The translations under genes were made by a program, and so were the position numbers. This document shows positions 1-45,510 of a stretch of 45,510 nucleotides of DNA, one piece after another. How positions within the stretch are numbered: position 1 is the stretch's first letter; the number at the start of each line of letters is the position of its first letter. The stretch covers positions 1-45,510 of IMG/VR virus record IMGVR_UViG_3300037722_000182; one strand, written 5' to 3'. The notes below the pieces were generated by a model that did not search any database, had not been told where the DNA came from, and was given only the letters and a program-made list of their open reading frames with translations. The stretch comes from a virus (Duplodnaviria > Caudoviricetes).

Positions 1-127
1 CAGTCTGTGCTTCATAACCGCCAATTTGTGCAGCATTTGGACCTTCGAGGATTTTTTCACCAATTACACCCTTCTCAAAATCATCCCACAGAATAACATG
101 TGGTCCTCCACCGTGTCCGGTAACTGG
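1..127. repeat. Terminal 127-bp overlap identical to 45384-45510 (circular assembly overlap)
   Basis: Identical sequence at both ends; a reading frame runs through the junction. Confidence 0.95.
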
Positions 128-247
128 TATGGTGATGATGTTTCCACTGGAAATTGTTCCTGTTATTGTCCCAGGCATAGTAGGAGCTGCATTAGCGCCA
201 CTATAGATGATAAGTAGCAGTGTTAATACTGTTAAGAGATATCTCAT
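1..247 (-). CDS. 5' part of an origin-spanning ~729-aa signal-peptide protein (continues at 45383-43441)
   Basis: ATG at 247 overlaps the upstream TGA (ATGA); MRYLLTVLTLLLIIYSGANA-APT...; the frame stays open across the junction into the 597-aa ORF. Confidence 0.85.
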   Translation of the reverse strand, partial: MRYLLTVLTLLLIIYSGANAAPTMPGTITGTISSGNIITIPVTGHGGGPHVILWDDFEKGVIGEKILEGPNAAQIGGYEAQT

Positions 248-2142
248 TCTGCCGCTCCTCCTTTGAAGTACGGATACGTAACATACGTTCCGGCAGTGTG
301 TTGTGATACTATTCCAATATTTGTCCCGGTATTGCATGGGTTAGTTGGATCACTAGTAAACGTGTAATCAGGTGTTCCTAAATCAGATGGGCCTGTTCCT
401 GTTTTACCCAACCACACACTAAATGTTGTGTCGTTATTGATGCCTGAAACTTGAGCTACAAGCCTAGTTGGTGTAGTAATTGCAGCTATCTCAATATATG
501 TCAACGATGCTTCATTTGTTTCTTTTAAATTTTCAATAAGAGTAGATCCATTATAAACTTTAACCGATAGCCTTGTTATGGTTTCAGAGTACCTATACAA
601 CTGCACCACGTAATAGTTTCCACTGTTGATTGTCGCATGCCTAAGCGCCAATGCATATGTTTGACCGACGACAGGGGTAGCAAGTGTAATAGTATCTGCC
701 CATTGGCACTCAACGCCAATTGATGATGATGACCTCAATAATCTGTAATAAGGTGACGTGGTCCCGGCGTTTCTAACTCCACCCCCGCCAATCTCAAAAG
801 TACTTATATCTTGATAAAAATCAGTCAGGTCAGTAAATGTTTTATCAACAACTACAGTACTAGGAGTAGAACATGCTCCCGAAGGAGGAACATAGGTAGA
901 TTGATTATCTATAAGTTTGCTTGTTCCAGTAATTGAAAGCAACTCCGCTCCTGTATCTACTGACTTAATACCGTCCCCTACTTGAGCGTACCTTAAATAA
1001 CACACATCATCTTGTTCGATAGGTGAAGCGAAGTCGTATAATAAATTCTTCCCACCTGAACCGGATGCGTAAGTAGGTTCTATGCTCGCCCCCTTAATAG
1101 CGCAGTCAACAAATACGTTACCGCTTCCTGCCGTTCCAAACTCAAGGCTCATAAGAGAGGACAAAGTTATACCTTCACCTGTGCTATCTATGACAACTGT
1201 TGATAGTGTCGGATTTAAGATTGTACCCGATAGATTGTTTATTTGGTTTTGAAGGTCAACAAGTTTCTCCGCTATGTTTATGTCTATATTGTTTAGATAC
1301 GCTATCTCGGTTGCGGTTATAGTAGCTGGAAAATCTGTTATATCTGCCAATGCGATAGTTCTACTTATAGCTTCAGATATAGCATTGAAAGCAATCTCAA
1401 CCCCATTCTGATATAGAAATAGTTCGCCGTCATACCCTTGTACACCATATAAGCCGGTATAGTCTTTTTTAACTGTTACGTTTGGATTTATGACTATTCC
1501 CCTCTCACCATCAGCAGCCGCTGTGGTTACACTTCCTGTAGTAGTTACGTTACCCGCTACATCTTCAGTCATAGAAGAAGTCTTTATTAGCGCTCCGGTG
1601 GTCCCATCGAACTTAGCAAACTGATTATCTACAGATGCAACAGGGCCTACAACTGTTCCATCCCCCGATCCTATCTCCCACCCAACTTCAGCTTCAAACT
1701 TTGCCTGAGTGTTTATGTCTGGTATACGGACAAGATTAGAATCAATAGGCTCGTACAGTGAGTTGGTGGTAGTTAGAGTTATAAAACCTGAATCATTCGT
1801 AAGCTGAGATAACGCATATGGAACTACCTTCGCAGTATTAAGCACAATGGCTTGTGCCTGTGCAGGAGTAATTCCTACTTTAGCATTGTTAGTTACTATG
1901 TCGGCAGCTTGTTGTGAAGTTATACCAACCTTCGCAGTATTAACCGAAATTACTGCGTCTTGTGCTAAGTCTTTCTGTTGAAGATCGTTAAAGTTGAAGT
2001 TTAAGATGTTGCGCACAGTACCCGCTTTAACTGAACCATCAGGCGCACCTGCGGGGACCTCTACTACCGCTGCATAACTGTTGCAAAACAAAAACAAAAC
2101 TACAACTAACATGTTAGTTACAACTCTACCAATACTCTTCAT
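244..2142 (-). CDS. ~632-aa tail-fibre/adhesin-like protein with an N-terminal signal-peptide-like segment
   Basis: Likely start 2142 (ATGA overlap); MKSIGRVVTNMLVVVLFLFCNSYA; fibre-type motifs NTAKVGIT repeats, SQLTNDSGFIT, GDGTVVGPVASVDNQFAKFDGTTG; beta-rich C-terminus. Confidence 0.6.
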   Translation of the reverse strand: MKSIGRVVTNMLVVVLFLFCNSYAAVVEVPAGAPDGSVKAGTVRNILNFNFNDLQQKDLAQDAVISVNTAKVGITSQQAADIVTNNAKVGITPAQAQAIVLNTAKVVPYALSQLTNDSGFITLTTTNSLYEPIDSNLVRIPDINTQAKFEAEVGWEIGSGDGTVVGPVASVDNQFAKFDGTTGALIKTSSMTEDVAGNVTTTGSVTTAAADGERGIVINPNVTVKKDYTGLYGVQGYDGELFLYQNGVEIAFNAISEAISRTIALADITDFPATITATEIAYLNNIDINIAEKLVDLQNQINNLSGTILNPTLSTVVIDSTGEGITLSSLMSLEFGTAGSGNVFVDCAIKGASIEPTYASGSGGKNLLYDFASPIEQDDVCYLRYAQVGDGIKSVDTGAELLSITGTSKLIDNQSTYVPPSGACSTPSTVVVDKTFTDLTDFYQDISTFEIGGGGVRNAGTTSPYYRLLRSSSSIGVECQWADTITLATPVVGQTYALALRHATINSGNYYVVQLYRYSETITRLSVKVYNGSTLIENLKETNEASLTYIEIAAITTPTRLVAQVSGINNDTTFSVWLGKTGTGPSDLGTPDYTFTSDPTNPCNTGTNIGIVSQHTAGTYVTYPYFKGGAAE

Positions 2143-2585
2143 ATTCCGTCCTCCGGCCATGCTTGATCGTCTGTGAACCATGCGTCATCGTCTTCAGGCC
2201 AATACCCTGTATCGGATAATGTTGAACCTGCACTTAAAAAAGACAATCTGACCCAAGGCGAAAACCTCTCAGTATCTTCTATTCTAACCCATACATCTTG
2301 TAACTGATACCCGTAAAGCACTTCTTGGGAGATGTACTCCCCATCATCTCTATCTACATATCTGATAGGTTCGTTGTACCCTACGTGCCCTTTCCTCCTA
2401 TGAAGAACTTGAACTATTTGTCCAGGGTATGAAGAGGTTGTATCCCAAGATAGCGTAAACCTATTTGTACTGGTAGCTATATGTATCATAGTAAGAGGCT
2501 CAAAATCATCTTCATACCTCGGAGGTAATGGAGGACCATTAGAAACTAAGCTACATGCTCCGTCTGCTAAAAGTTCACATGCCAT
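2139..2585 (-). CDS. Hypothetical protein, possible FN3/Ig-like fold, in the tail region
   Basis: 148-aa ORF tightly coupled to its neighbours; FTLSWD...VWVRIED...SPW pattern. Confidence 0.55.
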   Translation of the reverse strand: MACELLADGACSLVSNGPPLPPRYEDDFEPLTMIHIATSTNRFTLSWDTTSSYPGQIVQVLHRRKGHVGYNEPIRYVDRDDGEYISQEVLYGYQLQDVWVRIEDTERFSPWVRLSFLSAGSTLSDTGYWPEDDDAWFTDDQAWPEDGI

Positions 2586-2587
2586 AG

Positions 2588-2995
2588 TTATGCCCTCTGT
2601 ACCTGTTGACCTGCTTCTCTGCTCATTAACTTTGTAATCGCGTCTTGACGGTCCTTGTGAAACACCAAACCGTCAAGTACGATAGGAAGCAATAACGTTC
2701 TATCATTTTCAAGATGAAAGTAACGAAAACCCTCGGCTACCCCATCGCCAACACATGTAAGAGTTTTCCAACGTCCACCGGTAACTTTATACTCCACGGT
2801 ATAAGGGTCAAGAGGTTCAACCGTATTACGATTTCCGTATATCAGAACCTCTGAATTTTTTGTTATGTGAATCAGTCTATCATCTTTTGTGTGAAGTACG
2901 TGCATCAAAGGTTGGCTAACCTCACCTACTGATTCTATAGTCGTCCAGAACCATTTGCCTACTACCCTATACTTTAGCTTACAAGATTTCTTCAT
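2588..2995 (-). CDS. Hypothetical protein with an internal domain duplication, downstream of the tail fibre
   Basis: Likely start 2995 (TAATG overlap); KLKYRVVGKWFWTTIESVGE resembles TVEYKVTGGRWKTLTCVGD. Confidence 0.6.
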   Translation of the reverse strand: MKKSCKLKYRVVGKWFWTTIESVGEVSQPLMHVLHTKDDRLIHITKNSEVLIYGNRNTVEPLDPYTVEYKVTGGRWKTLTCVGDGVAEGFRYFHLENDRTLLLPIVLDGLVFHKDRQDAITKLMSREAGQQVQRA

Positions 2996-4473
2996 TATAT
3001 CACCTTTTCTATATACCAGCAAGATAAAAATCTTGGCCTATTCTCCGCATAAGTAGCTGCACCTGTGTTAGGTGTAGAAGCTACACCTGAATCTACAACT
3101 GATGGCCCCGCACTGTTCGCCGCACTGGAACTTCCTGAATTAGCTGCGCTCGAGCCCCCCGTAGCTCCGTGATTATGGGAACTCCCGCTTCCAGCCGCAG
3201 TGGTACTTTTCGCAGAGCTACTCGTAAAACCGTAGTGTCCGTAAAAATCGCCTGACTCATATATACTAGCTACTCCGTCTGTTGAATTGTACCCATGTGT
3301 ATGTGAGGGAATCTGTGCAGTAGTTAAGGTCAACGATCCGGTAGTATGTGTATGCACAATAGTATGTGTATGAGGGATAGCGTGTAAATGATAGATATCA
3401 TGGTCATGCTGCATACCATGGTAGTGTTCCATGGTGTTATTTCCACCGATAGCCCCTGCTGAACTGCTGCCCTGTATGTACCTATTATCAGTAAGGTTAG
3501 CTAGATACCTACCTGTACCTTCATACACAGGAGAACCTGTTACATTACAAGCCGCCCCGTTGCAAACGTACCATCCCGAAGTATTTATTCGTGTATTAAT
3601 AGTTGTAGCATCATTTCCTATAACGTTGGTAAAGCCCCCGTTAGAAGCGTTAGTGAAATAACCCCCTTTGAAGGCTATTATAGCCCCTACGGGAACAAAG
3701 TCACTTGCCACACCTAAAGCTATCTGAGCATTTTCATAAGCTGAAGCTGCGCAGTTTGCTGTATTCTGTGCATTCTCTGCCGTGTTCGCTTCAGCTATAG
3801 CGCAAGACTGCTCGTTAGCAATAGTTATGTCTCTTGCCTCCTCCACTATCTGACGAGTTTCGATAGTAGAAGCTAAAGCTTCCTCTGCTGCCGCTTGTGC
3901 AGCTACCGCTAAGTCTTTTATCTGCGTTACCGTGTCAACGTCAAGGGCAAGAATCCAATAGCCTAAGGCTAGATCGGCAGCAAAAGTAGCTCCCGCAGTG
4001 TGGGCTATCTGACAAAGATACCAGTTACCATTCTCCAAAGATACCAAGTCACGTATTACATACCGTGCGCCAGACGCCCAAAGACCCTTCCAGTTGCTTA
4101 TAGATAAAACGTCATCGAAGCTTGCGTTTATCTGCTGGATCATCATAACAATCCGATCTTGTGACTTCTCCAACAACTCCATATCCATATCATCGGAGTT
4201 TACCCAATCGACATTTTGCTCAAGGAACAGCTTACGCTTTATATACAGCGTTCCGGTAGTACCATACGCAGTAGAAGCCACGGTAACGCTACCCCCTACT
4301 TCAGGGGCCAAAGTGGTAGCCGTGAAGTCGGTAGTCGGTAATTGAGTCGGAATACCGTTTGTATCTACGTGGGTAATTTCCATATTGTCTGTATCGTACA
4401 ATAGGAAATCAAAACTATACACGCCGGGGCCGGTATATAATCGGGAAACAAGGGGTGTTACATCGGTTAGCAT
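2995..4473 (-). CDS. Tail fibre protein
   Basis: T7 gp17-like N-terminal adaptor (YSFDFLLYD...LEKSQDRIVMMIQQ), coiled coil, collar-like VPVGAIIAF..GWYVCNG, HxH repeats, ENRPRF C-terminus. Confidence 0.85.
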   Translation of the reverse strand: MLTDVTPLVSRLYTGPGVYSFDFLLYDTDNMEITHVDTNGIPTQLPTTDFTATTLAPEVGGSVTVASTAYGTTGTLYIKRKLFLEQNVDWVNSDDMDMELLEKSQDRIVMMIQQINASFDDVLSISNWKGLWASGARYVIRDLVSLENGNWYLCQIAHTAGATFAADLALGYWILALDVDTVTQIKDLAVAAQAAAEEALASTIETRQIVEEARDITIANEQSCAIAEANTAENAQNTANCAASAYENAQIALGVASDFVPVGAIIAFKGGYFTNASNGGFTNVIGNDATTINTRINTSGWYVCNGAACNVTGSPVYEGTGRYLANLTDNRYIQGSSSAGAIGGNNTMEHYHGMQHDHDIYHLHAIPHTHTIVHTHTTGSLTLTTAQIPSHTHGYNSTDGVASIYESGDFYGHYGFTSSSAKSTTAAGSGSSHNHGATGGSSAANSGSSSAANSAGPSVVDSGVASTPNTGAATYAENRPRFLSCWYIEKVI

Positions 4474-4501
4474 TTGTTTATCTCCTTAACTAACGTGTTA
4501 G

Positions 4502-7500
4502 TTACTCTGCATCGGGATTCTGTGAAAAAATAGCACCTGCCATGTCTCCTTCTACAACGTTCTGAGCCGTCCTTGTGAACCTCTGAACAGGTATACCGTG
4601 TCCGGTAAACACTGTAACAGCTTGTAACGCCGCTGCGTAATCGTCCAAATCAAGCTCTTTATCTTTGGTAAATTTCTCAGCTATCTTCTCTATGTCGCTT
4701 ACGGTATCTGCAAAAGTTCCATCTAACTCGTAGCGTCTTAACCCTAACGCTCTCCTGAAAGCTTCAGTAACTACCGTTCCGACTGCGTAGGTAGCACCGA
4801 AAGGGCCAAGCATAACTGCTATTAACTGAGTCTTTAACTTATCCCCGTCATTCCCACCTGATATAGCGTTACCTACCGCAGCGAAGATAGAAGGGACTAA
4901 AATGTGGTAGATAAATATAGTCTTAGCAAATTGCTTCTTGGTTATCTTACCCGCCGCTAAGTCTCTAACAGCTTCTATTTCCTGACGTAAAGCTTGTACT
5001 GGTCCAGTAGAATACATAGTAAGAAGCTGTGCCGCTGAACCCCCTCTCTGTATAGCCGACAGCTCTTGCATTGTTCCGGATTGCTGCGTTTTCTCAGATA
5101 ACTCGAACGCTTTTTGAAGCGCCTCTTTAGTGGTATACGTTTTCCCGGTATCCGGGTTTACCTGAGTGCGTAGATGCTCTTTCATTATCCAACTTCCTTG
5201 AGCTATCGCCAGAGCATCACCAATTTGTACGTTAAGGGTAAGCAGATTAGACAAAACAGGGTTAAGCTTAAACTTGCTATAATCAGAAGAAGCCGTAGCC
5301 TGTTTCAAATCTCGGTCAATTAGATTCTTCCTGTTTTGTAAGTAGTTCGTTTTAAACATCTCTTCTACATGCTTAACCGGATTAGTCCAGAATTTTAAAG
5401 TACCCTTCATAAACGCTGTAGCGGGCATATGCTGCCAGTACTGAACACCTGAAATCTGCTGCTTGAAGAAGACGCTGGTAGAAGCCCCAATAGATGAACG
5501 TACAAATGCGCTTCTAAACCTATCCATTAAAGGAAACTGAGTAGCAGTAACTATCCCATCTGCCAAAACATCGTCAAGTGCGGAGGTTATGTTGCGATAA
5601 AGCTCCGGGCTATACTCTATCTCTATTGCTCTGCGTATGTCTTTATCATCTAGCACCATCTTTGCCAAACGTCCTTGTTCTGCGAACGCTTTGAAGTGAG
5701 CCATTTCCTCCACGTAAGACGAGTACAAAGATAAATCGCCTTGGAAATGTAGCTGATACCTTTCAGCGTTCTTCACCCTCTCCTTTATACTCTTAGCCGA
5801 CAAAGGCGTTTTTCGTATTGAGTCATCGTGATTAAACTGAGTATACTTGTTAGCGTTATCCAACCTCTCATTCAGGTCAAGGTAATGCTTAGAACGTATC
5901 GGAACATAGTTCTCTACTCGGTTAAGAGGAACCCCAAACACCCTTTCGTACACTTCATTTACGCTGTTGTACTGATCGCCCGAATTAAAGTACCCCTTCA
6001 GCATTTCAGCAAAAGCTATGTCCTCATTAGATAACGTGTTTTCTAAATTGGCAAGTATATCTTCGTAAGCTCTGGTAGCGTCACCAACCGCAGCGAGAAT
6101 TTCCTCGTCAGTCATTTTATCATTTACCTTACTTCGTAGATCGGTAAACATGTTAACTAACCTGTTAGTTAGCTTTTCGTCTTGCGCATACATCCATATC
6201 TGACGAAGCTCGCTTTTGGAAAACAAAACTCCTGCACCAATATCGTGTACTCTCTGTGAGTCTTCTTTCCACTTGCCGTACATCTTATAAGAACTGTTTA
6301 TACCAAAAGCTTCTTGGTACATAGCTATCATCTTATTCTGTTCGTTGCGTACTTCCGTAGACTTATTCTGTTTTGCCTGAAAGAAGTTAGTTATCTTGGA
6401 TAACTTTGAGTCCACTAAAGGAGAGTAGCTTGAGGCTATCTTTACCAGCCCACCTAACCCAAAGATATACTTCTCTCCTATTGTTCCTGTGGCTATTCTT
6501 TCTTTCAAAGACTTTTGCTTCTGTCTTTCTTTATGTAAACGGTTAGTGTCCTCTATAGGGGAATCAACTAAATTACCACCGTTTATCTCATGGATCAAGT
6601 CACCTTTAGCCTGATCTATGGCGGCTTTTACCCGCATAACCGGAGAGTTCTTTGTCTCTCCTGCTAGGAGGGCTTTAATGTCATCGTTCAAATGACTGAG
6701 AGTTTTTAACCCAAAGATGTTACGTGATACTGCACCATCTAAGAAACGGTTTATTATGTAGTCTACTTCATTGGTAACAAAGTCGTGGAGAAAGAACCCT
6801 TCTCCTAAACGTTCATCATACAGTTTCCGTATCTTCTTATCCGTATTTGCATTACCCAATACTTCGTAAACTTTACGTAGCATCGTAGCTAACTCAGGAT
6901 TTATACGTACTTGTGCTTTGCCGCTTGCAGTAGAAGGTTGACCACGTTTAAGCTTCTTGAGTATACTCTTACGCATAGCTTTGTGCTTTCTCTGCGTAGC
7001 GAACCTGTTTCTCTCTCTTGCTAAAAAAGCTTTCATGTGGTCCCTCGCTATCTTGTATCCGTGTAAATCCCCGGCATCAAACATTTGTCTCATGGATTTT
7101 ATGAGTGCTTTAGCGTGTTCCCTTGCAACCTGACTTTCAGTTAATCCTTTTGTAGCTTTCCCCGCCGTATCTGTATAATAAGAGTTCAGTGCTCTTTGCG
7201 CAGCCTCACGCTGTTTCTTCAGGCGTAACGCCTCCTCTTCTATGGTGTCCTCTTCACGCCGCTTCTGATTCAGAACATCGTTCTGCTCGCCTTGTGCCTC
7301 TAACCCTTCTTTCGTTCTAATAACCGGAGCTGTCTGCGCTGCTTGGTAGGCTTGTTGTACGTCCTCTGGAAGTAAAGAAGTAGTGAAAAAGCTTACACCC
7401 TCTTTATCTTTAAAGTAGTGTTTACCTGCCGTGTCCACTATGTAATCTAAGTCGGCACTTATGCTCTTTGCTACCTTAGTTCCCTCTTCTTTACTTTGGG

Positions 7501-9517
7501 TAAGTTCGTTTCGATATACTTCTTTATCTGATAACCCTTTAAATTGTGGATAAGACACCGAGTTGTTTGAAGCAACTTCTTTACGAACCAACAAGCTATC
7601 ATAGACCTTTACCATTTTAGGAGGTATGGCTACATCTATATCCGAACCACGGATAGCTTTATATATGCCAATAAGCCAAGAATGTAGTTTACCAAAAAGA
7701 GTTTCAAGTTTTTGCGTAGGCGCTTTTCCGGTAGACATATAGTTCTCCCACCCTCTAGCAAACTTCTCTTCCGCTTGAACGTCCCACTTAGACCCTTTCT
7801 CCATGCCGACAAACTCATCGGCTATAGCCGCCATATCACCTTGAAGGTCACGACGAAAAACGTGTCCTAGTTCATGTATAACTGAAGAGAGGTCGCCATT
7901 ACTAAAAGCGCTTATTATAATTCTATTATCTTCTGTGAAGGTTACGTAGGAATTTCTCTCCTGATCTTCTACTCCGAGATTCTCGAACTCAAGACCCTTC
8001 TGCTCTATATACTTGGTAGTGGTTACTCCCATAGCTTGCGCTCTGGCCCCTACTATCTCTTCAATGGCATTGAACTGTTCGTCGTCTTGAAGGAAGTCTG
8101 ATAAACCTACGAAGAAGTTAGCCGCCTTATCATCTAAGGAGTTATACAACCTGTTATCTAAGTCATCTATAGCTGAGTCTAAATCTTCATCAGCCACTAT
8201 GATAAGGTCGTCTATATCTCCGTCTTTTACGTCTGTTCCTTTGATTATCGAATCGTTCCTTACCCTGCTTACTTCGGCTTGAGCTATAGGTGCGCCTTTA
8301 ACTAACGTGTTAGTTACCTCGTCAGTAATATCGGCCAATGGTTTATCCGAGTTTTCTTTTACTATCGTGTTGTTCTGCTGTACCTGATACTGGTTGTCGG
8401 CTTCTATAGACGCAACTACCTGCGCTTGTTTCTTATCTTTCAGGAAACGTTGGGTCTCGACAGGTATCTTCACAAGAGTAGAAGGGGTCATCATACCACC
8501 TGACGCAAGTATACCTTGTCGTGCCGCTTTCTTCGCTTCCACGTAGTCCAGCACATCGTCAAGAGTTTCAGTAAACTCTGAACCCTTCACTTCTGCAAAC
8601 TTCTTTCTTGCCATGTGTCCAGTTACTTGCTCTACGATTGTCTGCGCCCACTCGGTAGCACCTTCACCCGCTATGGAAGTAATACGTTCGGCAACCGTAG
8701 CTGATACTCCTACGGCACTTATGAGTACGCCTATATCCCCAACCGTTTCAAGAGCGGCATAAGCGTAGGCCATTTTAGCCGCCATAGGTGCAGCTATAGC
8801 AAGAGGTATTGGTTCCTTCCCTTCAGCGGGTTTTAACATCTGAAACATCAACTCGCCTTTACCCATATTGTATGAAGCCTCATACATACGTGCAGGAACG
8901 CCTACTTTAAAACCTACCCCTGCACCTAGGACCATTCCACCTGTTACTGTTATAGGTGAAGCTATCTCTCCGGTAGGTGCGGCCATTGCGATACCTGCCA
9001 AAGCGCCCACCCCCGCTCCTGAAAGTACGTCCTTGGTAACACCAGGAGCCGCTTCAGTGAGCATAGTTTTCATAGTACCAACACCTTCTGCGGTAGCTCT
9101 GGCTACTTCATGCAGTATGCCGTTGTCCGGGTATTCCAAAGGAAGCTCTGCTCTCTTCTTCAACGCCTCATCGTACAGTACCCCCGCTTCTTCTAAGTAA
9201 TCGGTATCTTCAGCGGAGTTCACATTAGACATAACTAGGTTAGCTCTTGACATTTTCTCCATATAGTCATAGTGAACGCCCATTACTTCTAAAATAGAAG
9301 CCCTTTTACCTCTGTGAACAGGATCACTTTGGGCAATCATATCTTTGAACACCCTATCTCCGGGAGTAGATTTAGGGTCGAAGATAGTATCCGTTGTAGC
9401 TGCCTCTACTGCGGCTTGGCGTATCTCTTCATCCGAATATGTACCTATAGGCGCACCCGTTCGCTGGTCGGTATTATCAACTTGCGGTAATGGGTTAACT
9501 AACGTGTTAGTTGTCAT
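4502..9517 (-). CDS. Large internal virion (ejection) protein with a zincin-like HExxH motif
   Basis: 1671 aa at the position of T7 gp16; VIHELGHVF...EEKFARGWENY. Confidence 0.7.
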   Translation of the reverse strand: MTTNTLVNPLPQVDNTDQRTGAPIGTYSDEEIRQAAVEAATTDTIFDPKSTPGDRVFKDMIAQSDPVHRGKRASILEVMGVHYDYMEKMSRANLVMSNVNSAEDTDYLEEAGVLYDEALKKRAELPLEYPDNGILHEVARATAEGVGTMKTMLTEAAPGVTKDVLSGAGVGALAGIAMAAPTGEIASPITVTGGMVLGAGVGFKVGVPARMYEASYNMGKGELMFQMLKPAEGKEPIPLAIAAPMAAKMAYAYAALETVGDIGVLISAVGVSATVAERITSIAGEGATEWAQTIVEQVTGHMARKKFAEVKGSEFTETLDDVLDYVEAKKAARQGILASGGMMTPSTLVKIPVETQRFLKDKKQAQVVASIEADNQYQVQQNNTIVKENSDKPLADITDEVTNTLVKGAPIAQAEVSRVRNDSIIKGTDVKDGDIDDLIIVADEDLDSAIDDLDNRLYNSLDDKAANFFVGLSDFLQDDEQFNAIEEIVGARAQAMGVTTTKYIEQKGLEFENLGVEDQERNSYVTFTEDNRIIISAFSNGDLSSVIHELGHVFRRDLQGDMAAIADEFVGMEKGSKWDVQAEEKFARGWENYMSTGKAPTQKLETLFGKLHSWLIGIYKAIRGSDIDVAIPPKMVKVYDSLLVRKEVASNNSVSYPQFKGLSDKEVYRNELTQSKEEGTKVAKSISADLDYIVDTAGKHYFKDKEGVSFFTTSLLPEDVQQAYQAAQTAPVIRTKEGLEAQGEQNDVLNQKRREEDTIEEEALRLKKQREAAQRALNSYYTDTAGKATKGLTESQVAREHAKALIKSMRQMFDAGDLHGYKIARDHMKAFLARERNRFATQRKHKAMRKSILKKLKRGQPSTASGKAQVRINPELATMLRKVYEVLGNANTDKKIRKLYDERLGEGFFLHDFVTNEVDYIINRFLDGAVSRNIFGLKTLSHLNDDIKALLAGETKNSPVMRVKAAIDQAKGDLIHEINGGNLVDSPIEDTNRLHKERQKQKSLKERIATGTIGEKYIFGLGGLVKIASSYSPLVDSKLSKITNFFQAKQNKSTEVRNEQNKMIAMYQEAFGINSSYKMYGKWKEDSQRVHDIGAGVLFSKSELRQIWMYAQDEKLTNRLVNMFTDLRSKVNDKMTDEEILAAVGDATRAYEDILANLENTLSNEDIAFAEMLKGYFNSGDQYNSVNEVYERVFGVPLNRVENYVPIRSKHYLDLNERLDNANKYTQFNHDDSIRKTPLSAKSIKERVKNAERYQLHFQGDLSLYSSYVEEMAHFKAFAEQGRLAKMVLDDKDIRRAIEIEYSPELYRNITSALDDVLADGIVTATQFPLMDRFRSAFVRSSIGASTSVFFKQQISGVQYWQHMPATAFMKGTLKFWTNPVKHVEEMFKTNYLQNRKNLIDRDLKQATASSDYSKFKLNPVLSNLLTLNVQIGDALAIAQGSWIMKEHLRTQVNPDTGKTYTTKEALQKAFELSEKTQQSGTMQELSAIQRGGSAAQLLTMYSTGPVQALRQEIEAVRDLAAGKITKKQFAKTIFIYHILVPSIFAAVGNAISGGNDGDKLKTQLIAVMLGPFGATYAVGTVVTEAFRRALGLRRYELDGTFADTVSDIEKIAEKFTKDKELDLDDYAAALQAVTVFTGHGIPVQRFTRTAQNVVEGDMAGAIFSQNPDAE

Positions 9518-11570
9518 CGTTATCGTCCATCATAGTAGGTAGGTATTTAGGGTCGCCTGTAAGGTCATACATAAACTGACTTTCTTTTATATCGCCGGAA
9601 AGAGCTTCTCGTCCAGGAGTAACAAAGTCCTTTACTTTCTGAAACATACTTCGCTCCATTACCGGAGCAATTATCGAACCGTTGTTTATCCCATTCTTAA
9701 CGTAATCTTTCCACCACGTAGACGCATCGAACTCTTGCTTATTATCGTAAGCCATTCTAGCCGCTTTGTCCATTTCCAATTTAGCTTGTTGTATGCCCTG
9801 ATTTGACTTCTGACTCCACTCAGCTAATTGCTCGTTGTACTCTAACATATCTTTGGCTTTTTTAGGCTTATCAGGTTTAGTCCCGGCAAACTGATAAGAC
9901 GACGCTTTTATTCGTCCCATAGCACCCGCATACGCAGCCGTGTTTTGCCAAGGGTTATTTTTGCTGCTTGACGAAGCCTTCTCTCGGTTCAACTTATTAA
10001 GCTTCGCATACTCGCCTGGAGGTATTAAACCCTCTATAGATAGTTCTTGTAACTTATCCATCTCACTATCAGATAGCTTACCGTCTACCAACTTACCGTG
10101 TGCGGCTATAAGATACGCACTTGCCTTATCTTTGGTGTACCCACTAAGTACCCCTTTGAATGCGTTCTTATAAGTTTTGTTCTGCCTATACCATTTAGCC
10201 TGATTAGAAGGAAGCATACCTGCTGGCGGAGTTTCATCTATAGGTTGCATTTCCCCTGTACTCATGCTCTTAGCTAAATCTGCATCCCTTTGCGCTATCT
10301 TCAAGCTATCCAAGTAATTCATATCTGACTGCATCTTGCGCGGTAACTCTTCTGATACAAACTTTCCTAGCTCCATCTTCTCCAAAACACTGAGACTATC
10401 CCCTGAAGAAATTAAACGGTTGTAGGCTTCTATCCCCACTATTCTTTTATCGGATAAGGTAGTACCCCCGTTGTTGTTTACCACAAACTCGAACGCCTCT
10501 TTCAAAGACGATACTATCTTTTTATCCCCACTTGCTGTATCAGCTAAAACTTGACGCATCCCCTTTATGCCGTTGTGGACAAACTCATAGTTACCATCTG
10601 ATAACCCTAGAGCCATACCCTCCGGTGCTGTTCGCAGAACCTCGTTTTTAAATCGTGTCTGTTTCTCTTTAAGTGCTGCTTGAGCTTGAGCTTGAGCTTG
10701 ACCCTGCTTACTCTTCATCCAGTTCTGTAAGCTGTTCTCTGTTGATTCTGAAAGGGTGCCCCGTATATCTTGAAAAGTTCCGGTAGTTGCCGCGTAAGCA
10801 GTTAACGCAGGAGTAACATCTTGAACGTTGTTACTCGCTTTCTCGAACGCATCGTTATACGTCATGTACATTGACTGAGTAGCAAGGAACTCTTCAGCCG
10901 CCGCTTGTTCTTCTAAGTTACTGTACTTAGCTAAATGTGCTGATACCGTACCGTTCTTAAATGACTGTACGCCGTTTAACTCTATATCTTTGAGTATGTC
11001 TTCTTTTTCTTGAAAGCGTACATTCTCTTCATGCAGCTTAAACTGCTTGTAGTTGTGTGATACCCCCCTTTCCAAAGCGGCATCTTTCTCTCTTTGAATA
11101 GCAAACATCATTTTAGTCTTGACGGATTCAGACTTCCCATCTAGTACTGACTTAGATATTTGATCTATAGTTTCCCGGTAAGTATCGAACCCGTCTACCG
11201 CAGCTTTTCTTTCTAACCCCCCGTACCCAACCTCCATTTTTCCATCAGGAGTAGCCGTACCAAAGAAGGCTTCTCTTGTTTTACTCCTATAGGCTAATAC
11301 TCCTTCATCAGCTTCTAACTGATCTTTCTTTTCTTGGTAGCGAAAAGCGGCGTCAACTAACCTGTTAGTTGCAGATTCTATCGCTTCCCCAAAACTATCA
11401 CGCATTATAGGTTCGGCAATTGGAGTAGCGGTATTTTGTACCCTACCAGCATTTAAGTTAACTTGTCCAGGGCGTATGTCAACGTTGGTACGAATTTGAG
11501 TAGGAGATAACTTAGGAGATGATCCCCCTAACAACGTTCCTGAAGCGAGCTTTACACGATTATTAGCCAT
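9507..11570 (-). CDS. Internal virion protein (gp15-like position)
   Basis: 687 aa, helical composition, synteny. Confidence 0.6.
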   Translation of the reverse strand: MANNRVKLASGTLLGGSSPKLSPTQIRTNVDIRPGQVNLNAGRVQNTATPIAEPIMRDSFGEAIESATNRLVDAAFRYQEKKDQLEADEGVLAYRSKTREAFFGTATPDGKMEVGYGGLERKAAVDGFDTYRETIDQISKSVLDGKSESVKTKMMFAIQREKDAALERGVSHNYKQFKLHEENVRFQEKEDILKDIELNGVQSFKNGTVSAHLAKYSNLEEQAAAEEFLATQSMYMTYNDAFEKASNNVQDVTPALTAYAATTGTFQDIRGTLSESTENSLQNWMKSKQGQAQAQAQAALKEKQTRFKNEVLRTAPEGMALGLSDGNYEFVHNGIKGMRQVLADTASGDKKIVSSLKEAFEFVVNNNGGTTLSDKRIVGIEAYNRLISSGDSLSVLEKMELGKFVSEELPRKMQSDMNYLDSLKIAQRDADLAKSMSTGEMQPIDETPPAGMLPSNQAKWYRQNKTYKNAFKGVLSGYTKDKASAYLIAAHGKLVDGKLSDSEMDKLQELSIEGLIPPGEYAKLNKLNREKASSSSKNNPWQNTAAYAGAMGRIKASSYQFAGTKPDKPKKAKDMLEYNEQLAEWSQKSNQGIQQAKLEMDKAARMAYDNKQEFDASTWWKDYVKNGINNGSIIAPVMERSMFQKVKDFVTPGREALSGDIKESQFMYDLTGDPKYLPTMMDDNDDN

Positions 11571-11582
11571 TATATAAACCTA

Positions 11583-12404
11583 TTATTTTGTTGCTGCGTA
11601 GGTGGACGCACCTGAAGCCGCTGCATTTACCAAACCCGCTTTAAAGTTAGAGTCTATAACTGCTTGGTTACGAGCCGTTGAAGCATTGCCTCCGCCTATT
11701 GTGCTGTTTCTACGAAGGTCGGCAGAGAGTAAATCGGCTATAGAGGTTATGTCACTCTCTACCTGCATGGCTCCTATCTGTATATCGGTACTTAAAGTAT
11801 TCGTGGCGTTACGTATACGGCCTTCATAGGTTATCTTCTTTATCTCTTGGTCTGCCTGAAAGTTTGATATGGCTTTAGCGTTCAATATGTCGCCAGCCTT
11901 CTTGTCTGCTCCATACTTTATTATGAACTTGTCAAGTGCCTCTTGGGTCATTTGGTCTATGACTGCATCCGCATTTGAGCCTACACCTAAAGTAGTTCCT
12001 GAAGCTGACTGGTTAGCTATTAACGTACCTCTTTCTCTTGCTCTCTCCATACCTATTAAAGAGGTATTCAGATTCGCTTCATCCCACACCTTTACAATAT
12101 CCTCTTCGTAAAGTATATCATTCAACGAATTGGTGGCGGATATTAGAGATATGTTAGCCTGATCTATGGCGTCATTGGTACGATTAGTGAGAACAGAAGT
12201 GGACTTGATAACCGATTGATTTAGTGAAGTTATCATCTTCTGCGCTTCTATGTTACTAGAATCAACACGATACTGTACCTCCGCATTGTACTTATTCCAG
12301 GAGTTAGCATTTTTATTTGTAGCCGCCCCTGTTTTTGCCGAAGATGAGGCACTGTACGCTGATGCGGCTAACGCTACGGCTGCGAAGATTAGAGGAAAAG
12401 GCAT
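11583..12404 (-). CDS. Internal virion protein (gp14-like position)
   Basis: Hydrophobic Ala/Ser-rich N-terminus; QSASGTTLGVGSNADAVID motif; follows tail tube B. Confidence 0.65.
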   Translation of the reverse strand: MPFPLIFAAVALAASAYSASSSAKTGAATNKNANSWNKYNAEVQYRVDSSNIEAQKMITSLNQSVIKSTSVLTNRTNDAIDQANISLISATNSLNDILYEEDIVKVWDEANLNTSLIGMERARERGTLIANQSASGTTLGVGSNADAVIDQMTQEALDKFIIKYGADKKAGDILNAKAISNFQADQEIKKITYEGRIRNATNTLSTDIQIGAMQVESDITSIADLLSADLRRNSTIGGGNASTARNQAVIDSNFKAGLVNAAASGASTYAATK

Positions 12405-12435
12405 AATATTACCCCTATATTGCGTGTATTGTCTA

Positions 12436-14271
12436 TCATAATACTACCTCTACATTATCAACTACACTTATAACCGTTAGTGGCAAAGGCTGTCTTTGTC
12501 TGATAAAGTACTCTATATTTCTGACCATGCCCTCGAATCCATCTACCTCATAAATTCCTGTGAACAAAGGTACGGCTTGACCCGTACTGTGATAAGGTTT
12601 TCTAAAAGGTTTTTCCTCTACCTCTTCCTCACCTTGCTCATTTACTATGCCTATCTCAAATCCTAATGATCGGTATAACTCCAAATGCGCTTCTATTATT
12701 TTATGCTTAGAAAGGGCCGATGAACCTTCTTTCGTAGGAACAGGGTCAAGTAGTGGTCTTACTTCAGAGTAATAATAAAGGCCAACTAACACGTTAGTTG
12801 CCGATTTATTCAGGGTTATCTCTCCGTCTACCACTATTTTAGGTGGGTGTATGTAACCGTTCGTAAGTATGTAGACCTCTTCACCTTCTAAATGGTCCAA
12901 CCCATCTATCGTTGACGTAGCAGCCCCCTCATAGAACATGAATGAGTCTAAGAATCTTCCGTCCTTTGTATCTGAACCCTTGAACTCTTGCGCTTTCTTT
13001 TCAATGTAGTACTTATCCACACCACCGATAACTCTTTTCACTACCATCCAAAGATCGTCTTCACGATTAACTCCCGGAATAGAGCATACATCTATGAACT
13101 CTCCCTCTGTATCGTGCCTGTGCCAGGCTACAACATTGTGTTGCCTTTGGTACGTCATACCCAACAAAGCCCCATCGGAACGAACCGCCCACACAACCGA
13201 GTTAGGAGTTTGTTGGTAGGTCCAGCGAGTTATCGAAAACTCCTCCGTAAGATGTGGGGAGAGTATCGTTACGTCAGAAGCTTTATAACTGTCATAGTTG
13301 TAGTCATAAATAAACTCGTTGACCACCCTTCCATGTTTCTCTACGAATAGTGTGGTTAGACCAATTCTTAATGGCTTTATCTTTTCACTTCCTTGATTCG
13401 TGGAGTTTTGGGTAAGTACCCCACCCGTAGGCGTTAAGGCCGCTTGCCCGTTTCCCGCTACTACCCACTCATTACCTATAGTTCCTATGTGCAATCCTTT
13501 AACGGTCTGCATCCAGACTATGCGATTCTGAGTACCTGAGTCGAGGGTAAAAGTAATAGCATCTGCATCGACTAAAGTAGCTCCCAATTGTCCGAAGTGA
13601 GAAAAATCCCCGGCTCTTGATAACCAAACAGTTTGTCGATCTTTTAGTGACCCCCCGAAGCCTAATCGCTGCTGAATGAAGGCTACTGTTTCAGGCCAAC
13701 CAAACGTATCGCTCCAATCAGTAGGCTGATCGGTAAAAGTTAACTCTTCTACCGTCCAACAATACAAGGCATTGCGTATAATAACGTGAGGCTTTAATGC
13801 TCCTTGAGCACAATACAGATAATCTCCTGATTGCGCGTAATCAAAATTCTCTATGTCCCATCCGGTAGGCATGTCAAGGTATACAACATCACCCGGAGTA
13901 TAACTGACAGGTGTCCCAGTAGGACACTCTTCTGGAGCAGGATCAGGGTAAGCTAATAGCCCATCATTAACCGCAAAAACTACCCTTACAACTCCTGACG
14001 TATGGCGAAAGAACAATAGTGCATAAGCTTGAGATTCGTTAAATATAAACTCTACCATCCTTACTTGAGGATTCGCAGGGTCTATACCAAAATCGGACAA
14101 AGACGCAATGAACTCTGATCCCGCTCTCCGAGATACTGGTCCTTGCGTAGCTACGATCATGTTCTTTATAACTTTACTACCGTTTTTATAACGCTCAAAA
14201 TCTCTCCTTCCATACATAAGAGGAGAGACTTCACCGGCTGTAAAGTTATTTTTTTCTCGCCTATAACCCAT
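12436..14271 (-). CDS. Tail tubular protein B (nozzle)
   Basis: Likely start 14271, MGYRREKNNFTAGEVSP; FIQQRLGFGG, VVAWHRH and QRQPLPLTV motifs. Confidence 0.85.
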   Translation of the reverse strand: MGYRREKNNFTAGEVSPLMYGRRDFERYKNGSKVIKNMIVATQGPVSRRAGSEFIASLSDFGIDPANPQVRMVEFIFNESQAYALLFFRHTSGVVRVVFAVNDGLLAYPDPAPEECPTGTPVSYTPGDVVYLDMPTGWDIENFDYAQSGDYLYCAQGALKPHVIIRNALYCWTVEELTFTDQPTDWSDTFGWPETVAFIQQRLGFGGSLKDRQTVWLSRAGDFSHFGQLGATLVDADAITFTLDSGTQNRIVWMQTVKGLHIGTIGNEWVVAGNGQAALTPTGGVLTQNSTNQGSEKIKPLRIGLTTLFVEKHGRVVNEFIYDYNYDSYKASDVTILSPHLTEEFSITRWTYQQTPNSVVWAVRSDGALLGMTYQRQHNVVAWHRHDTEGEFIDVCSIPGVNREDDLWMVVKRVIGGVDKYYIEKKAQEFKGSDTKDGRFLDSFMFYEGAATSTIDGLDHLEGEEVYILTNGYIHPPKIVVDGEITLNKSATNVLVGLYYYSEVRPLLDPVPTKEGSSALSKHKIIEAHLELYRSLGFEIGIVNEQGEEEVEEKPFRKPYHSTGQAVPLFTGIYEVDGFEGMVRNIEYFIRQRQPLPLTVISVVDNVEVVL

Positions 14272-14272
14272 T

Positions 14273-14860
14273 TTACCAACTCGAATTAAAAGTATCTGTA
14301 TCAGGGTCGTTATCAAACTCCCTGTGATCGGTTCCAATACTGGCTTCTATAACTGCATTGTAGTTAAAGTCCATTTCAAAAGCTTCATACAAGGAGCGTA
14401 CTTCTCTAGCTGAAGCACCATTTAACGGACCCGCAAGCTGCGCTACCATTAACTTTGCTACGGCATTTTTGAAAGTTATTGAAAACTTCGCAGCATTTCT
14501 TTCTTTCCGAGTGTACTTCAAATACAATTTTTCTTGTTGTACTGTGGCTATGTATCCGCCTACCTGTTCCCAAGGAATACTTCTTCCAAAAGGCGTAATA
14601 TCCAAGGGTATAGCACAATCTGAAGGGATTACATAAGCGACCCTACCATCTCCAAAATCCTGAGAAGGGTCTATATCAATTGGCTTTATGTCCCTGGCAA
14701 AAGGCCAATCCATTTTAGAGAGTACCAACTCCACGGCGGCTTCATATGTAAACTTATAGAGCCTTACCCGCTGGTTAGCTGAGTCCTCTAACGTACTTAT
14801 GGCTTTATGCCCTAATAAGCTGAGAGAGTAATTACATATGGAAACCGCCGAAGTCAACAT
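14273..14860 (-). CDS. Tail tubular protein A (adaptor)
   Basis: SAVSICNYSLSLLG...DWPFA...Y.IPSDC motif; synteny. Confidence 0.8.
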   Translation of the reverse strand: MLTSAVSICNYSLSLLGHKAISTLEDSANQRVRLYKFTYEAAVELVLSKMDWPFARDIKPIDIDPSQDFGDGRVAYVIPSDCAIPLDITPFGRSIPWEQVGGYIATVQQEKLYLKYTRKERNAAKFSITFKNAVAKLMVAQLAGPLNGASAREVRSLYEAFEMDFNYNAVIEASIGTDHREFDNDPDTDTFNSSW

Positions 14861-14863
14861 TGC

Positions 14864-15343
14864 TTAACTCCCAATTATGTCGTCAAGATCATCGAAAGCT
14901 TTTGAAATCTCAACAGACGATTCTTTCTCGGGTGCTTCCTTCATTCGGGCAAACTCTGTACTAAGTTCAACTACCGTATGCTTCACTTTCCCGGTATTAT
15001 CAATACGTGTCACCATATTGTTACGTACTTCCAAATACCGAGCAACCAAAGTTGACCAGCCGATATTCTTGGAGAAGGTTATCTGCGGGTACTTGATACT
15101 GAGGAACTTTTTAAGGTCATCCAGTTTTCCTTCCATCTCCATAAGTTCACCTTCACTTATGGCATCAAAATCTAAAACGTCAAGACTCTTTTTAACCGCC
15201 CTTGGATTCTCCCCAAGAACGTGGAAATACTTGGGACACTCAGGAAACTCCGCATCGTCAAGCGTTAACTTCTCATTTCGAGAAACCGTATACACCTTGC
15301 CTCTTACACGTATCTGGCAAGTCTGGTCGCAAATCACTCTCAT
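14864..15343 (-). CDS. Hypothetical protein
   Basis: 159-aa ORF in the operon orientation. Confidence 0.7.
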   Translation of the reverse strand: MRVICDQTCQIRVRGKVYTVSRNEKLTLDDAEFPECPKYFHVLGENPRAVKKSLDVLDFDAISEGELMEMEGKLDDLKKFLSIKYPQITFSKNIGWSTLVARYLEVRNNMVTRIDNTGKVKHTVVELSTEFARMKEAPEKESSVEISKAFDDLDDIIGS

Positions 15344-15364
15344 ATTTTCACCTATAATAGTTAT

Positions 15365-15407
15365 AAAAAAAAAGCCCTACCCAACCAATAAGGCGAGTAG
15401 GGCTTTT
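15365..15407 (-). terminator. Rho-independent terminator after the capsid/cement genes
   Basis: AAAAGCCCTAC...GTAGGGCTTTT stem with a T9 run on the minus strand. Confidence 0.8.
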
Positions 15408-15432
15408 GTTTGTACATATGACAACACTAAGT

Positions 15433-15780
15433 TTACATATTAGTCTGAACAGGGAGTGAAATTACCCCACACGACCATGTACCGGCTGTAGTCGTTCCTA
15501 CCAAGTCTACCTGTACGTAGCGTGCCGTATCCGTAGGTAAGAATACCTGACGAGTTTTGCCCACTAGATCAGTAGTAACCGTCATAAGCGCATCAGCAGC
15601 AGCTACGGTAGCCCCATCAGTTACCACAAAGCCTGTACAACCTGCCAAGTCTGCACTGCCCTGAATAAAAATACCGATAGTTTCACCTATGGCCGCACCT
15701 GCTGTTCCCAGGTCTATAACCGTTGGCGTACCATCGTGAGCCAGATCATCGGCTATCATCAATGAATTATCAAGAAACAT
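15433..15780 (-). CDS. Capsid cement/decoration protein (BPP-1 Bbp16-like)
   Basis: 115 aa immediately after the capsid gene; MFLDNSL..., RYVQV..GTTTAG. Confidence 0.7.
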   Translation of the reverse strand: MFLDNSLMIADDLAHDGTPTVIDLGTAGAAIGETIGIFIQGSADLAGCTGFVVTDGATVAAADALMTVTTDLVGKTRQVFLPTDTARYVQVDLVGTTTAGTWSCGVISLPVQTNM

Positions 15781-15814
15781 ATTTGTGTCTCCTATCTAAC
15801 TAACACGTTAGTTG

Positions 15815-16849
15815 TTATGCCGAAGCGATTACCTGTGCTTCAGTCTCAAGAAGGGCATTGCACTGACGTATCGGTACACGCCGAAAGGTAGTAAGCTCTT
15901 CACCAAAAACTTCTTTGGCTCCAAGCGCAGCGTTATTCTTGTCAGTAGCGGCCAAGTCCAACATGGCCGCAATTGCCGGAGGAGCATAAAACATCTTATT
16001 GCCAACCGCTCCCGGTGGGAGAGTATGCAGCGCCTTAATCATGGCAATGTACAGAGCTTTCTGAGTTGCTTCTACCGCGAGGTCGCTTACGTCGATGTTG
16101 CAAATACGTACAACACAACGCCAGTCTTTTACTACTAAGCCCATTTTCCACTGGTAATGAGATACGTAACCCTGGAACCAGCCACCGTCATTATCTGACA
16201 ACCGCTGTTCTCCTTGATCTTCCTGAAACAAACCCGCTCTTGATCCTTTCGGAAAAACTCCAAACACGGTAGAAGGCGACCAGATTACCAGCCATACGGA
16301 TGCAAGGTTCTCCGTTCCCGCAAGCGAAATAACGTTTGACAACTGTGAAGATTGGACTACCGCACCCGGTTTTACTGTGGCAATGTCGGTTACGGCGTAA
16401 CGCGGCCCGAGGCCAAGAAACCCTTCCGGGGTAAGATCGGTGTCACAATAGAAAATAGAACTCGCCATTTTGTTAGACATACCCTCAATATGAGGCTTGT
16501 CTTCGTCAAGGCGAAAAGCGGCAGTATTGCCATTAAGATCAGCAACTTCTTTATCTACCGCAGCATAGTCTTCTACGATACCGATAGTGTCCTCAACCTG
16601 AATCTTTTTCGAGGAGGTAGGCTTAACACCTTTGTAAGCCCTCCGAAAAACCGGCTCAGGGATGTCTGAACGAATTGTTGAACGGTGACCAGTGGGAAGA
16701 TTCCCCTGAACCATGGGAATGTCCATTATGATCGGATTACTCTGAGCGTAGAGTTCAGCTACGTCAGCTATAGACCCATCGGGGTCTAAACCCTTTGCAA
16801 CGTTTATAAGGTTCGGGTATTCCGCACCTGTAAGGGGAGCAAAAGCCAT
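15815..16849 (-). CDS. Major capsid protein (epsilon15 gp7-like)
   Basis: SNPIIMDIP..GNLPTGH, WKMGLVVKDWRCVVRICNID, FRRVPIRQCNALLETE. Confidence 0.92.
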   Translation of the reverse strand: MAFAPLTGAEYPNLINVAKGLDPDGSIADVAELYAQSNPIIMDIPMVQGNLPTGHRSTIRSDIPEPVFRRAYKGVKPTSSKKIQVEDTIGIVEDYAAVDKEVADLNGNTAAFRLDEDKPHIEGMSNKMASSIFYCDTDLTPEGFLGLGPRYAVTDIATVKPGAVVQSSQLSNVISLAGTENLASVWLVIWSPSTVFGVFPKGSRAGLFQEDQGEQRLSDNDGGWFQGYVSHYQWKMGLVVKDWRCVVRICNIDVSDLAVEATQKALYIAMIKALHTLPPGAVGNKMFYAPPAIAAMLDLAATDKNNAALGAKEVFGEELTTFRRVPIRQCNALLETEAQVIASA

Positions 16850-16869
16850 TTTTGTTTCTCCTCAGATTG

Positions 16870-17562
16870 TTATTCTTTAGTAGCTGAAGGGTACATCTTT
16901 TCAGCCGCCGTCATTTTTTTAGTTGCAGGTGTGTTGGTATCACCACCTACAAACGATCCTTCTTTAACCATTTCCCCTATTGTCTTAAAAATGTCCATAA
17001 GAAGAGGATGATTACCGTAGCCGGTTTCGACCAGCATACCCCGTAGTCCTGGGTGTTTTGTTTCGATGTAAGATACACCTGAATTGGCAAGCCCTAAATT
17101 TTCTTTTGCAGCTTCGCCCCACTCTACCAACTTTGCTTGACCTTGGTCCGAAAGGTCTTTCAAAGCTAGTTGTTCTCGACCTGCGTACCACTCATTAACC
17201 TTACCCATAACTCCGTCAAGCTGCTCTTGGGTAAGATTGTTCTCATGGGCAAATTGCCCTAGTTCAGGTGGTGTACCTTCAGGTAACTTGTACCCATCAG
17301 GAGCGGGAATCTCAGGAGCCAATTTAGCGCTTACCAATCGGTTCGCCAAATCTTCCACAGATTTTACGTCCTTCAGTCTTTCGTTACTTAACAGTTCTTC
17401 GGAGAGTCCAACTAACACGTTAGTTGCTTCTCCTCCACCTTTTTCCTCACCTTCAATTACAGGTGTGGTAGTCTCCGGTGTAGCTGTACCAGCAGTAGTG
17501 CCCTTATTACTTTCTCCTTCCCCTCCTTCACCATTAAGTAAAGTGTTATTCTCTTCGCTCAT
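16870..17562 (-). CDS. Capsid assembly scaffold protein
   Basis: Acidic N-terminus; GYGNHP..IG...EG motif; AAEKMYP C-terminus; upstream of the capsid gene. Confidence 0.75.
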   Translation of the reverse strand: MSEENNTLLNGEGGEGESNKGTTAGTATPETTTPVIEGEEKGGGEATNVLVGLSEELLSNERLKDVKSVEDLANRLVSAKLAPEIPAPDGYKLPEGTPPELGQFAHENNLTQEQLDGVMGKVNEWYAGREQLALKDLSDQGQAKLVEWGEAAKENLGLANSGVSYIETKHPGLRGMLVETGYGNHPLLMDIFKTIGEMVKEGSFVGGDTNTPATKKMTAAEKMYPSATKE

Positions 17563-17878
17563 TTTCGACCTCCATCGCCTTTTCTTTTAATAGTTTAGAG
17601 TAGTAATATAAATCACAATCTTCCAATACTGCCAGCATATCTGTAAACACCGATCTGCGCCCCTCAAGGTACACAGTCTCGTCTGAATTAGTTACGTAAT
17701 TATTACCGTTAAAGTTGGAAATGTCAAGTAATAAATTCATAACCTCGTAAAAACCTTTCGTATCCATGATTTCACGTATACGAGTTATCTTTAATAGGTA
17801 ACGTTTCTTATCGTCTTTTTCCTTTTCGGCGTTTTCTTCACCCGCTTCTTCAAAGTCTTTATATTCATCCATTCTCAT
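17546..17878 (-). CDS. Conserved small protein between portal and scaffold (Bbp19-like)
   Basis: YLEGRRSV motif; synteny. Confidence 0.6.
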   Translation of the reverse strand: MRMDEYKDFEEAGEENAEKEKDDKKRYLLKITRIREIMDTKGFYEVMNLLLDISNFNGNNYVTNSDETVYLEGRRSVFTDMLAVLEDCDLYYYSKLLKEKAMEVENERRE

Positions 17879-19608
17879 ATTATGCCACCTAACTCCTGCT
17901 GGGAGAGAAGAGATTCAGTCATTATCTGTCCTGTCTCTGCTCTGGTCTTATCAGCGTTTGCCAAAGCGGGAGAAGTTTTAGAAAGAATCTCGGCCATCGC
18001 CATATCTTTTGCTTCTTTTTCTTTTGCTTGCTGTTGTTTTTGCCGTATAGCTCTTATTTTACCGACCTCTTCAGGGGTATTTATTATCCGTTTAGACGTT
18101 CCATGGGCATCTACAAATTCATCAACAGCTTCGTCAACTTTTATCTTATCCAAAACTTCAGGTACTATCGCCGCTGCTTGTCCTACAAAGGCCAATGTCT
18201 GTTCGATAGATTTTGCTGCTACCAGTTTTTGTACCTGTGCCAATGGTGAAATCATAGTAGGTTTTATAGCTCCCATCATTTCCAAATACTCATCGGGAAT
18301 GTCTGGAAATCTACCTTTTCGCAAGTTTATGTTAAAGCAACGAATAATTTGAGGTATAAAAAACTCTGGTATAAACCTCTCTATAACCGCACCTAACCGT
18401 AAAAGCTTCTCTCCCTCTTTAACCTGAACCTCGGCGGCTTTCATTGGAGAAGCATTAGGGTCACGGGAAGCTGTTAAAAAAATGTCATTGAAAAACTTGA
18501 GCTTTATAGCCATTTCAATTTTTTCAATCTTCGTATCTATCCCTGCATAGTTGAAGTTACGTGCATACAAGGGACTAACCTTGTCAGCGGGGTTACGGTA
18601 GTAGTTTTTAGCACCTGGAAGGGAGCGTAATTTACCTCTCATATATGCGGGAGCGGAAAGCGGTGGGTCTATCTCCCTGTGAACCGCCATTCGATACCCC
18701 TTCTCCATTTCCTGTAGGCGTTTTATCTCCGCTAAAACCTCTGAACCCGGGCCAACTCCGTAAGAGTCAGAACCTATTATCTCCCATCTTCCTATCGGAA
18801 CTGGAAACTCATAAAAGCCAGATACCATGAGAGGACTTGGGTTAATATTGTTACTAGTTATCAACGCAGATAACGCAGCGTCACCAGACCCACCGGCACC
18901 AATCTCCCATATGATTCTTTTATAAGGTTTATCCTGATACTTTTGGGGGAAAACTCCTTCAAGTATAGCTACAAACTGCTTGTCCCTTATCGAAGAGTTG
19001 TTTTCCGCAAGCCTTTTTGTACTCTCCGATACCCTATCCTTCCCAAACTTTTCAATAAGGTTACTTGGAGACTTGAACATCACTCGGTAAAACTTATTAG
19101 GTTTACCAAGATAATCAGTCGCAAAAACGTACTCTCCGTTTGTCAGAGGTATGAATTGAAAAGGGGGGTCGTCTATATCTGAATCTATGAACAGCGCACA
19201 AGTGCCAAACCCGGCTAACTCTGTAACAGCGTTCGCATTAGCCGTATAAAAATTGCTTGACGAAAAATCTTCTACCAATACTTCTTTTGCTTCATACATC
19301 CAGTTCTTAAAAAAGGGAACGTTCTTCAGCGCTTTGTTCCCTATCCCTAATTCCAACCAAGGTCTATTCGATGGAAACAAACCTCCTTGTATGCCTGAAG
19401 TGAGTACCCTAAGTGCATCTCTCGCTATGGTATTGATAGCCTTTGGCGAAGTAAGCTTTCTCTTACGGGGCACTGAAAGGGTGCTGAATATGCCTCTTCC
19501 CGGTAATAGGTAATCACTAATTTCTACCCATTCGGCTTCCCACTCCGCTCTCTCTGCTTTGAGCGACAGGTATTCGGATAAAGCTTTATCCAAACTATGA
19601 TTTTCCAT
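17875..19608 (-). CDS. Portal (head-tail connector) protein
   Basis: W.EISDYLLP, LAGFGT, RW...SYGVGPG, AAEV...EKLLRLG motifs of T7/BPP-1 portals. Confidence 0.92.
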   Translation of the reverse strand: MENHSLDKALSEYLSLKAERAEWEAEWVEISDYLLPGRGIFSTLSVPRKRKLTSPKAINTIARDALRVLTSGIQGGLFPSNRPWLELGIGNKALKNVPFFKNWMYEAKEVLVEDFSSSNFYTANANAVTELAGFGTCALFIDSDIDDPPFQFIPLTNGEYVFATDYLGKPNKFYRVMFKSPSNLIEKFGKDRVSESTKRLAENNSSIRDKQFVAILEGVFPQKYQDKPYKRIIWEIGAGGSGDAALSALITSNNINPSPLMVSGFYEFPVPIGRWEIIGSDSYGVGPGSEVLAEIKRLQEMEKGYRMAVHREIDPPLSAPAYMRGKLRSLPGAKNYYRNPADKVSPLYARNFNYAGIDTKIEKIEMAIKLKFFNDIFLTASRDPNASPMKAAEVQVKEGEKLLRLGAVIERFIPEFFIPQIIRCFNINLRKGRFPDIPDEYLEMMGAIKPTMISPLAQVQKLVAAKSIEQTLAFVGQAAAIVPEVLDKIKVDEAVDEFVDAHGTSKRIINTPEEVGKIRAIRQKQQQAKEKEAKDMAMAEILSKTSPALANADKTRAETGQIMTESLLSQQELGGII

Positions 19609-19991
19609 TATTTACCTGTTAAGATAGAGTTGGCCGTTATTGGGTCTTGGTAGTCAAGAAGTGGAGAAGTTAGTATTGTGGCTGTTCTACTCTTCTTCTT
19701 AGCTTCATCTGCTTCGTACTGTGACTCCATCTTCTTTTTCAATTCGGCTGCTTGCTTTTCCCAATCCATATCAGCCGCATCTGTCCCAAGGATAGTAGGC
19801 AAGGAAGAGAGGTATTGATCGTTACTAGCTTGCAACGACTGCAACTGCTGCTTGAAGGAAGACTCGTTCGATTGCAAAGCTAAATCTGTCTGAGACTTGT
19901 AGCTATCCAACGCCATTTGAAACTGCTGCGTGGTGCTATCTGTGTTCGGTGTATAGTTAGGGGGTGCAACCATCCCGCCGCCTTTTCCCAT
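19608..19991 (-). CDS. Small virion-associated protein (MGKG N-terminus)
   Basis: Upstream of the portal; TILTSPLL...SILTGK tail. Confidence 0.55.
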   Translation of the reverse strand: MGKGGGMVAPPNYTPNTDSTTQQFQMALDSYKSQTDLALQSNESSFKQQLQSLQASNDQYLSSLPTILGTDAADMDWEKQAAELKKKMESQYEADEAKKKSRTATILTSPLLDYQDPITANSILTGK

Positions 19992-19992
19992 A

Positions 19993-20760
19993 TTATCCCC
20001 CTAAAATAGTTTGGTCCCCACCTAACGGTGAAAGACCTGATAAGAGTATGGAAGCGTTAGGCTTTACGCCTTTCGTCGTTCCTACAACTTTTTGTGAAGC
20101 TGTCTTCTTAGCTTCTTCAACAGTAGAACCGTCACCTACCTGAATAGTAAAATCCTCAAACCCTTCAGGTTTGCCCACTTCAGTAAAAAGCTCGTTAATC
20201 TGTTCGTCTTGTCCGGTAGACCAAAGAGTTGAGAAATAGTCGCTTATCCTCTTACTTTTATTATCATCGGTTACATCGTACTGGATACCGAAAAGAGCTG
20301 CGTTCGACTTTTCTCTGGCTATCTGCTGGTTGACGTAATCAACCGCAGAGGTAGAAGCGGTATTACGGTCAGAGAGAATTGTGTCTCTCTTCTCAATTTT
20401 TTTGTTACGTTCCAACTCCGCAAGTTTTGCGTCTTGCTCCGCTTTCTGTTGCGCAAGTAAAGTGGCTTGTTCTTTCTGCGCTTTTTCTAAACGTACCTGC
20501 TGCTCTTTTTGACTTTGTGCTAACTTAGCTGAGTACTCGTCTTGCTGACGTTTATACTTATCATCATAGTATGCTTGCTCAGAAAGTGGAGCAACGTATT
20601 TCGTAGGGTCTACTTCGTTGCCTTTTATCTCTTCAAACTCAGACGTTCCTTTAATGCGTTTCCTACCCGCCGCTACCGGAGTAGGGTTCGCCGCATTGTA
20701 GGAAGCTAAGTAAGATGAATATTCCGCAGAGTAAGATGGTTTTGATGAACCTTTTCCCAT
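19993..20760 (-). CDS. Coiled-coil virion-associated protein (MGKG N-terminus)
   Basis: Q/E/K-rich coiled coil; SILLSGLSPL..TILGG tail. Confidence 0.55.
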   Translation of the reverse strand: MGKGSSKPSYSAEYSSYLASYNAANPTPVAAGRKRIKGTSEFEEIKGNEVDPTKYVAPLSEQAYYDDKYKRQQDEYSAKLAQSQKEQQVRLEKAQKEQATLLAQQKAEQDAKLAELERNKKIEKRDTILSDRNTASTSAVDYVNQQIAREKSNAALFGIQYDVTDDNKSKRISDYFSTLWSTGQDEQINELFTEVGKPEGFEDFTIQVGDGSTVEEAKKTASQKVVGTTKGVKPNASILLSGLSPLGGDQTILGG

Positions 20761-20792
20761 AATATATACCCTAACTACTTCTTAACTAACTG

Positions 20793-21368
20793 TTAGTTAG
20801 ACTTTATGTTTATGACTGCTGTATCTAATTCCCCTAGATACTTGCACCCGTTTGGAACTTCTGTGACCCGTTTGAACCCTACCCTGCGAATGTAAAGGTT
20901 CGCTTTCCTATTACTCGCCGGGATTATCCCTATAATGGAAGTAAGGTAAGGCTCCTCGTCATACTTCCAATATTTCAGTATTCTGTTTGTAGCCCATCTC
21001 CCTATCGCTATCGCTTCTTGGAACGTTAATTTTGGGCTAGCGCTAAAATGCATGGCTCCCATTTGTCCTGATAAGAGTACTACTGTAAACTCTGCTACCA
21101 GGGTAGCGTCACTTGCATCGGCAATGTAGTACATATTACGAGTGTTACGTAGTATCATTGCTTGAACATCTTTTGCCCCCGGATTCGATATATCCCCAAG
21201 CCGAAACTTTATTAGATCATTATCAGCTAAGTGGGACCAGTAGTTTACAACCAAACTTTTGTCAACCGAACTGTACGGTATTATTAAATATCTATCGTCT
21301 AAACTGATATTACCACATAATTTTATATCTGTCAAGTTTATTTTTTCCACAATGCAAATTACCCCCAC
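20793..21368 (-). CDS. GNAT-fold acyltransferase-like protein
   Basis: IIGIIPASNRKANLYIRRVGFKR resembles GNAT motif B; start uncertain. Confidence 0.55.
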   Translation of the reverse strand: MGVICIVEKINLTDIKLCGNISLDDRYLIIPYSSVDKSLVVNYWSHLADNDLIKFRLGDISNPGAKDVQAMILRNTRNMYYIADASDATLVAEFTVVLLSGQMGAMHFSASPKLTFQEAIAIGRWATNRILKYWKYDEEPYLTSIIGIIPASNRKANLYIRRVGFKRVTEVPNGCKYLGELDTAVINIKSN

Positions 21369-22825
21369 TCTTTGTCAAGTTGCTCCATTATCTTACCGTC
21401 ATACAGGTTATCGAAGTAGTTCTCTGCATCATACCTTCCTTGTTGTTCGAGAAGGTCGGACAAAACTTGCCTTACAACTGAATCCGTTGGCTTCGTAATC
21501 CCGTTTCGTATAAGCTCGTTTATGTCGGCTAGCTCTTCTCCTCCTCCTGCGAAAGTAAGAACCAAGGCATCCGCTTTATCTGGTGATTGACGTAGGATAG
21601 CCTTTATGGCTTTCTTTGGTTTTAGCTTTATCCTCCTGTTTGTGTCGTTATCTTCTAACAGCACGTTGGACAACTGCCTAATAAGCTCGTCATCCTTTGG
21701 TATCGACCCTGATTTTAACCACTTGAGCGTCATCCAATACATGTATGCTCTCATGTTGAAGCACCCTGGTGAAGGTGAAGCTTCCCCAAAGTACACTGGA
21801 TGTACTACGTGGGCATAACCCATGTCATTCAGTCGGGCTATTACCCCTTCGCCGTACCCTGCATCTATGTACATGATGCTTGGGTGATACTGGTCTATCT
21901 GCTGCTTGATGAAGTTAGCCTGAAAAACCGAGTCTTTGTTGTCAAGGGTAATTATCTCTCTAACAAGCGGTCCTTTCCTCTTTACCAGTTGACTAGGATC
22001 GCCTGTGTAACCTACATCGAATCCCCACACTTCTGCTGCGGAGCGTGTTACGTGGTCTGGAACTTCTCTGCAAACGGCATCTGAAACGATTTGAGGGGAG
22101 ATTAAACGGTCAGGTGCTTCTGCGAAGAAGTCACACTCATACTCTCTTGCGAAAGCATCTGGACGCATGATACTCTTTAACGAGTTTATCTGTTCTTCGT
22201 TGAATACTCCGGTAGAGTAAATGTCGTACAGTACGGAATCCCATTCCGGGAACTTCTTCTTATCCTTACCCATGCAGTACATGTCATAGAACAAGTCAAG
22301 CCCTTTAACAGTACCGATAATGAACCCTCTACCATTACGGTCTGACATAGCAGGATAGATAACTTCATAGAAAGCATACTCAGCTTTCTCCCATGAAGCC
22401 ATTTCATCCAATACGGCTCTGTCCATATACACACCACGTAGCGATTCAATGTTCTCTGAACCTGCTAGGTATATAGATGATGTAGATGGGCCGATAAAGA
22501 AGTCTATACGTAGTTCAGTCTCGTTGAAGCCAACTAACCCTAGTGCTTCGAAATTTTTGAGGTAGAACTTGAAGTAGTTCCATACCAGACGTTTAGCCTG
22601 CTTCTGATTGGGAGCTATGTAGTAACCCCTGAAGTCGGGTATGCCTGACAACGCTTCCGTTATTAGCCATATAACCCCGTTGACCGTTTTACCGAACCTC
22701 CTATGGCATACCGCAACCAAGAACCTATAGATGTTCAGCTTGCTTGCTATATCCATTTGGCATGGTCGTGGCTGGTACGGTATAACTACCCTTCTCGTTG
22801 CCTTGGTGTCGTATACTTTTGTCAT
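21359..22825 (-). CDS. terL: Terminase large subunit
   Basis: CHRRFGKT Walker A, VLDEMA Walker B, GFDVG, IDAGYG and SPDKADAL nuclease motifs. Confidence 0.95.
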   Translation of the reverse strand: MTKVYDTKATRRVVIPYQPRPCQMDIASKLNIYRFLVAVCHRRFGKTVNGVIWLITEALSGIPDFRGYYIAPNQKQAKRLVWNYFKFYLKNFEALGLVGFNETELRIDFFIGPSTSSIYLAGSENIESLRGVYMDRAVLDEMASWEKAEYAFYEVIYPAMSDRNGRGFIIGTVKGLDLFYDMYCMGKDKKKFPEWDSVLYDIYSTGVFNEEQINSLKSIMRPDAFAREYECDFFAEAPDRLISPQIVSDAVCREVPDHVTRSAAEVWGFDVGYTGDPSQLVKRKGPLVREIITLDNKDSVFQANFIKQQIDQYHPSIMYIDAGYGEGVIARLNDMGYAHVVHPVYFGEASPSPGCFNMRAYMYWMTLKWLKSGSIPKDDELIRQLSNVLLEDNDTNRRIKLKPKKAIKAILRQSPDKADALVLTFAGGGEELADINELIRNGITKPTDSVVRQVLSDLLEQQGRYDAENYFDNLYDGKIMEQLDKEWG

Positions 22826-22858
22826 AACTAACGTGTTAGTTGAGGGAAGGAGGAGAAG

Positions 22859-23320
22859 TTAGTTGGCTGAGTGAAGTTCTATAACGGGCTGATTCAGGTT
22901 GTTAGTCAACCTTCGTGCCTGAACATTATCTAGTTCTTTCGGTCTTTCGAAGACCACCATGATGTTAGTGTTAGCTCCTGCTCCGTTCGCCTCTGGTTCT
23001 TTTTCTCTTCTATCGTGGTAAGCTCCAAGACAGAACTTAACCAAGGCAGAAGGGAACTTGTCCTGTAGCCCATTCACTATATACTTGTCTTCTATTTTGG
23101 TAAGAGAGCGGAGAATAGTTCCAACTGATGCTTCGGGGTATTTTGATAATCCCTCTTCATAGTTCTTCAAAGTTACGTTTATGTCGTAACTTCTATTGAA
23201 CCCAATGGCAAGGGCCAAACCAGGAACGGTTGGGATAGAAGATTCTAACTCGGTCATTGTGAAGTACATATCCGCAAGTGTTTCTATAAGCATGGGGTCA
23301 TGCATGGCTACATTATTCAT
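22859..23320 (-). CDS. terS: Terminase small subunit (P22 gp3-like)
   Basis: PTVPGLALAIGF motif; directly upstream of terL. Confidence 0.7.
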   Translation of the reverse strand: MNNVAMHDPMLIETLADMYFTMTELESSIPTVPGLALAIGFNRSYDINVTLKNYEEGLSKYPEASVGTILRSLTKIEDKYIVNGLQDKFPSALVKFCLGAYHDRREKEPEANGAGANTNIMVVFERPKELDNVQARRLTNNLNQPVIELHSAN

Positions 23321-23358
23321 AAGGGTTCCTCTATTGCTGGTTGAAGTAGGTATTGAAT

Positions 23359-23388
23359 ATTATACTATCTTTTGTAGGTATTTGTCAA
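23359..23388 (-). promoter_or_regulatory. Sigma70-type promoter for the packaging/structural operon
   Basis: TTGACA-18-TATAAT on the minus strand. Confidence 0.75.
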
Positions 23389-23419
23389 GAGCGATTTTCA
23401 ACTAACCCGTTAGTTAGAT

Positions 23420-23443
23420 GTAAGTAGTTGAAATTGTTAGATA
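23420..23443 (-). promoter_or_regulatory. IHF-like site, inverted copy of 25305-25328
   Basis: TATCTAACAATTTCAACTACTTAC vs TATCTAATAATATTAACTACTTAC (21/24); resembles WATCAANNNNTTR. Confidence 0.5.
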
Positions 23444-23484
23444 TATTGTGTTTATAACTGTTTGGGTTTGGAGGGAGTTCACAG

Positions 23485-23586
23485 GGTGGGATTGATAGCC
23501 TGAATCGGGTGCTAGATTAAATATATTGGCCCTTGGCTCGATTTGCCTGATGGTGTGGGTATATTGGGTCAGGTCATATATTTACG
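23485..23586 (-). repeat. Degenerate 102-bp inverted repeat, left copy
   Basis: Ungapped alignment to 25170-25271, about 66/102 identical by hand count. Confidence 0.75.
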
Positions 23587-23633
23587 TTTCTTAGGAGCGA
23601 ATATATTGAAATGCTGCTTTGTGGTAGGTAAAC

Positions 23634-23680
23634 AAAAAAAATCCCTTCAGCACCGTGGATGAGTCGGCACTGAAGGGATT
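23634..23680 (-). terminator. Terminator of the predicted sRNA
   Basis: AATCCCTTCAG...CTGAAGGGATT stem followed by T8 on the minus strand. Confidence 0.8.
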
Positions 23681-23786
23681 CGGGAGGGAGGTCACGCCCT
23701 CTGGTAGCGAAGAACCTTTACCGGGGAGAGGAACAGGCAAAGGGTACAAGAAGGGCCGAACGGTTTTTGCTTCCGGCCACGATTAA
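23634..23786 (-). ncRNA. Predicted ~150-nt multi-hairpin small RNA
   Basis: Own promoter upstream, three hairpins, then a strong terminator; GC-rich island in AT-rich DNA; no ORF of 60 aa or more. Confidence 0.65.
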
Positions 23787-23791
23787 ATTTC

Positions 23792-23819
23792 AATATAACA
23801 CTTTTTATAATTGAGTCAA
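23792..23819 (-). promoter_or_regulatory. Sigma70-type promoter of the predicted sRNA
   Basis: TTGACT-16-TATATT with an extended -10 TG. Confidence 0.6.
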
Positions 23820-23840
23820 TAAATATTTTAAAAAAGTTTC

Positions 23841-24070
23841 TGCCATCCGGTAGTTGACAATTCTTTGTCATGTGGTAGTTGATAATTCTCTGTCATCTGG
23901 TAGTTGACAACTTTAAAAAATTGAAAAATTATATTCTGTCAACTACCAGTTGACAACTTTAAAAAATTGAAAAATTCTATCTCTGTCACTCGGTAGTTGA
24001 CAACTTTAAAAAATTGAAAAATTCTATCTCTGTCACTCGGTAGTTGACAACTTTAAAAAATTGAAAAATT
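23841..24070. repeat. Iteron-like tandem arrays (25-bp, then 46/47-bp period) built on TGTCA-N9-TGACA
   Basis: GTTGACAACTTTAAAAAATTGAAAAATT at 23903, 23949, 23996 and 24043. Confidence 0.9.
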
Positions 24071-24211
24071 TTGTGTGTGGTCCTGTCACCCCGCCGCCGC
24101 ACCTACCATTTTCCCCCTACCCCCCCCTTTGATGATCGAGCGCTCAGTCAGGTACATGGACGTGTCAAGTGACACGCAACTTGTCATCTACCAGTTGACA
24201 CATACAGGATA

Positions 24212-24373
24212 TAGCATTGACGCTTGACGTGTCAACTGACAGAGTACGTTGTCAACTAGATAGACCTGGCAACTAACCAGTTAGTTGACCGGGTAGTAGC
24301 ATTGCCACTTGACACGTCAAGTAATGTTTCACGTGAAACGTCCGGGCAGTAGTATTGATACTTGACGCGTCAA
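24212..24373. repeat. Three 24-bp repeats ending in a TTGAC-N2-GTCAA palindrome
   Basis: Copies at 24212, 24297 and 24350. Confidence 0.75.
24325..24340. other. parS-like site
   Basis: TGTTTCACGTGAAACG, 15/16 match to the bacterial consensus TGTTTCACGTGAAACA. Confidence 0.75.
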
Positions 24374-24961
24374 CTGTAGTTAAGAAATGGCTTTGTTAGT
24401 TAGCTCCACCTTCCATAATTTATATATTTTGTCAATTTTCCAACTATCCGAAATCATTAAGTATTACTACTCTGTCAACTAACATTTTTGCCTAACAAAC
24501 AGATGTCAAATGGTCTTAACTACAGATAATCATTATATAAAACACATGTCAAAACTGTTAGGCCTAACCATTTCGACTGATAGCATCCTTGTTAACTGAC
24601 TGAAAAGACTGACAAAAACTCATGGGCGAGCAAAAATACATCCTTTTCAAAAGTCTATAGGAAAAAAAAAAACAAGGTCTAATTATTATACCAATTTATG
24701 AATATATTATACTATACTTTCCTTATAACAAGAATTATGCAAACATGTAAGGATGCATAATCATGTAATTTTCTCAATGATATCAAATAGTAAACTACTA
24801 CCCAAGACTTCTATCTGACAAGTACATTAAAAAGGCACTTAAATACCTACAATTATTGATAAAAGTACTAGGTTACACACTTTGTCAACTGCTACTTGAC
24901 GTGTCAACTAAAAGCGTATTATACCTATAACTATCTGTTTTCAATCAGTATATTACATCAG

Positions 24962-25066
24962 TTGACAACCTGTCAATTATGTTGCAATGCACCATTGTAT
25001 ACTTGACAACCTGTCAATTATGTTGCAATGCACCATTGTATTATGTTGCAATGCACCATTGTATAC
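24962..25066. repeat. 41-bp direct repeat (two copies plus a partial third)
   Basis: TTGACAACCTGTCAATTATGTTGCAATGCACCATTGTAT units. Confidence 0.9.
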
Positions 25067-25135
25067 TTGACACTTGACACTTGACACTTGACACTTGACA
25101 CTTGACACTTGACACTTGACACTTGACACTTGACA
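25067..25135 (+). repeat. Heptamer tandem array (TTGACAC)x9 plus TTGACA
   Basis: Read directly from the sequence. Confidence 0.95.
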
Positions 25136-25169
25136 ACGCCTACCCTTCCCAATTTGCTTGTTTAAGCCA

Positions 25170-25271
25170 CGTAAATATATGATCTAGGCTATCCTACCCG
25201 CCCCACCTTGAAAGTCGCTATACAGAGCAATATATTTGATTCTCCCCCCCTTTCAGGCTAATCTACCCACC
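25170..25271 (+). repeat. Degenerate 102-bp inverted repeat, right copy
   Basis: Shared blocks CGTAAATATATGA, CAATATATTT, TTCAGGCTA and CCCACC at identical spacing. Confidence 0.75.
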
Positions 25272-25304
25272 TAGATATAATGCAAGTCGGGATATAAATT
25301 ATTT

Positions 25305-25328
25305 TATCTAATAATATTAACTACTTAC
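25305..25328 (+). promoter_or_regulatory. IHF-like site, right arm
   Basis: Mirror of 23420-23443. Confidence 0.5.
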
Positions 25329-25383
25329 CCTCATTTCATGGATAAAAACAACTAACTAACGGTTAGTTGTTAAAAATAAATAC

Positions 25384-25412
25384 TTGCAATCTGTTTTAAC
25401 CTGCTGTATTAT
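25384..25412 (+). promoter_or_regulatory. Sigma70-type early promoter
   Basis: TTGCAA-17-TATTAT upstream of the first rightward gene. Confidence 0.65.
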
Positions 25413-25449
25413 TATAGACAGGATGAGGGACACAACAAACACCAATCAA

Positions 25450-25460
25450 AGGGAGGTCAC
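25450..25460 (+). promoter_or_regulatory. Shared extended RBS (AG)GGAGGTCAC-N3-ATG; also at 26961, 27448, 27925, 30413, with a variant at 35151
   Basis: Same 9-11-mer exactly 3 nt before the ATG of five genes. Confidence 0.85.
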
Positions 25461-25463
25461 ACC

Positions 25464-26582
25464 ATGAAAACTAACACCACTACAAGTCATCTTTGTCCAA
25501 TCGCCCTTTCAGTACTTAATCACGTCAGCAAAGCTAATGGATGGAGCGTCAAAGATGACACCGCCCTTAGTGCAGCAGGTACAATGGTACGATTCACGGC
25601 GAAAACATGCGTTATATCCAATGCAGGTCAGAAAATAGTATTGAAAATTGGTACTGCGATAAAGCCGATAGTATCCCAAATTATTATTGTCGAAAACAAA
25701 GCAAAAGAAGCACTCAAAGCAGATACAACTGCAAAACAACAAACACCAACAATCAAACCAAATGAAGAGGTAAAAACCATGACTGAAATTACACCAAACA
25801 CCGTAGCAAAGAATAAAGCCACTGCCGCTGCAAAAAAAGCCGCTGCCGAAAAAGCAAACGATGCCCTTAACTTGCTTGCCGATCCAGAAGAAAGCACTGA
25901 AGTCACACCAGCCACTCCTGCAAAGACGGGCAAAGTAGAGGCCTTCAAAGCTGCGACGGATAAAGTGGTAGAAACTCCCAAAGCTCCCAAAGAAGTCAAG
26001 GCTCCTGTTATCGCAAAGCCTCTTGTTAATCCTGCCGGAACAGCTACACCCGTTTTTGAAGAACTGAAGGCCGCCTGTGACAAGACTGAGAAGGTCGAAA
26101 GCGTTATAAAATCCATGTGGGAAGAGATCGGGAAGAAGTTTAACAACTCTATTTCAGGCATTACCACTGCTCTGTTGGCAGAAGGACTCTGGCCGGCTCG
26201 CAAGGACGCTAAAGGTAACTTTGTAGCCGATCCAGACGGCAACCAAGTACCTGCCGGTTATCAAGCCGTATACAAAGCGGAGAAAGCGAATGGTGTAAAA
26301 GGCGCAGGTCATTATGTAAACACTGCTGCTGCTGCTTTCGGTCGAATCAACATGGAGAAAGGCCGCATCAAAGCAGAGGAAGACAAGAAAGCAGGGAAAC
26401 CTACCCCCGTCGATGATACACCGACCGAAAAACAGCTTAACAAGTTGCTCCTGCAACTGGAGTCAGCTGCACAAAAGTTGACCGCTGGTCAGCTTAAAGA
26501 GTGGCTGGAAACTTCCAAAACCATGGCACCTGTTATCGATGCGATCGTTGCAGAACGTGAAGCATTGAATGAACTCGGTTAA
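25464..26582 (+). CDS. First early gene, Ala/Lys/Thr-rich hypothetical protein
   Basis: 372 aa, strong RBS; possible in-frame restart at 25779. Confidence 0.8.
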   Translation: MKTNTTTSHLCPIALSVLNHVSKANGWSVKDDTALSAAGTMVRFTAKTCVISNAGQKIVLKIGTAIKPIVSQIIIVENKAKEALKADTTAKQQTPTIKPNEEVKTMTEITPNTVAKNKATAAAKKAAAEKANDALNLLADPEESTEVTPATPAKTGKVEAFKAATDKVVETPKAPKEVKAPVIAKPLVNPAGTATPVFEELKAACDKTEKVESVIKSMWEEIGKKFNNSISGITTALLAEGLWPARKDAKGNFVADPDGNQVPAGYQAVYKAEKANGVKGAGHYVNTAAAAFGRINMEKGRIKAEEDKKAGKPTPVDDTPTEKQLNKLLLQLESAAQKLTAGQLKEWLETSKTMAPVIDAIVAEREALNELG

Positions 26583-26600
26583 TACCTGTTCTTTATAAGC

Positions 26601-26651
26601 CTGTAGGGTGTACAATTTTCAGAATAATATTGTACACCTTATCAGATTTTT
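26601..26651 (+). terminator. Stem-loop after the first early gene (terminator or processing site)
   Basis: AGGGTGTACAAT...ATTGTACACCTT followed by a T-run. Confidence 0.5.
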
Positions 26652-26666
26652 AATGGAGGTATTGCC

Positions 26667-26828
26667 ATGTATCTATCTAACAAGTGGAAGTTGCGACAAG
26701 TTGCGCTATATGTAGTTATGCGCCTAGTCGCAAAAAGTGCAGTCAAGAGTAGTTTTGGCGAATGGATGAACCAAGACTATAAAAAGGAGTTAAGGTCAGT
26801 AAAACAACTCAGGAGAATGAACCAATGA
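26667..26828 (+). CDS. Small basic protein (53 aa)
   Basis: GGAGGT RBS; ATGA coupling to the next ORF; below the ORF-track cutoff. Confidence 0.6.
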   Translation: MYLSNKWKLRQVALYVVMRLVAKSAVKSSFGEWMNQDYKKELRSVKQLRRMNQ

Positions 26829-26935
26829 ACGCAAAAGAATTGTTAGTTGTAGGTATAATATCTTTGATTGGCTGGTTAATAATTGGGGTAGGAGTAGGAA
26901 TAGGAATAGAGATTGTTAAAACATTCCTTAACTAA
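26825..26935 (+). CDS. Small membrane peptide (36 aa)
   Basis: AGGAG RBS; LLVVGIISLIGWLIIGVGVGIGI. Confidence 0.55.
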   Translation: MNAKELLVVGIISLIGWLIIGVGVGIGIEIVKTFLN

Positions 26936-26972
26936 CCGTTAGTTGATATTAAAATCGAATGGAGGTCACACC

Positions 26973-27413
26973 ATGACGGACAAAGCCGAAAAAAGAGACT
27001 ACTTAATACTGAATATAGATACACGAGTTGATAAAGTATTTATACAGGTAAACAAAAAGACGGACACAGATATGTGTTATAACCTGACTTTTGCGAAGTC
27101 AAACAGAGAATATTATCTTGTATGTCAAGGATTCTTTGTACCTTGTTATTCAGGTAGGCATGAATCATCTATTTACGGAGACGTTAATACCCGAACCATA
27201 GTACACTGCTTGAAAGTGCTCCCGAAAATATTGTATAATAAAATCAATTTGGTTGAGGTTATTGCGGATATAATCAAAAGGGAAAAGCTTAACCTGTATC
27301 AGATAAATGTCAATTCCAATATGGACTATTCGCAAGCGAAGAAAATCAATATCTTAACTCTTTCTACTATTCAAACGGAATTGAATAACCAAGGATTCCC
27401 AATAGCTTTTTAA
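26973..27413 (+). CDS. Hypothetical early protein
   Basis: Start reassigned to 26973 by the GGAGGTCAC RBS. Confidence 0.7.
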   Translation: MTDKAEKRDYLILNIDTRVDKVFIQVNKKTDTDMCYNLTFAKSNREYYLVCQGFFVPCYSGRHESSIYGDVNTRTIVHCLKVLPKILYNKINLVEVIADIIKREKLNLYQINVNSNMDYSQAKKINILTLSTIQTELNNQGFPIAF

Positions 27414-27459
27414 CTAACACGTTAGTCATCATCTAACAAAACTTTATGGAGGTCACACC

Positions 27460-27708
27460 ATGACAAGTATAGATAGAATAGAAGCCAGTTGTCTTTCTTA
27501 CCTCGAACCCATTGAGCAACACTACCAGTCAACAATAAAACCCGAAAAACAAACTCCTTACAATAACGTAGAACTACTGAGAAAACAGTTTGCTGAACTG
27601 GAAGCAAGGTTTCAATCAGTTGTTCAGGCAAGTGCGCAAGTTATAGCTGCACAGCAAAACTGCATCAAAGAGCTTGAAAAAGCTATTCACGCCTTGAAAT
27701 ACAAATAA
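27460..27708 (+). CDS. Small coiled-coil early protein
   Basis: GGAGGTCAC RBS; heptad pattern. Confidence 0.7.
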   Translation: MTSIDRIEASCLSYLEPIEQHYQSTIKPEKQTPYNNVELLRKQFAELEARFQSVVQASAQVIAAQQNCIKELEKAIHALKYK

Positions 27709-27722
27709 TCCTCAGGGCTAAC

Positions 27723-27757
27723 AATACCCGGCCATACCAAGGACCGGGTATTTTCTT
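27723..27757 (+). terminator. Rho-independent terminator
   Basis: AATACCCGGCC...GGACCGGGTATT-TTCTT. Confidence 0.75.
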
Positions 27758-27759
27758 AC

Positions 27760-27788
27760 TTGACAAAATATATTTTAAGAGTTATAAT
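27760..27788 (+). promoter_or_regulatory. Consensus sigma70 promoter
   Basis: TTGACA-17-TATAAT. Confidence 0.85.
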
Positions 27789-27808
27789 AGCTCTTTACGG
27801 TGAATATT

Positions 27809-27895
27809 ATGGATTTCTTGAGAGGTCTAGTTACGATTATTCTGTTATGTATTATGTTAATCGGCTTTATTATAGAGCTGGCAAAAAGTGTTTAA
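27809..27895 (+). CDS. Possible 28-aa membrane peptide
   Basis: MDFLRGLVTIILLCIMLIGFIIELAKSV; weak RBS. Confidence 0.4.
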   Translation: MDFLRGLVTIILLCIMLIGFIIELAKSV

Positions 27896-27938
27896 CTAAC
27901 GTGTTAGTTGGCATTAAAAATTAAAGGGAGGTCACCCC

Positions 27939-29036
27939 ATGTTACCAAAAATAAATCATGAACAATATGAAAAGCTGTTAGATGTTGTAATGGCGTCAGG
28001 GCACCCATTGCTTGTAGTAGGCAAGCCTGGGATAGGCAAGACACGTGCGCTGAAAAAATATTCAGTAAAGAGAAATGCCGATTTAATTATATCACACCCA
28101 GCTACAGATGCCCCGCAGGATATAAAAGGTTATCCGGCAAAAACAAAGATAAAGCTACATGCTGAATCTGACGACTTGGAAGACATTCTTATCAATCTCT
28201 CAACCGAAGAAGAGGAAATTGACGTAGCTACCTTCTTACCTTTCGGCCAGATGTTGCAGATACTCCGGGCAAGGAAGCCTACTATATGGTTCTTTGATGA
28301 CTTTGGGCAAGCGCCGCCTAGCGTACAAGCCGCCCTTATGCAATTGATAGGCGACAGGGAGTTATGCGGTAAAAAGCTACCTGATTGCGTCAAGATCGTC
28401 GCTGCTACTAACGGCAAGGAGCATAAAGCGAATGTAAACTACTTACTCGAACCAATAAAATCACGGTTCGGTATGATAGTTGAGTTGATGGAGGACTTGC
28501 CAGGCTTCCGGGTATGGGGTGATAACATTGGTCTACACCCTAATGTGATGCTGTTCCTTGAAGCTTTTCCTGAATCTTTTTGCGTGTTTAAAACTGATCT
28601 AGGTATGGAGAACAGCCCGAACCCAAGATTATGGGAAAAACTCTCTGACCAACTTTACGCTTTTGAAGCGACAATTGTAACAGACGACAAGTTAAGGGAA
28701 ATAGTCGCTTGTGGTTGTGTTGGTGAAAGTCATGGTAGACAATTCTCTGCTTTTGAGCGGGTACGTAAAGTTATACCCACTTATCAGGAGATAATTAACG
28801 ATCCTGAAGAGTTTCCGATAAATCATCCAGTAGACCAACGTATTGCTATTCTTGGCATGTTGGCTACACAAGGGAAACCGAATCATGCCGATGCAATCTT
28901 TACTTATGTCAAGAAAATGGCGAAAGAATATCAGGTCGTCTTCTTCAGGCTCGTTAAGCGCTATAACAATGACTTAACTGGTACGGATTCAGCGCAAAGA
29001 TGGTTCGCTGCTAATATGGACATTTATCTAGACTAA
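27939..29036 (+). CDS. MoxR-like AAA+ ATPase
   Basis: GKPGIGKT, FFDDFGQA, VAATN, SRF, NPRLW. Confidence 0.85.
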   Translation: MLPKINHEQYEKLLDVVMASGHPLLVVGKPGIGKTRALKKYSVKRNADLIISHPATDAPQDIKGYPAKTKIKLHAESDDLEDILINLSTEEEEIDVATFLPFGQMLQILRARKPTIWFFDDFGQAPPSVQAALMQLIGDRELCGKKLPDCVKIVAATNGKEHKANVNYLLEPIKSRFGMIVELMEDLPGFRVWGDNIGLHPNVMLFLEAFPESFCVFKTDLGMENSPNPRLWEKLSDQLYAFEATIVTDDKLREIVACGCVGESHGRQFSAFERVRKVIPTYQEIINDPEEFPINHPVDQRIAILGMLATQGKPNHADAIFTYVKKMAKEYQVVFFRLVKRYNNDLTGTDSAQRWFAANMDIYLD

Positions 29037-29063
29037 CTAACTAACAGTTAGTTAAGGAGAATA

Positions 29064-29249
29064 GTGATGAAAAGAGAGATACCACCGGAACAGTACGAGG
29101 TAAGAAACTATTGTACTGAGGACATAGAACACGATTTGAAACTAATGCTTAATATTTTTGGTCCTGATGATCCCGATGTCAAAAAATATCAGGCCGAATT
29201 GGACAGAAGAAATGGAGAAATGGAGAAATGGAGAAATGGAGAAAGATGA
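29064..29249 (+). CDS. Small hypothetical protein with an 8-bp tandem repeat at its 3' end
   Basis: AAGGAG RBS with GTG/ATG start. Confidence 0.55.
   Translation: MMKREIPPEQYEVRNYCTEDIEHDLKLMLNIFGPDDPDVKKYQAELDRRNGEMEKWRNGER
29210..29241 (+). repeat. (AAATGGAG)x4
   Basis: Read directly from the sequence. Confidence 0.9.
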
Positions 29250-29261
29250 AATAAGGGAGGG

Positions 29262-30398
29262 ATGACCATGTTTGATAACAAAGACCTTGAAAAGATAAGA
29301 GCAAAAGTAGTTGCGGATTATCCTCTTCTTTCGTCGTTCATGTTCAACCTTGAAATGAATTCTAACGAGTTTATACCTAATCTTAAGGTGAACATGAAAG
29401 AGGTTATGTATAACCCTGAATACATGGCAAGCTTATCGCCAGTAGATCAGATGGTAGCTTTCATACATGAAATTGCCCACGTATTTTTAGGTCACCCACT
29501 ACGTATCAGACCAGTACACGACAAGGAGAAAATTCAAAGAGCGGCAGATTATGCGGTTAATGATCTTTTAAAGGATATGGGGCTTCCGGTTCAGTACAAT
29601 TTCTTATGGTCGCATGAGTTTACTGGAATGGCAATGGAGGAGATATATGCCAAATTGGAGAATAATCAAGAGCGCAGACCTCAACCAAAGTGGAACGAAA
29701 AAAGTCAAGGGGAATGTATGCCTGATTCCAAACCTTCGCCGGGAGGAGGAGACACGCCAGAACAAATAGAGAAGAAGCTGGAAGAACACGCAAGGAAGCA
29801 AATGGACGCTATCCAACAAGCTCGGATGATGGGAGATATGCCTGCTAACTTGCGTAGACGGTTAGATAAGATGACCGAATCGAAAACGGATTGGCGACAG
29901 CTTTTACCTTCTACTATCGAAGACGTACTCGGAATGGAGGACTACACTTTCGAGCATCCAGATAGACGTTATGATTGTAAGTTTATCCTTCCTGGTATGG
30001 TGGGAACGAAAGTTGGCTCGGTAGTCTTTGCTGGTGATACTTCAGGTTCGATAAGTACGAAACAGCTCGTGGCTATGTCTGCTGAGGTTATGGGCTGTAT
30101 TCAGAATATAGCACCCGAAAAGACTTATGTCATATGGTGTGATTCGAAAATAGGCTCGGTACAAGTATTTAATGAAGGAGAGGAGCCTGAGCTGAACCCA
30201 GTGGGAGGAGGGGGAACGGACTTCAAACCGCCTTTTAAGTATGTAGAGGATAACAGCATTGACCCGATAATGCTGATATACCTGACAGATGGGTATTGCA
30301 GCAGTTTTGCAAAAAAGCCGGACTATCCAGTTATATGGCTTGTATGGCAAGATCAGTCTAAATTCGTACCGCCTTATGGTAGGGTAATCGTAATGTAA
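29262..30398 (+). CDS. Metallopeptidase plus vWA domain protein (DUF2201-like)
   Basis: HEIAH; MIDAS DTSGS, GGGGTDF, LTDGY. Confidence 0.85.
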   Translation: MTMFDNKDLEKIRAKVVADYPLLSSFMFNLEMNSNEFIPNLKVNMKEVMYNPEYMASLSPVDQMVAFIHEIAHVFLGHPLRIRPVHDKEKIQRAADYAVNDLLKDMGLPVQYNFLWSHEFTGMAMEEIYAKLENNQERRPQPKWNEKSQGECMPDSKPSPGGGDTPEQIEKKLEEHARKQMDAIQQARMMGDMPANLRRRLDKMTESKTDWRQLLPSTIEDVLGMEDYTFEHPDRRYDCKFILPGMVGTKVGSVVFAGDTSGSISTKQLVAMSAEVMGCIQNIAPEKTYVIWCDSKIGSVQVFNEGEEPELNPVGGGGTDFKPPFKYVEDNSIDPIMLIYLTDGYCSSFAKKPDYPVIWLVWQDQSKFVPPYGRVIVM

Positions 30399-30424
30399 CT
30401 AACATGTTAGTTGGAGGTCACAAG

Positions 30425-30673
30425 ATGAGTATACTTAGCAAGATTAAACTTCTGTTTACTTACGGCCCAGAGCTAGAGGAGATGGTAAAGAAAGCACGAA
30501 AGGAGCAAGAGGAGCGTATAAGTTTTGAGCGTATGCACAACTTAAAACTGTGTAGGAAGCACCGGCAAGAATCCCCACATTCGGAATACGCCGAAAGCAA
30601 TTGTGACTACTGTAAACTCTTGCATGAGCTAATAAAGGGAACGTCGAGTGCAGATTACAGAAGTCGTAAATAG
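30425..30673 (+). CDS. Small protein with a CxxH...CxxC motif
   Basis: Start 30425 by the GGAGGTCAC RBS. Confidence 0.6.
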   Translation: MSILSKIKLLFTYGPELEEMVKKARKEQEERISFERMHNLKLCRKHRQESPHSEYAESNCDYCKLLHELIKGTSSADYRSRK

Positions 30674-30708
30674 TCAACAAGGGTTTATCAAGTAAGGGAG
30701 GTAAGGTC

Positions 30709-31194
30709 ATGGAAAATAGAACAACTTTTTGCAGTGTGTTACAAGATCAAGATGCGATAATGACAGGGGAGGAAGTTTACCCTATAGCTGGTGACGGCTT
30801 CCTAGCTTCGTCTATGGTAGGACATACAGATATTTTGATTGAAAAATGTAGAGGGCTTAACCTTTATTGGAATTGCCTGGAAAAAGCCCTTATCGTAAGG
30901 GAGTACATTGGTAACGGCTTCGTGATCCTCGGTTCTCTATACGTCCACAATGAAGAGCGATCAGGAAACTACGGATATGAGTATAACCCACCGTTAGAAT
31001 TCCATGCTTGGTGGCAACCAGAACTACGCTCCGGCAGTATTATAATAGACATAGCCTTGCCTGGGGTTATCCTGAAGGGTAAGTCTATAGTAGACGAGTT
31101 TGGTTCCATTCTTTCAGGCCGGGAGCCTTGTATACTGTCGGGTAAGCCGTTAGACTGGATGGAGTACAGGTCACTCGATATTTTCAACATTTGA
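30709..31194 (+). CDS. Hypothetical protein
   Basis: 161 aa, GGGAGGT RBS. Confidence 0.65.
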   Translation: MENRTTFCSVLQDQDAIMTGEEVYPIAGDGFLASSMVGHTDILIEKCRGLNLYWNCLEKALIVREYIGNGFVILGSLYVHNEERSGNYGYEYNPPLEFHAWWQPELRSGSIIIDIALPGVILKGKSIVDEFGSILSGREPCILSGKPLDWMEYRSLDIFNI

Positions 31195-31207
31195 AGGAGG
31201 AGCGAAT

Positions 31208-31381
31208 ATGCCTTGGTTTAAAATTGCTACTTGCCCTGTGTGTGGTAAGAGATTAAAACTGAAGAAAGAGAATAGGTTAGTTACCCATGGGAAGAATTGT
31301 TCTATTGGTCGGCTAAAATGCTCCGGTTCTAACAATTCAGGCAAAGAAATAACCCATGTGTGGAAGCCAAAGCCCGCATAA
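31208..31381 (+). CDS. Small zinc-finger-like protein (57 aa)
   Basis: AAGGAGG RBS; CPVCG...H...CSGS. Confidence 0.6.
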   Translation: MPWFKIATCPVCGKRLKLKKENRLVTHGKNCSIGRLKCSGSNNSGKEITHVWKPKPA

Positions 31382-31389
31382 AATAACTC

Positions 31390-31418
31390 TTGACAAAATA
31401 TATTCGTTGTGTTACTAT
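31390..31418 (+). promoter_or_regulatory. Sigma70 promoter for the replication genes
   Basis: TTGACA-17-TACTAT with an extended TG; shares TTGACAAAATATATT with 27760. Confidence 0.75.
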
Positions 31419-31473
31419 AATAAATGTCACAATGCGGAATTAACCCCAATATTAGGTAGCTAACAGGTATACT

Positions 31474-34350
31474 ATGTCAAACATAACTATACTACGGCCA
31501 ACGTGGGATCAGGCTGTAACAGCAAAGTCTTTTGCTCTTGAAGAGAATACTCGGATACCTAAACTGGTATCCGAGTATGAGCTAGGACTAAAATTCACAT
31601 ATGCAACCACAGAAGTAAAAACAATCTCAGCTCTATATGGTTTATTATCCAGATGTGCAGATAAAAAAGTCATAAGGATATATGGCCGACCTGTTCAAGG
31701 CTTAGGTCCGATAGCACATAGACGCATGACAGATTTCGAGTGCGAAGAAACGAATCTGCTAATGATTGATGCTGATAGCTGGCCTGTTCCAGACGGTTTT
31801 TCCTTGGGGACAAAGGAAGGGATACGAAAAACCGTAAATGAAATAATTGTAAATAGAATGGGTTTAGAGGTACTTAAAGGAGTACAGTTTTGCTGCCTAT
31901 TATCTTCAAGTATGTGGTCGAAAGATAAGTTAAGAGCGCACTTATACTTTTTACTCGATGAACCCGTACCGCTTAAAAGTCTACACGCTTGGGGCTTTGA
32001 CCACAACGCACTAAACGCAGTTTATAAAATAGATTATAGGTCTTTCCACCAGATACAGCCTGACTACATATCAAGAAGGGTATGCCAGGGATTTAACGAT
32101 CCACTACCTGATTCATTGAGGTTAACTGAGCATTGTGACCACCTATCTCCCTATGTACGAAAGGCTGATCTGGTTGGATTGTTTAACGATACAGGATTAA
32201 AAGCAGGGTCGAGCACAACTAACACGTTAGTTAGCAAAGTTCCCATAGGGTCAACGTGGGAAAAGACGCTAGAGTTATGCGGTAGCCAGACCCACGGTAT
32301 AAACGAACCCGCTTACAGGGCTTGCGCTCAACTGGTTCAAGAAGTAGGAGATTCAGCAGTTACCTCTGACTTAATATATCACGTTAACAACGTGTATACT
32401 AAGATGTGGGTGGCCATAGCCAAACACGGAGTAAGAGGGGCAAAAGAAGATCGGGATAGGTACACCAGAGAGAAGATCAAAGGGTATCTACAAACTGCTG
32501 TTAAGAAAAAATTCGGGGAGCAGTCAGACCTACACGTTAAAGACGTAACCGATGCAATTGAAGCAGTAAAGAATGGTGGTAATACGTCTTTACTCTTTGA
32601 TAGGAGTTGCCTCGATGCTATAAGACACCTAAAGTCGAAGATGCCTGAAAGGTGGGTAGATGTAAGGGCAACGATAAAGAGGGAACTGAAGAGCAAGGTA
32701 TCAATAGCTGATTTAGAAAAAGCTGCTTCTGATCTTGGCGATAAGCTTGACCCTGAGTTAATGGTTGAGTCTCTGATTGAGCAGTTCAAATGGATACAAG
32801 GAGAAAACGATAACTGCCTGTACTGCATGATTGAAAATGGTGACAAGTACAAGTTAATCTCTTTGGATGACGGGGTTGAAGAGGAAGTATACGCCAGAGC
32901 ATTTGGTATCTACGGAGGTAAGTTACCTTTTCAGTTTGAGCGAATAGTGCTACGTATATTAATGTCTCGGAAGGATGACCCCATATATAGTCCTTTTAAA
33001 CTCTATCCAGTTGAGAACAGGTGTTACTCAACAGTAATAAACGGTAAGAATACTACGTACTATAACCTTGGTACTACACTTCAAGGAGAAATGCGAACCG
33101 CTGTGGTATGTGAAAAAGGAGTTAAGATAATTCCATCAGTTAAAGCCCCTGTGCTATGGAGGTACACAACTAACACGTTAGTTGCTGAAGTAGACGACTT
33201 CCTTGAGCAGATAGAAACATTAGGAGAGTTGGGGAAGCAACTGTATATTGATAACTACTTGGAAGGTATCAGGGAGTTTACAACAGTTGTTGATAACCTT
33301 GATCTACTTGAGTTGATTGCATGGCAGACGGTAGCGGTAGTTAATACTGGAACCGCTAACCTGTTGCAAATAACCGGCAGGTCTGAAGATGGTAAGAGTA
33401 GTACTGCAATATTTACCAAAGAGCTATGCGATCCCACCTCAGCAGATATTAAAGAGGGTCCAGACCTACACAGTGGGTTATATAAGAAGGAGGACTTAGC
33501 AAAAACTCTTAGGAACAGGCATGTAACAGTCTTTGATAACTTGAGCGGTATAGCTCCAAGGGATCAAGATATGCTTTGTTCAATAGCTACTGGATGGAGG
33601 TACGATATGAGGGTAATGTACTCTCAGCGGTACTTAGATTTGATTATAAAGAAACCGCTGATACTGACCGCCTTGCTTGCGGTAACTACTAACCAAGATT
33701 TAAGGTCAAGAACTATCACGGTAGCAGTAACCTCCGATATGAAGAATTGCAAAGGGGATTTGTACGCTAAGTGGAGAGAAGAAAGCCCTAAGATGCGTAT
33801 AGGTTTACTGTTCTTTGTTTCAAAGGTAATAGCAAGAGTCAACAAACTGAGAGAGAAGAACAGTGATTTGAACGATAGGTCTTTATGGAGTGACCAAGCA
33901 AGGATGGAAGCTGCCTTGTTGTTGAAAGTATATCCTGACGTAGAAAAAATGTCAGAGAAGAAACTAGCTCAAAAGGTAGGGGAAAGGAAGCGATTCGAGA
34001 ACGCTAACGAAGCCGTACTTAACTCGGTTACAAGTTTGGTAATTGCTTGGATTTGTAATGACCCAATCTTTCTGAAGAAGAGGGAGATTTTTTTGAGCAC
34101 TAACGAGTGCTACATATACTATCGTAATTTTGTAAATGAGAACGCAGGGAAGATAGTAAACGCTAGTGGTTTTTCAATAGAAATAGCACCAGCGAATATG
34201 GTGAAAACTGTCCGGTCTTTAGGAACTCGGTTAGGTGTATCTGCAAGAGACATACACTTGGTAACAGGGAGAAGAGTGATAAGCACTAGCGAGGGAATAA
34301 ACCGGGGATGGAAGTTTTTTGAAAAAGCATACGAGGAGGTAGTAGAATGA
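31474..34350 (+). CDS. Putative primase (AEP-like) / P-loop helicase fusion
   Basis: LMIDAD and SSS...RAHLYF primase-like motifs; GRSEDGKSS and VFDNL ATPase motifs; first gene of the replication block. Confidence 0.6.
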   Translation: MSNITILRPTWDQAVTAKSFALEENTRIPKLVSEYELGLKFTYATTEVKTISALYGLLSRCADKKVIRIYGRPVQGLGPIAHRRMTDFECEETNLLMIDADSWPVPDGFSLGTKEGIRKTVNEIIVNRMGLEVLKGVQFCCLLSSSMWSKDKLRAHLYFLLDEPVPLKSLHAWGFDHNALNAVYKIDYRSFHQIQPDYISRRVCQGFNDPLPDSLRLTEHCDHLSPYVRKADLVGLFNDTGLKAGSSTTNTLVSKVPIGSTWEKTLELCGSQTHGINEPAYRACAQLVQEVGDSAVTSDLIYHVNNVYTKMWVAIAKHGVRGAKEDRDRYTREKIKGYLQTAVKKKFGEQSDLHVKDVTDAIEAVKNGGNTSLLFDRSCLDAIRHLKSKMPERWVDVRATIKRELKSKVSIADLEKAASDLGDKLDPELMVESLIEQFKWIQGENDNCLYCMIENGDKYKLISLDDGVEEEVYARAFGIYGGKLPFQFERIVLRILMSRKDDPIYSPFKLYPVENRCYSTVINGKNTTYYNLGTTLQGEMRTAVVCEKGVKIIPSVKAPVLWRYTTNTLVAEVDDFLEQIETLGELGKQLYIDNYLEGIREFTTVVDNLDLLELIAWQTVAVVNTGTANLLQITGRSEDGKSSTAIFTKELCDPTSADIKEGPDLHSGLYKKEDLAKTLRNRHVTVFDNLSGIAPRDQDMLCSIATGWRYDMRVMYSQRYLDLIIKKPLILTALLAVTTNQDLRSRTITVAVTSDMKNCKGDLYAKWREESPKMRIGLLFFVSKVIARVNKLREKNSDLNDRSLWSDQARMEAALLLKVYPDVEKMSEKKLAQKVGERKRFENANEAVLNSVTSLVIAWICNDPIFLKKREIFLSTNECYIYYRNFVNENAGKIVNASGFSIEIAPANMVKTVRSLGTRLGVSARDIHLVTGRRVISTSEGINRGWKFFEKAYEEVVE

Positions 34351-34634
34351 AACTGGAAATGTGGTTAGAGTTAAAAGGGATGGGGCCAACTGAGCTTCGT
34401 AAAAAGCTTACTGAGCGATTCGGGGGTTCACCATCTAAACAATCTTTATCAAACATAGCCAAAGGGAAGAATCAAGCAAGCCTTGAGATAGCCCTTATGC
34501 TGAAGGAGGTCACTGACGGAGATTTGGATTTATGGAAGTTGGTAAATAACCCGAAGTATGTAGGTAAGTTGGGGGTAATGACAGAAGAAGCCCCGGGCAT
34601 GGATGAAGTGGATGATCTTTTAAATAGCCTGTAA
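34347..34634 (+). CDS. Cro/XRE-like HTH protein
   Basis: LELKGMGPTEL...SKQSLSNIAKGKNQASLEIAL. Confidence 0.7.
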   Translation: MKLEMWLELKGMGPTELRKKLTERFGGSPSKQSLSNIAKGKNQASLEIALMLKEVTDGDLDLWKLVNNPKYVGKLGVMTEEAPGMDEVDDLLNSL

Positions 34635-34679
34635 TTAGGCGAACAAACCAAAACAAAAACAACAAACGGAGATACTAAA

Positions 34680-35102
34680 ATGGCAAACTTGACTGTTGAT
34701 CTTACAAACAAAGCTTCTATGCAACTGGCCCTTACCTTGATTGGTATGCTTATGAGCGGAGCTACCCCGGTGAATGTAACCGACTCGTTAGTTGAAGAAC
34801 AAGGTGATGTTCTCAAAACCTCTGACGATATGGATTTGGGGATGGATATGATCACAGATACCGCTACTGATGGTGGTGGTCTGGATGACCTGCTTAACGA
34901 GCCTGAGCCTGAGCCTGAAGGAGTTACTGTTGAAGCCATGAAGTTGGCTTTGAAGGGTCTTATAACTGCCAAAGGGAAAGACGTTGCCATTGCCGAGGTT
35001 CGGAAAGCATTTGAGAAACTGAAGGTCGAGCGGATGGAGGATATTGTTGAAGCCAAGCGTGAGGCTTTCGTTACATATCTGAACGGAAAAGCAGCAAAAT
35101 AA
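34680..35102 (+). CDS. Acidic hypothetical protein upstream of the DUF2800 nuclease
   Basis: 140 aa; position typical of APSE-like modules. Confidence 0.65.
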   Translation: MANLTVDLTNKASMQLALTLIGMLMSGATPVNVTDSLVEEQGDVLKTSDDMDLGMDMITDTATDGGGLDDLLNEPEPEPEGVTVEAMKLALKGLITAKGKDVAIAEVRKAFEKLKVERMEDIVEAKREAFVTYLNGKAAK

Positions 35103-35164
35103 CCGGCTACCTGTTAGTTGGGGTTAATACCCTTAACTAACAGGTTAGTTAGGGAGGTTACACA

Positions 35165-36484
35165 ATGTCAGAACAGCATAGTAAATTAATGTCCCCTTCC
35201 AGTTCAGGGCTATGGATACCCTGTACTGCAATGCCTCAAGCTCTGCTCGATTCCGAGTACGTGGATTCAACAGGGCCGGAGGCTGGAAGGGGGACAATAC
35301 AGCACGATGTAGCAAAGAGAGTAACAGAAGGAAAGATGACACTAGCTTCAGCCTGTCCAACAGAGGTTGATGGGGAGGAGTGGGACCAAGTAAAGACAGC
35401 GGTAGAGGCTATCTATACCTTCCTTCAGTCAGAAGGTGTAACGGTTAGAACAAAGTATTTGTTCCTTGAAAAGCCTGTCTCTTTCAGTGGGTGGCGTAAG
35501 GATTGCTTTGGAACAGGTGACTTTATATACTTTGATCCGGATACCTTAACTCTTTATGTTTTCGATTACAAGTTTGGAAGAGTGCTGGTAATAGTGGAGT
35601 GGAACAGTCAACTGCTTATATACGGACTGGCGGCAATAGAGACATTGATAAGAGAGGGGGTTATAACAGAAGTAAAGAACCTAGTTATTGGTATCTCTCA
35701 GCCGAAAGTATCTTCACTCTTGCAAACGCACCGCCTTACGGTAGCCGAGGCTTTGGATTGGGATAAGAATGTTTTAATCCCTGCGCAGAAAGCAATAGTA
35801 GAAGGTAAGGGTAAGTTTAATCCCGGCGGTCACTGTACTGCTAAGTATTGCAAAAACGCCCGTAACTGTTCAGCGTTCAAGGAGCAAGGTAGTAAGGATA
35901 TGGAGTTGTTTGTTGCGGATTATCCTGTTGTACCTACCAAGGACACGATAAACTCTTTATCAGTAATGGAGTTATCTGACCTTGTTCAAAAATCTCTTGT
36001 CGTAGAAGGAGTTATAAAGGAAGTAAAGGACAGGGCAAAGAGCCTCCTCGAATCGGGAATGCCTGTTCCCGGGCTGAAGCTGGTAGAAGGTAGGGGCAAA
36101 AGGGAATGGACTTCAGAAGATGAAGCTATCACTTTCCTCACGGAGCAGAAAGTACCCGATGAAGAGATGTTTAACGTGTCAGTTAAGACGCTGCCCCAGG
36201 CTGAGAAACTTCTGAAGAAGGAGTTGAAGTTCTCTTGGGTCAAGGAAGGGTTCAAGAAACTTACTAAGTGGGTTCCAGGCTCGCCGGTATTGGCGCTTGA
36301 ATCTGATAAAAGGAGTGCGGTACTACCTGAAAGTAAAAAGGAGGAGGTAGAAATAGAACTGGAAAAAACTGTAGAGGAATGGGTGTCGATGTCAACGGAT
36401 ACCAGTATAGACGATCTTCTAAGCGAGCTTGACTCCCCCAAAGGGGAGTCGAACGAACTGGACGATCTATTGAACAGTCTGTAA
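35165..36484 (+). CDS. DUF2800 Cas4-like PD-(D/E)XK nuclease
   Basis: HSKLMSPSS..W..C, GT..H, FGTGD, DYKFG, NSQLLIY, GGHC..YC. Confidence 0.85.
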   Translation: MSEQHSKLMSPSSSGLWIPCTAMPQALLDSEYVDSTGPEAGRGTIQHDVAKRVTEGKMTLASACPTEVDGEEWDQVKTAVEAIYTFLQSEGVTVRTKYLFLEKPVSFSGWRKDCFGTGDFIYFDPDTLTLYVFDYKFGRVLVIVEWNSQLLIYGLAAIETLIREGVITEVKNLVIGISQPKVSSLLQTHRLTVAEALDWDKNVLIPAQKAIVEGKGKFNPGGHCTAKYCKNARNCSAFKEQGSKDMELFVADYPVVPTKDTINSLSVMELSDLVQKSLVVEGVIKEVKDRAKSLLESGMPVPGLKLVEGRGKREWTSEDEAITFLTEQKVPDEEMFNVSVKTLPQAEKLLKKELKFSWVKEGFKKLTKWVPGSPVLALESDKRSAVLPESKKEEVEIELEKTVEEWVSMSTDTSIDDLLSELDSPKGESNELDDLLNSL

Positions 36485-36532
36485 CTAACAAGTTAGTTAA
36501 ACTCGAAAAATCGAAAACTCGGAGAACCGAAA

Positions 36533-37231
36533 ATGAAAGCATCTGAAATAAAAGCAAAAAGAGTAGAGTCACAAGACAATGTTGTACGCATACTGATAGC
36601 CGGTCGTGCATCCTATGCCAACCTGTTGGAAGCGGTGTTCGATGATCCTGAAAAAACTGCGGAGGGTGATCGGAAGTCTTACAAGAGTGCTATCTTGTTT
36701 CATAAGACTGTCGGTGCTGATGTGCTGGCAATAGTAAACAGAGCAGTTGCCGATGCAGTTAAGATCGGCATAACGAAATTTTGGGGAGGTAAGAAGCCCC
36801 CGGTTCTGCAACTCCCGGTTAACAACGGGGATATAAAGTTTCAAGAGGATGATTCTAAGTACGCCGCCTATCAGGGTATGTTCCACCTCTCGGCAAAGCG
36901 ACAAGAGAAGTTCAGTCGTCCTATCCTTAAAGCCTACGGTAAGACGGTTACTTCAGGCGGGATAATCGAATCTGGTGACTGGTGTGTATGGGATATTTCT
37001 TTCTACCCATTTAACAACAAGAAGAAAGGGGTAGCCGTAGGTCTTAACGGCGTTACCCTGTTGAAAGAAGGTGAACGGTTCGGTGGGGGACCTTCTGAAA
37101 GCAGTATCAGTGATGAAGCAAGCTCCCTTTACGGTGACATTACCGGAGCAGGGGGCGATGCGTTTGATGACATACTTGGTATGGGGGCAGGTAAGACTGA
37201 TGATGTTGAGGACCTGTTAGCTGGACTGTAA
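36533..37231 (+). CDS. DUF2815 single-stranded DNA-binding protein
   Basis: RASYANL, GVAVGLNGV..EGERFGG, acidic tail. Confidence 0.85.
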   Translation: MKASEIKAKRVESQDNVVRILIAGRASYANLLEAVFDDPEKTAEGDRKSYKSAILFHKTVGADVLAIVNRAVADAVKIGITKFWGGKKPPVLQLPVNNGDIKFQEDDSKYAAYQGMFHLSAKRQEKFSRPILKAYGKTVTSGGIIESGDWCVWDISFYPFNNKKKGVAVGLNGVTLLKEGERFGGGPSESSISDEASSLYGDITGAGGDAFDDILGMGAGKTDDVEDLLAGL

Positions 37232-37251
37232 CTAACTGTTAGTTAAGTTTG

Positions 37252-37392
37252 TGAGTTGTGGCGGAATTGGTGATTATGGAACTAAGGGATCAGGCAACCC
37301 GGAAGGTCTATTGTCGATTCAACGCCAGGTAACAGGGAGCGTGACAACCAGCCTGACGCAAACCTGTGCAGGTTCGAATCCTGCCAACTCAT
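37252..37392 (+). ncRNA. tRNA-like RNA with enlarged D and anticodon arms
   Basis: Acceptor TGAGTTG/CAACTCA, TGGCGGAATTGGT, T-arm GCAGG-TTCGAAT-CCTGC. Confidence 0.7.
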
Positions 37393-37395
37393 GAT

Positions 37396-37425
37396 AAGCC
37401 TACTCTTTAAATAGGGTAGGCTTTT
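37396..37425 (+). terminator. Rho-independent terminator after the tRNA-like RNA
   Basis: AAGCCTACTCT...AGGGTAGGCTT-TT. Confidence 0.75.
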
Positions 37426-37447
37426 AAAATAACCTTGGTAATATATT

Positions 37448-37795
37448 ATGAAAGGTATAAGCATTGATGGATGGAAAAGATTCGTTGAACTAAAGACACA
37501 CCTTGCATCTGTAAGAGGCGAGGGAAGTGTTACAATGTCCGACCTTTGCTGTAAATGTGGACAGCCTCCGCCTTTTGATATCCGTTACCATGTTGGAAGT
37601 TACGATGATACCGCCAGCGGCATACCTGGGCAGAGATGCGCTTTTCCCGACATTAACCCGCAAGATGGAGAACACCTACATATTTATTGCAAGTGCGGTT
37701 ATGATTGGTGTACCGATGTGCGGGACAAGTACAAACCTATATTAGATGAACCTGCCGATGATGTTGTTTACCCTGAAAAATTAGAGGACGAATAA
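37448..37795 (+). CDS. Zinc-ribbon-like hypothetical protein
   Basis: CCKCG...EHLHIYCKCGYDW. Confidence 0.65.
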   Translation: MKGISIDGWKRFVELKTHLASVRGEGSVTMSDLCCKCGQPPPFDIRYHVGSYDDTASGIPGQRCAFPDINPQDGEHLHIYCKCGYDWCTDVRDKYKPILDEPADDVVYPEKLEDE

Positions 37796-39783
37796 TGAAC
37801 GTAACTAACGCCGACATTTTCATTGACTTCGAGACACGCAGCAAACTTCCGTTAGGGGGCAAGAGCGGGGTAGGTGCTTGGCGTTACTCGCTCGATCCAA
37901 GTACAAAGGTTCTGTGTCTTTCCTATGCGTTCGGGAACGATGAACCAAGCATATGGATAGAGGGTCAGCCGCCTCCTCGTCCACTTATGGCGGCTATTGA
38001 ATCAGGTAAGAAGGTGCATGGCTGGAACTCAATGTCGTTTGAGCGAGCTATCTTTCACAACATATGTGTACCTAGACTTGGTTGGGTTGAGCCTCACCCG
38101 GAACAGTATCGCGACACGATGCTAGACGCTTTAACTCTTGCGTTACCAGCTAAACTGGAAGACTGTTGCAAGGCGTTAGGTACGTATGAACAGAAGATGG
38201 ATGCAGGTAAGAAGCTTATAGACTTACTTTGTAAACCCATATCTACAGGAAAAAAGAAAGGTCAGTTTAGAGAAAGGGAAGAACACGTAAAAGAGTATGC
38301 TGAGTTGTACACCTACGGCAAGCAGGACGTCAGAACTGAGAGGGGGGTTTTTAAAAAGCTACCGTACACATTGACAGGAAAAGAAAGAGAATTTTGTTTG
38401 TTAATAATGCGGATGAATGAAAGGGGTCTGCCGATAGACATAGGATTAGTAGAAGCTATCATTGAAGGGTTAGAGGCTGAATCAGTTAGACTTTGCGAGC
38501 AGTTTAGCTCTTTAACAGGGATAGACAAGCCAACTAAACGAGCGCAGTTTAAGGCATGGTTACTTTCTCAAGGTATCGAACTTCCAGATATGCAAGCTAC
38601 TACCTTAGAGGAGTTAGACTTCAGCAAGTTTACACCATTAGTAAGAGAAGCTATGAACTGTTACAAAGATGGTAACAATGCTTCGACTGCTAAGTTTGCC
38701 AAGATAAAAGAAATGCTATGTCCTGATGGAACAGTTAAAAATAATCTAATTTTCAACAAGGCAAGTACGGGAAGGTTAGCGGGGGCGGGGTTCCAAGCAC
38801 AGAACTTACCTAAATCTAAAGCTAAGAATCCACAGTTTATAAAAGGTTGTTTCGTTGATCGGGACTACCTCTTCCTTCAGTTGTATTGCGGTATTCAGAA
38901 CGCCGCTAAGATGATGATTCGTCCCATAATAAAAGCTCCTGCGGGGATGAAGCTTATGGGTGGTGATTTGAAGCAGATAGAAGCAAGAGGCGCACCTTGG
39001 ATTTGTGGTGAATGGGATTTGCTTGACAACTTTCGAAAGAACATAGACCTGTACAAAGCAACTGCCGCTCGAATGTACAACTCTATAGTTGATATGATAG
39101 ACAAAGAGGAGAGGCAACTTGGTAAGGTAGCTGTTTTGCTTGGTCAATTCGGTGGAGGATACCGAGCAGTACTGCGAGGATGCAAGAAACACAAGTTGGA
39201 AATGTCGGACATTGCCGCTAAGAGGCTTATAACTGCATTTAGGAAAAGTCGTCCAAAGCTTACTGCTATGTGGGAAAACTTCGGAGAAGCGGCTATGACT
39301 GCTTGCGAGGAAGGTGGAAGGGTATATGTACAAGATACCCGAAATCTAGTATACTTTGAAAGGGAAGGCCTGTTCTTGTTTATGTACTTGCCAAGTGGTA
39401 GGCGGTTAAGCTTCTACTCTCCTGAAGTTAGGGAAGAACCTTTCTTTGGTAGGATGCAAGAAAACGTAACTGCTATGTGGGTGGACAATACTCCAGGAGG
39501 TAATCATAAGTGGGCAAGGAGAGTTGTAACTGGACCGAGTTTCTTTCAGTCTGCTGTGCAAGCTTCTTGCAGAGACATACTTTTCGAAGGTCACATGGAA
39601 GTAGAGAGAAGAGGCTACCCGTTAATACTCTCAGTACACGATGAAGGTATAAGCTTAGTTCCTGATGACCCCGCTTACAACCTGAGAGATTATGAAGAGG
39701 CTATGACTATGCCTAATGATTGGTGCCCTGAAATGCCTATAGGTTCCGATTGTTGGGAAGCGTACCACTACGATAAGAAGTAA
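37795..39783 (+). CDS. Family A DNA polymerase with 3'-5' exonuclease (APSE-like)
   Basis: IDFET, STGRLAG..QNLP, DLKQIEAR, RQLGK, SVHDE. Confidence 0.95.
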   Translation: MNVTNADIFIDFETRSKLPLGGKSGVGAWRYSLDPSTKVLCLSYAFGNDEPSIWIEGQPPPRPLMAAIESGKKVHGWNSMSFERAIFHNICVPRLGWVEPHPEQYRDTMLDALTLALPAKLEDCCKALGTYEQKMDAGKKLIDLLCKPISTGKKKGQFREREEHVKEYAELYTYGKQDVRTERGVFKKLPYTLTGKEREFCLLIMRMNERGLPIDIGLVEAIIEGLEAESVRLCEQFSSLTGIDKPTKRAQFKAWLLSQGIELPDMQATTLEELDFSKFTPLVREAMNCYKDGNNASTAKFAKIKEMLCPDGTVKNNLIFNKASTGRLAGAGFQAQNLPKSKAKNPQFIKGCFVDRDYLFLQLYCGIQNAAKMMIRPIIKAPAGMKLMGGDLKQIEARGAPWICGEWDLLDNFRKNIDLYKATAARMYNSIVDMIDKEERQLGKVAVLLGQFGGGYRAVLRGCKKHKLEMSDIAAKRLITAFRKSRPKLTAMWENFGEAAMTACEEGGRVYVQDTRNLVYFEREGLFLFMYLPSGRRLSFYSPEVREEPFFGRMQENVTAMWVDNTPGGNHKWARRVVTGPSFFQSAVQASCRDILFEGHMEVERRGYPLILSVHDEGISLVPDDPAYNLRDYEEAMTMPNDWCPEMPIGSDCWEAYHYDKK

Positions 39784-39811
39784 CTAACACGTTAGTTAAG
39801 GAGGCGGTAAG

Positions 39812-40033
39812 ATGAAAAAAGAAAGATTTAAATTTATGGTTGAAAGGTATAAGTGGTTAGGTAAACACGCTTACGAACCCTACCGAGCTACCACCTTGGC
39901 CGCAAAAAGCTTCACAGTATCAGGAAAGCTCGGTTGGTTACATTACCGAGTAGAGGAACTTCGCTTGATGCGGGAAGCGCAAATGGAAGAGTTGGATTTA
40001 GCAAGGAGGAAACAATGTTCCGTAACAGAATAG
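39812..40033 (+). CDS. Hypothetical protein
   Basis: AAGGAGG RBS, 73 aa. Confidence 0.6.
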   Translation: MKKERFKFMVERYKWLGKHAYEPYRATTLAAKSFTVSGKLGWLHYRVEELRLMREAQMEELDLARRKQCSVTE

Positions 40034-40419
40034 TTGTACACAAGACTACAGAGAACAGGAACGGAAGGAAGCTTCTTGAGAAGGACATTGAAGCCTATCT
40101 TGTTAGAGAATGTAAGAGGCGGGGTTGGATGTGCGAGAAGTTTCAAAGCCCGCAAAAGTCTTCCGTCCCCGATAGGTTGTGTGGTATTGAAAAAAGCTCA
40201 CATTTTCCTCTAGGGTTTATCTTCTTTGTGGAGTTGAAAGCTCCGGGTAAGAAACCTACCGATAAGCAGAAAGACGACCACGAGGAACGAAGGGACAAAG
40301 GACATTTAGTATTCGTTTGCGATAGCTACGAAGAGGTAGATTTAGCTATTGAAATTGCTCTGTACATCTACTGCCAGTCCGGTTATCCGGTTGCCTTGCC
40401 CTACTGCTTACTGACATGA
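40015..40419 (+). CDS. VRR-NUC nuclease
   Basis: Start 40015 (AGGAGG); LEKDIE, VPDR, FVELKAPGKKPT..Q. Confidence 0.88.
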   Translation: MFRNRIVVHKTTENRNGRKLLEKDIEAYLVRECKRRGWMCEKFQSPQKSSVPDRLCGIEKSSHFPLGFIFFVELKAPGKKPTDKQKDDHEERRDKGHLVFVCDSYEEVDLAIEIALYIYCQSGYPVALPYCLLT

Positions 40420-41771
40420 AATATACTCCGCTATCTTGTCAAGCTGAAGGGACTAAGTTCATATTGAAGAACACACATTGCGGAGTTTTAATAACAATGG
40501 GAGTAGGTAAGACCGTATCAGCTTTAACGGCTATCGAGGAGCTACTGTTTAACTACGTGTTAGTTAAGCGTGTGTTGGTAGTAGCTCCTAAAAGAGTAAC
40601 CTTGATAACGTGGCCTGATGAGATAGGCAAATGGAGGCATACAAAGAACCTTACCTATACCGTTTTACATGGGGATGAGAAGCTATACCGACTGAAGCAC
40701 GAAGCTTCAAAGGTAGACATAACCTTGATAAACTATGAAGGGTTACAATGGTTGTGGAATAACAAGGATATAATGCCAAACTTCGATATGTTGGTGTTAG
40801 ATGAATCTACCTACATAAAGAACCCATCTTCTAATAGAACAAAGCTCGTCCACAAGTTGTCAAGGTTCGTAAAGAGAGTTGTGATATTGACAGGTACGCC
40901 AAAGCCAAATGGTGAAGCTAACCTTTGGAGTCAGGTATATGTGCTGGATAGAGGCGATAGGTTAGGAAGGGGGATAACTAAGTTCCGTGAACAGTACATG
41001 CTTCAAAAAGCTGAGAGGGTATGGGTTCCCAAGTCAGGAGCAAGGAAGGAGATACTCGACAAGATAAAACACTTGGTTCTTGTTGTGGAAGATACGAGCG
41101 GAGTCGGTTTACCTGATGTGAAGGATAACATAGTATCAGTTATTCTACCTGCACCCGTGCAGAAGCTATACCGTAAAGCTTGCAACGATCTACTGTTTGA
41201 GATTGACGGAGAGAAGGTAATAATTAATAACCCGCAATCACTAACTCAGAAGTTGAGACAAATAGCATCAGGCTTCTTGTATACTGATAGCGGAGTTGTA
41301 AAGATACATGACGAAAAACTTAAAGCTCTGGATGAACTGATAGAAGGTATATCAGGTAACGTTCTTGTAGGGATAAACTTCAAGCAGGACATAACTCTCA
41401 TCCGAGAGCATCTAGGCTACGAGGTTCCTGCTTTGTATTCAGGTACGAGTGACGGTCAAAGTAACAAGTGGATACGTAGCTGGATGGAAGGTAAGATACC
41501 TGTTATGCTCGTACACCCGGCGGCTATGAGTCACGGTCTGAACTTGCAGGGCGGAGGAAAGGATATTGTATGGTACTCTTTAACCTGGGATTTAGAGTAT
41601 TACCTTCAACTTATAGCGAGACTGAGAAGAAGGGGAAGCAAGTATGCTTGTATAATAAACCACATAATACTAGCAACAGGTACATTGGACGAATGGCTTT
41701 TAAAGTCGCTGAGTAGTAAGGGAAAGATTCAAGAGGAAGCAATAGAATATCTAAGGAGGAGTAAAAAATGA
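40416..41771 (+). CDS. SNF2-like DEAD/H helicase
   Basis: MGVGKT, LDEST, LTGTP, HGLNLQ, Q...R..RRG. Confidence 0.92.
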   Translation: MKYTPLSCQAEGTKFILKNTHCGVLITMGVGKTVSALTAIEELLFNYVLVKRVLVVAPKRVTLITWPDEIGKWRHTKNLTYTVLHGDEKLYRLKHEASKVDITLINYEGLQWLWNNKDIMPNFDMLVLDESTYIKNPSSNRTKLVHKLSRFVKRVVILTGTPKPNGEANLWSQVYVLDRGDRLGRGITKFREQYMLQKAERVWVPKSGARKEILDKIKHLVLVVEDTSGVGLPDVKDNIVSVILPAPVQKLYRKACNDLLFEIDGEKVIINNPQSLTQKLRQIASGFLYTDSGVVKIHDEKLKALDELIEGISGNVLVGINFKQDITLIREHLGYEVPALYSGTSDGQSNKWIRSWMEGKIPVMLVHPAAMSHGLNLQGGGKDIVWYSLTWDLEYYLQLIARLRRRGSKYACIINHIILATGTLDEWLLKSLSSKGKIQEEAIEYLRRSKK

Positions 41772-42013
41772 AGGTATCGGACCTATCAGTGTTAGTAAGA
41801 AGGGCAAGAGAAAAGAGGTCACAGTCGGCTTGTGTGGCTGCTGTGCTGGTAGCATACGCCGAACACTTCAAGGGTATGTCTCCTTTGGAAGTATGTGCTA
41901 CTCTTGAAATAGCTGATACGTACAAAGACCATGTGCGTATGTTGCTGCAAGTCCCAACAGAGCTGGAAGCTATTGGGTTCAAGGTAACTAACGTGTTAGT
42001 TAAGGAGGGCTAG
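41768..42013 (+). CDS. Hypothetical protein
   Basis: ATGA coupling, AGGAGG RBS. Confidence 0.6.
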   Translation: MKVSDLSVLVRRAREKRSQSACVAAVLVAYAEHFKGMSPLEVCATLEIADTYKDHVRMLLQVPTELEAIGFKVTNVLVKEG

Positions 42014-42014
42014 C

Positions 42015-42227
42015 ATGTGCAAAAAGCCACAATGGAGAGTGGAGTATCTAGTAGGATTTGGAGCTATGACTATTAACGTGGAAGAGGAATTTTACTTCGC
42101 ATGGACGAAGTTTGGTGCCTGGGTTGCTTTTCGTAGACACCACGGTAAGAACTTACCAAATAGTTATCAAGTTAACTATTCATACGCTATTATGCGGGGC
42201 GATATTACCAGAGTTAAGGAGGGGTAA
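42015..42227 (+). CDS. Hypothetical protein
   Basis: AAGGAGG RBS; abuts its neighbours. Confidence 0.6.
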   Translation: MCKKPQWRVEYLVGFGAMTINVEEEFYFAWTKFGAWVAFRRHHGKNLPNSYQVNYSYAIMRGDITRVKEG

Positions 42228-42569
42228 ATGGCTAACGGCAAACGCTTCTTCCCTTTATGTGTACTGGCTACCTGTGCTTTCTGCGGGGAGAAGCTATACT
42301 TCGAAGCGGCTAACTACGCCGATGCCGACAGAACGCAGTACTGCTGTCCACAACATAAGAAGGATAGGCAACGAGCCGTTAGGCGTGGAGAGATGAAAGC
42401 TATCGTAGATGAAACCATCCTTGTAAGAAAACGCGTGAAAGCTCTTGAGCATTACTACCGGCAGAAGCAAATAGAAAAGGAAGAAAACTTAGGTGAAGAC
42501 GTTGGAAGTAAAAAGCTATCTTCCATTCCTTCACCTACTGATTATGAAAACAAACTATGGGGGAGATAG
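42228..42569 (+). CDS. Zinc-binding hypothetical protein
   Basis: CAFCG...YCCPQH. Confidence 0.6.
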   Translation: MANGKRFFPLCVLATCAFCGEKLYFEAANYADADRTQYCCPQHKKDRQRAVRRGEMKAIVDETILVRKRVKALEHYYRQKQIEKEENLGEDVGSKKLSSIPSPTDYENKLWGR

Positions 42570-42715
42570 TGGACGTACTGAAAAAACTATTAGGAGGAAC
42601 ACCCACTAAAGAAAAGAAACCCGATGAAGTTATTAAGAAGCCAACTGATGACCTTTGGAAAGAGCGTAAGTGGGAGTTGGTTAGAGAGAAAATAAAATCA
42701 ATTATAAAAGGATAG
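42569..42715 (+). CDS. Small basic protein (48 aa, GTG start)
   Basis: TAGTG coupling; GGGGAG RBS. Confidence 0.45.
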   Translation: MDVLKKLLGGTPTKEKKPDEVIKKPTDDLWKERKWELVREKIKSIIKG

Positions 42716-42721
42716 AGTAAT

Positions 42722-42749
42722 ACCCGTAACTAACTTGTTAGTTACGGGT
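42722..42749. terminator. Extended palindrome at the convergence of the two arms
   Basis: ACCCGTAACTAAC-TT-GTTAGTTACGGGT; no U-tract. Confidence 0.5.
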
Positions 42750-42756
42750 GTTCCCA

Positions 42757-43041
42757 TTACTTCTCTTTCTCAGGCTGTTGTAGGTTGTAGACCTTATTTT
42801 CGTTTGCCATACGTTCGAGATTTAACACCCTATCCTTAAGTCCAGATACTTCAGCACTTATCGTCTGTACTCGGTAAGTACTAAGAGCTACTTCAGCTTT
42901 CATAGATACAAGGATATTCAGATTTATAACTAACAAAGCTACTGCCACCCCTGATAGCAGCATAAGAATGTTGGTCTTAATATCAAGACCTGAATGAGCG
43001 GTACATATGTGGTGTGGTGAATCCGGTTGCTTCTTATCCAT
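42757..43041 (-). CDS. Single-TM coiled-coil protein, possible holin/lysis accessory
   Basis: ILMLLSGVAVALLVINLNILV plus a heptad tail; last late gene. Confidence 0.5.
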   Translation of the reverse strand: MDKKQPDSPHHICTAHSGLDIKTNILMLLSGVAVALLVINLNILVSMKAEVALSTYRVQTISAEVSGLKDRVLNLERMANENKVYNLQQPEKEK

Positions 43042-43316
43042 TACTCCCCCTTATCTAAAGCAGCCGACACATCTTTACGTGTAGTGGCTCTATTAAAGTA
43101 CATATTCGCAACTACCATAATTACTGTGACCACTATGGTAATATAGAACAGTACTAGGTCGGAGATAAAGAAGTCAGGGCTTTGTGAGCGCACAGTAGCG
43201 ACCAAAGAGACAAGACCCATAAAGACCTTATTCGCTATCTCGATTATCGCTTTCCACTTCGCAGGGTCGCTTAGTTGGTTCCCCACTTTTACGGCGTTTA
43301 CTAAATCCTTTAACAT
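43041..43316 (-). CDS. Holin-like two-TM protein
   Basis: Two hydrophobic segments and a charged C-terminus. Confidence 0.55.
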   Translation of the reverse strand: MLKDLVNAVKVGNQLSDPAKWKAIIEIANKVFMGLVSLVATVRSQSPDFFISDLVLFYITIVVTVIMVVANMYFNRATTRKDVSAALDKGE

Positions 43317-43440
43317 AGCGTTTCTCCTTAAAGAACTTTTTTATCTCTTCAAAACTGAAGGTTAATATAATCCCCTTCAAGTTTCCCATTAAGCTGATTT
43401 TCATTTCAGTACCCTATTGTTTCCTCAACTAACACGTTAG

Positions 43441-45383
43441 TTAGAAAGCTACACCGTTGAAAGAGGCTCCACTAGCTCTTACCCCAAAATCATATACCGG
43501 AGTAGGAGGTAAGTAATCTTTGATTACTATATCATCTATAACCAGACTACTTACTCCTGTGTTATTTGGTGACTGAAAGTAAATACTACCTTCGCTTACA
43601 CCAAGTGTACGGGACACTGCGAATTTTACTGTTTTGCCTCCCGGAGGTATAGTGAAGTTCATATCTCCTTGGTCTACCGTCCATACCTTAAAGTTATTGG
43701 TGGCATTTCGTATATTAGCTATTACTACAAAAGTTCCTTCACTTCCTATGTAAGGTAACGCTCTATATATATGGGCCGCAGTATTCTGATCTGAGTTCAG
43801 GCTTACTCCTCCCGTATCTAAAGATATATGATTAGGAGTGTAGGTACTCCAATCCGTAAGACCTCCTGAAAAATCCCCATTCGTAAAAAGGTTAGCACCT
43901 TCCCAATCAGTAGGTTCAGGTATATCTCGACAAGCTCCTTCATAATAATCATAACTCCACACAGTCCCACAATCCGATTCGTTACATACGGTGAACGATT
44001 CAGTGCAAGCTAAGGTATCTTCAGTAAAAGTAGCTGTAGCTGTTCTATTAGAAGATAAGTTTATAGAGCAGTTGTTAGCGTCTACGGAGTCACAGCCTGA
44101 CCAAGCGGTAAAGGTTGAATTACTGTCAGGTGTAGCTGTTAAGGTTACGTTAGTAAATTCGTTAAAGGTTGTAGCACAGGTTCCTCCACAACTTATACCC
44201 GCAGGGGTAGATGTAACTGTGCCGCTTCCTGTTCCGTCTTTAACTACCGTTAGGTCTATTTGTGGAGCGGCTACGTTGACAACCACGTTATACTCTACTC
44301 CTACGTCTTGGCATTTAACGGCATACAACTGGCTATACCCATCAGTTAATCCTGTTAAAGGCTTAGTATGTGTTGTTCCTCCTGTTGTAGTAAAGTTGGT
44401 CATACTACTATAAGCTACTCCACTGGTGTTAGCATACCTACAAGTTGCGTTAATATCCGTAGTAACACTTAAAGTAGTTGAAGTTGTTCCCGGGGGCAAG
44501 GTTGTTGTAGGCGAATGTCCCGTTATGTACACTGTGGGGTCAGATACACTCGTGCCAAATGTAATTAGTTTACCGGGGGATGCTTCCCCGGCTGAGTTGA
44601 CAACAAACAGATAGGCCGACTCTCCTGCTGCGAACTGTCCTTGGTTTACAGTCGCTTGAATAGATGACGTACCCCACACGGTAGGTGTGAGTATCGTCAT
44701 TTTTGTACAGGACATATAGTCTGACGAATTACCAATCTCAACTCTAGCCTGTGCATTTTGACCTTCGGCTACATATATATCATCTATTACTACTTGTGCA
44801 GGAGGACCACCAGTACGCCCATATCCAGGTATAGTAATTCGTGTCCAGTAATCTCCAGGCCCCAGAGTATTTCCAACCTTATTATGCTTCAATTTGATAC
44901 CAGTGGACAACATCTCCCACAATTTAACCTTACCTTGAGTAGGATCTTCTGAACCTTTTATATAGTGAGAGGACCTGAGCCAGTTCCCTTTTGCATAAGA
45001 AAGTTCACCAATCCACCCACATCCACTGGTTCTTCCTGTCGCACAAGAATTACCGGATAGATTTGCCCCATGGTAATCATCCGGCTTTGCAGCATCCCCT
45101 AAAAAACCCGGCCACATATAATCACTTCCAGTTAAACCACTACAATTACTAGCTTCGCAAAGCCATAACTTTTTAAAGTTTATCTGTGCGTCCATCCCCT
45201 CCCCAGGTTTTCCCACCCCTAATGGGTGCAACATCCACGAGGATACAAATAGCTCGGTGGCAGGAGGAAATATTAATGTTCGTTTGTAATGGTTATTGGT
45301 ATAGTAAATTGTATAGTCAGCAATAAACGCTTTATTTCCACTAAGCTTATATGTGCCTGTATACTTTGTAGTATCTGGTCTTT
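43441..45383 (-). CDS. 3' part of the ~729-aa secreted-type multidomain protein (lectin/lyase-like N-terminus, InlB B-repeat-like domain, CBM-like C-terminus)
   Basis: LTVVKDGTGSGTVTSTPAGISCGGTC...VTLTATPDSNSTFTAWSGC...ATATF; NLFTNGDFSGGLTDW. Confidence 0.75.
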
Positions 45384-45510
45384 CAGTCTGTGCTTCATAA
45401 CCGCCAATTTGTGCAGCATTTGGACCTTCGAGGATTTTTTCACCAATTACACCCTTCTCAAAATCATCCCACAGAATAACATGTGGTCCTCCACCGTGTC
45501 CGGTAACTGG
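45384..45510. repeat. Terminal overlap, copy of 1-127
   Basis: Identical sequence. Confidence 0.95.

Follow-up and report, generated by a model that had tools for sequence, protein, structure and literature searches.

Palindromes dispersed over phage genomes have been a puzzle since the Cluster O report. The Cluster O mycobacteriophages (Corndog) carry 17-bp dyad repeats in ~30 copies per genome, about one third of them inside genes, and the report, in its treatment of these repeats, predicts a dimeric binder, singles out no reader and assigns no function (PMC4351075). In plasmid RK2, the 16-bp operator OB is described as lying upstream of promoters, at distances of 4-10 bp or of 45 to >1,000 bp, and KorB, a ParB-family CTPase clamp locked by KorA, represses from up to 1.5 kb (PMC11790492). 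The stoperators of the temperate Cluster A phages (L5) are >20 repressor sites spread genome-wide at promoters and in short intergenic spaces, described as asymmetric 13-mers that follow the direction of transcription and are bound by monomers (PMC9283540).

The window analysed here, the whole 45,510-nt stretch of IMG/VR record IMGVR_UViG_3300037722_000182 (Caudoviricetes; uncultured, from sediment), carries a new variant of this already known, unexplained kind of dispersed dyad repeat. One 15-17-nt palindrome recurs every ~1.3-2 kb, also within genes, in the window and in the six syntenic relatives with which it was compared (G001, G002, G007, G008, G012 and G013). The analogues listed in a first-pass annotation of this DNA missed a close precedent, the Cluster O repeats.

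The repeated site

All 27 perfect AACTAAC/GTTAGTT copies reported in the first-pass annotation were recovered at the same positions, against 0.0008 expected under an order-3 Markov model of the masked genome, while lone half-sites were at background in the window (6 and 10 seen versus 4.1 and 4.6 expected). The spacer measured 2 nt in 22 copies and 1 nt in five, and no perfect site with a spacer of 0, 3 or 4 nt was present in the window. Since a pyrimidine precedes and a purine follows the palindrome at 27/27 window sites, the full consensus is YAACTAAC-N1/2-GTTAGTTR, longer than the version first described. Two further sites are near-perfect, one with a single mismatch (27412) and one with an arm shorter by a base (40551). 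Copy numbers were 27 in the window, 39 in G001 and 29 in G002, with 25-39 sites in each grid genome, and the grid is confirmed as real. The sites (no strand assigned; N1 and N2 denote the spacer length) are as follows.

2104..2119: N2, in CDS 244-2181 (aa 21, TNMLV)
4488..4503: N2, overlapping the stop of 4502-9517
6155..6170: N2, in the 1671-aa putative injection protein (TNRLV); same codon position in G001 and G002
8300..8315: N2, in the 1671-aa putative injection protein gene (TNTLV); same position in G001 and G002
9497..9512: N2, codons 2-7 of 4502-9517, also overlapping the stop of upstream gene 9507-11570
11355..11370: N2, in a 687-aa gene; position shared with G001 and G002
12784..12799: N2, in the tail nozzle gene; position shared with G001 and G002
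15798..15813: N2, directly past the capsid gene stop
17410..17425: N2, in the scaffold/protease gene; in 5/5 orthologues, middle residue V/V/M/P/K
20784..20798: N1, overlapping the stop of 20793-21368
22826..22841: N2, terS/terL junction
23400..23415: N2, ending 11 bp upstream of the leftward -35 box
24271..24286: N2, within the 2-kb non-coding region separating the arms
25354..25368: N1, ending 15 bp upstream of the -35 box driving E1 (candidate reader gene)
26930..26944: N1, gene junction
27412..27427: one-mismatch site, at the stop of 26943-27413
27894..27909: N2, upstream of the AAA ATPase, inside a doubtful 54-aa ORF
29039..29053: N1, gene junction
30397..30412: N2, overlapping the DUF2201 gene stop
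32217..32232: N2, in the 958-aa gene; same column and frame in 6/6 full-length orthologues, all three motif classes
33168..33183: N2, second site of the 958-aa gene
35135..35150: N2, gene junction
36483..36498: N2, overlapping the exonuclease stop
37230..37244: N1, overlapping the SSB stop
39782..39797: N2, overlapping the PolA stop
40551..40565: hybrid site in the helicase gene, one arm of C-class type; also in G002
41986..42001: N2, end of an 81-aa gene
42728..42743: N2, where the two arms converge
43427..43442: N2, overlapping the stop of 43441-45234

Ten of the 27 perfect sites lie inside CDSs, the same ten that had been named before, and the five 1-nt-spacer copies (20784, 25354, 26930, 29039 and 37230) fall outside CDSs, as had been noted; the 1-nt form also has an open frame, hence its absence from window CDSs is not forced. 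That in-CDS sites occupy their only stop-free frame is true but uninformative, because the 2-nt form has a single open frame and frame use is thus not evidence.

Spacing and selection on DNA

The sites are evenly spaced. The coefficient of variation (CV) of the window gaps was 0.51 versus 0.95 under the null (P = 8.5e-5), and evenness in the window held under the nulls used (CV 0.92-0.95, P <= 0.0003); with a junction-aware null, P was 0.00025 for the window, 0.00005 for G001, 0.002 for G002, 0.0003 for G012, 0.008 for G013 and 0.06 for G007. Gaps in the window ranged from 574 bp to 4,187 bp, the latter agreeing with the ~4 kb first reported and spanning the circular junction, and median gaps among the grid genomes were 1.3-2.0 kb. 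The density of in-gene sites across the seven genomes climbed with gene length, from 0.095 per kb in genes of <1 kb to 0.135 (1-1.6 kb), 0.26 (1.6-2.5 kb) and 0.52 (>2.5 kb). The first 15.4 kb of G008 are without any site, and the largest gaps coincide with tail-fibre modules, as though coverage were refilled after exchange.

Among 46 ORFs tested, T-N-x-L-V peptides occurred ten times, every one of them at a site (0.25 expected), and synonymous redraws kept 0.02 of the ten palindromes (maximum 2 in 2,000 draws). Orthologous in-gene sites keep their codons while the middle residue varies, and five window/G001 orthologous sites retain all four fixed codons (background chance 2.9e-9), which indicates that DNA rather than protein is selected. 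The statistical evidence is that spacing itself is under selection, strongly enough to rewrite proteins, and the earlier suggestion of a genome-wide system rather than a simple set of operators is borne out by selection on both spacing and DNA, with the qualification that the system is range-limited.

Motif variants

The grid of the six relatives occurs in three variants with the core YRACTA[A/C/G], and the motif classes coincide with clades; one site, at 32217 in the 958-aa gene, holds its position across all three. The change of the sites among the relatives is concerted. The pyrimidine at -1 was present in 132/132 class A, 72/72 class C and 103/114 class G halves. Variable arm positions formed Watson-Crick pairs in 16/27, 24/39, 10/25 and 15/30 cases versus 14.0, 22.8, 12.8 and 15.0 expected if independent, and this lack of co-variation between the arms favours a dimer binding double-stranded DNA over a hairpin. 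We infer a two-fold dimer that binds double-stranded DNA, with one subunit per half-site YRACTA[A/C/G] and enough flexibility to tolerate two or three spacer lengths.

Promoters and the candidate reader

Features of the window to which the sites were related are listed below.

23359..23388, minus strand: sigma70-like promoter TTGACA-18-TATAAT, packaging/structural arm
25384..25412, plus strand: sigma70-like promoter TTGCAA-17-TATTAT, early arm
25464..26582, plus strand: E1, first early gene, 372 aa, candidate reader
27939..30398, plus strand: AAA_5 ATPase and DUF2201 metallopeptidase/VWA pair, downstream of E1, in 7/7 genomes
31474..34350, plus strand: 958-aa protein, putative primase-helicase (from motifs only), rival reader
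34347..34634, plus strand: Cro-like HTH gene (by inspection, no Pfam match), a reader proposed in the first-pass annotation

The reported proximity of sites to the two divergent -35 boxes was reproduced, with ends 15 bp (25354) and 11 bp (23400) upstream, and sites again adjoin -35 boxes in G002 (11 and 15 bp) and G007 (3 bp). A promoter scan of G001, G012 and G013 found no promoter adjoining a site, and most sites are distant from any promoter. No integrase, CI or partition gene was found among the 52 window ORFs or among 109 of the 130 non-shared ORFs of the six relatives, and the 958-aa gene had no relative in 185,579 prokaryote genomes. Why a phage lacking integrase and partition genes would need to silence its whole genome is not obvious, a point against the brake considered below.

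E1 is present in all seven grid genomes. It is one of nine window genes, among 50, found in all six relatives, and the other eight each have an assigned or inferred role as an enzyme or SSB. The protein consists of an N-terminal domain of ~80 aa, an A/K/P/T-rich linker (61%) and a C-terminal domain (aa 186-372) that was modelled by AF2 (pLDDT 91) and has a predicted helix-turn-helix-like pair at 81-90/96-124. The predicted homodimer of this domain scored 0.68, versus 0.19 for the best of three controls; of 30 solved homodimers, 20 reached the homodimer mark, as did 1 of 23 monomers. Dimer runs agreed in at least 91% of contacts with a pLDDT of at least 77. Distant E1 homologues used as sole queries retrieved loci with the same ACTA-N6-TAGT core in 2/2 cases. 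Residue N101, invariant in the seven genomes, and the class-tracking positions 105 (A/R/E) and 109 (R/K/M) lie outside the listed predicted interface, while T102, also class-tracking, falls within it. Co-variation of E1 with the motif is not above background, with 2.9 class-tracking columns per 100 in E1 compared with 4.1 in the AAA ATPase, 2.7 in VRR-NUC and 2.3 in PolA. Fold searches on aa 186-372 gave no significant match to a known DNA-binding family or fold, including ParB, for which there was also no Pfam match in any grid genome. Atlas leads from E1 to phage repressor c and DUF3102 (scores 0.78-0.81) were inside the chance range. Of the three binders named in the first-pass annotation, the first early protein is the best candidate, given its presence in 7/7 genomes, its predicted homodimer and its HTH-like pair, and we lean slightly towards E1 as the reader of the grid.

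Proposed purpose of the grid

With E1 as the reader, silencing or pacing is probably the main purpose. The leading explanation, possible but tentative, is that the palindromes are bound by E1 dimers that coat the genome and throttle host RNA polymerase on both arms. E1 would be made first; its promoter has a site 15 bp before the -35 box, and through that site E1 would regulate both itself and the divergent structural promoter. A bound dimer might act over ~1 kb, by spreading or by bridging through the long A/K/P/T-rich linker; a reach of ~1 kb would mean that no long site-free stretch is tolerated and that sites enter only long genes. Such coating would amount to a global brake of the KorB type, pacing or pausing the lytic programme of a phage without CI or integrase. 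In an analogous, unrelated phage family, CTAA-N2-4-TTAG arrays start at that family's own first early gene and are restricted to the early side, with 145 sites in ~115 kb from 400 bp before that gene onward versus 6 in ~207 kb further upstream (30 loci, some near-duplicates).

The evidence of spacing and of an E1 reader applies equally to a physical purpose, in which E1 would compact the incoming genome, shield it from the host's nucleases and defence sensors, or ratchet its entry, and this we consider somewhat unlikely. The majority of sites are remote from promoters, the early arm begins with E1, the biggest gaps lie in tail-fibre modules and the ORFs searched yielded no integrase or CI, all in its favour; however, sites adjoin both main -35 boxes in two genomes, G008 has its 15-kb stretch without sites, and the array of the analogous family is on the early side only. 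It is unlikely that the sites are replication landmarks, that is, priming or helicase-loading signals for the 958-aa protein, with palindromy serving either strand and spacing setting fragment length. The size of Okazaki fragments matches the 1.3-2.0-kb median gaps, a stem-loop (6-bp stem, 3-5-nt loop) can be drawn for every motif class, and the 958-aa gene occurs in 7/7 genomes; a phage PrimPol is described as able to read an 8-nt motif (PMC8718748). Yet the arms do not co-vary and the Y..R flank is strict, hybrid sites have one stem position unable to pair, the hairpins, at a mean of -2.6 kcal/mol, are weak, the motifs known for PrimPol are non-palindromic and 3-8 nt long, and lone half-sites are not enriched, though a single-strand signal need not be palindromic. 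The primase of BcepC6B is not detectably related, so the absence of a grid from that phage does not exclude a role in replication.

Recognition by another phage protein, whether the Cro-like HTH, the small terminase or an injected core protein, is quite unlikely. The HTH at 34347 occurs in 5/7 genomes, a different small HTH-like ORF precedes terS in G012 and G013, and structural genes are common to all complete relatives, but the 34347 profile had no match in G012 or G013, both complete grid genomes, and its helix differs between G007 and G008 despite their shared motif, which weakens the earlier proposal of this protein; BcepC6B and phiV10 share head-gene homology yet have 0 sites and no grid. 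We regard as very unlikely a host nucleoid organiser or regulator whose sites vary with the host. In its favour, and against E1 as the reader, a distant phage, G003 (24-28% identity over shared proteins), has the same 15-mer and a first early protein without homology to E1; the G-class core presumably resembles the TrpR operator. The host factor, also named in the first-pass annotation, lost ground in that the commonest 18-mer (the one form scanned) occurred once each in just 12 of 185,579 species genomes. The G003 match came from searching for that site, and G003 sites lack the Y..R flank and belong to their own TCTAA/CCTAA/ACTAA series, so the match is probably convergence. Also against E1, residue and outer base in the family of G003 change together in 2/2 independent pairs only (p 0.5), nor is a single origin rejected there (p-AU 0.46). 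A role as RNA hairpins, signals for translation or places of programmed nicking is highly improbable: many sites overlap stop codons or ribosome-binding regions, but they also occur mid-gene and in non-coding DNA, there is no bias of the spacers towards one strand or towards stable loops (on the transcribed strand, AC 19 and GT 12), the arms do not co-vary, and known programmed nicks (T5 type) are asymmetric. The nicking and ejection readings put forward earlier gained no support.

Should E1 prove to be the reader, its DNA-binding fold would be new, and phages that lack integrase and CI might have in it a means of pausing or protecting their genomes. We consider unlikely, as a whole, a wider scheme in which E1, a sequence-specific dimeric DNA binder of new fold produced at the start of infection, would nucleate on a selected ~1.5-kb grid and coat a dormant or shielded, non-integrating genome until the AAA+ ATPase and metallopeptidase-VWA pair strips it off and starts lysis. 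In the same scheme, the bases read would depend on a few residues in one helix, giving a reader-site code with three versions, and the dyad repeats of Cluster O and other phages would have the same explanation. The role of the pair as remover of bound E1 is possible and speculative. Because its syntenic genomes carry three natural versions of the site, each with a small candidate protein that is well modelled, the grid family allows binding and specificity swaps to be tested without the host.

Comparison with known systems

The window grid is an analogue of the Cluster O repeats and not a member. As those repeats are described, both have invariant 7-bp inverted arms, ~30 copies, about one third of them in genes, and no integrase, whereas sequence, host range and virion type differ, the Cluster O spacer is fixed at 3 bp (1 or 2 nt in the window, two or three lengths in the family), and the Cluster O repeats are denser at the right end while the window grid is significantly even. 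The KorB/OB system, as reported, likewise combines a ~16-bp palindrome with promoter-proximal (here 11 and 15 bp) and distal positions, and the grid spacing approximates the reach of KorB; KorB, however, belongs to the ParB family, of which no match was found in the grid genomes, fold searches of E1 aa 186-372 gave no significant match, and the 25-39 sites per genome enter coding sequence. With the Cluster A stoperators, as described, the grid shares >20 sites over a phage genome, but it is palindromic, unoriented and often mid-gene, in phages in which the ORFs searched held no integrase. Repressor c of phiC31, a temperate, integrating phage, binds dispersed conserved inverted repeats; its sole link to E1 is the atlas score of 0.78-0.80, within the chance range. 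The BPP-1/BcepC6B/epsilon15-like podophages have a homologous capsid (42-46%), and BcepC6B has the same exonuclease-SSB-PolA-nuclease-helicase gene set, but these phages, which encode integrase and a repressor of CI type, lack the grid; in the grid family, E1, the AAA/DUF2201 pair and the sites stand in their place.

Palindromic sites and selection on their sequence and spacing

The palindrome AACTAAC-N1/2-GTTAGTT occurred in the window in 27 perfect copies (spacer of 2 nt in 22 copies and 1 nt in 5), all located where the first-pass annotation had placed them, against 0.0008 copies expected under an order-3 Markov model, and lone half-sites were at background level. The full site was YAACTAAC-N1/2-GTTAGTTR, with a pyrimidine before and a purine after all 27 copies. 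Ten copies lay within coding sequence, as had been claimed, and T-N-x-L-V peptides in the 46 ORFs tested coincided with sites in 10 of 10 cases (0.25 expected). When codons were redrawn synonymously, a mean of 0.02 of the ten in-gene sites survived, which places the sites far above codon-preserving redraws; the earlier argument that they occupy the only stop-free frame carries no weight, since the motif itself dictates the frame. The lattice of palindromes is real.

Five in-gene sites of the window had counterparts at matching codons in the syntenic relative G001, in proteins 36-67% identical. Alignment of these homologues, proposed earlier as a check on T-N-x-L-V, showed the four fixed codons to be identical at all five shared sites (chance 2.9e-9 from background codon identity) while the middle residue varied across orthologues (T, M, P, K, R, V, E). 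These comparisons indicate that selection at in-gene sites acts on the DNA and not on the protein. G001 also carried extra sites of its own in portal and injection genes.

The coefficient of variation of the gaps between window sites was 0.51, compared with 0.95 under random placement (P = 8.5e-5). Because 19 of the 27 sites lay at or near gene junctions, we used a junction-aware null in which junction and internal sites were held apart; the gaps were again more even than expected, in agreement with the evenness suggested at first reading (P = 0.00025 for the window, 0.00005 for G001, 0.002 for G002, 0.0003 for G012, 0.008 for G013 and 0.06 for G007). Across seven genomes, internal sites per kb rose from 0.095 in genes under 1 kb through 0.135 and 0.26 to 0.52 in genes over 2.5 kb. 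Spacing is thus under selection, and genes acquire internal sites where no junction is close by. Coverage is favoured and not absolute, since the widest gaps fell in tail-fibre regions and the first 15.4 kb of the partial genome G008, a stretch of tail-type genes, had no sites. The tail-type genes of G008 1-15469 were mostly unlike the structural arm of the window, and this site-free stretch reflects either a module swap or a chimeric contig.

Genome organization and the non-coding region

The window is a complete 45.5-kb phage genome with direct terminal repeats. The sequencing run richest in it was a sediment metagenome, which may be the phage's source. Terminase, portal, capsid and nozzle genes of the epsilon15/BPP-1 podophage type are found on the left arm; the left 25 kb of the window gave no megablast match to cultured phages. 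On the right arm are genes for an AAA_5 ATPase, a DUF2201 metallopeptidase/VWA protein, a 958-aa protein, a DUF2800 exonuclease, an Enc34-type SSB, PolA, VRR-NUC and an SNF2 helicase. The 958-aa protein, which had no significant Pfam match and no significant PDB sequence match, is a putative primase-helicase as read from its motifs. Its gene had no relative in 185,579 prokaryote genomes and no prophage or host was found; no RNA dataset holding the phage was among the matches listed. Integrase, CI, ParA and ParB had no match in the 52 window ORFs or in 109 of the 130 non-shared ORFs of the six syntenic relatives.

The arms are transcribed outward from two sigma70-like promoters around a 2-kb non-coding region, with sites 11 and 15 bp upstream of the two -35 boxes. 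Positions 23830-25140 contained a ~52-bp repeat in three to four copies (about 23900-24070). In the same region CTTGACA was repeated in tandem about eight times (about 25070-25135) and GTTGACA/TGTCAAC words were numerous; these repeats are possibly genome ends or an origin. The word at 24325-24340, a 15/16 match to the bacterial parS consensus in a phage with no ParA/ParB gene, was not found in G001-G006 or L150. The start signal GGAGGTCACACCATG or near variants preceded several early genes (e.g., 25452-25466, 26961-26976, 27449-27462 and 27926-27941). Contigs from four small-share sediment runs were patchy across the phage; one low-depth contig from run X5 skipped 26958-27446 between two repeated site-plus-RBS units, consistent with a deletion between repeats.

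Motif variants among relatives

The window motif was also present in G001 (39 copies), G002 (29 copies) and several fragments (class A). G007 and G008 carried RACTAC-N3/4-GTAGTY (25 and 11 copies; class C), and G012 and G013 carried RACTAG-N3-5-CTAGTY (27 and 30 copies; class G). All six genomes were syntenic with the window, and the relatives are at least those found, the viral pattern scan having covered 25 of 64 parts. Common to the three classes was the half-site YRACTA[A/C/G], with an overall length of 15-17. One site in the 958-aa gene stayed in a single alignment column and reading frame in all 6 full-length orthologues, which span the three classes; its position is thus ancestral and its sequence changed in concert. 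BcepC6B and phiV10, which have homologous heads, had no such sites. The spacer at junction sites in G007 and G008 often contained GAGG/AAGG, which resembles a Shine-Dalgarno sequence, and a run of A led from the site to the start codon. Two weak metagenome matches (L222 and L223; E = 7e-4 over 30 aa) had no sites and were set aside as probably false.

A 6-bp stem closing a loop of 3-5 nt can be drawn for every class. Variable arm positions, however, were paired in 16/27, 24/39, 10/25 and 15/30 cases versus 14.0, 22.8, 12.8 and 15.0 expected under independence, classes A and C had Y..R flanks and no R..Y flank, spacers had no strand preference, the hairpin was weak (-2.6 kcal/mol), and hybrid sites combined one arm from each class. 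We therefore favour the inference that two half-sites are read base-specifically in duplex DNA.

Candidate reader of the sites

Nine of the window's 50 genes had counterparts in all six relatives; structural genes were absent only from partial genomes or fell below the cut-off.

Genes found in all six relatives
25464..26582, + strand: E1, the first early gene (372 aa)
27939-30398: AAA_5 ATPase and DUF2201 metallopeptidase/VWA genes (two genes)
31474..34350, + strand: 958-aa gene
Right arm: exonuclease, SSB, PolA, VRR-NUC and helicase genes (five genes)

The AAA_5/DUF2201 pair lay downstream of E1 in every one of the seven genomes. G003, a distant phage that shares the 15-mer, also had the pair. 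DUF2201 relatives occurred in 624 cultured phage records, the best of them mostly N4-like phages of 72-79 kb (27-29% identity), and AAA relatives at 26-31% identity (L164-L172) had no iterated palindrome in the stretches examined; the pair alone is therefore no marker of the grid.

Three binders had been proposed: the HTH at 34347, the first early protein and a host factor. The Cro-like HTH gene at 34347 was weakened as a candidate: it was found in 5 of 7 genomes, had no match in the complete grid genomes G012 and G013, where another small HTH-like ORF lies at a different place, and its helix differed between G007 and G008. E1, the first early protein, emerged as the best candidate of those compared and is a putative reader. 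The E1 C-terminal domain belongs to a small family (32 matches among 1.84 billion representatives); no loci were recovered for a third E1 subgroup (A10). The model of residues 186-372 (pLDDT 91) comprised a long helix, two hairpins, a helix-turn-helix-like pair and three C-terminal helices. The predicted homodimer scored 0.68 (best control 0.19), with contacts agreeing in at least 91% and pLDDT of at least 77 across runs; in calibration, the mark was reached by 20 of 30 solved homodimers and 1 of 23 monomers. The second helix read VNTAAA[A/S]F, VNRA[A/S]RMF and VNRASERF in the three classes, with N101 and class-tracking residues 105 and 109 outside, and T102 inside, the listed predicted interface. 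Class-tracking columns did not single out E1 (2.9 per 100 versus 4.1 in the AAA ATPase), since motif classes are clades. E1 had no known family match, residues 186-372 had no clear fold match (Foldseek against PDB and BFVD; VIA wide, best Z 4.7), and its atlas leads scored within the chance range. Its linker was 61% A/K/P/T.

The first early protein of the G003 group was similar to E1 in helical layout, with no homology detected by hhalign, including runs on cropped cores versus shuffles, and had no clear fold match (best Z 5.9); a by-eye residue match of the helices was dropped. Among 30 loci of this group (L181-L210, including near-duplicates), CTAA-N2-4-TTAG-type arrays began at the first early gene and occupied the early side only, with 145 sites in the roughly 115 kb that start 400 bp before the gene and 6 in the roughly 207 kb upstream of that point. 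The group is widespread, with a first early gene of 170-190 aa. Helix residues TE, TN and GN accompanied outer bases T, A and C, and residue and base switched together in both independent pairs (2 of 2; not significant); a single origin was not rejected (25 of 30 loci used). By analogy only, this supports a first early gene product that would read the array, and a host factor common to both groups would fit it as well.

Possible mechanism

Since spacing is even with tolerance up to a few kb, any action would be of limited range. In the reading that we tentatively favour, E1 would be made first, bind each site as a dimer, regulate its own and the divergent promoter, and spread or bridge about 1 kb via its linker, coating the genome and slowing host RNA polymerase throughout. 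That E1 instead serves shielding, compaction or entry is rather doubtful. We think it unlikely that the 958-aa protein uses the sites as replication landmarks; short motifs are read by phage PrimPols (PMC8718748), but the hairpin form is weak and lacks excess arm pairing. Distinctly unlikely is a different phage reader, a named candidate, the HTH at 34347, having no match in G012 and G013. A host protein, which G003 would suggest by having the same 15-mer but a first early protein not detectably related to E1, seems quite improbable and is weakened by a GTDB scan in which the commonest 18-mer occurred once each in 12 genomes. RNA hairpins or nicks are highly improbable, the duplex evidence bearing on the hairpin form.

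Relation to known systems

A literature search, with most subscription papers outside its reach, returned no publication on the window's motif or on selected even spacing, and nothing usable on phiC31 inverted repeats. Among published descriptions, the Cluster O mycobacteriophage repeat comes closest, with invariant 7-bp arms and 34 copies in Corndog, about one-third in genes, with no integrase and no assigned function (PMC4351075). The grid is not a stoperator system, because stoperators are asymmetric and oriented and a monomer binds them (PMC9283540). Its geometry matches that of KorB/OB, a system with operators 4-10 bp or 45 to >1,000 bp from promoters and a KorB range of up to 1.5 kb (PMC11790492), but the ORFs searched included no match to a ParB-family reader. 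Dispersed dyad repeats are thus an already known kind of element, themselves unexplained; new here are a candidate reader without a fold match, the spacing tests, and three concerted variants with retained position.

Follow-up and report, generated by a model that had tools for sequence, protein, structure and literature searches.

The window (the whole 45,510-nt stretch of DNA analysed here) is an entire circular phage contig with a terminal overlap of 127 bp. The public sequencing runs that contain this region are sediment metagenomes, with no RNA library among the five runs listed, and the phage is uncultured. Its structural genes lie on the minus strand, beginning with terS (22859-23320) and continuing with terL, portal, capsid and tail genes. 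The plus strand from 25464 onwards carries the early and replication genes, which encode an AAA ATPase, DUF2201 and DUF2800 proteins, SSB, PolA, VRR-NUC, a SNF2 helicase and a 958-aa protein without a family match. The capsid protein is approximately 45% identical to those of phiV10/Tyrion-like phages. A blastn search of the window against 50,697 phage records returned no match, and the Atlas contained no family for the first early protein (372 aa). Neither an integrase nor a CI family was identified among the 49 ORFs scanned, in keeping with the first-pass annotation of this DNA, which had described a phage with no obvious CI/integrase module. However, that description overlooks a 95-aa ORF at 34347 that resembles Cro/YdaS HTH proteins (feature score 0.92) and 23 operator-like palindromes. 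Antirepressor families were likewise absent from the 49 ORFs.

The palindrome in question is 18 bp long (YAACTAAC-NN-GTTAGTTR) and its 23 copies (0 expected) are spread from 2103 to 43443, both in gaps and inside ORFs, with one copy (23399) directly upstream of the terS promoter. It is also found in two relatives of the phage that are described below (23 copies in G001; present in G002) and is absent from two others (G003 and G004). It is a candidate operator-, stoperator- or packaging-like element, for which the HTH protein encoded at 34347 is a candidate binder.

Upstream of terS, the minus strand contains a putative transcription unit (Table 1). Transcription is placed near 23785 on the basis of the promoter predicted by a consensus scan, and folding of positions 23783-23634 predicted three hairpins followed by a 16-bp terminator stem and a U8 tract, so that the promoter, hairpins and terminator listed in the first-pass annotation stand at their original coordinates. 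The minus strand of the unit had a folding z of -3.73, with none of 200 shuffles folding as well, compared with a z of -1.12 for the plus strand, where 25 of 200 shuffles were as good. A search of the whole window against Rfam gave no gathering-level match, and the c4 family (RF01695) was absent among the 33 matches up to E = 10 over positions 23400-24100. The first-pass annotation placed the complement of the early-gene tag (see below) in hairpin 3. The complement, GUGACCUCCCU, is exact, but in the predicted fold only GUGACCU is exposed in the loop, while CCCU, the generic anti-Shine-Dalgarno (anti-SD) part, lies inside the 5-bp stem.

Table 1. Features of the putative RNA unit and of the sites with which it could pair (RBS, ribosome-binding site; positions are those of the window).
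Feature	Position	Strand	Details
Predicted sigma-70-type promoter	23792-23819	-	TTGACT, 16 nt, extended -10 TG-N-TATATT; consensus scan
Predicted non-coding small RNA, ~150 nt	23634-23785	-	Folding; no Rfam family
Hairpin 1 (predicted)	23753-23780	-	Folding; missing in close relative G001
Hairpin 2 (predicted)	23715-23743	-	13-nt loop with GUUCCUCU at 23734-23727
Second segment pairing 12/13 with terS RBS and start in window and G001	23709-23721	-	P about 0.05 in each
Hairpin 3 (predicted)	23684-23701	-	GUGACCUCCCU at 23695-23685
Predicted intrinsic terminator hairpin and U tract	23634-23680	-	Loop ACUCAUCCA (23656-23664)
terS RBS and start codon (doubtful target)	23318-23332	-	AGAGGAAC at 23325-23332
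Tagged RBS and ATG, first early gene (372 aa)	25450-25466	+	11-nt Watson-Crick match before 25464; rank 1/42
Tagged RBS and ATG, 146-aa early gene	26961-26975	+	9-nt match before 26973
Tagged RBS and ATG, 82-aa early gene	27448-27462	+	9-nt match before 27460
Tagged RBS and ATG, AAA ATPase gene	27925-27941	+	11-nt match before 27939; behind 12/12 consensus promoter
Tagged RBS and ATG, 82-aa early gene	30413-30427	+	9-nt match before 30425
G-U tag variant before DUF2800 nuclease gene	35151-35167	+	ATG 35165; same variant in G001
Tag copy inside Cro/YdaS-like HTH ORF (95 aa)	34505-34513	+	Kept in G001

A tag shared by early-gene ribosome-binding sites

The tag GGAGGTCAC occurs seven times in the window (at 23687 within the unit and at 25452, 26961, 27448, 27927, 30413 and 34505), compared with 0.29 copies expected. 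All seven copies are on the plus strand and none of 100 shuffles reached this number. Five copies lie exactly 3 nt before the ATG of an early gene. The complementarity between hairpin 3 and six early genes that the first-pass annotation had listed, including the G-U variant, was recovered in full (Table 1). The copy at 34505, which it omitted, may be due to chance or coding constraint within the HTH ORF. The tag precedes 5 of the 22 early-arm genes and none of the 20 late-arm genes (Fisher P = 0.049), or 6 of 22 early-arm genes if the G-U variant is counted (P = 0.022), for a set of 42 genes whose starts were chosen by us. Strong promoter-like sites or copies of the 18-bp palindrome precede several of the tagged genes, a placement that fits fast expression and then a stop.

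The match between the RNA and the early genes was above chance (P = 0.007 for at least five genes with nine Watson-Crick pairs; 20,000 dinucleotide shuffles, in which the shuffled RNAs keep the C-rich composition of the unit). When all 42 genes were ranked by accessibility-corrected pairing, the six tagged genes were all among the top 10.

The unit and the tag in related and unrelated viruses

G001 (locus L001; TerL 92%) is a close relative that keeps both promoter hexamers, hairpin 3 and the terminator. The RNA core is identical at 47 of 50 nt, versus 75% in the adjacent spacer. Hairpin 3 falls within a 29-nt run that is identical in G001, although this invariant core is not unique, as the non-coding region also has invariant runs of 57, 36, 32 and 30 nt. 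The terminator stem has two double and three single structure-preserving changes, one broken pair and one deleted pair, with its loop unchanged, and the stem of hairpin 2 has one double and two single structure-preserving changes, with its 13-nt loop reduced to 5 nt. This gives a total of three double and five single structure-preserving changes. All five single changes are swaps between G-U and Watson-Crick pairs, of a kind that keeps pairing on the minus strand only. As judged by folding, the two strands of the G001 unit are equally stable (z -3.26 and -3.18). G001 has neither hairpin 1 nor the GUUCCUCU loop, and a contig from run X4 carries the same shortened version of the RNA. The unit is a real, conserved and structured element, with its own predicted promoter and terminator and without a coding frame (consensus scan, folding and comparison of two sequences).

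Six exact tags and one variant are found on early genes of G001, with varied flanks. One other feature of these early regions is a long identical leader before two genes, and one gene has a long canonical SD. The early-gene match had a shuffle P of 0.001, and every one of the top 10 of 42 predicted targets in G001 was an early-arm gene that pairs via hairpin 3; the seven tagged genes were all among them. Checking the RNA against the phage 5' regions, as the first-pass annotation had suggested, places the tagged early genes high in both phages. The terminator loop ACUCAUCCA was also considered as a second seed, but it had no conserved target in the rankings of the window and G001.

The pairing with terS, the first late gene, did not hold up to the same degree. 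The first-pass annotation had noted that loop 2 is complementary to the terS RBS, and GUUCCUCU does pair exactly with AGAGGAAC over 8 nt. However, this match is near chance (P = 0.051; 20,000 dinucleotide shuffles, with one gene selected out of 42) and it is lost in G001, which keeps the terS site GAGGAAC despite the loss of the loop. The second segment (23721-23709) shows no compensatory change between the two phages, other untagged genes also score 12/13, and in the predicted fold of G001 it is buried in a stem. Among the 42 predicted targets, terS ranks 9th in the window and 17th in G001. Since the loop is missing in G001 and the match is near chance, the proposal that one RNA controls both arms is not supported. 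As a possible target, terS is neither demonstrated nor likely.

Among the more remote relatives, G002 (complete; TerL 70%) carries two tagged early genes. Its non-coding DNA contains no free antisense copy of the tag and no covariance-model match. This indicates that the tag can exist alone, which counts against an obligatory link between tag and RNA; either the RNA was lost in G002 or the tag came first. A GTGACCCC site in an intergenic region of G002 was rejected by eye, as it matches the upstream repeat region and not the RNA. In the same genome (L005 5867-10001), terS and terL are separated by approximately 3.7 kb of other genes. Neither tagged starts nor the RNA were found in G003 (TerL 51%) and G004 (TerL 42%).

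Wider searches returned few members. Scanning metagenome and genome collections by TerL alignment gave 597 and 600 candidate stretches, respectively, none of which was confirmed. A scan of viral contigs for the RNA pattern gave 25 stretches, of which only G001 and an unrelated contig, G006, were real, and a two-loop pattern gave 86 stretches (85 checked), of which only G006 was real. Two metagenome matches to the RNA pattern were rejected, as both lie in long open frames without tagged RBSs, and the two inspected of four genome matches were not convincing. A search with a G006 neighbour gene matched only itself. A covariance model built from four sequences and run over 38 sources (613 kb) recovered its training set only, the next best match (14.9 bits) being the antisense of an RBS. 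The RNA family is tiny.

A scan for the tag plus ATG alone gave 123 stretches from 36 of the 64 parts of the viral collection. Among the 121 loci checked, two lineages have at least four tagged starts, namely G006 and a group of phages represented by G007. G006 (L099) is a 132-kb virus contig that is unrelated to the window, the best link between them being a 27% helicase match. It has 12 tagged genes, five of them directly behind a repeated promoter cassette, and two free copies of the tag, 69 nt apart, that precede no gene. Two long hairpins at the 3' end of a tagged operon have the complements of these free copies in their apices (z -3.68; predicted fold), and approximately 1e-4 such pairs would be expected (calculated after the fact). 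The free copies run opposite to the tags nearby, and the pairing recurs in an orientation opposite to the operon. The motif GGCGUGACCUCC-N6-AAUCC is common to one of the apices and the window RNA. The promoter scan found no promoter of its own for the G006 RNA, and RF01695 was absent from the two Rfam matches in this region. The promoter cassettes of G006 (L099 8367-8470, 10332-10420 and ~11920-12050, minus strand) precede tagged early genes, and two of them have a long inverted repeat directly upstream of the -35 box.

The first-pass annotation had looked to covariation between loops and RBSs in related phages. Only two versions of the RNA are known from the window lineage, and for this reason loop-tag co-variation cannot show within it. 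Between that lineage and G006, one base outside the tag does track the RNA. The base 5' of GGAGG, which lay outside the search pattern, is A in none of six tagged sites in the window and none of seven in G001, where the RNA has C, and in six of eight tagged sites in G006, where the RNA has U (P = 0.0097); at untagged sites it is A in 10/19 and 10/16. Because A is also the base of the canonical SD, the G006 half of this comparison carries less weight; what is informative is that the window lineage avoids A.

In the second lineage, G007-G010 (L038, L081, L102 and L104), an unrelated phage group, GACCT-GAGG-AGGTC is repeated before many starts, and CTGAGGAGG is found in 14 of 41 RBSs of G007. On the modelled fold, this hairpin would hide the SD in cis. 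No free anti-tag hairpin was found in the group, whose members are fragments at most 34% complete.

Interpretation and comparison with known systems

The hairpin 3 loop is the exact complement of a private early-gene tag, which suggests that one RNA likely switches this gene set off together. We estimate a probability of roughly 60% that the unit is a gene for a trans-acting sRNA whose hairpin 3 loop pairs with the tag on six early-gene RBSs and blocks their translation as a group, as a repressor or timer. The first-pass annotation had also read the unit as a trans-acting repressor. The early-gene half of that reading is supported, on sequence comparisons, by the target ranking, the conservation in G001, the recurrence in G006 and the 16S tails considered below, and the two-arm half is not retained.

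Under the sRNA model, host RNA polymerase would transcribe the unit shortly after the DNA enters the cell. With its open loop GUGACCU, the RNA would seed on AGGUCAC, the part of the tag that is not SD, and pairing would then open the 5-bp stem (about 4 kcal/mol) and cover the site from the SD to the AUG. The final duplex is predicted to have 9-11 Watson-Crick pairs, and up to 13 of 14. With the generic anti-SD half kept in the stem, most host and late mRNAs would be spared. Once the RNA has accumulated, the genes expressed first would be shut off (a timer), or the RNA might silence them in a carrier state.

Alternatively, the tag could be a leader cassette that spread among early genes by duplication and recombination, and the copy in the unit a relic within an RNA or terminator kept for another role, for example insulating the late genes from upstream promoters. 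The long identical leader in G001, the presence of the tag without the RNA in G002 and the several promoter-like sites that point towards the terminator all suit this explanation. We nevertheless regard it as unlikely, since different genes retain the tag within differing flanks, the free copy lies in an unchanged hairpin between changed stems, and the same pairing recurs in the unrelated G006 in opposite orientation to the operon. Slightly less probable still is the version of the first-pass annotation, in which the RNA pairs with the tag but serves as an RNA master repressor, or as an immunity factor, that acts on terS together with the early genes. The absence of an integrase or CI among the 49 ORFs and the two stretches of pairing with terS, one of which is kept in both phages, agree with that version; the loss of loop 2 in G001, the marginal P values, the equal scores of other untagged genes, the rank of terS (9th and 17th) and the burial of the second segment in a G001 stem speak against it.

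A protein could also read the tag (a RegA-like repressor, a RegB-like nuclease or a DNA-binding protein), with the copy in the unit as a binding site or decoy. Phage T4 uses proteins at early RBSs, where RegB and RegA inactivate early mRNAs as a group through a motif in their translation initiation regions, and RegB cleaves GGAG (PMC3014915, in the sections available). In the window phage no such protein was identified, although it has a Cro/YdaS-like protein and the free copy has the same sense as the tags on the plus strand. A decoy RNA would need the sense tag, however, and the predicted promoter, the U tract and the G-U pattern all indicate the antisense strand; in addition, the spacing of the tag is fixed to the ATG and the free copies in G006 are inverted relative to nearby tags. 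We therefore consider a protein reader to be quite improbable. Finally, the tag would be merely an optimal SD if the 3' end of the host 16S rRNA were itself complementary to GGAGGUCAC. The absence of GGAGGTGA from the window agrees with this reading. In the available text of a survey of 20,495 taxa (PMC6107228), more than 19,600 of the 16S tails carry one of two canonical sequences, the sequence needed is in none of the nine common 13-base tails listed, which may not include that of the host, and the CAC extension of the tag pairs with none of these nine variants. The G001 gene with a long canonical SD and the absence of the tag from all 20 late genes, including the capsid gene, also argue against an optimal SD, which would leave the antisense loop unexplained and which we consider very improbable. 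The sRNA model thus remains our preferred reading.

The unit resembles the c4 RNA of phages P1 and P7 (RF01695), a structured phage RNA whose loops pair in trans around the RBS of the phage's own mRNA and block translation, with one part covering the RBS and another giving specificity. According to the accessible parts of two papers (PMC5320573, PMC12197685), c4 is a 77-nt RNA that RNase P processes from its target operon and whose two loops, a' and b', mediate control of an antirepressor. In contrast, the unit is predicted to be bounded by a promoter and a terminator of its own, has a single conserved seed and would act on six dispersed early genes. It has a complement to the phage's own RBS region exposed in a loop, as in c4 (predicted structure only). 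However, it does not use two loops on one target, as loop 2 lacks conservation and only hairpin 3 pairs with the tagged genes; the unit stands alone before terS, not upstream in an antirepressor (icd-ant) operon; and it does not match the Rfam covariance model. Judging from the modelled pairing, the unit works like the P1 c4 RNA but is not a member of its family.

Bacterial sRNAs such as CyaR, RsaE/RoxS, RNAIII and LhrC expose a C-rich seed in a loop that pairs with the SD regions of several mRNAs. These sRNAs are host-encoded and read the generic SD, whereas in the unit the exposed bases recognise an extension private to the phage, with the generic part predicted to lie hidden. PreS of lambda and VpdS of VP882 are trans-acting phage sRNAs with multiple targets; as far as the available part of their description goes (bioRxiv 10.1101/2024.10.31.621285), they differ from the unit in being Hfq-dependent, in that PreS has mainly host targets, and in having no shared RBS tag on their own early genes. 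We found no description of a phage sRNA that targets a shared RBS tag on its own early genes in the literature covered, which consists largely of non-subscription papers; the motif could sit in the supplements of PMC10690425 (10,006 candidate viral RNAs) or PMC2864571.

The tag itself recalls the start-associated sequences (SAS/ESAS) of cluster K mycobacteriophages, an asymmetric repeat located a few bp before the ATGs of non-structural genes and conserved beyond SD pairing, as is also true of the tag. In the portions of the two reports available (PMC3203893, PMC11373665), SAS often adjoin an inverted repeat, a single copy is not tied to a gene start, and their function was called unknown in 2011 and again in 2024. 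The two systems differ in sequence (the tag does not fit the 13-bp cluster K consensus given in the available part of PMC3203893) and in host group. The SAS orphan is oppositely oriented, with no RNA partner described in those portions, whereas the orphan copy of the tag lies inside a predicted promoter-terminator unit.

What is well understood about early-gene shutoff in phages concerns mainly protein systems, T4 RegB among them. If true, the tag-plus-antisense-RNA circuit would be a compact RNA-based regulon of phages and would offer a way to design RNAs that leave generic SD sites alone, and the model offers a testable function for start-associated sequences. More tentatively, it is possible, though we would not expect it, that unrelated phages mark their early genes with a private RBS barcode read by one sRNA, an RNA-only master switch of early translation that might in this integrase-less phage also extend to terS and superinfection immunity, and that such an RNA is the missing partner for start-associated sequences generally.

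Further elements of the window

Between the two arms, repeats of 46-47 bp with abundant TTGACA/TGTCA accompany tandem copies of the 7-mer CTTGACA (23834-24080 and 25065-25136), giving many -35-like hexamers. Candidate readings of these repeats are an origin, a genome end or a sigma decoy. A 16-bp near-palindrome at 24325-24340 resembles the bacterial parS consensus and has no match in G001 within two mismatches. A tRNA-like element follows the SSB gene in the window (~37255-37395) and is also found in G001 (~29500-29680, minus strand). This element has neither an ARAGORN call nor an Rfam match. Its D-loop and T-arm motifs are kept, and its long middle differs between the window and G001.
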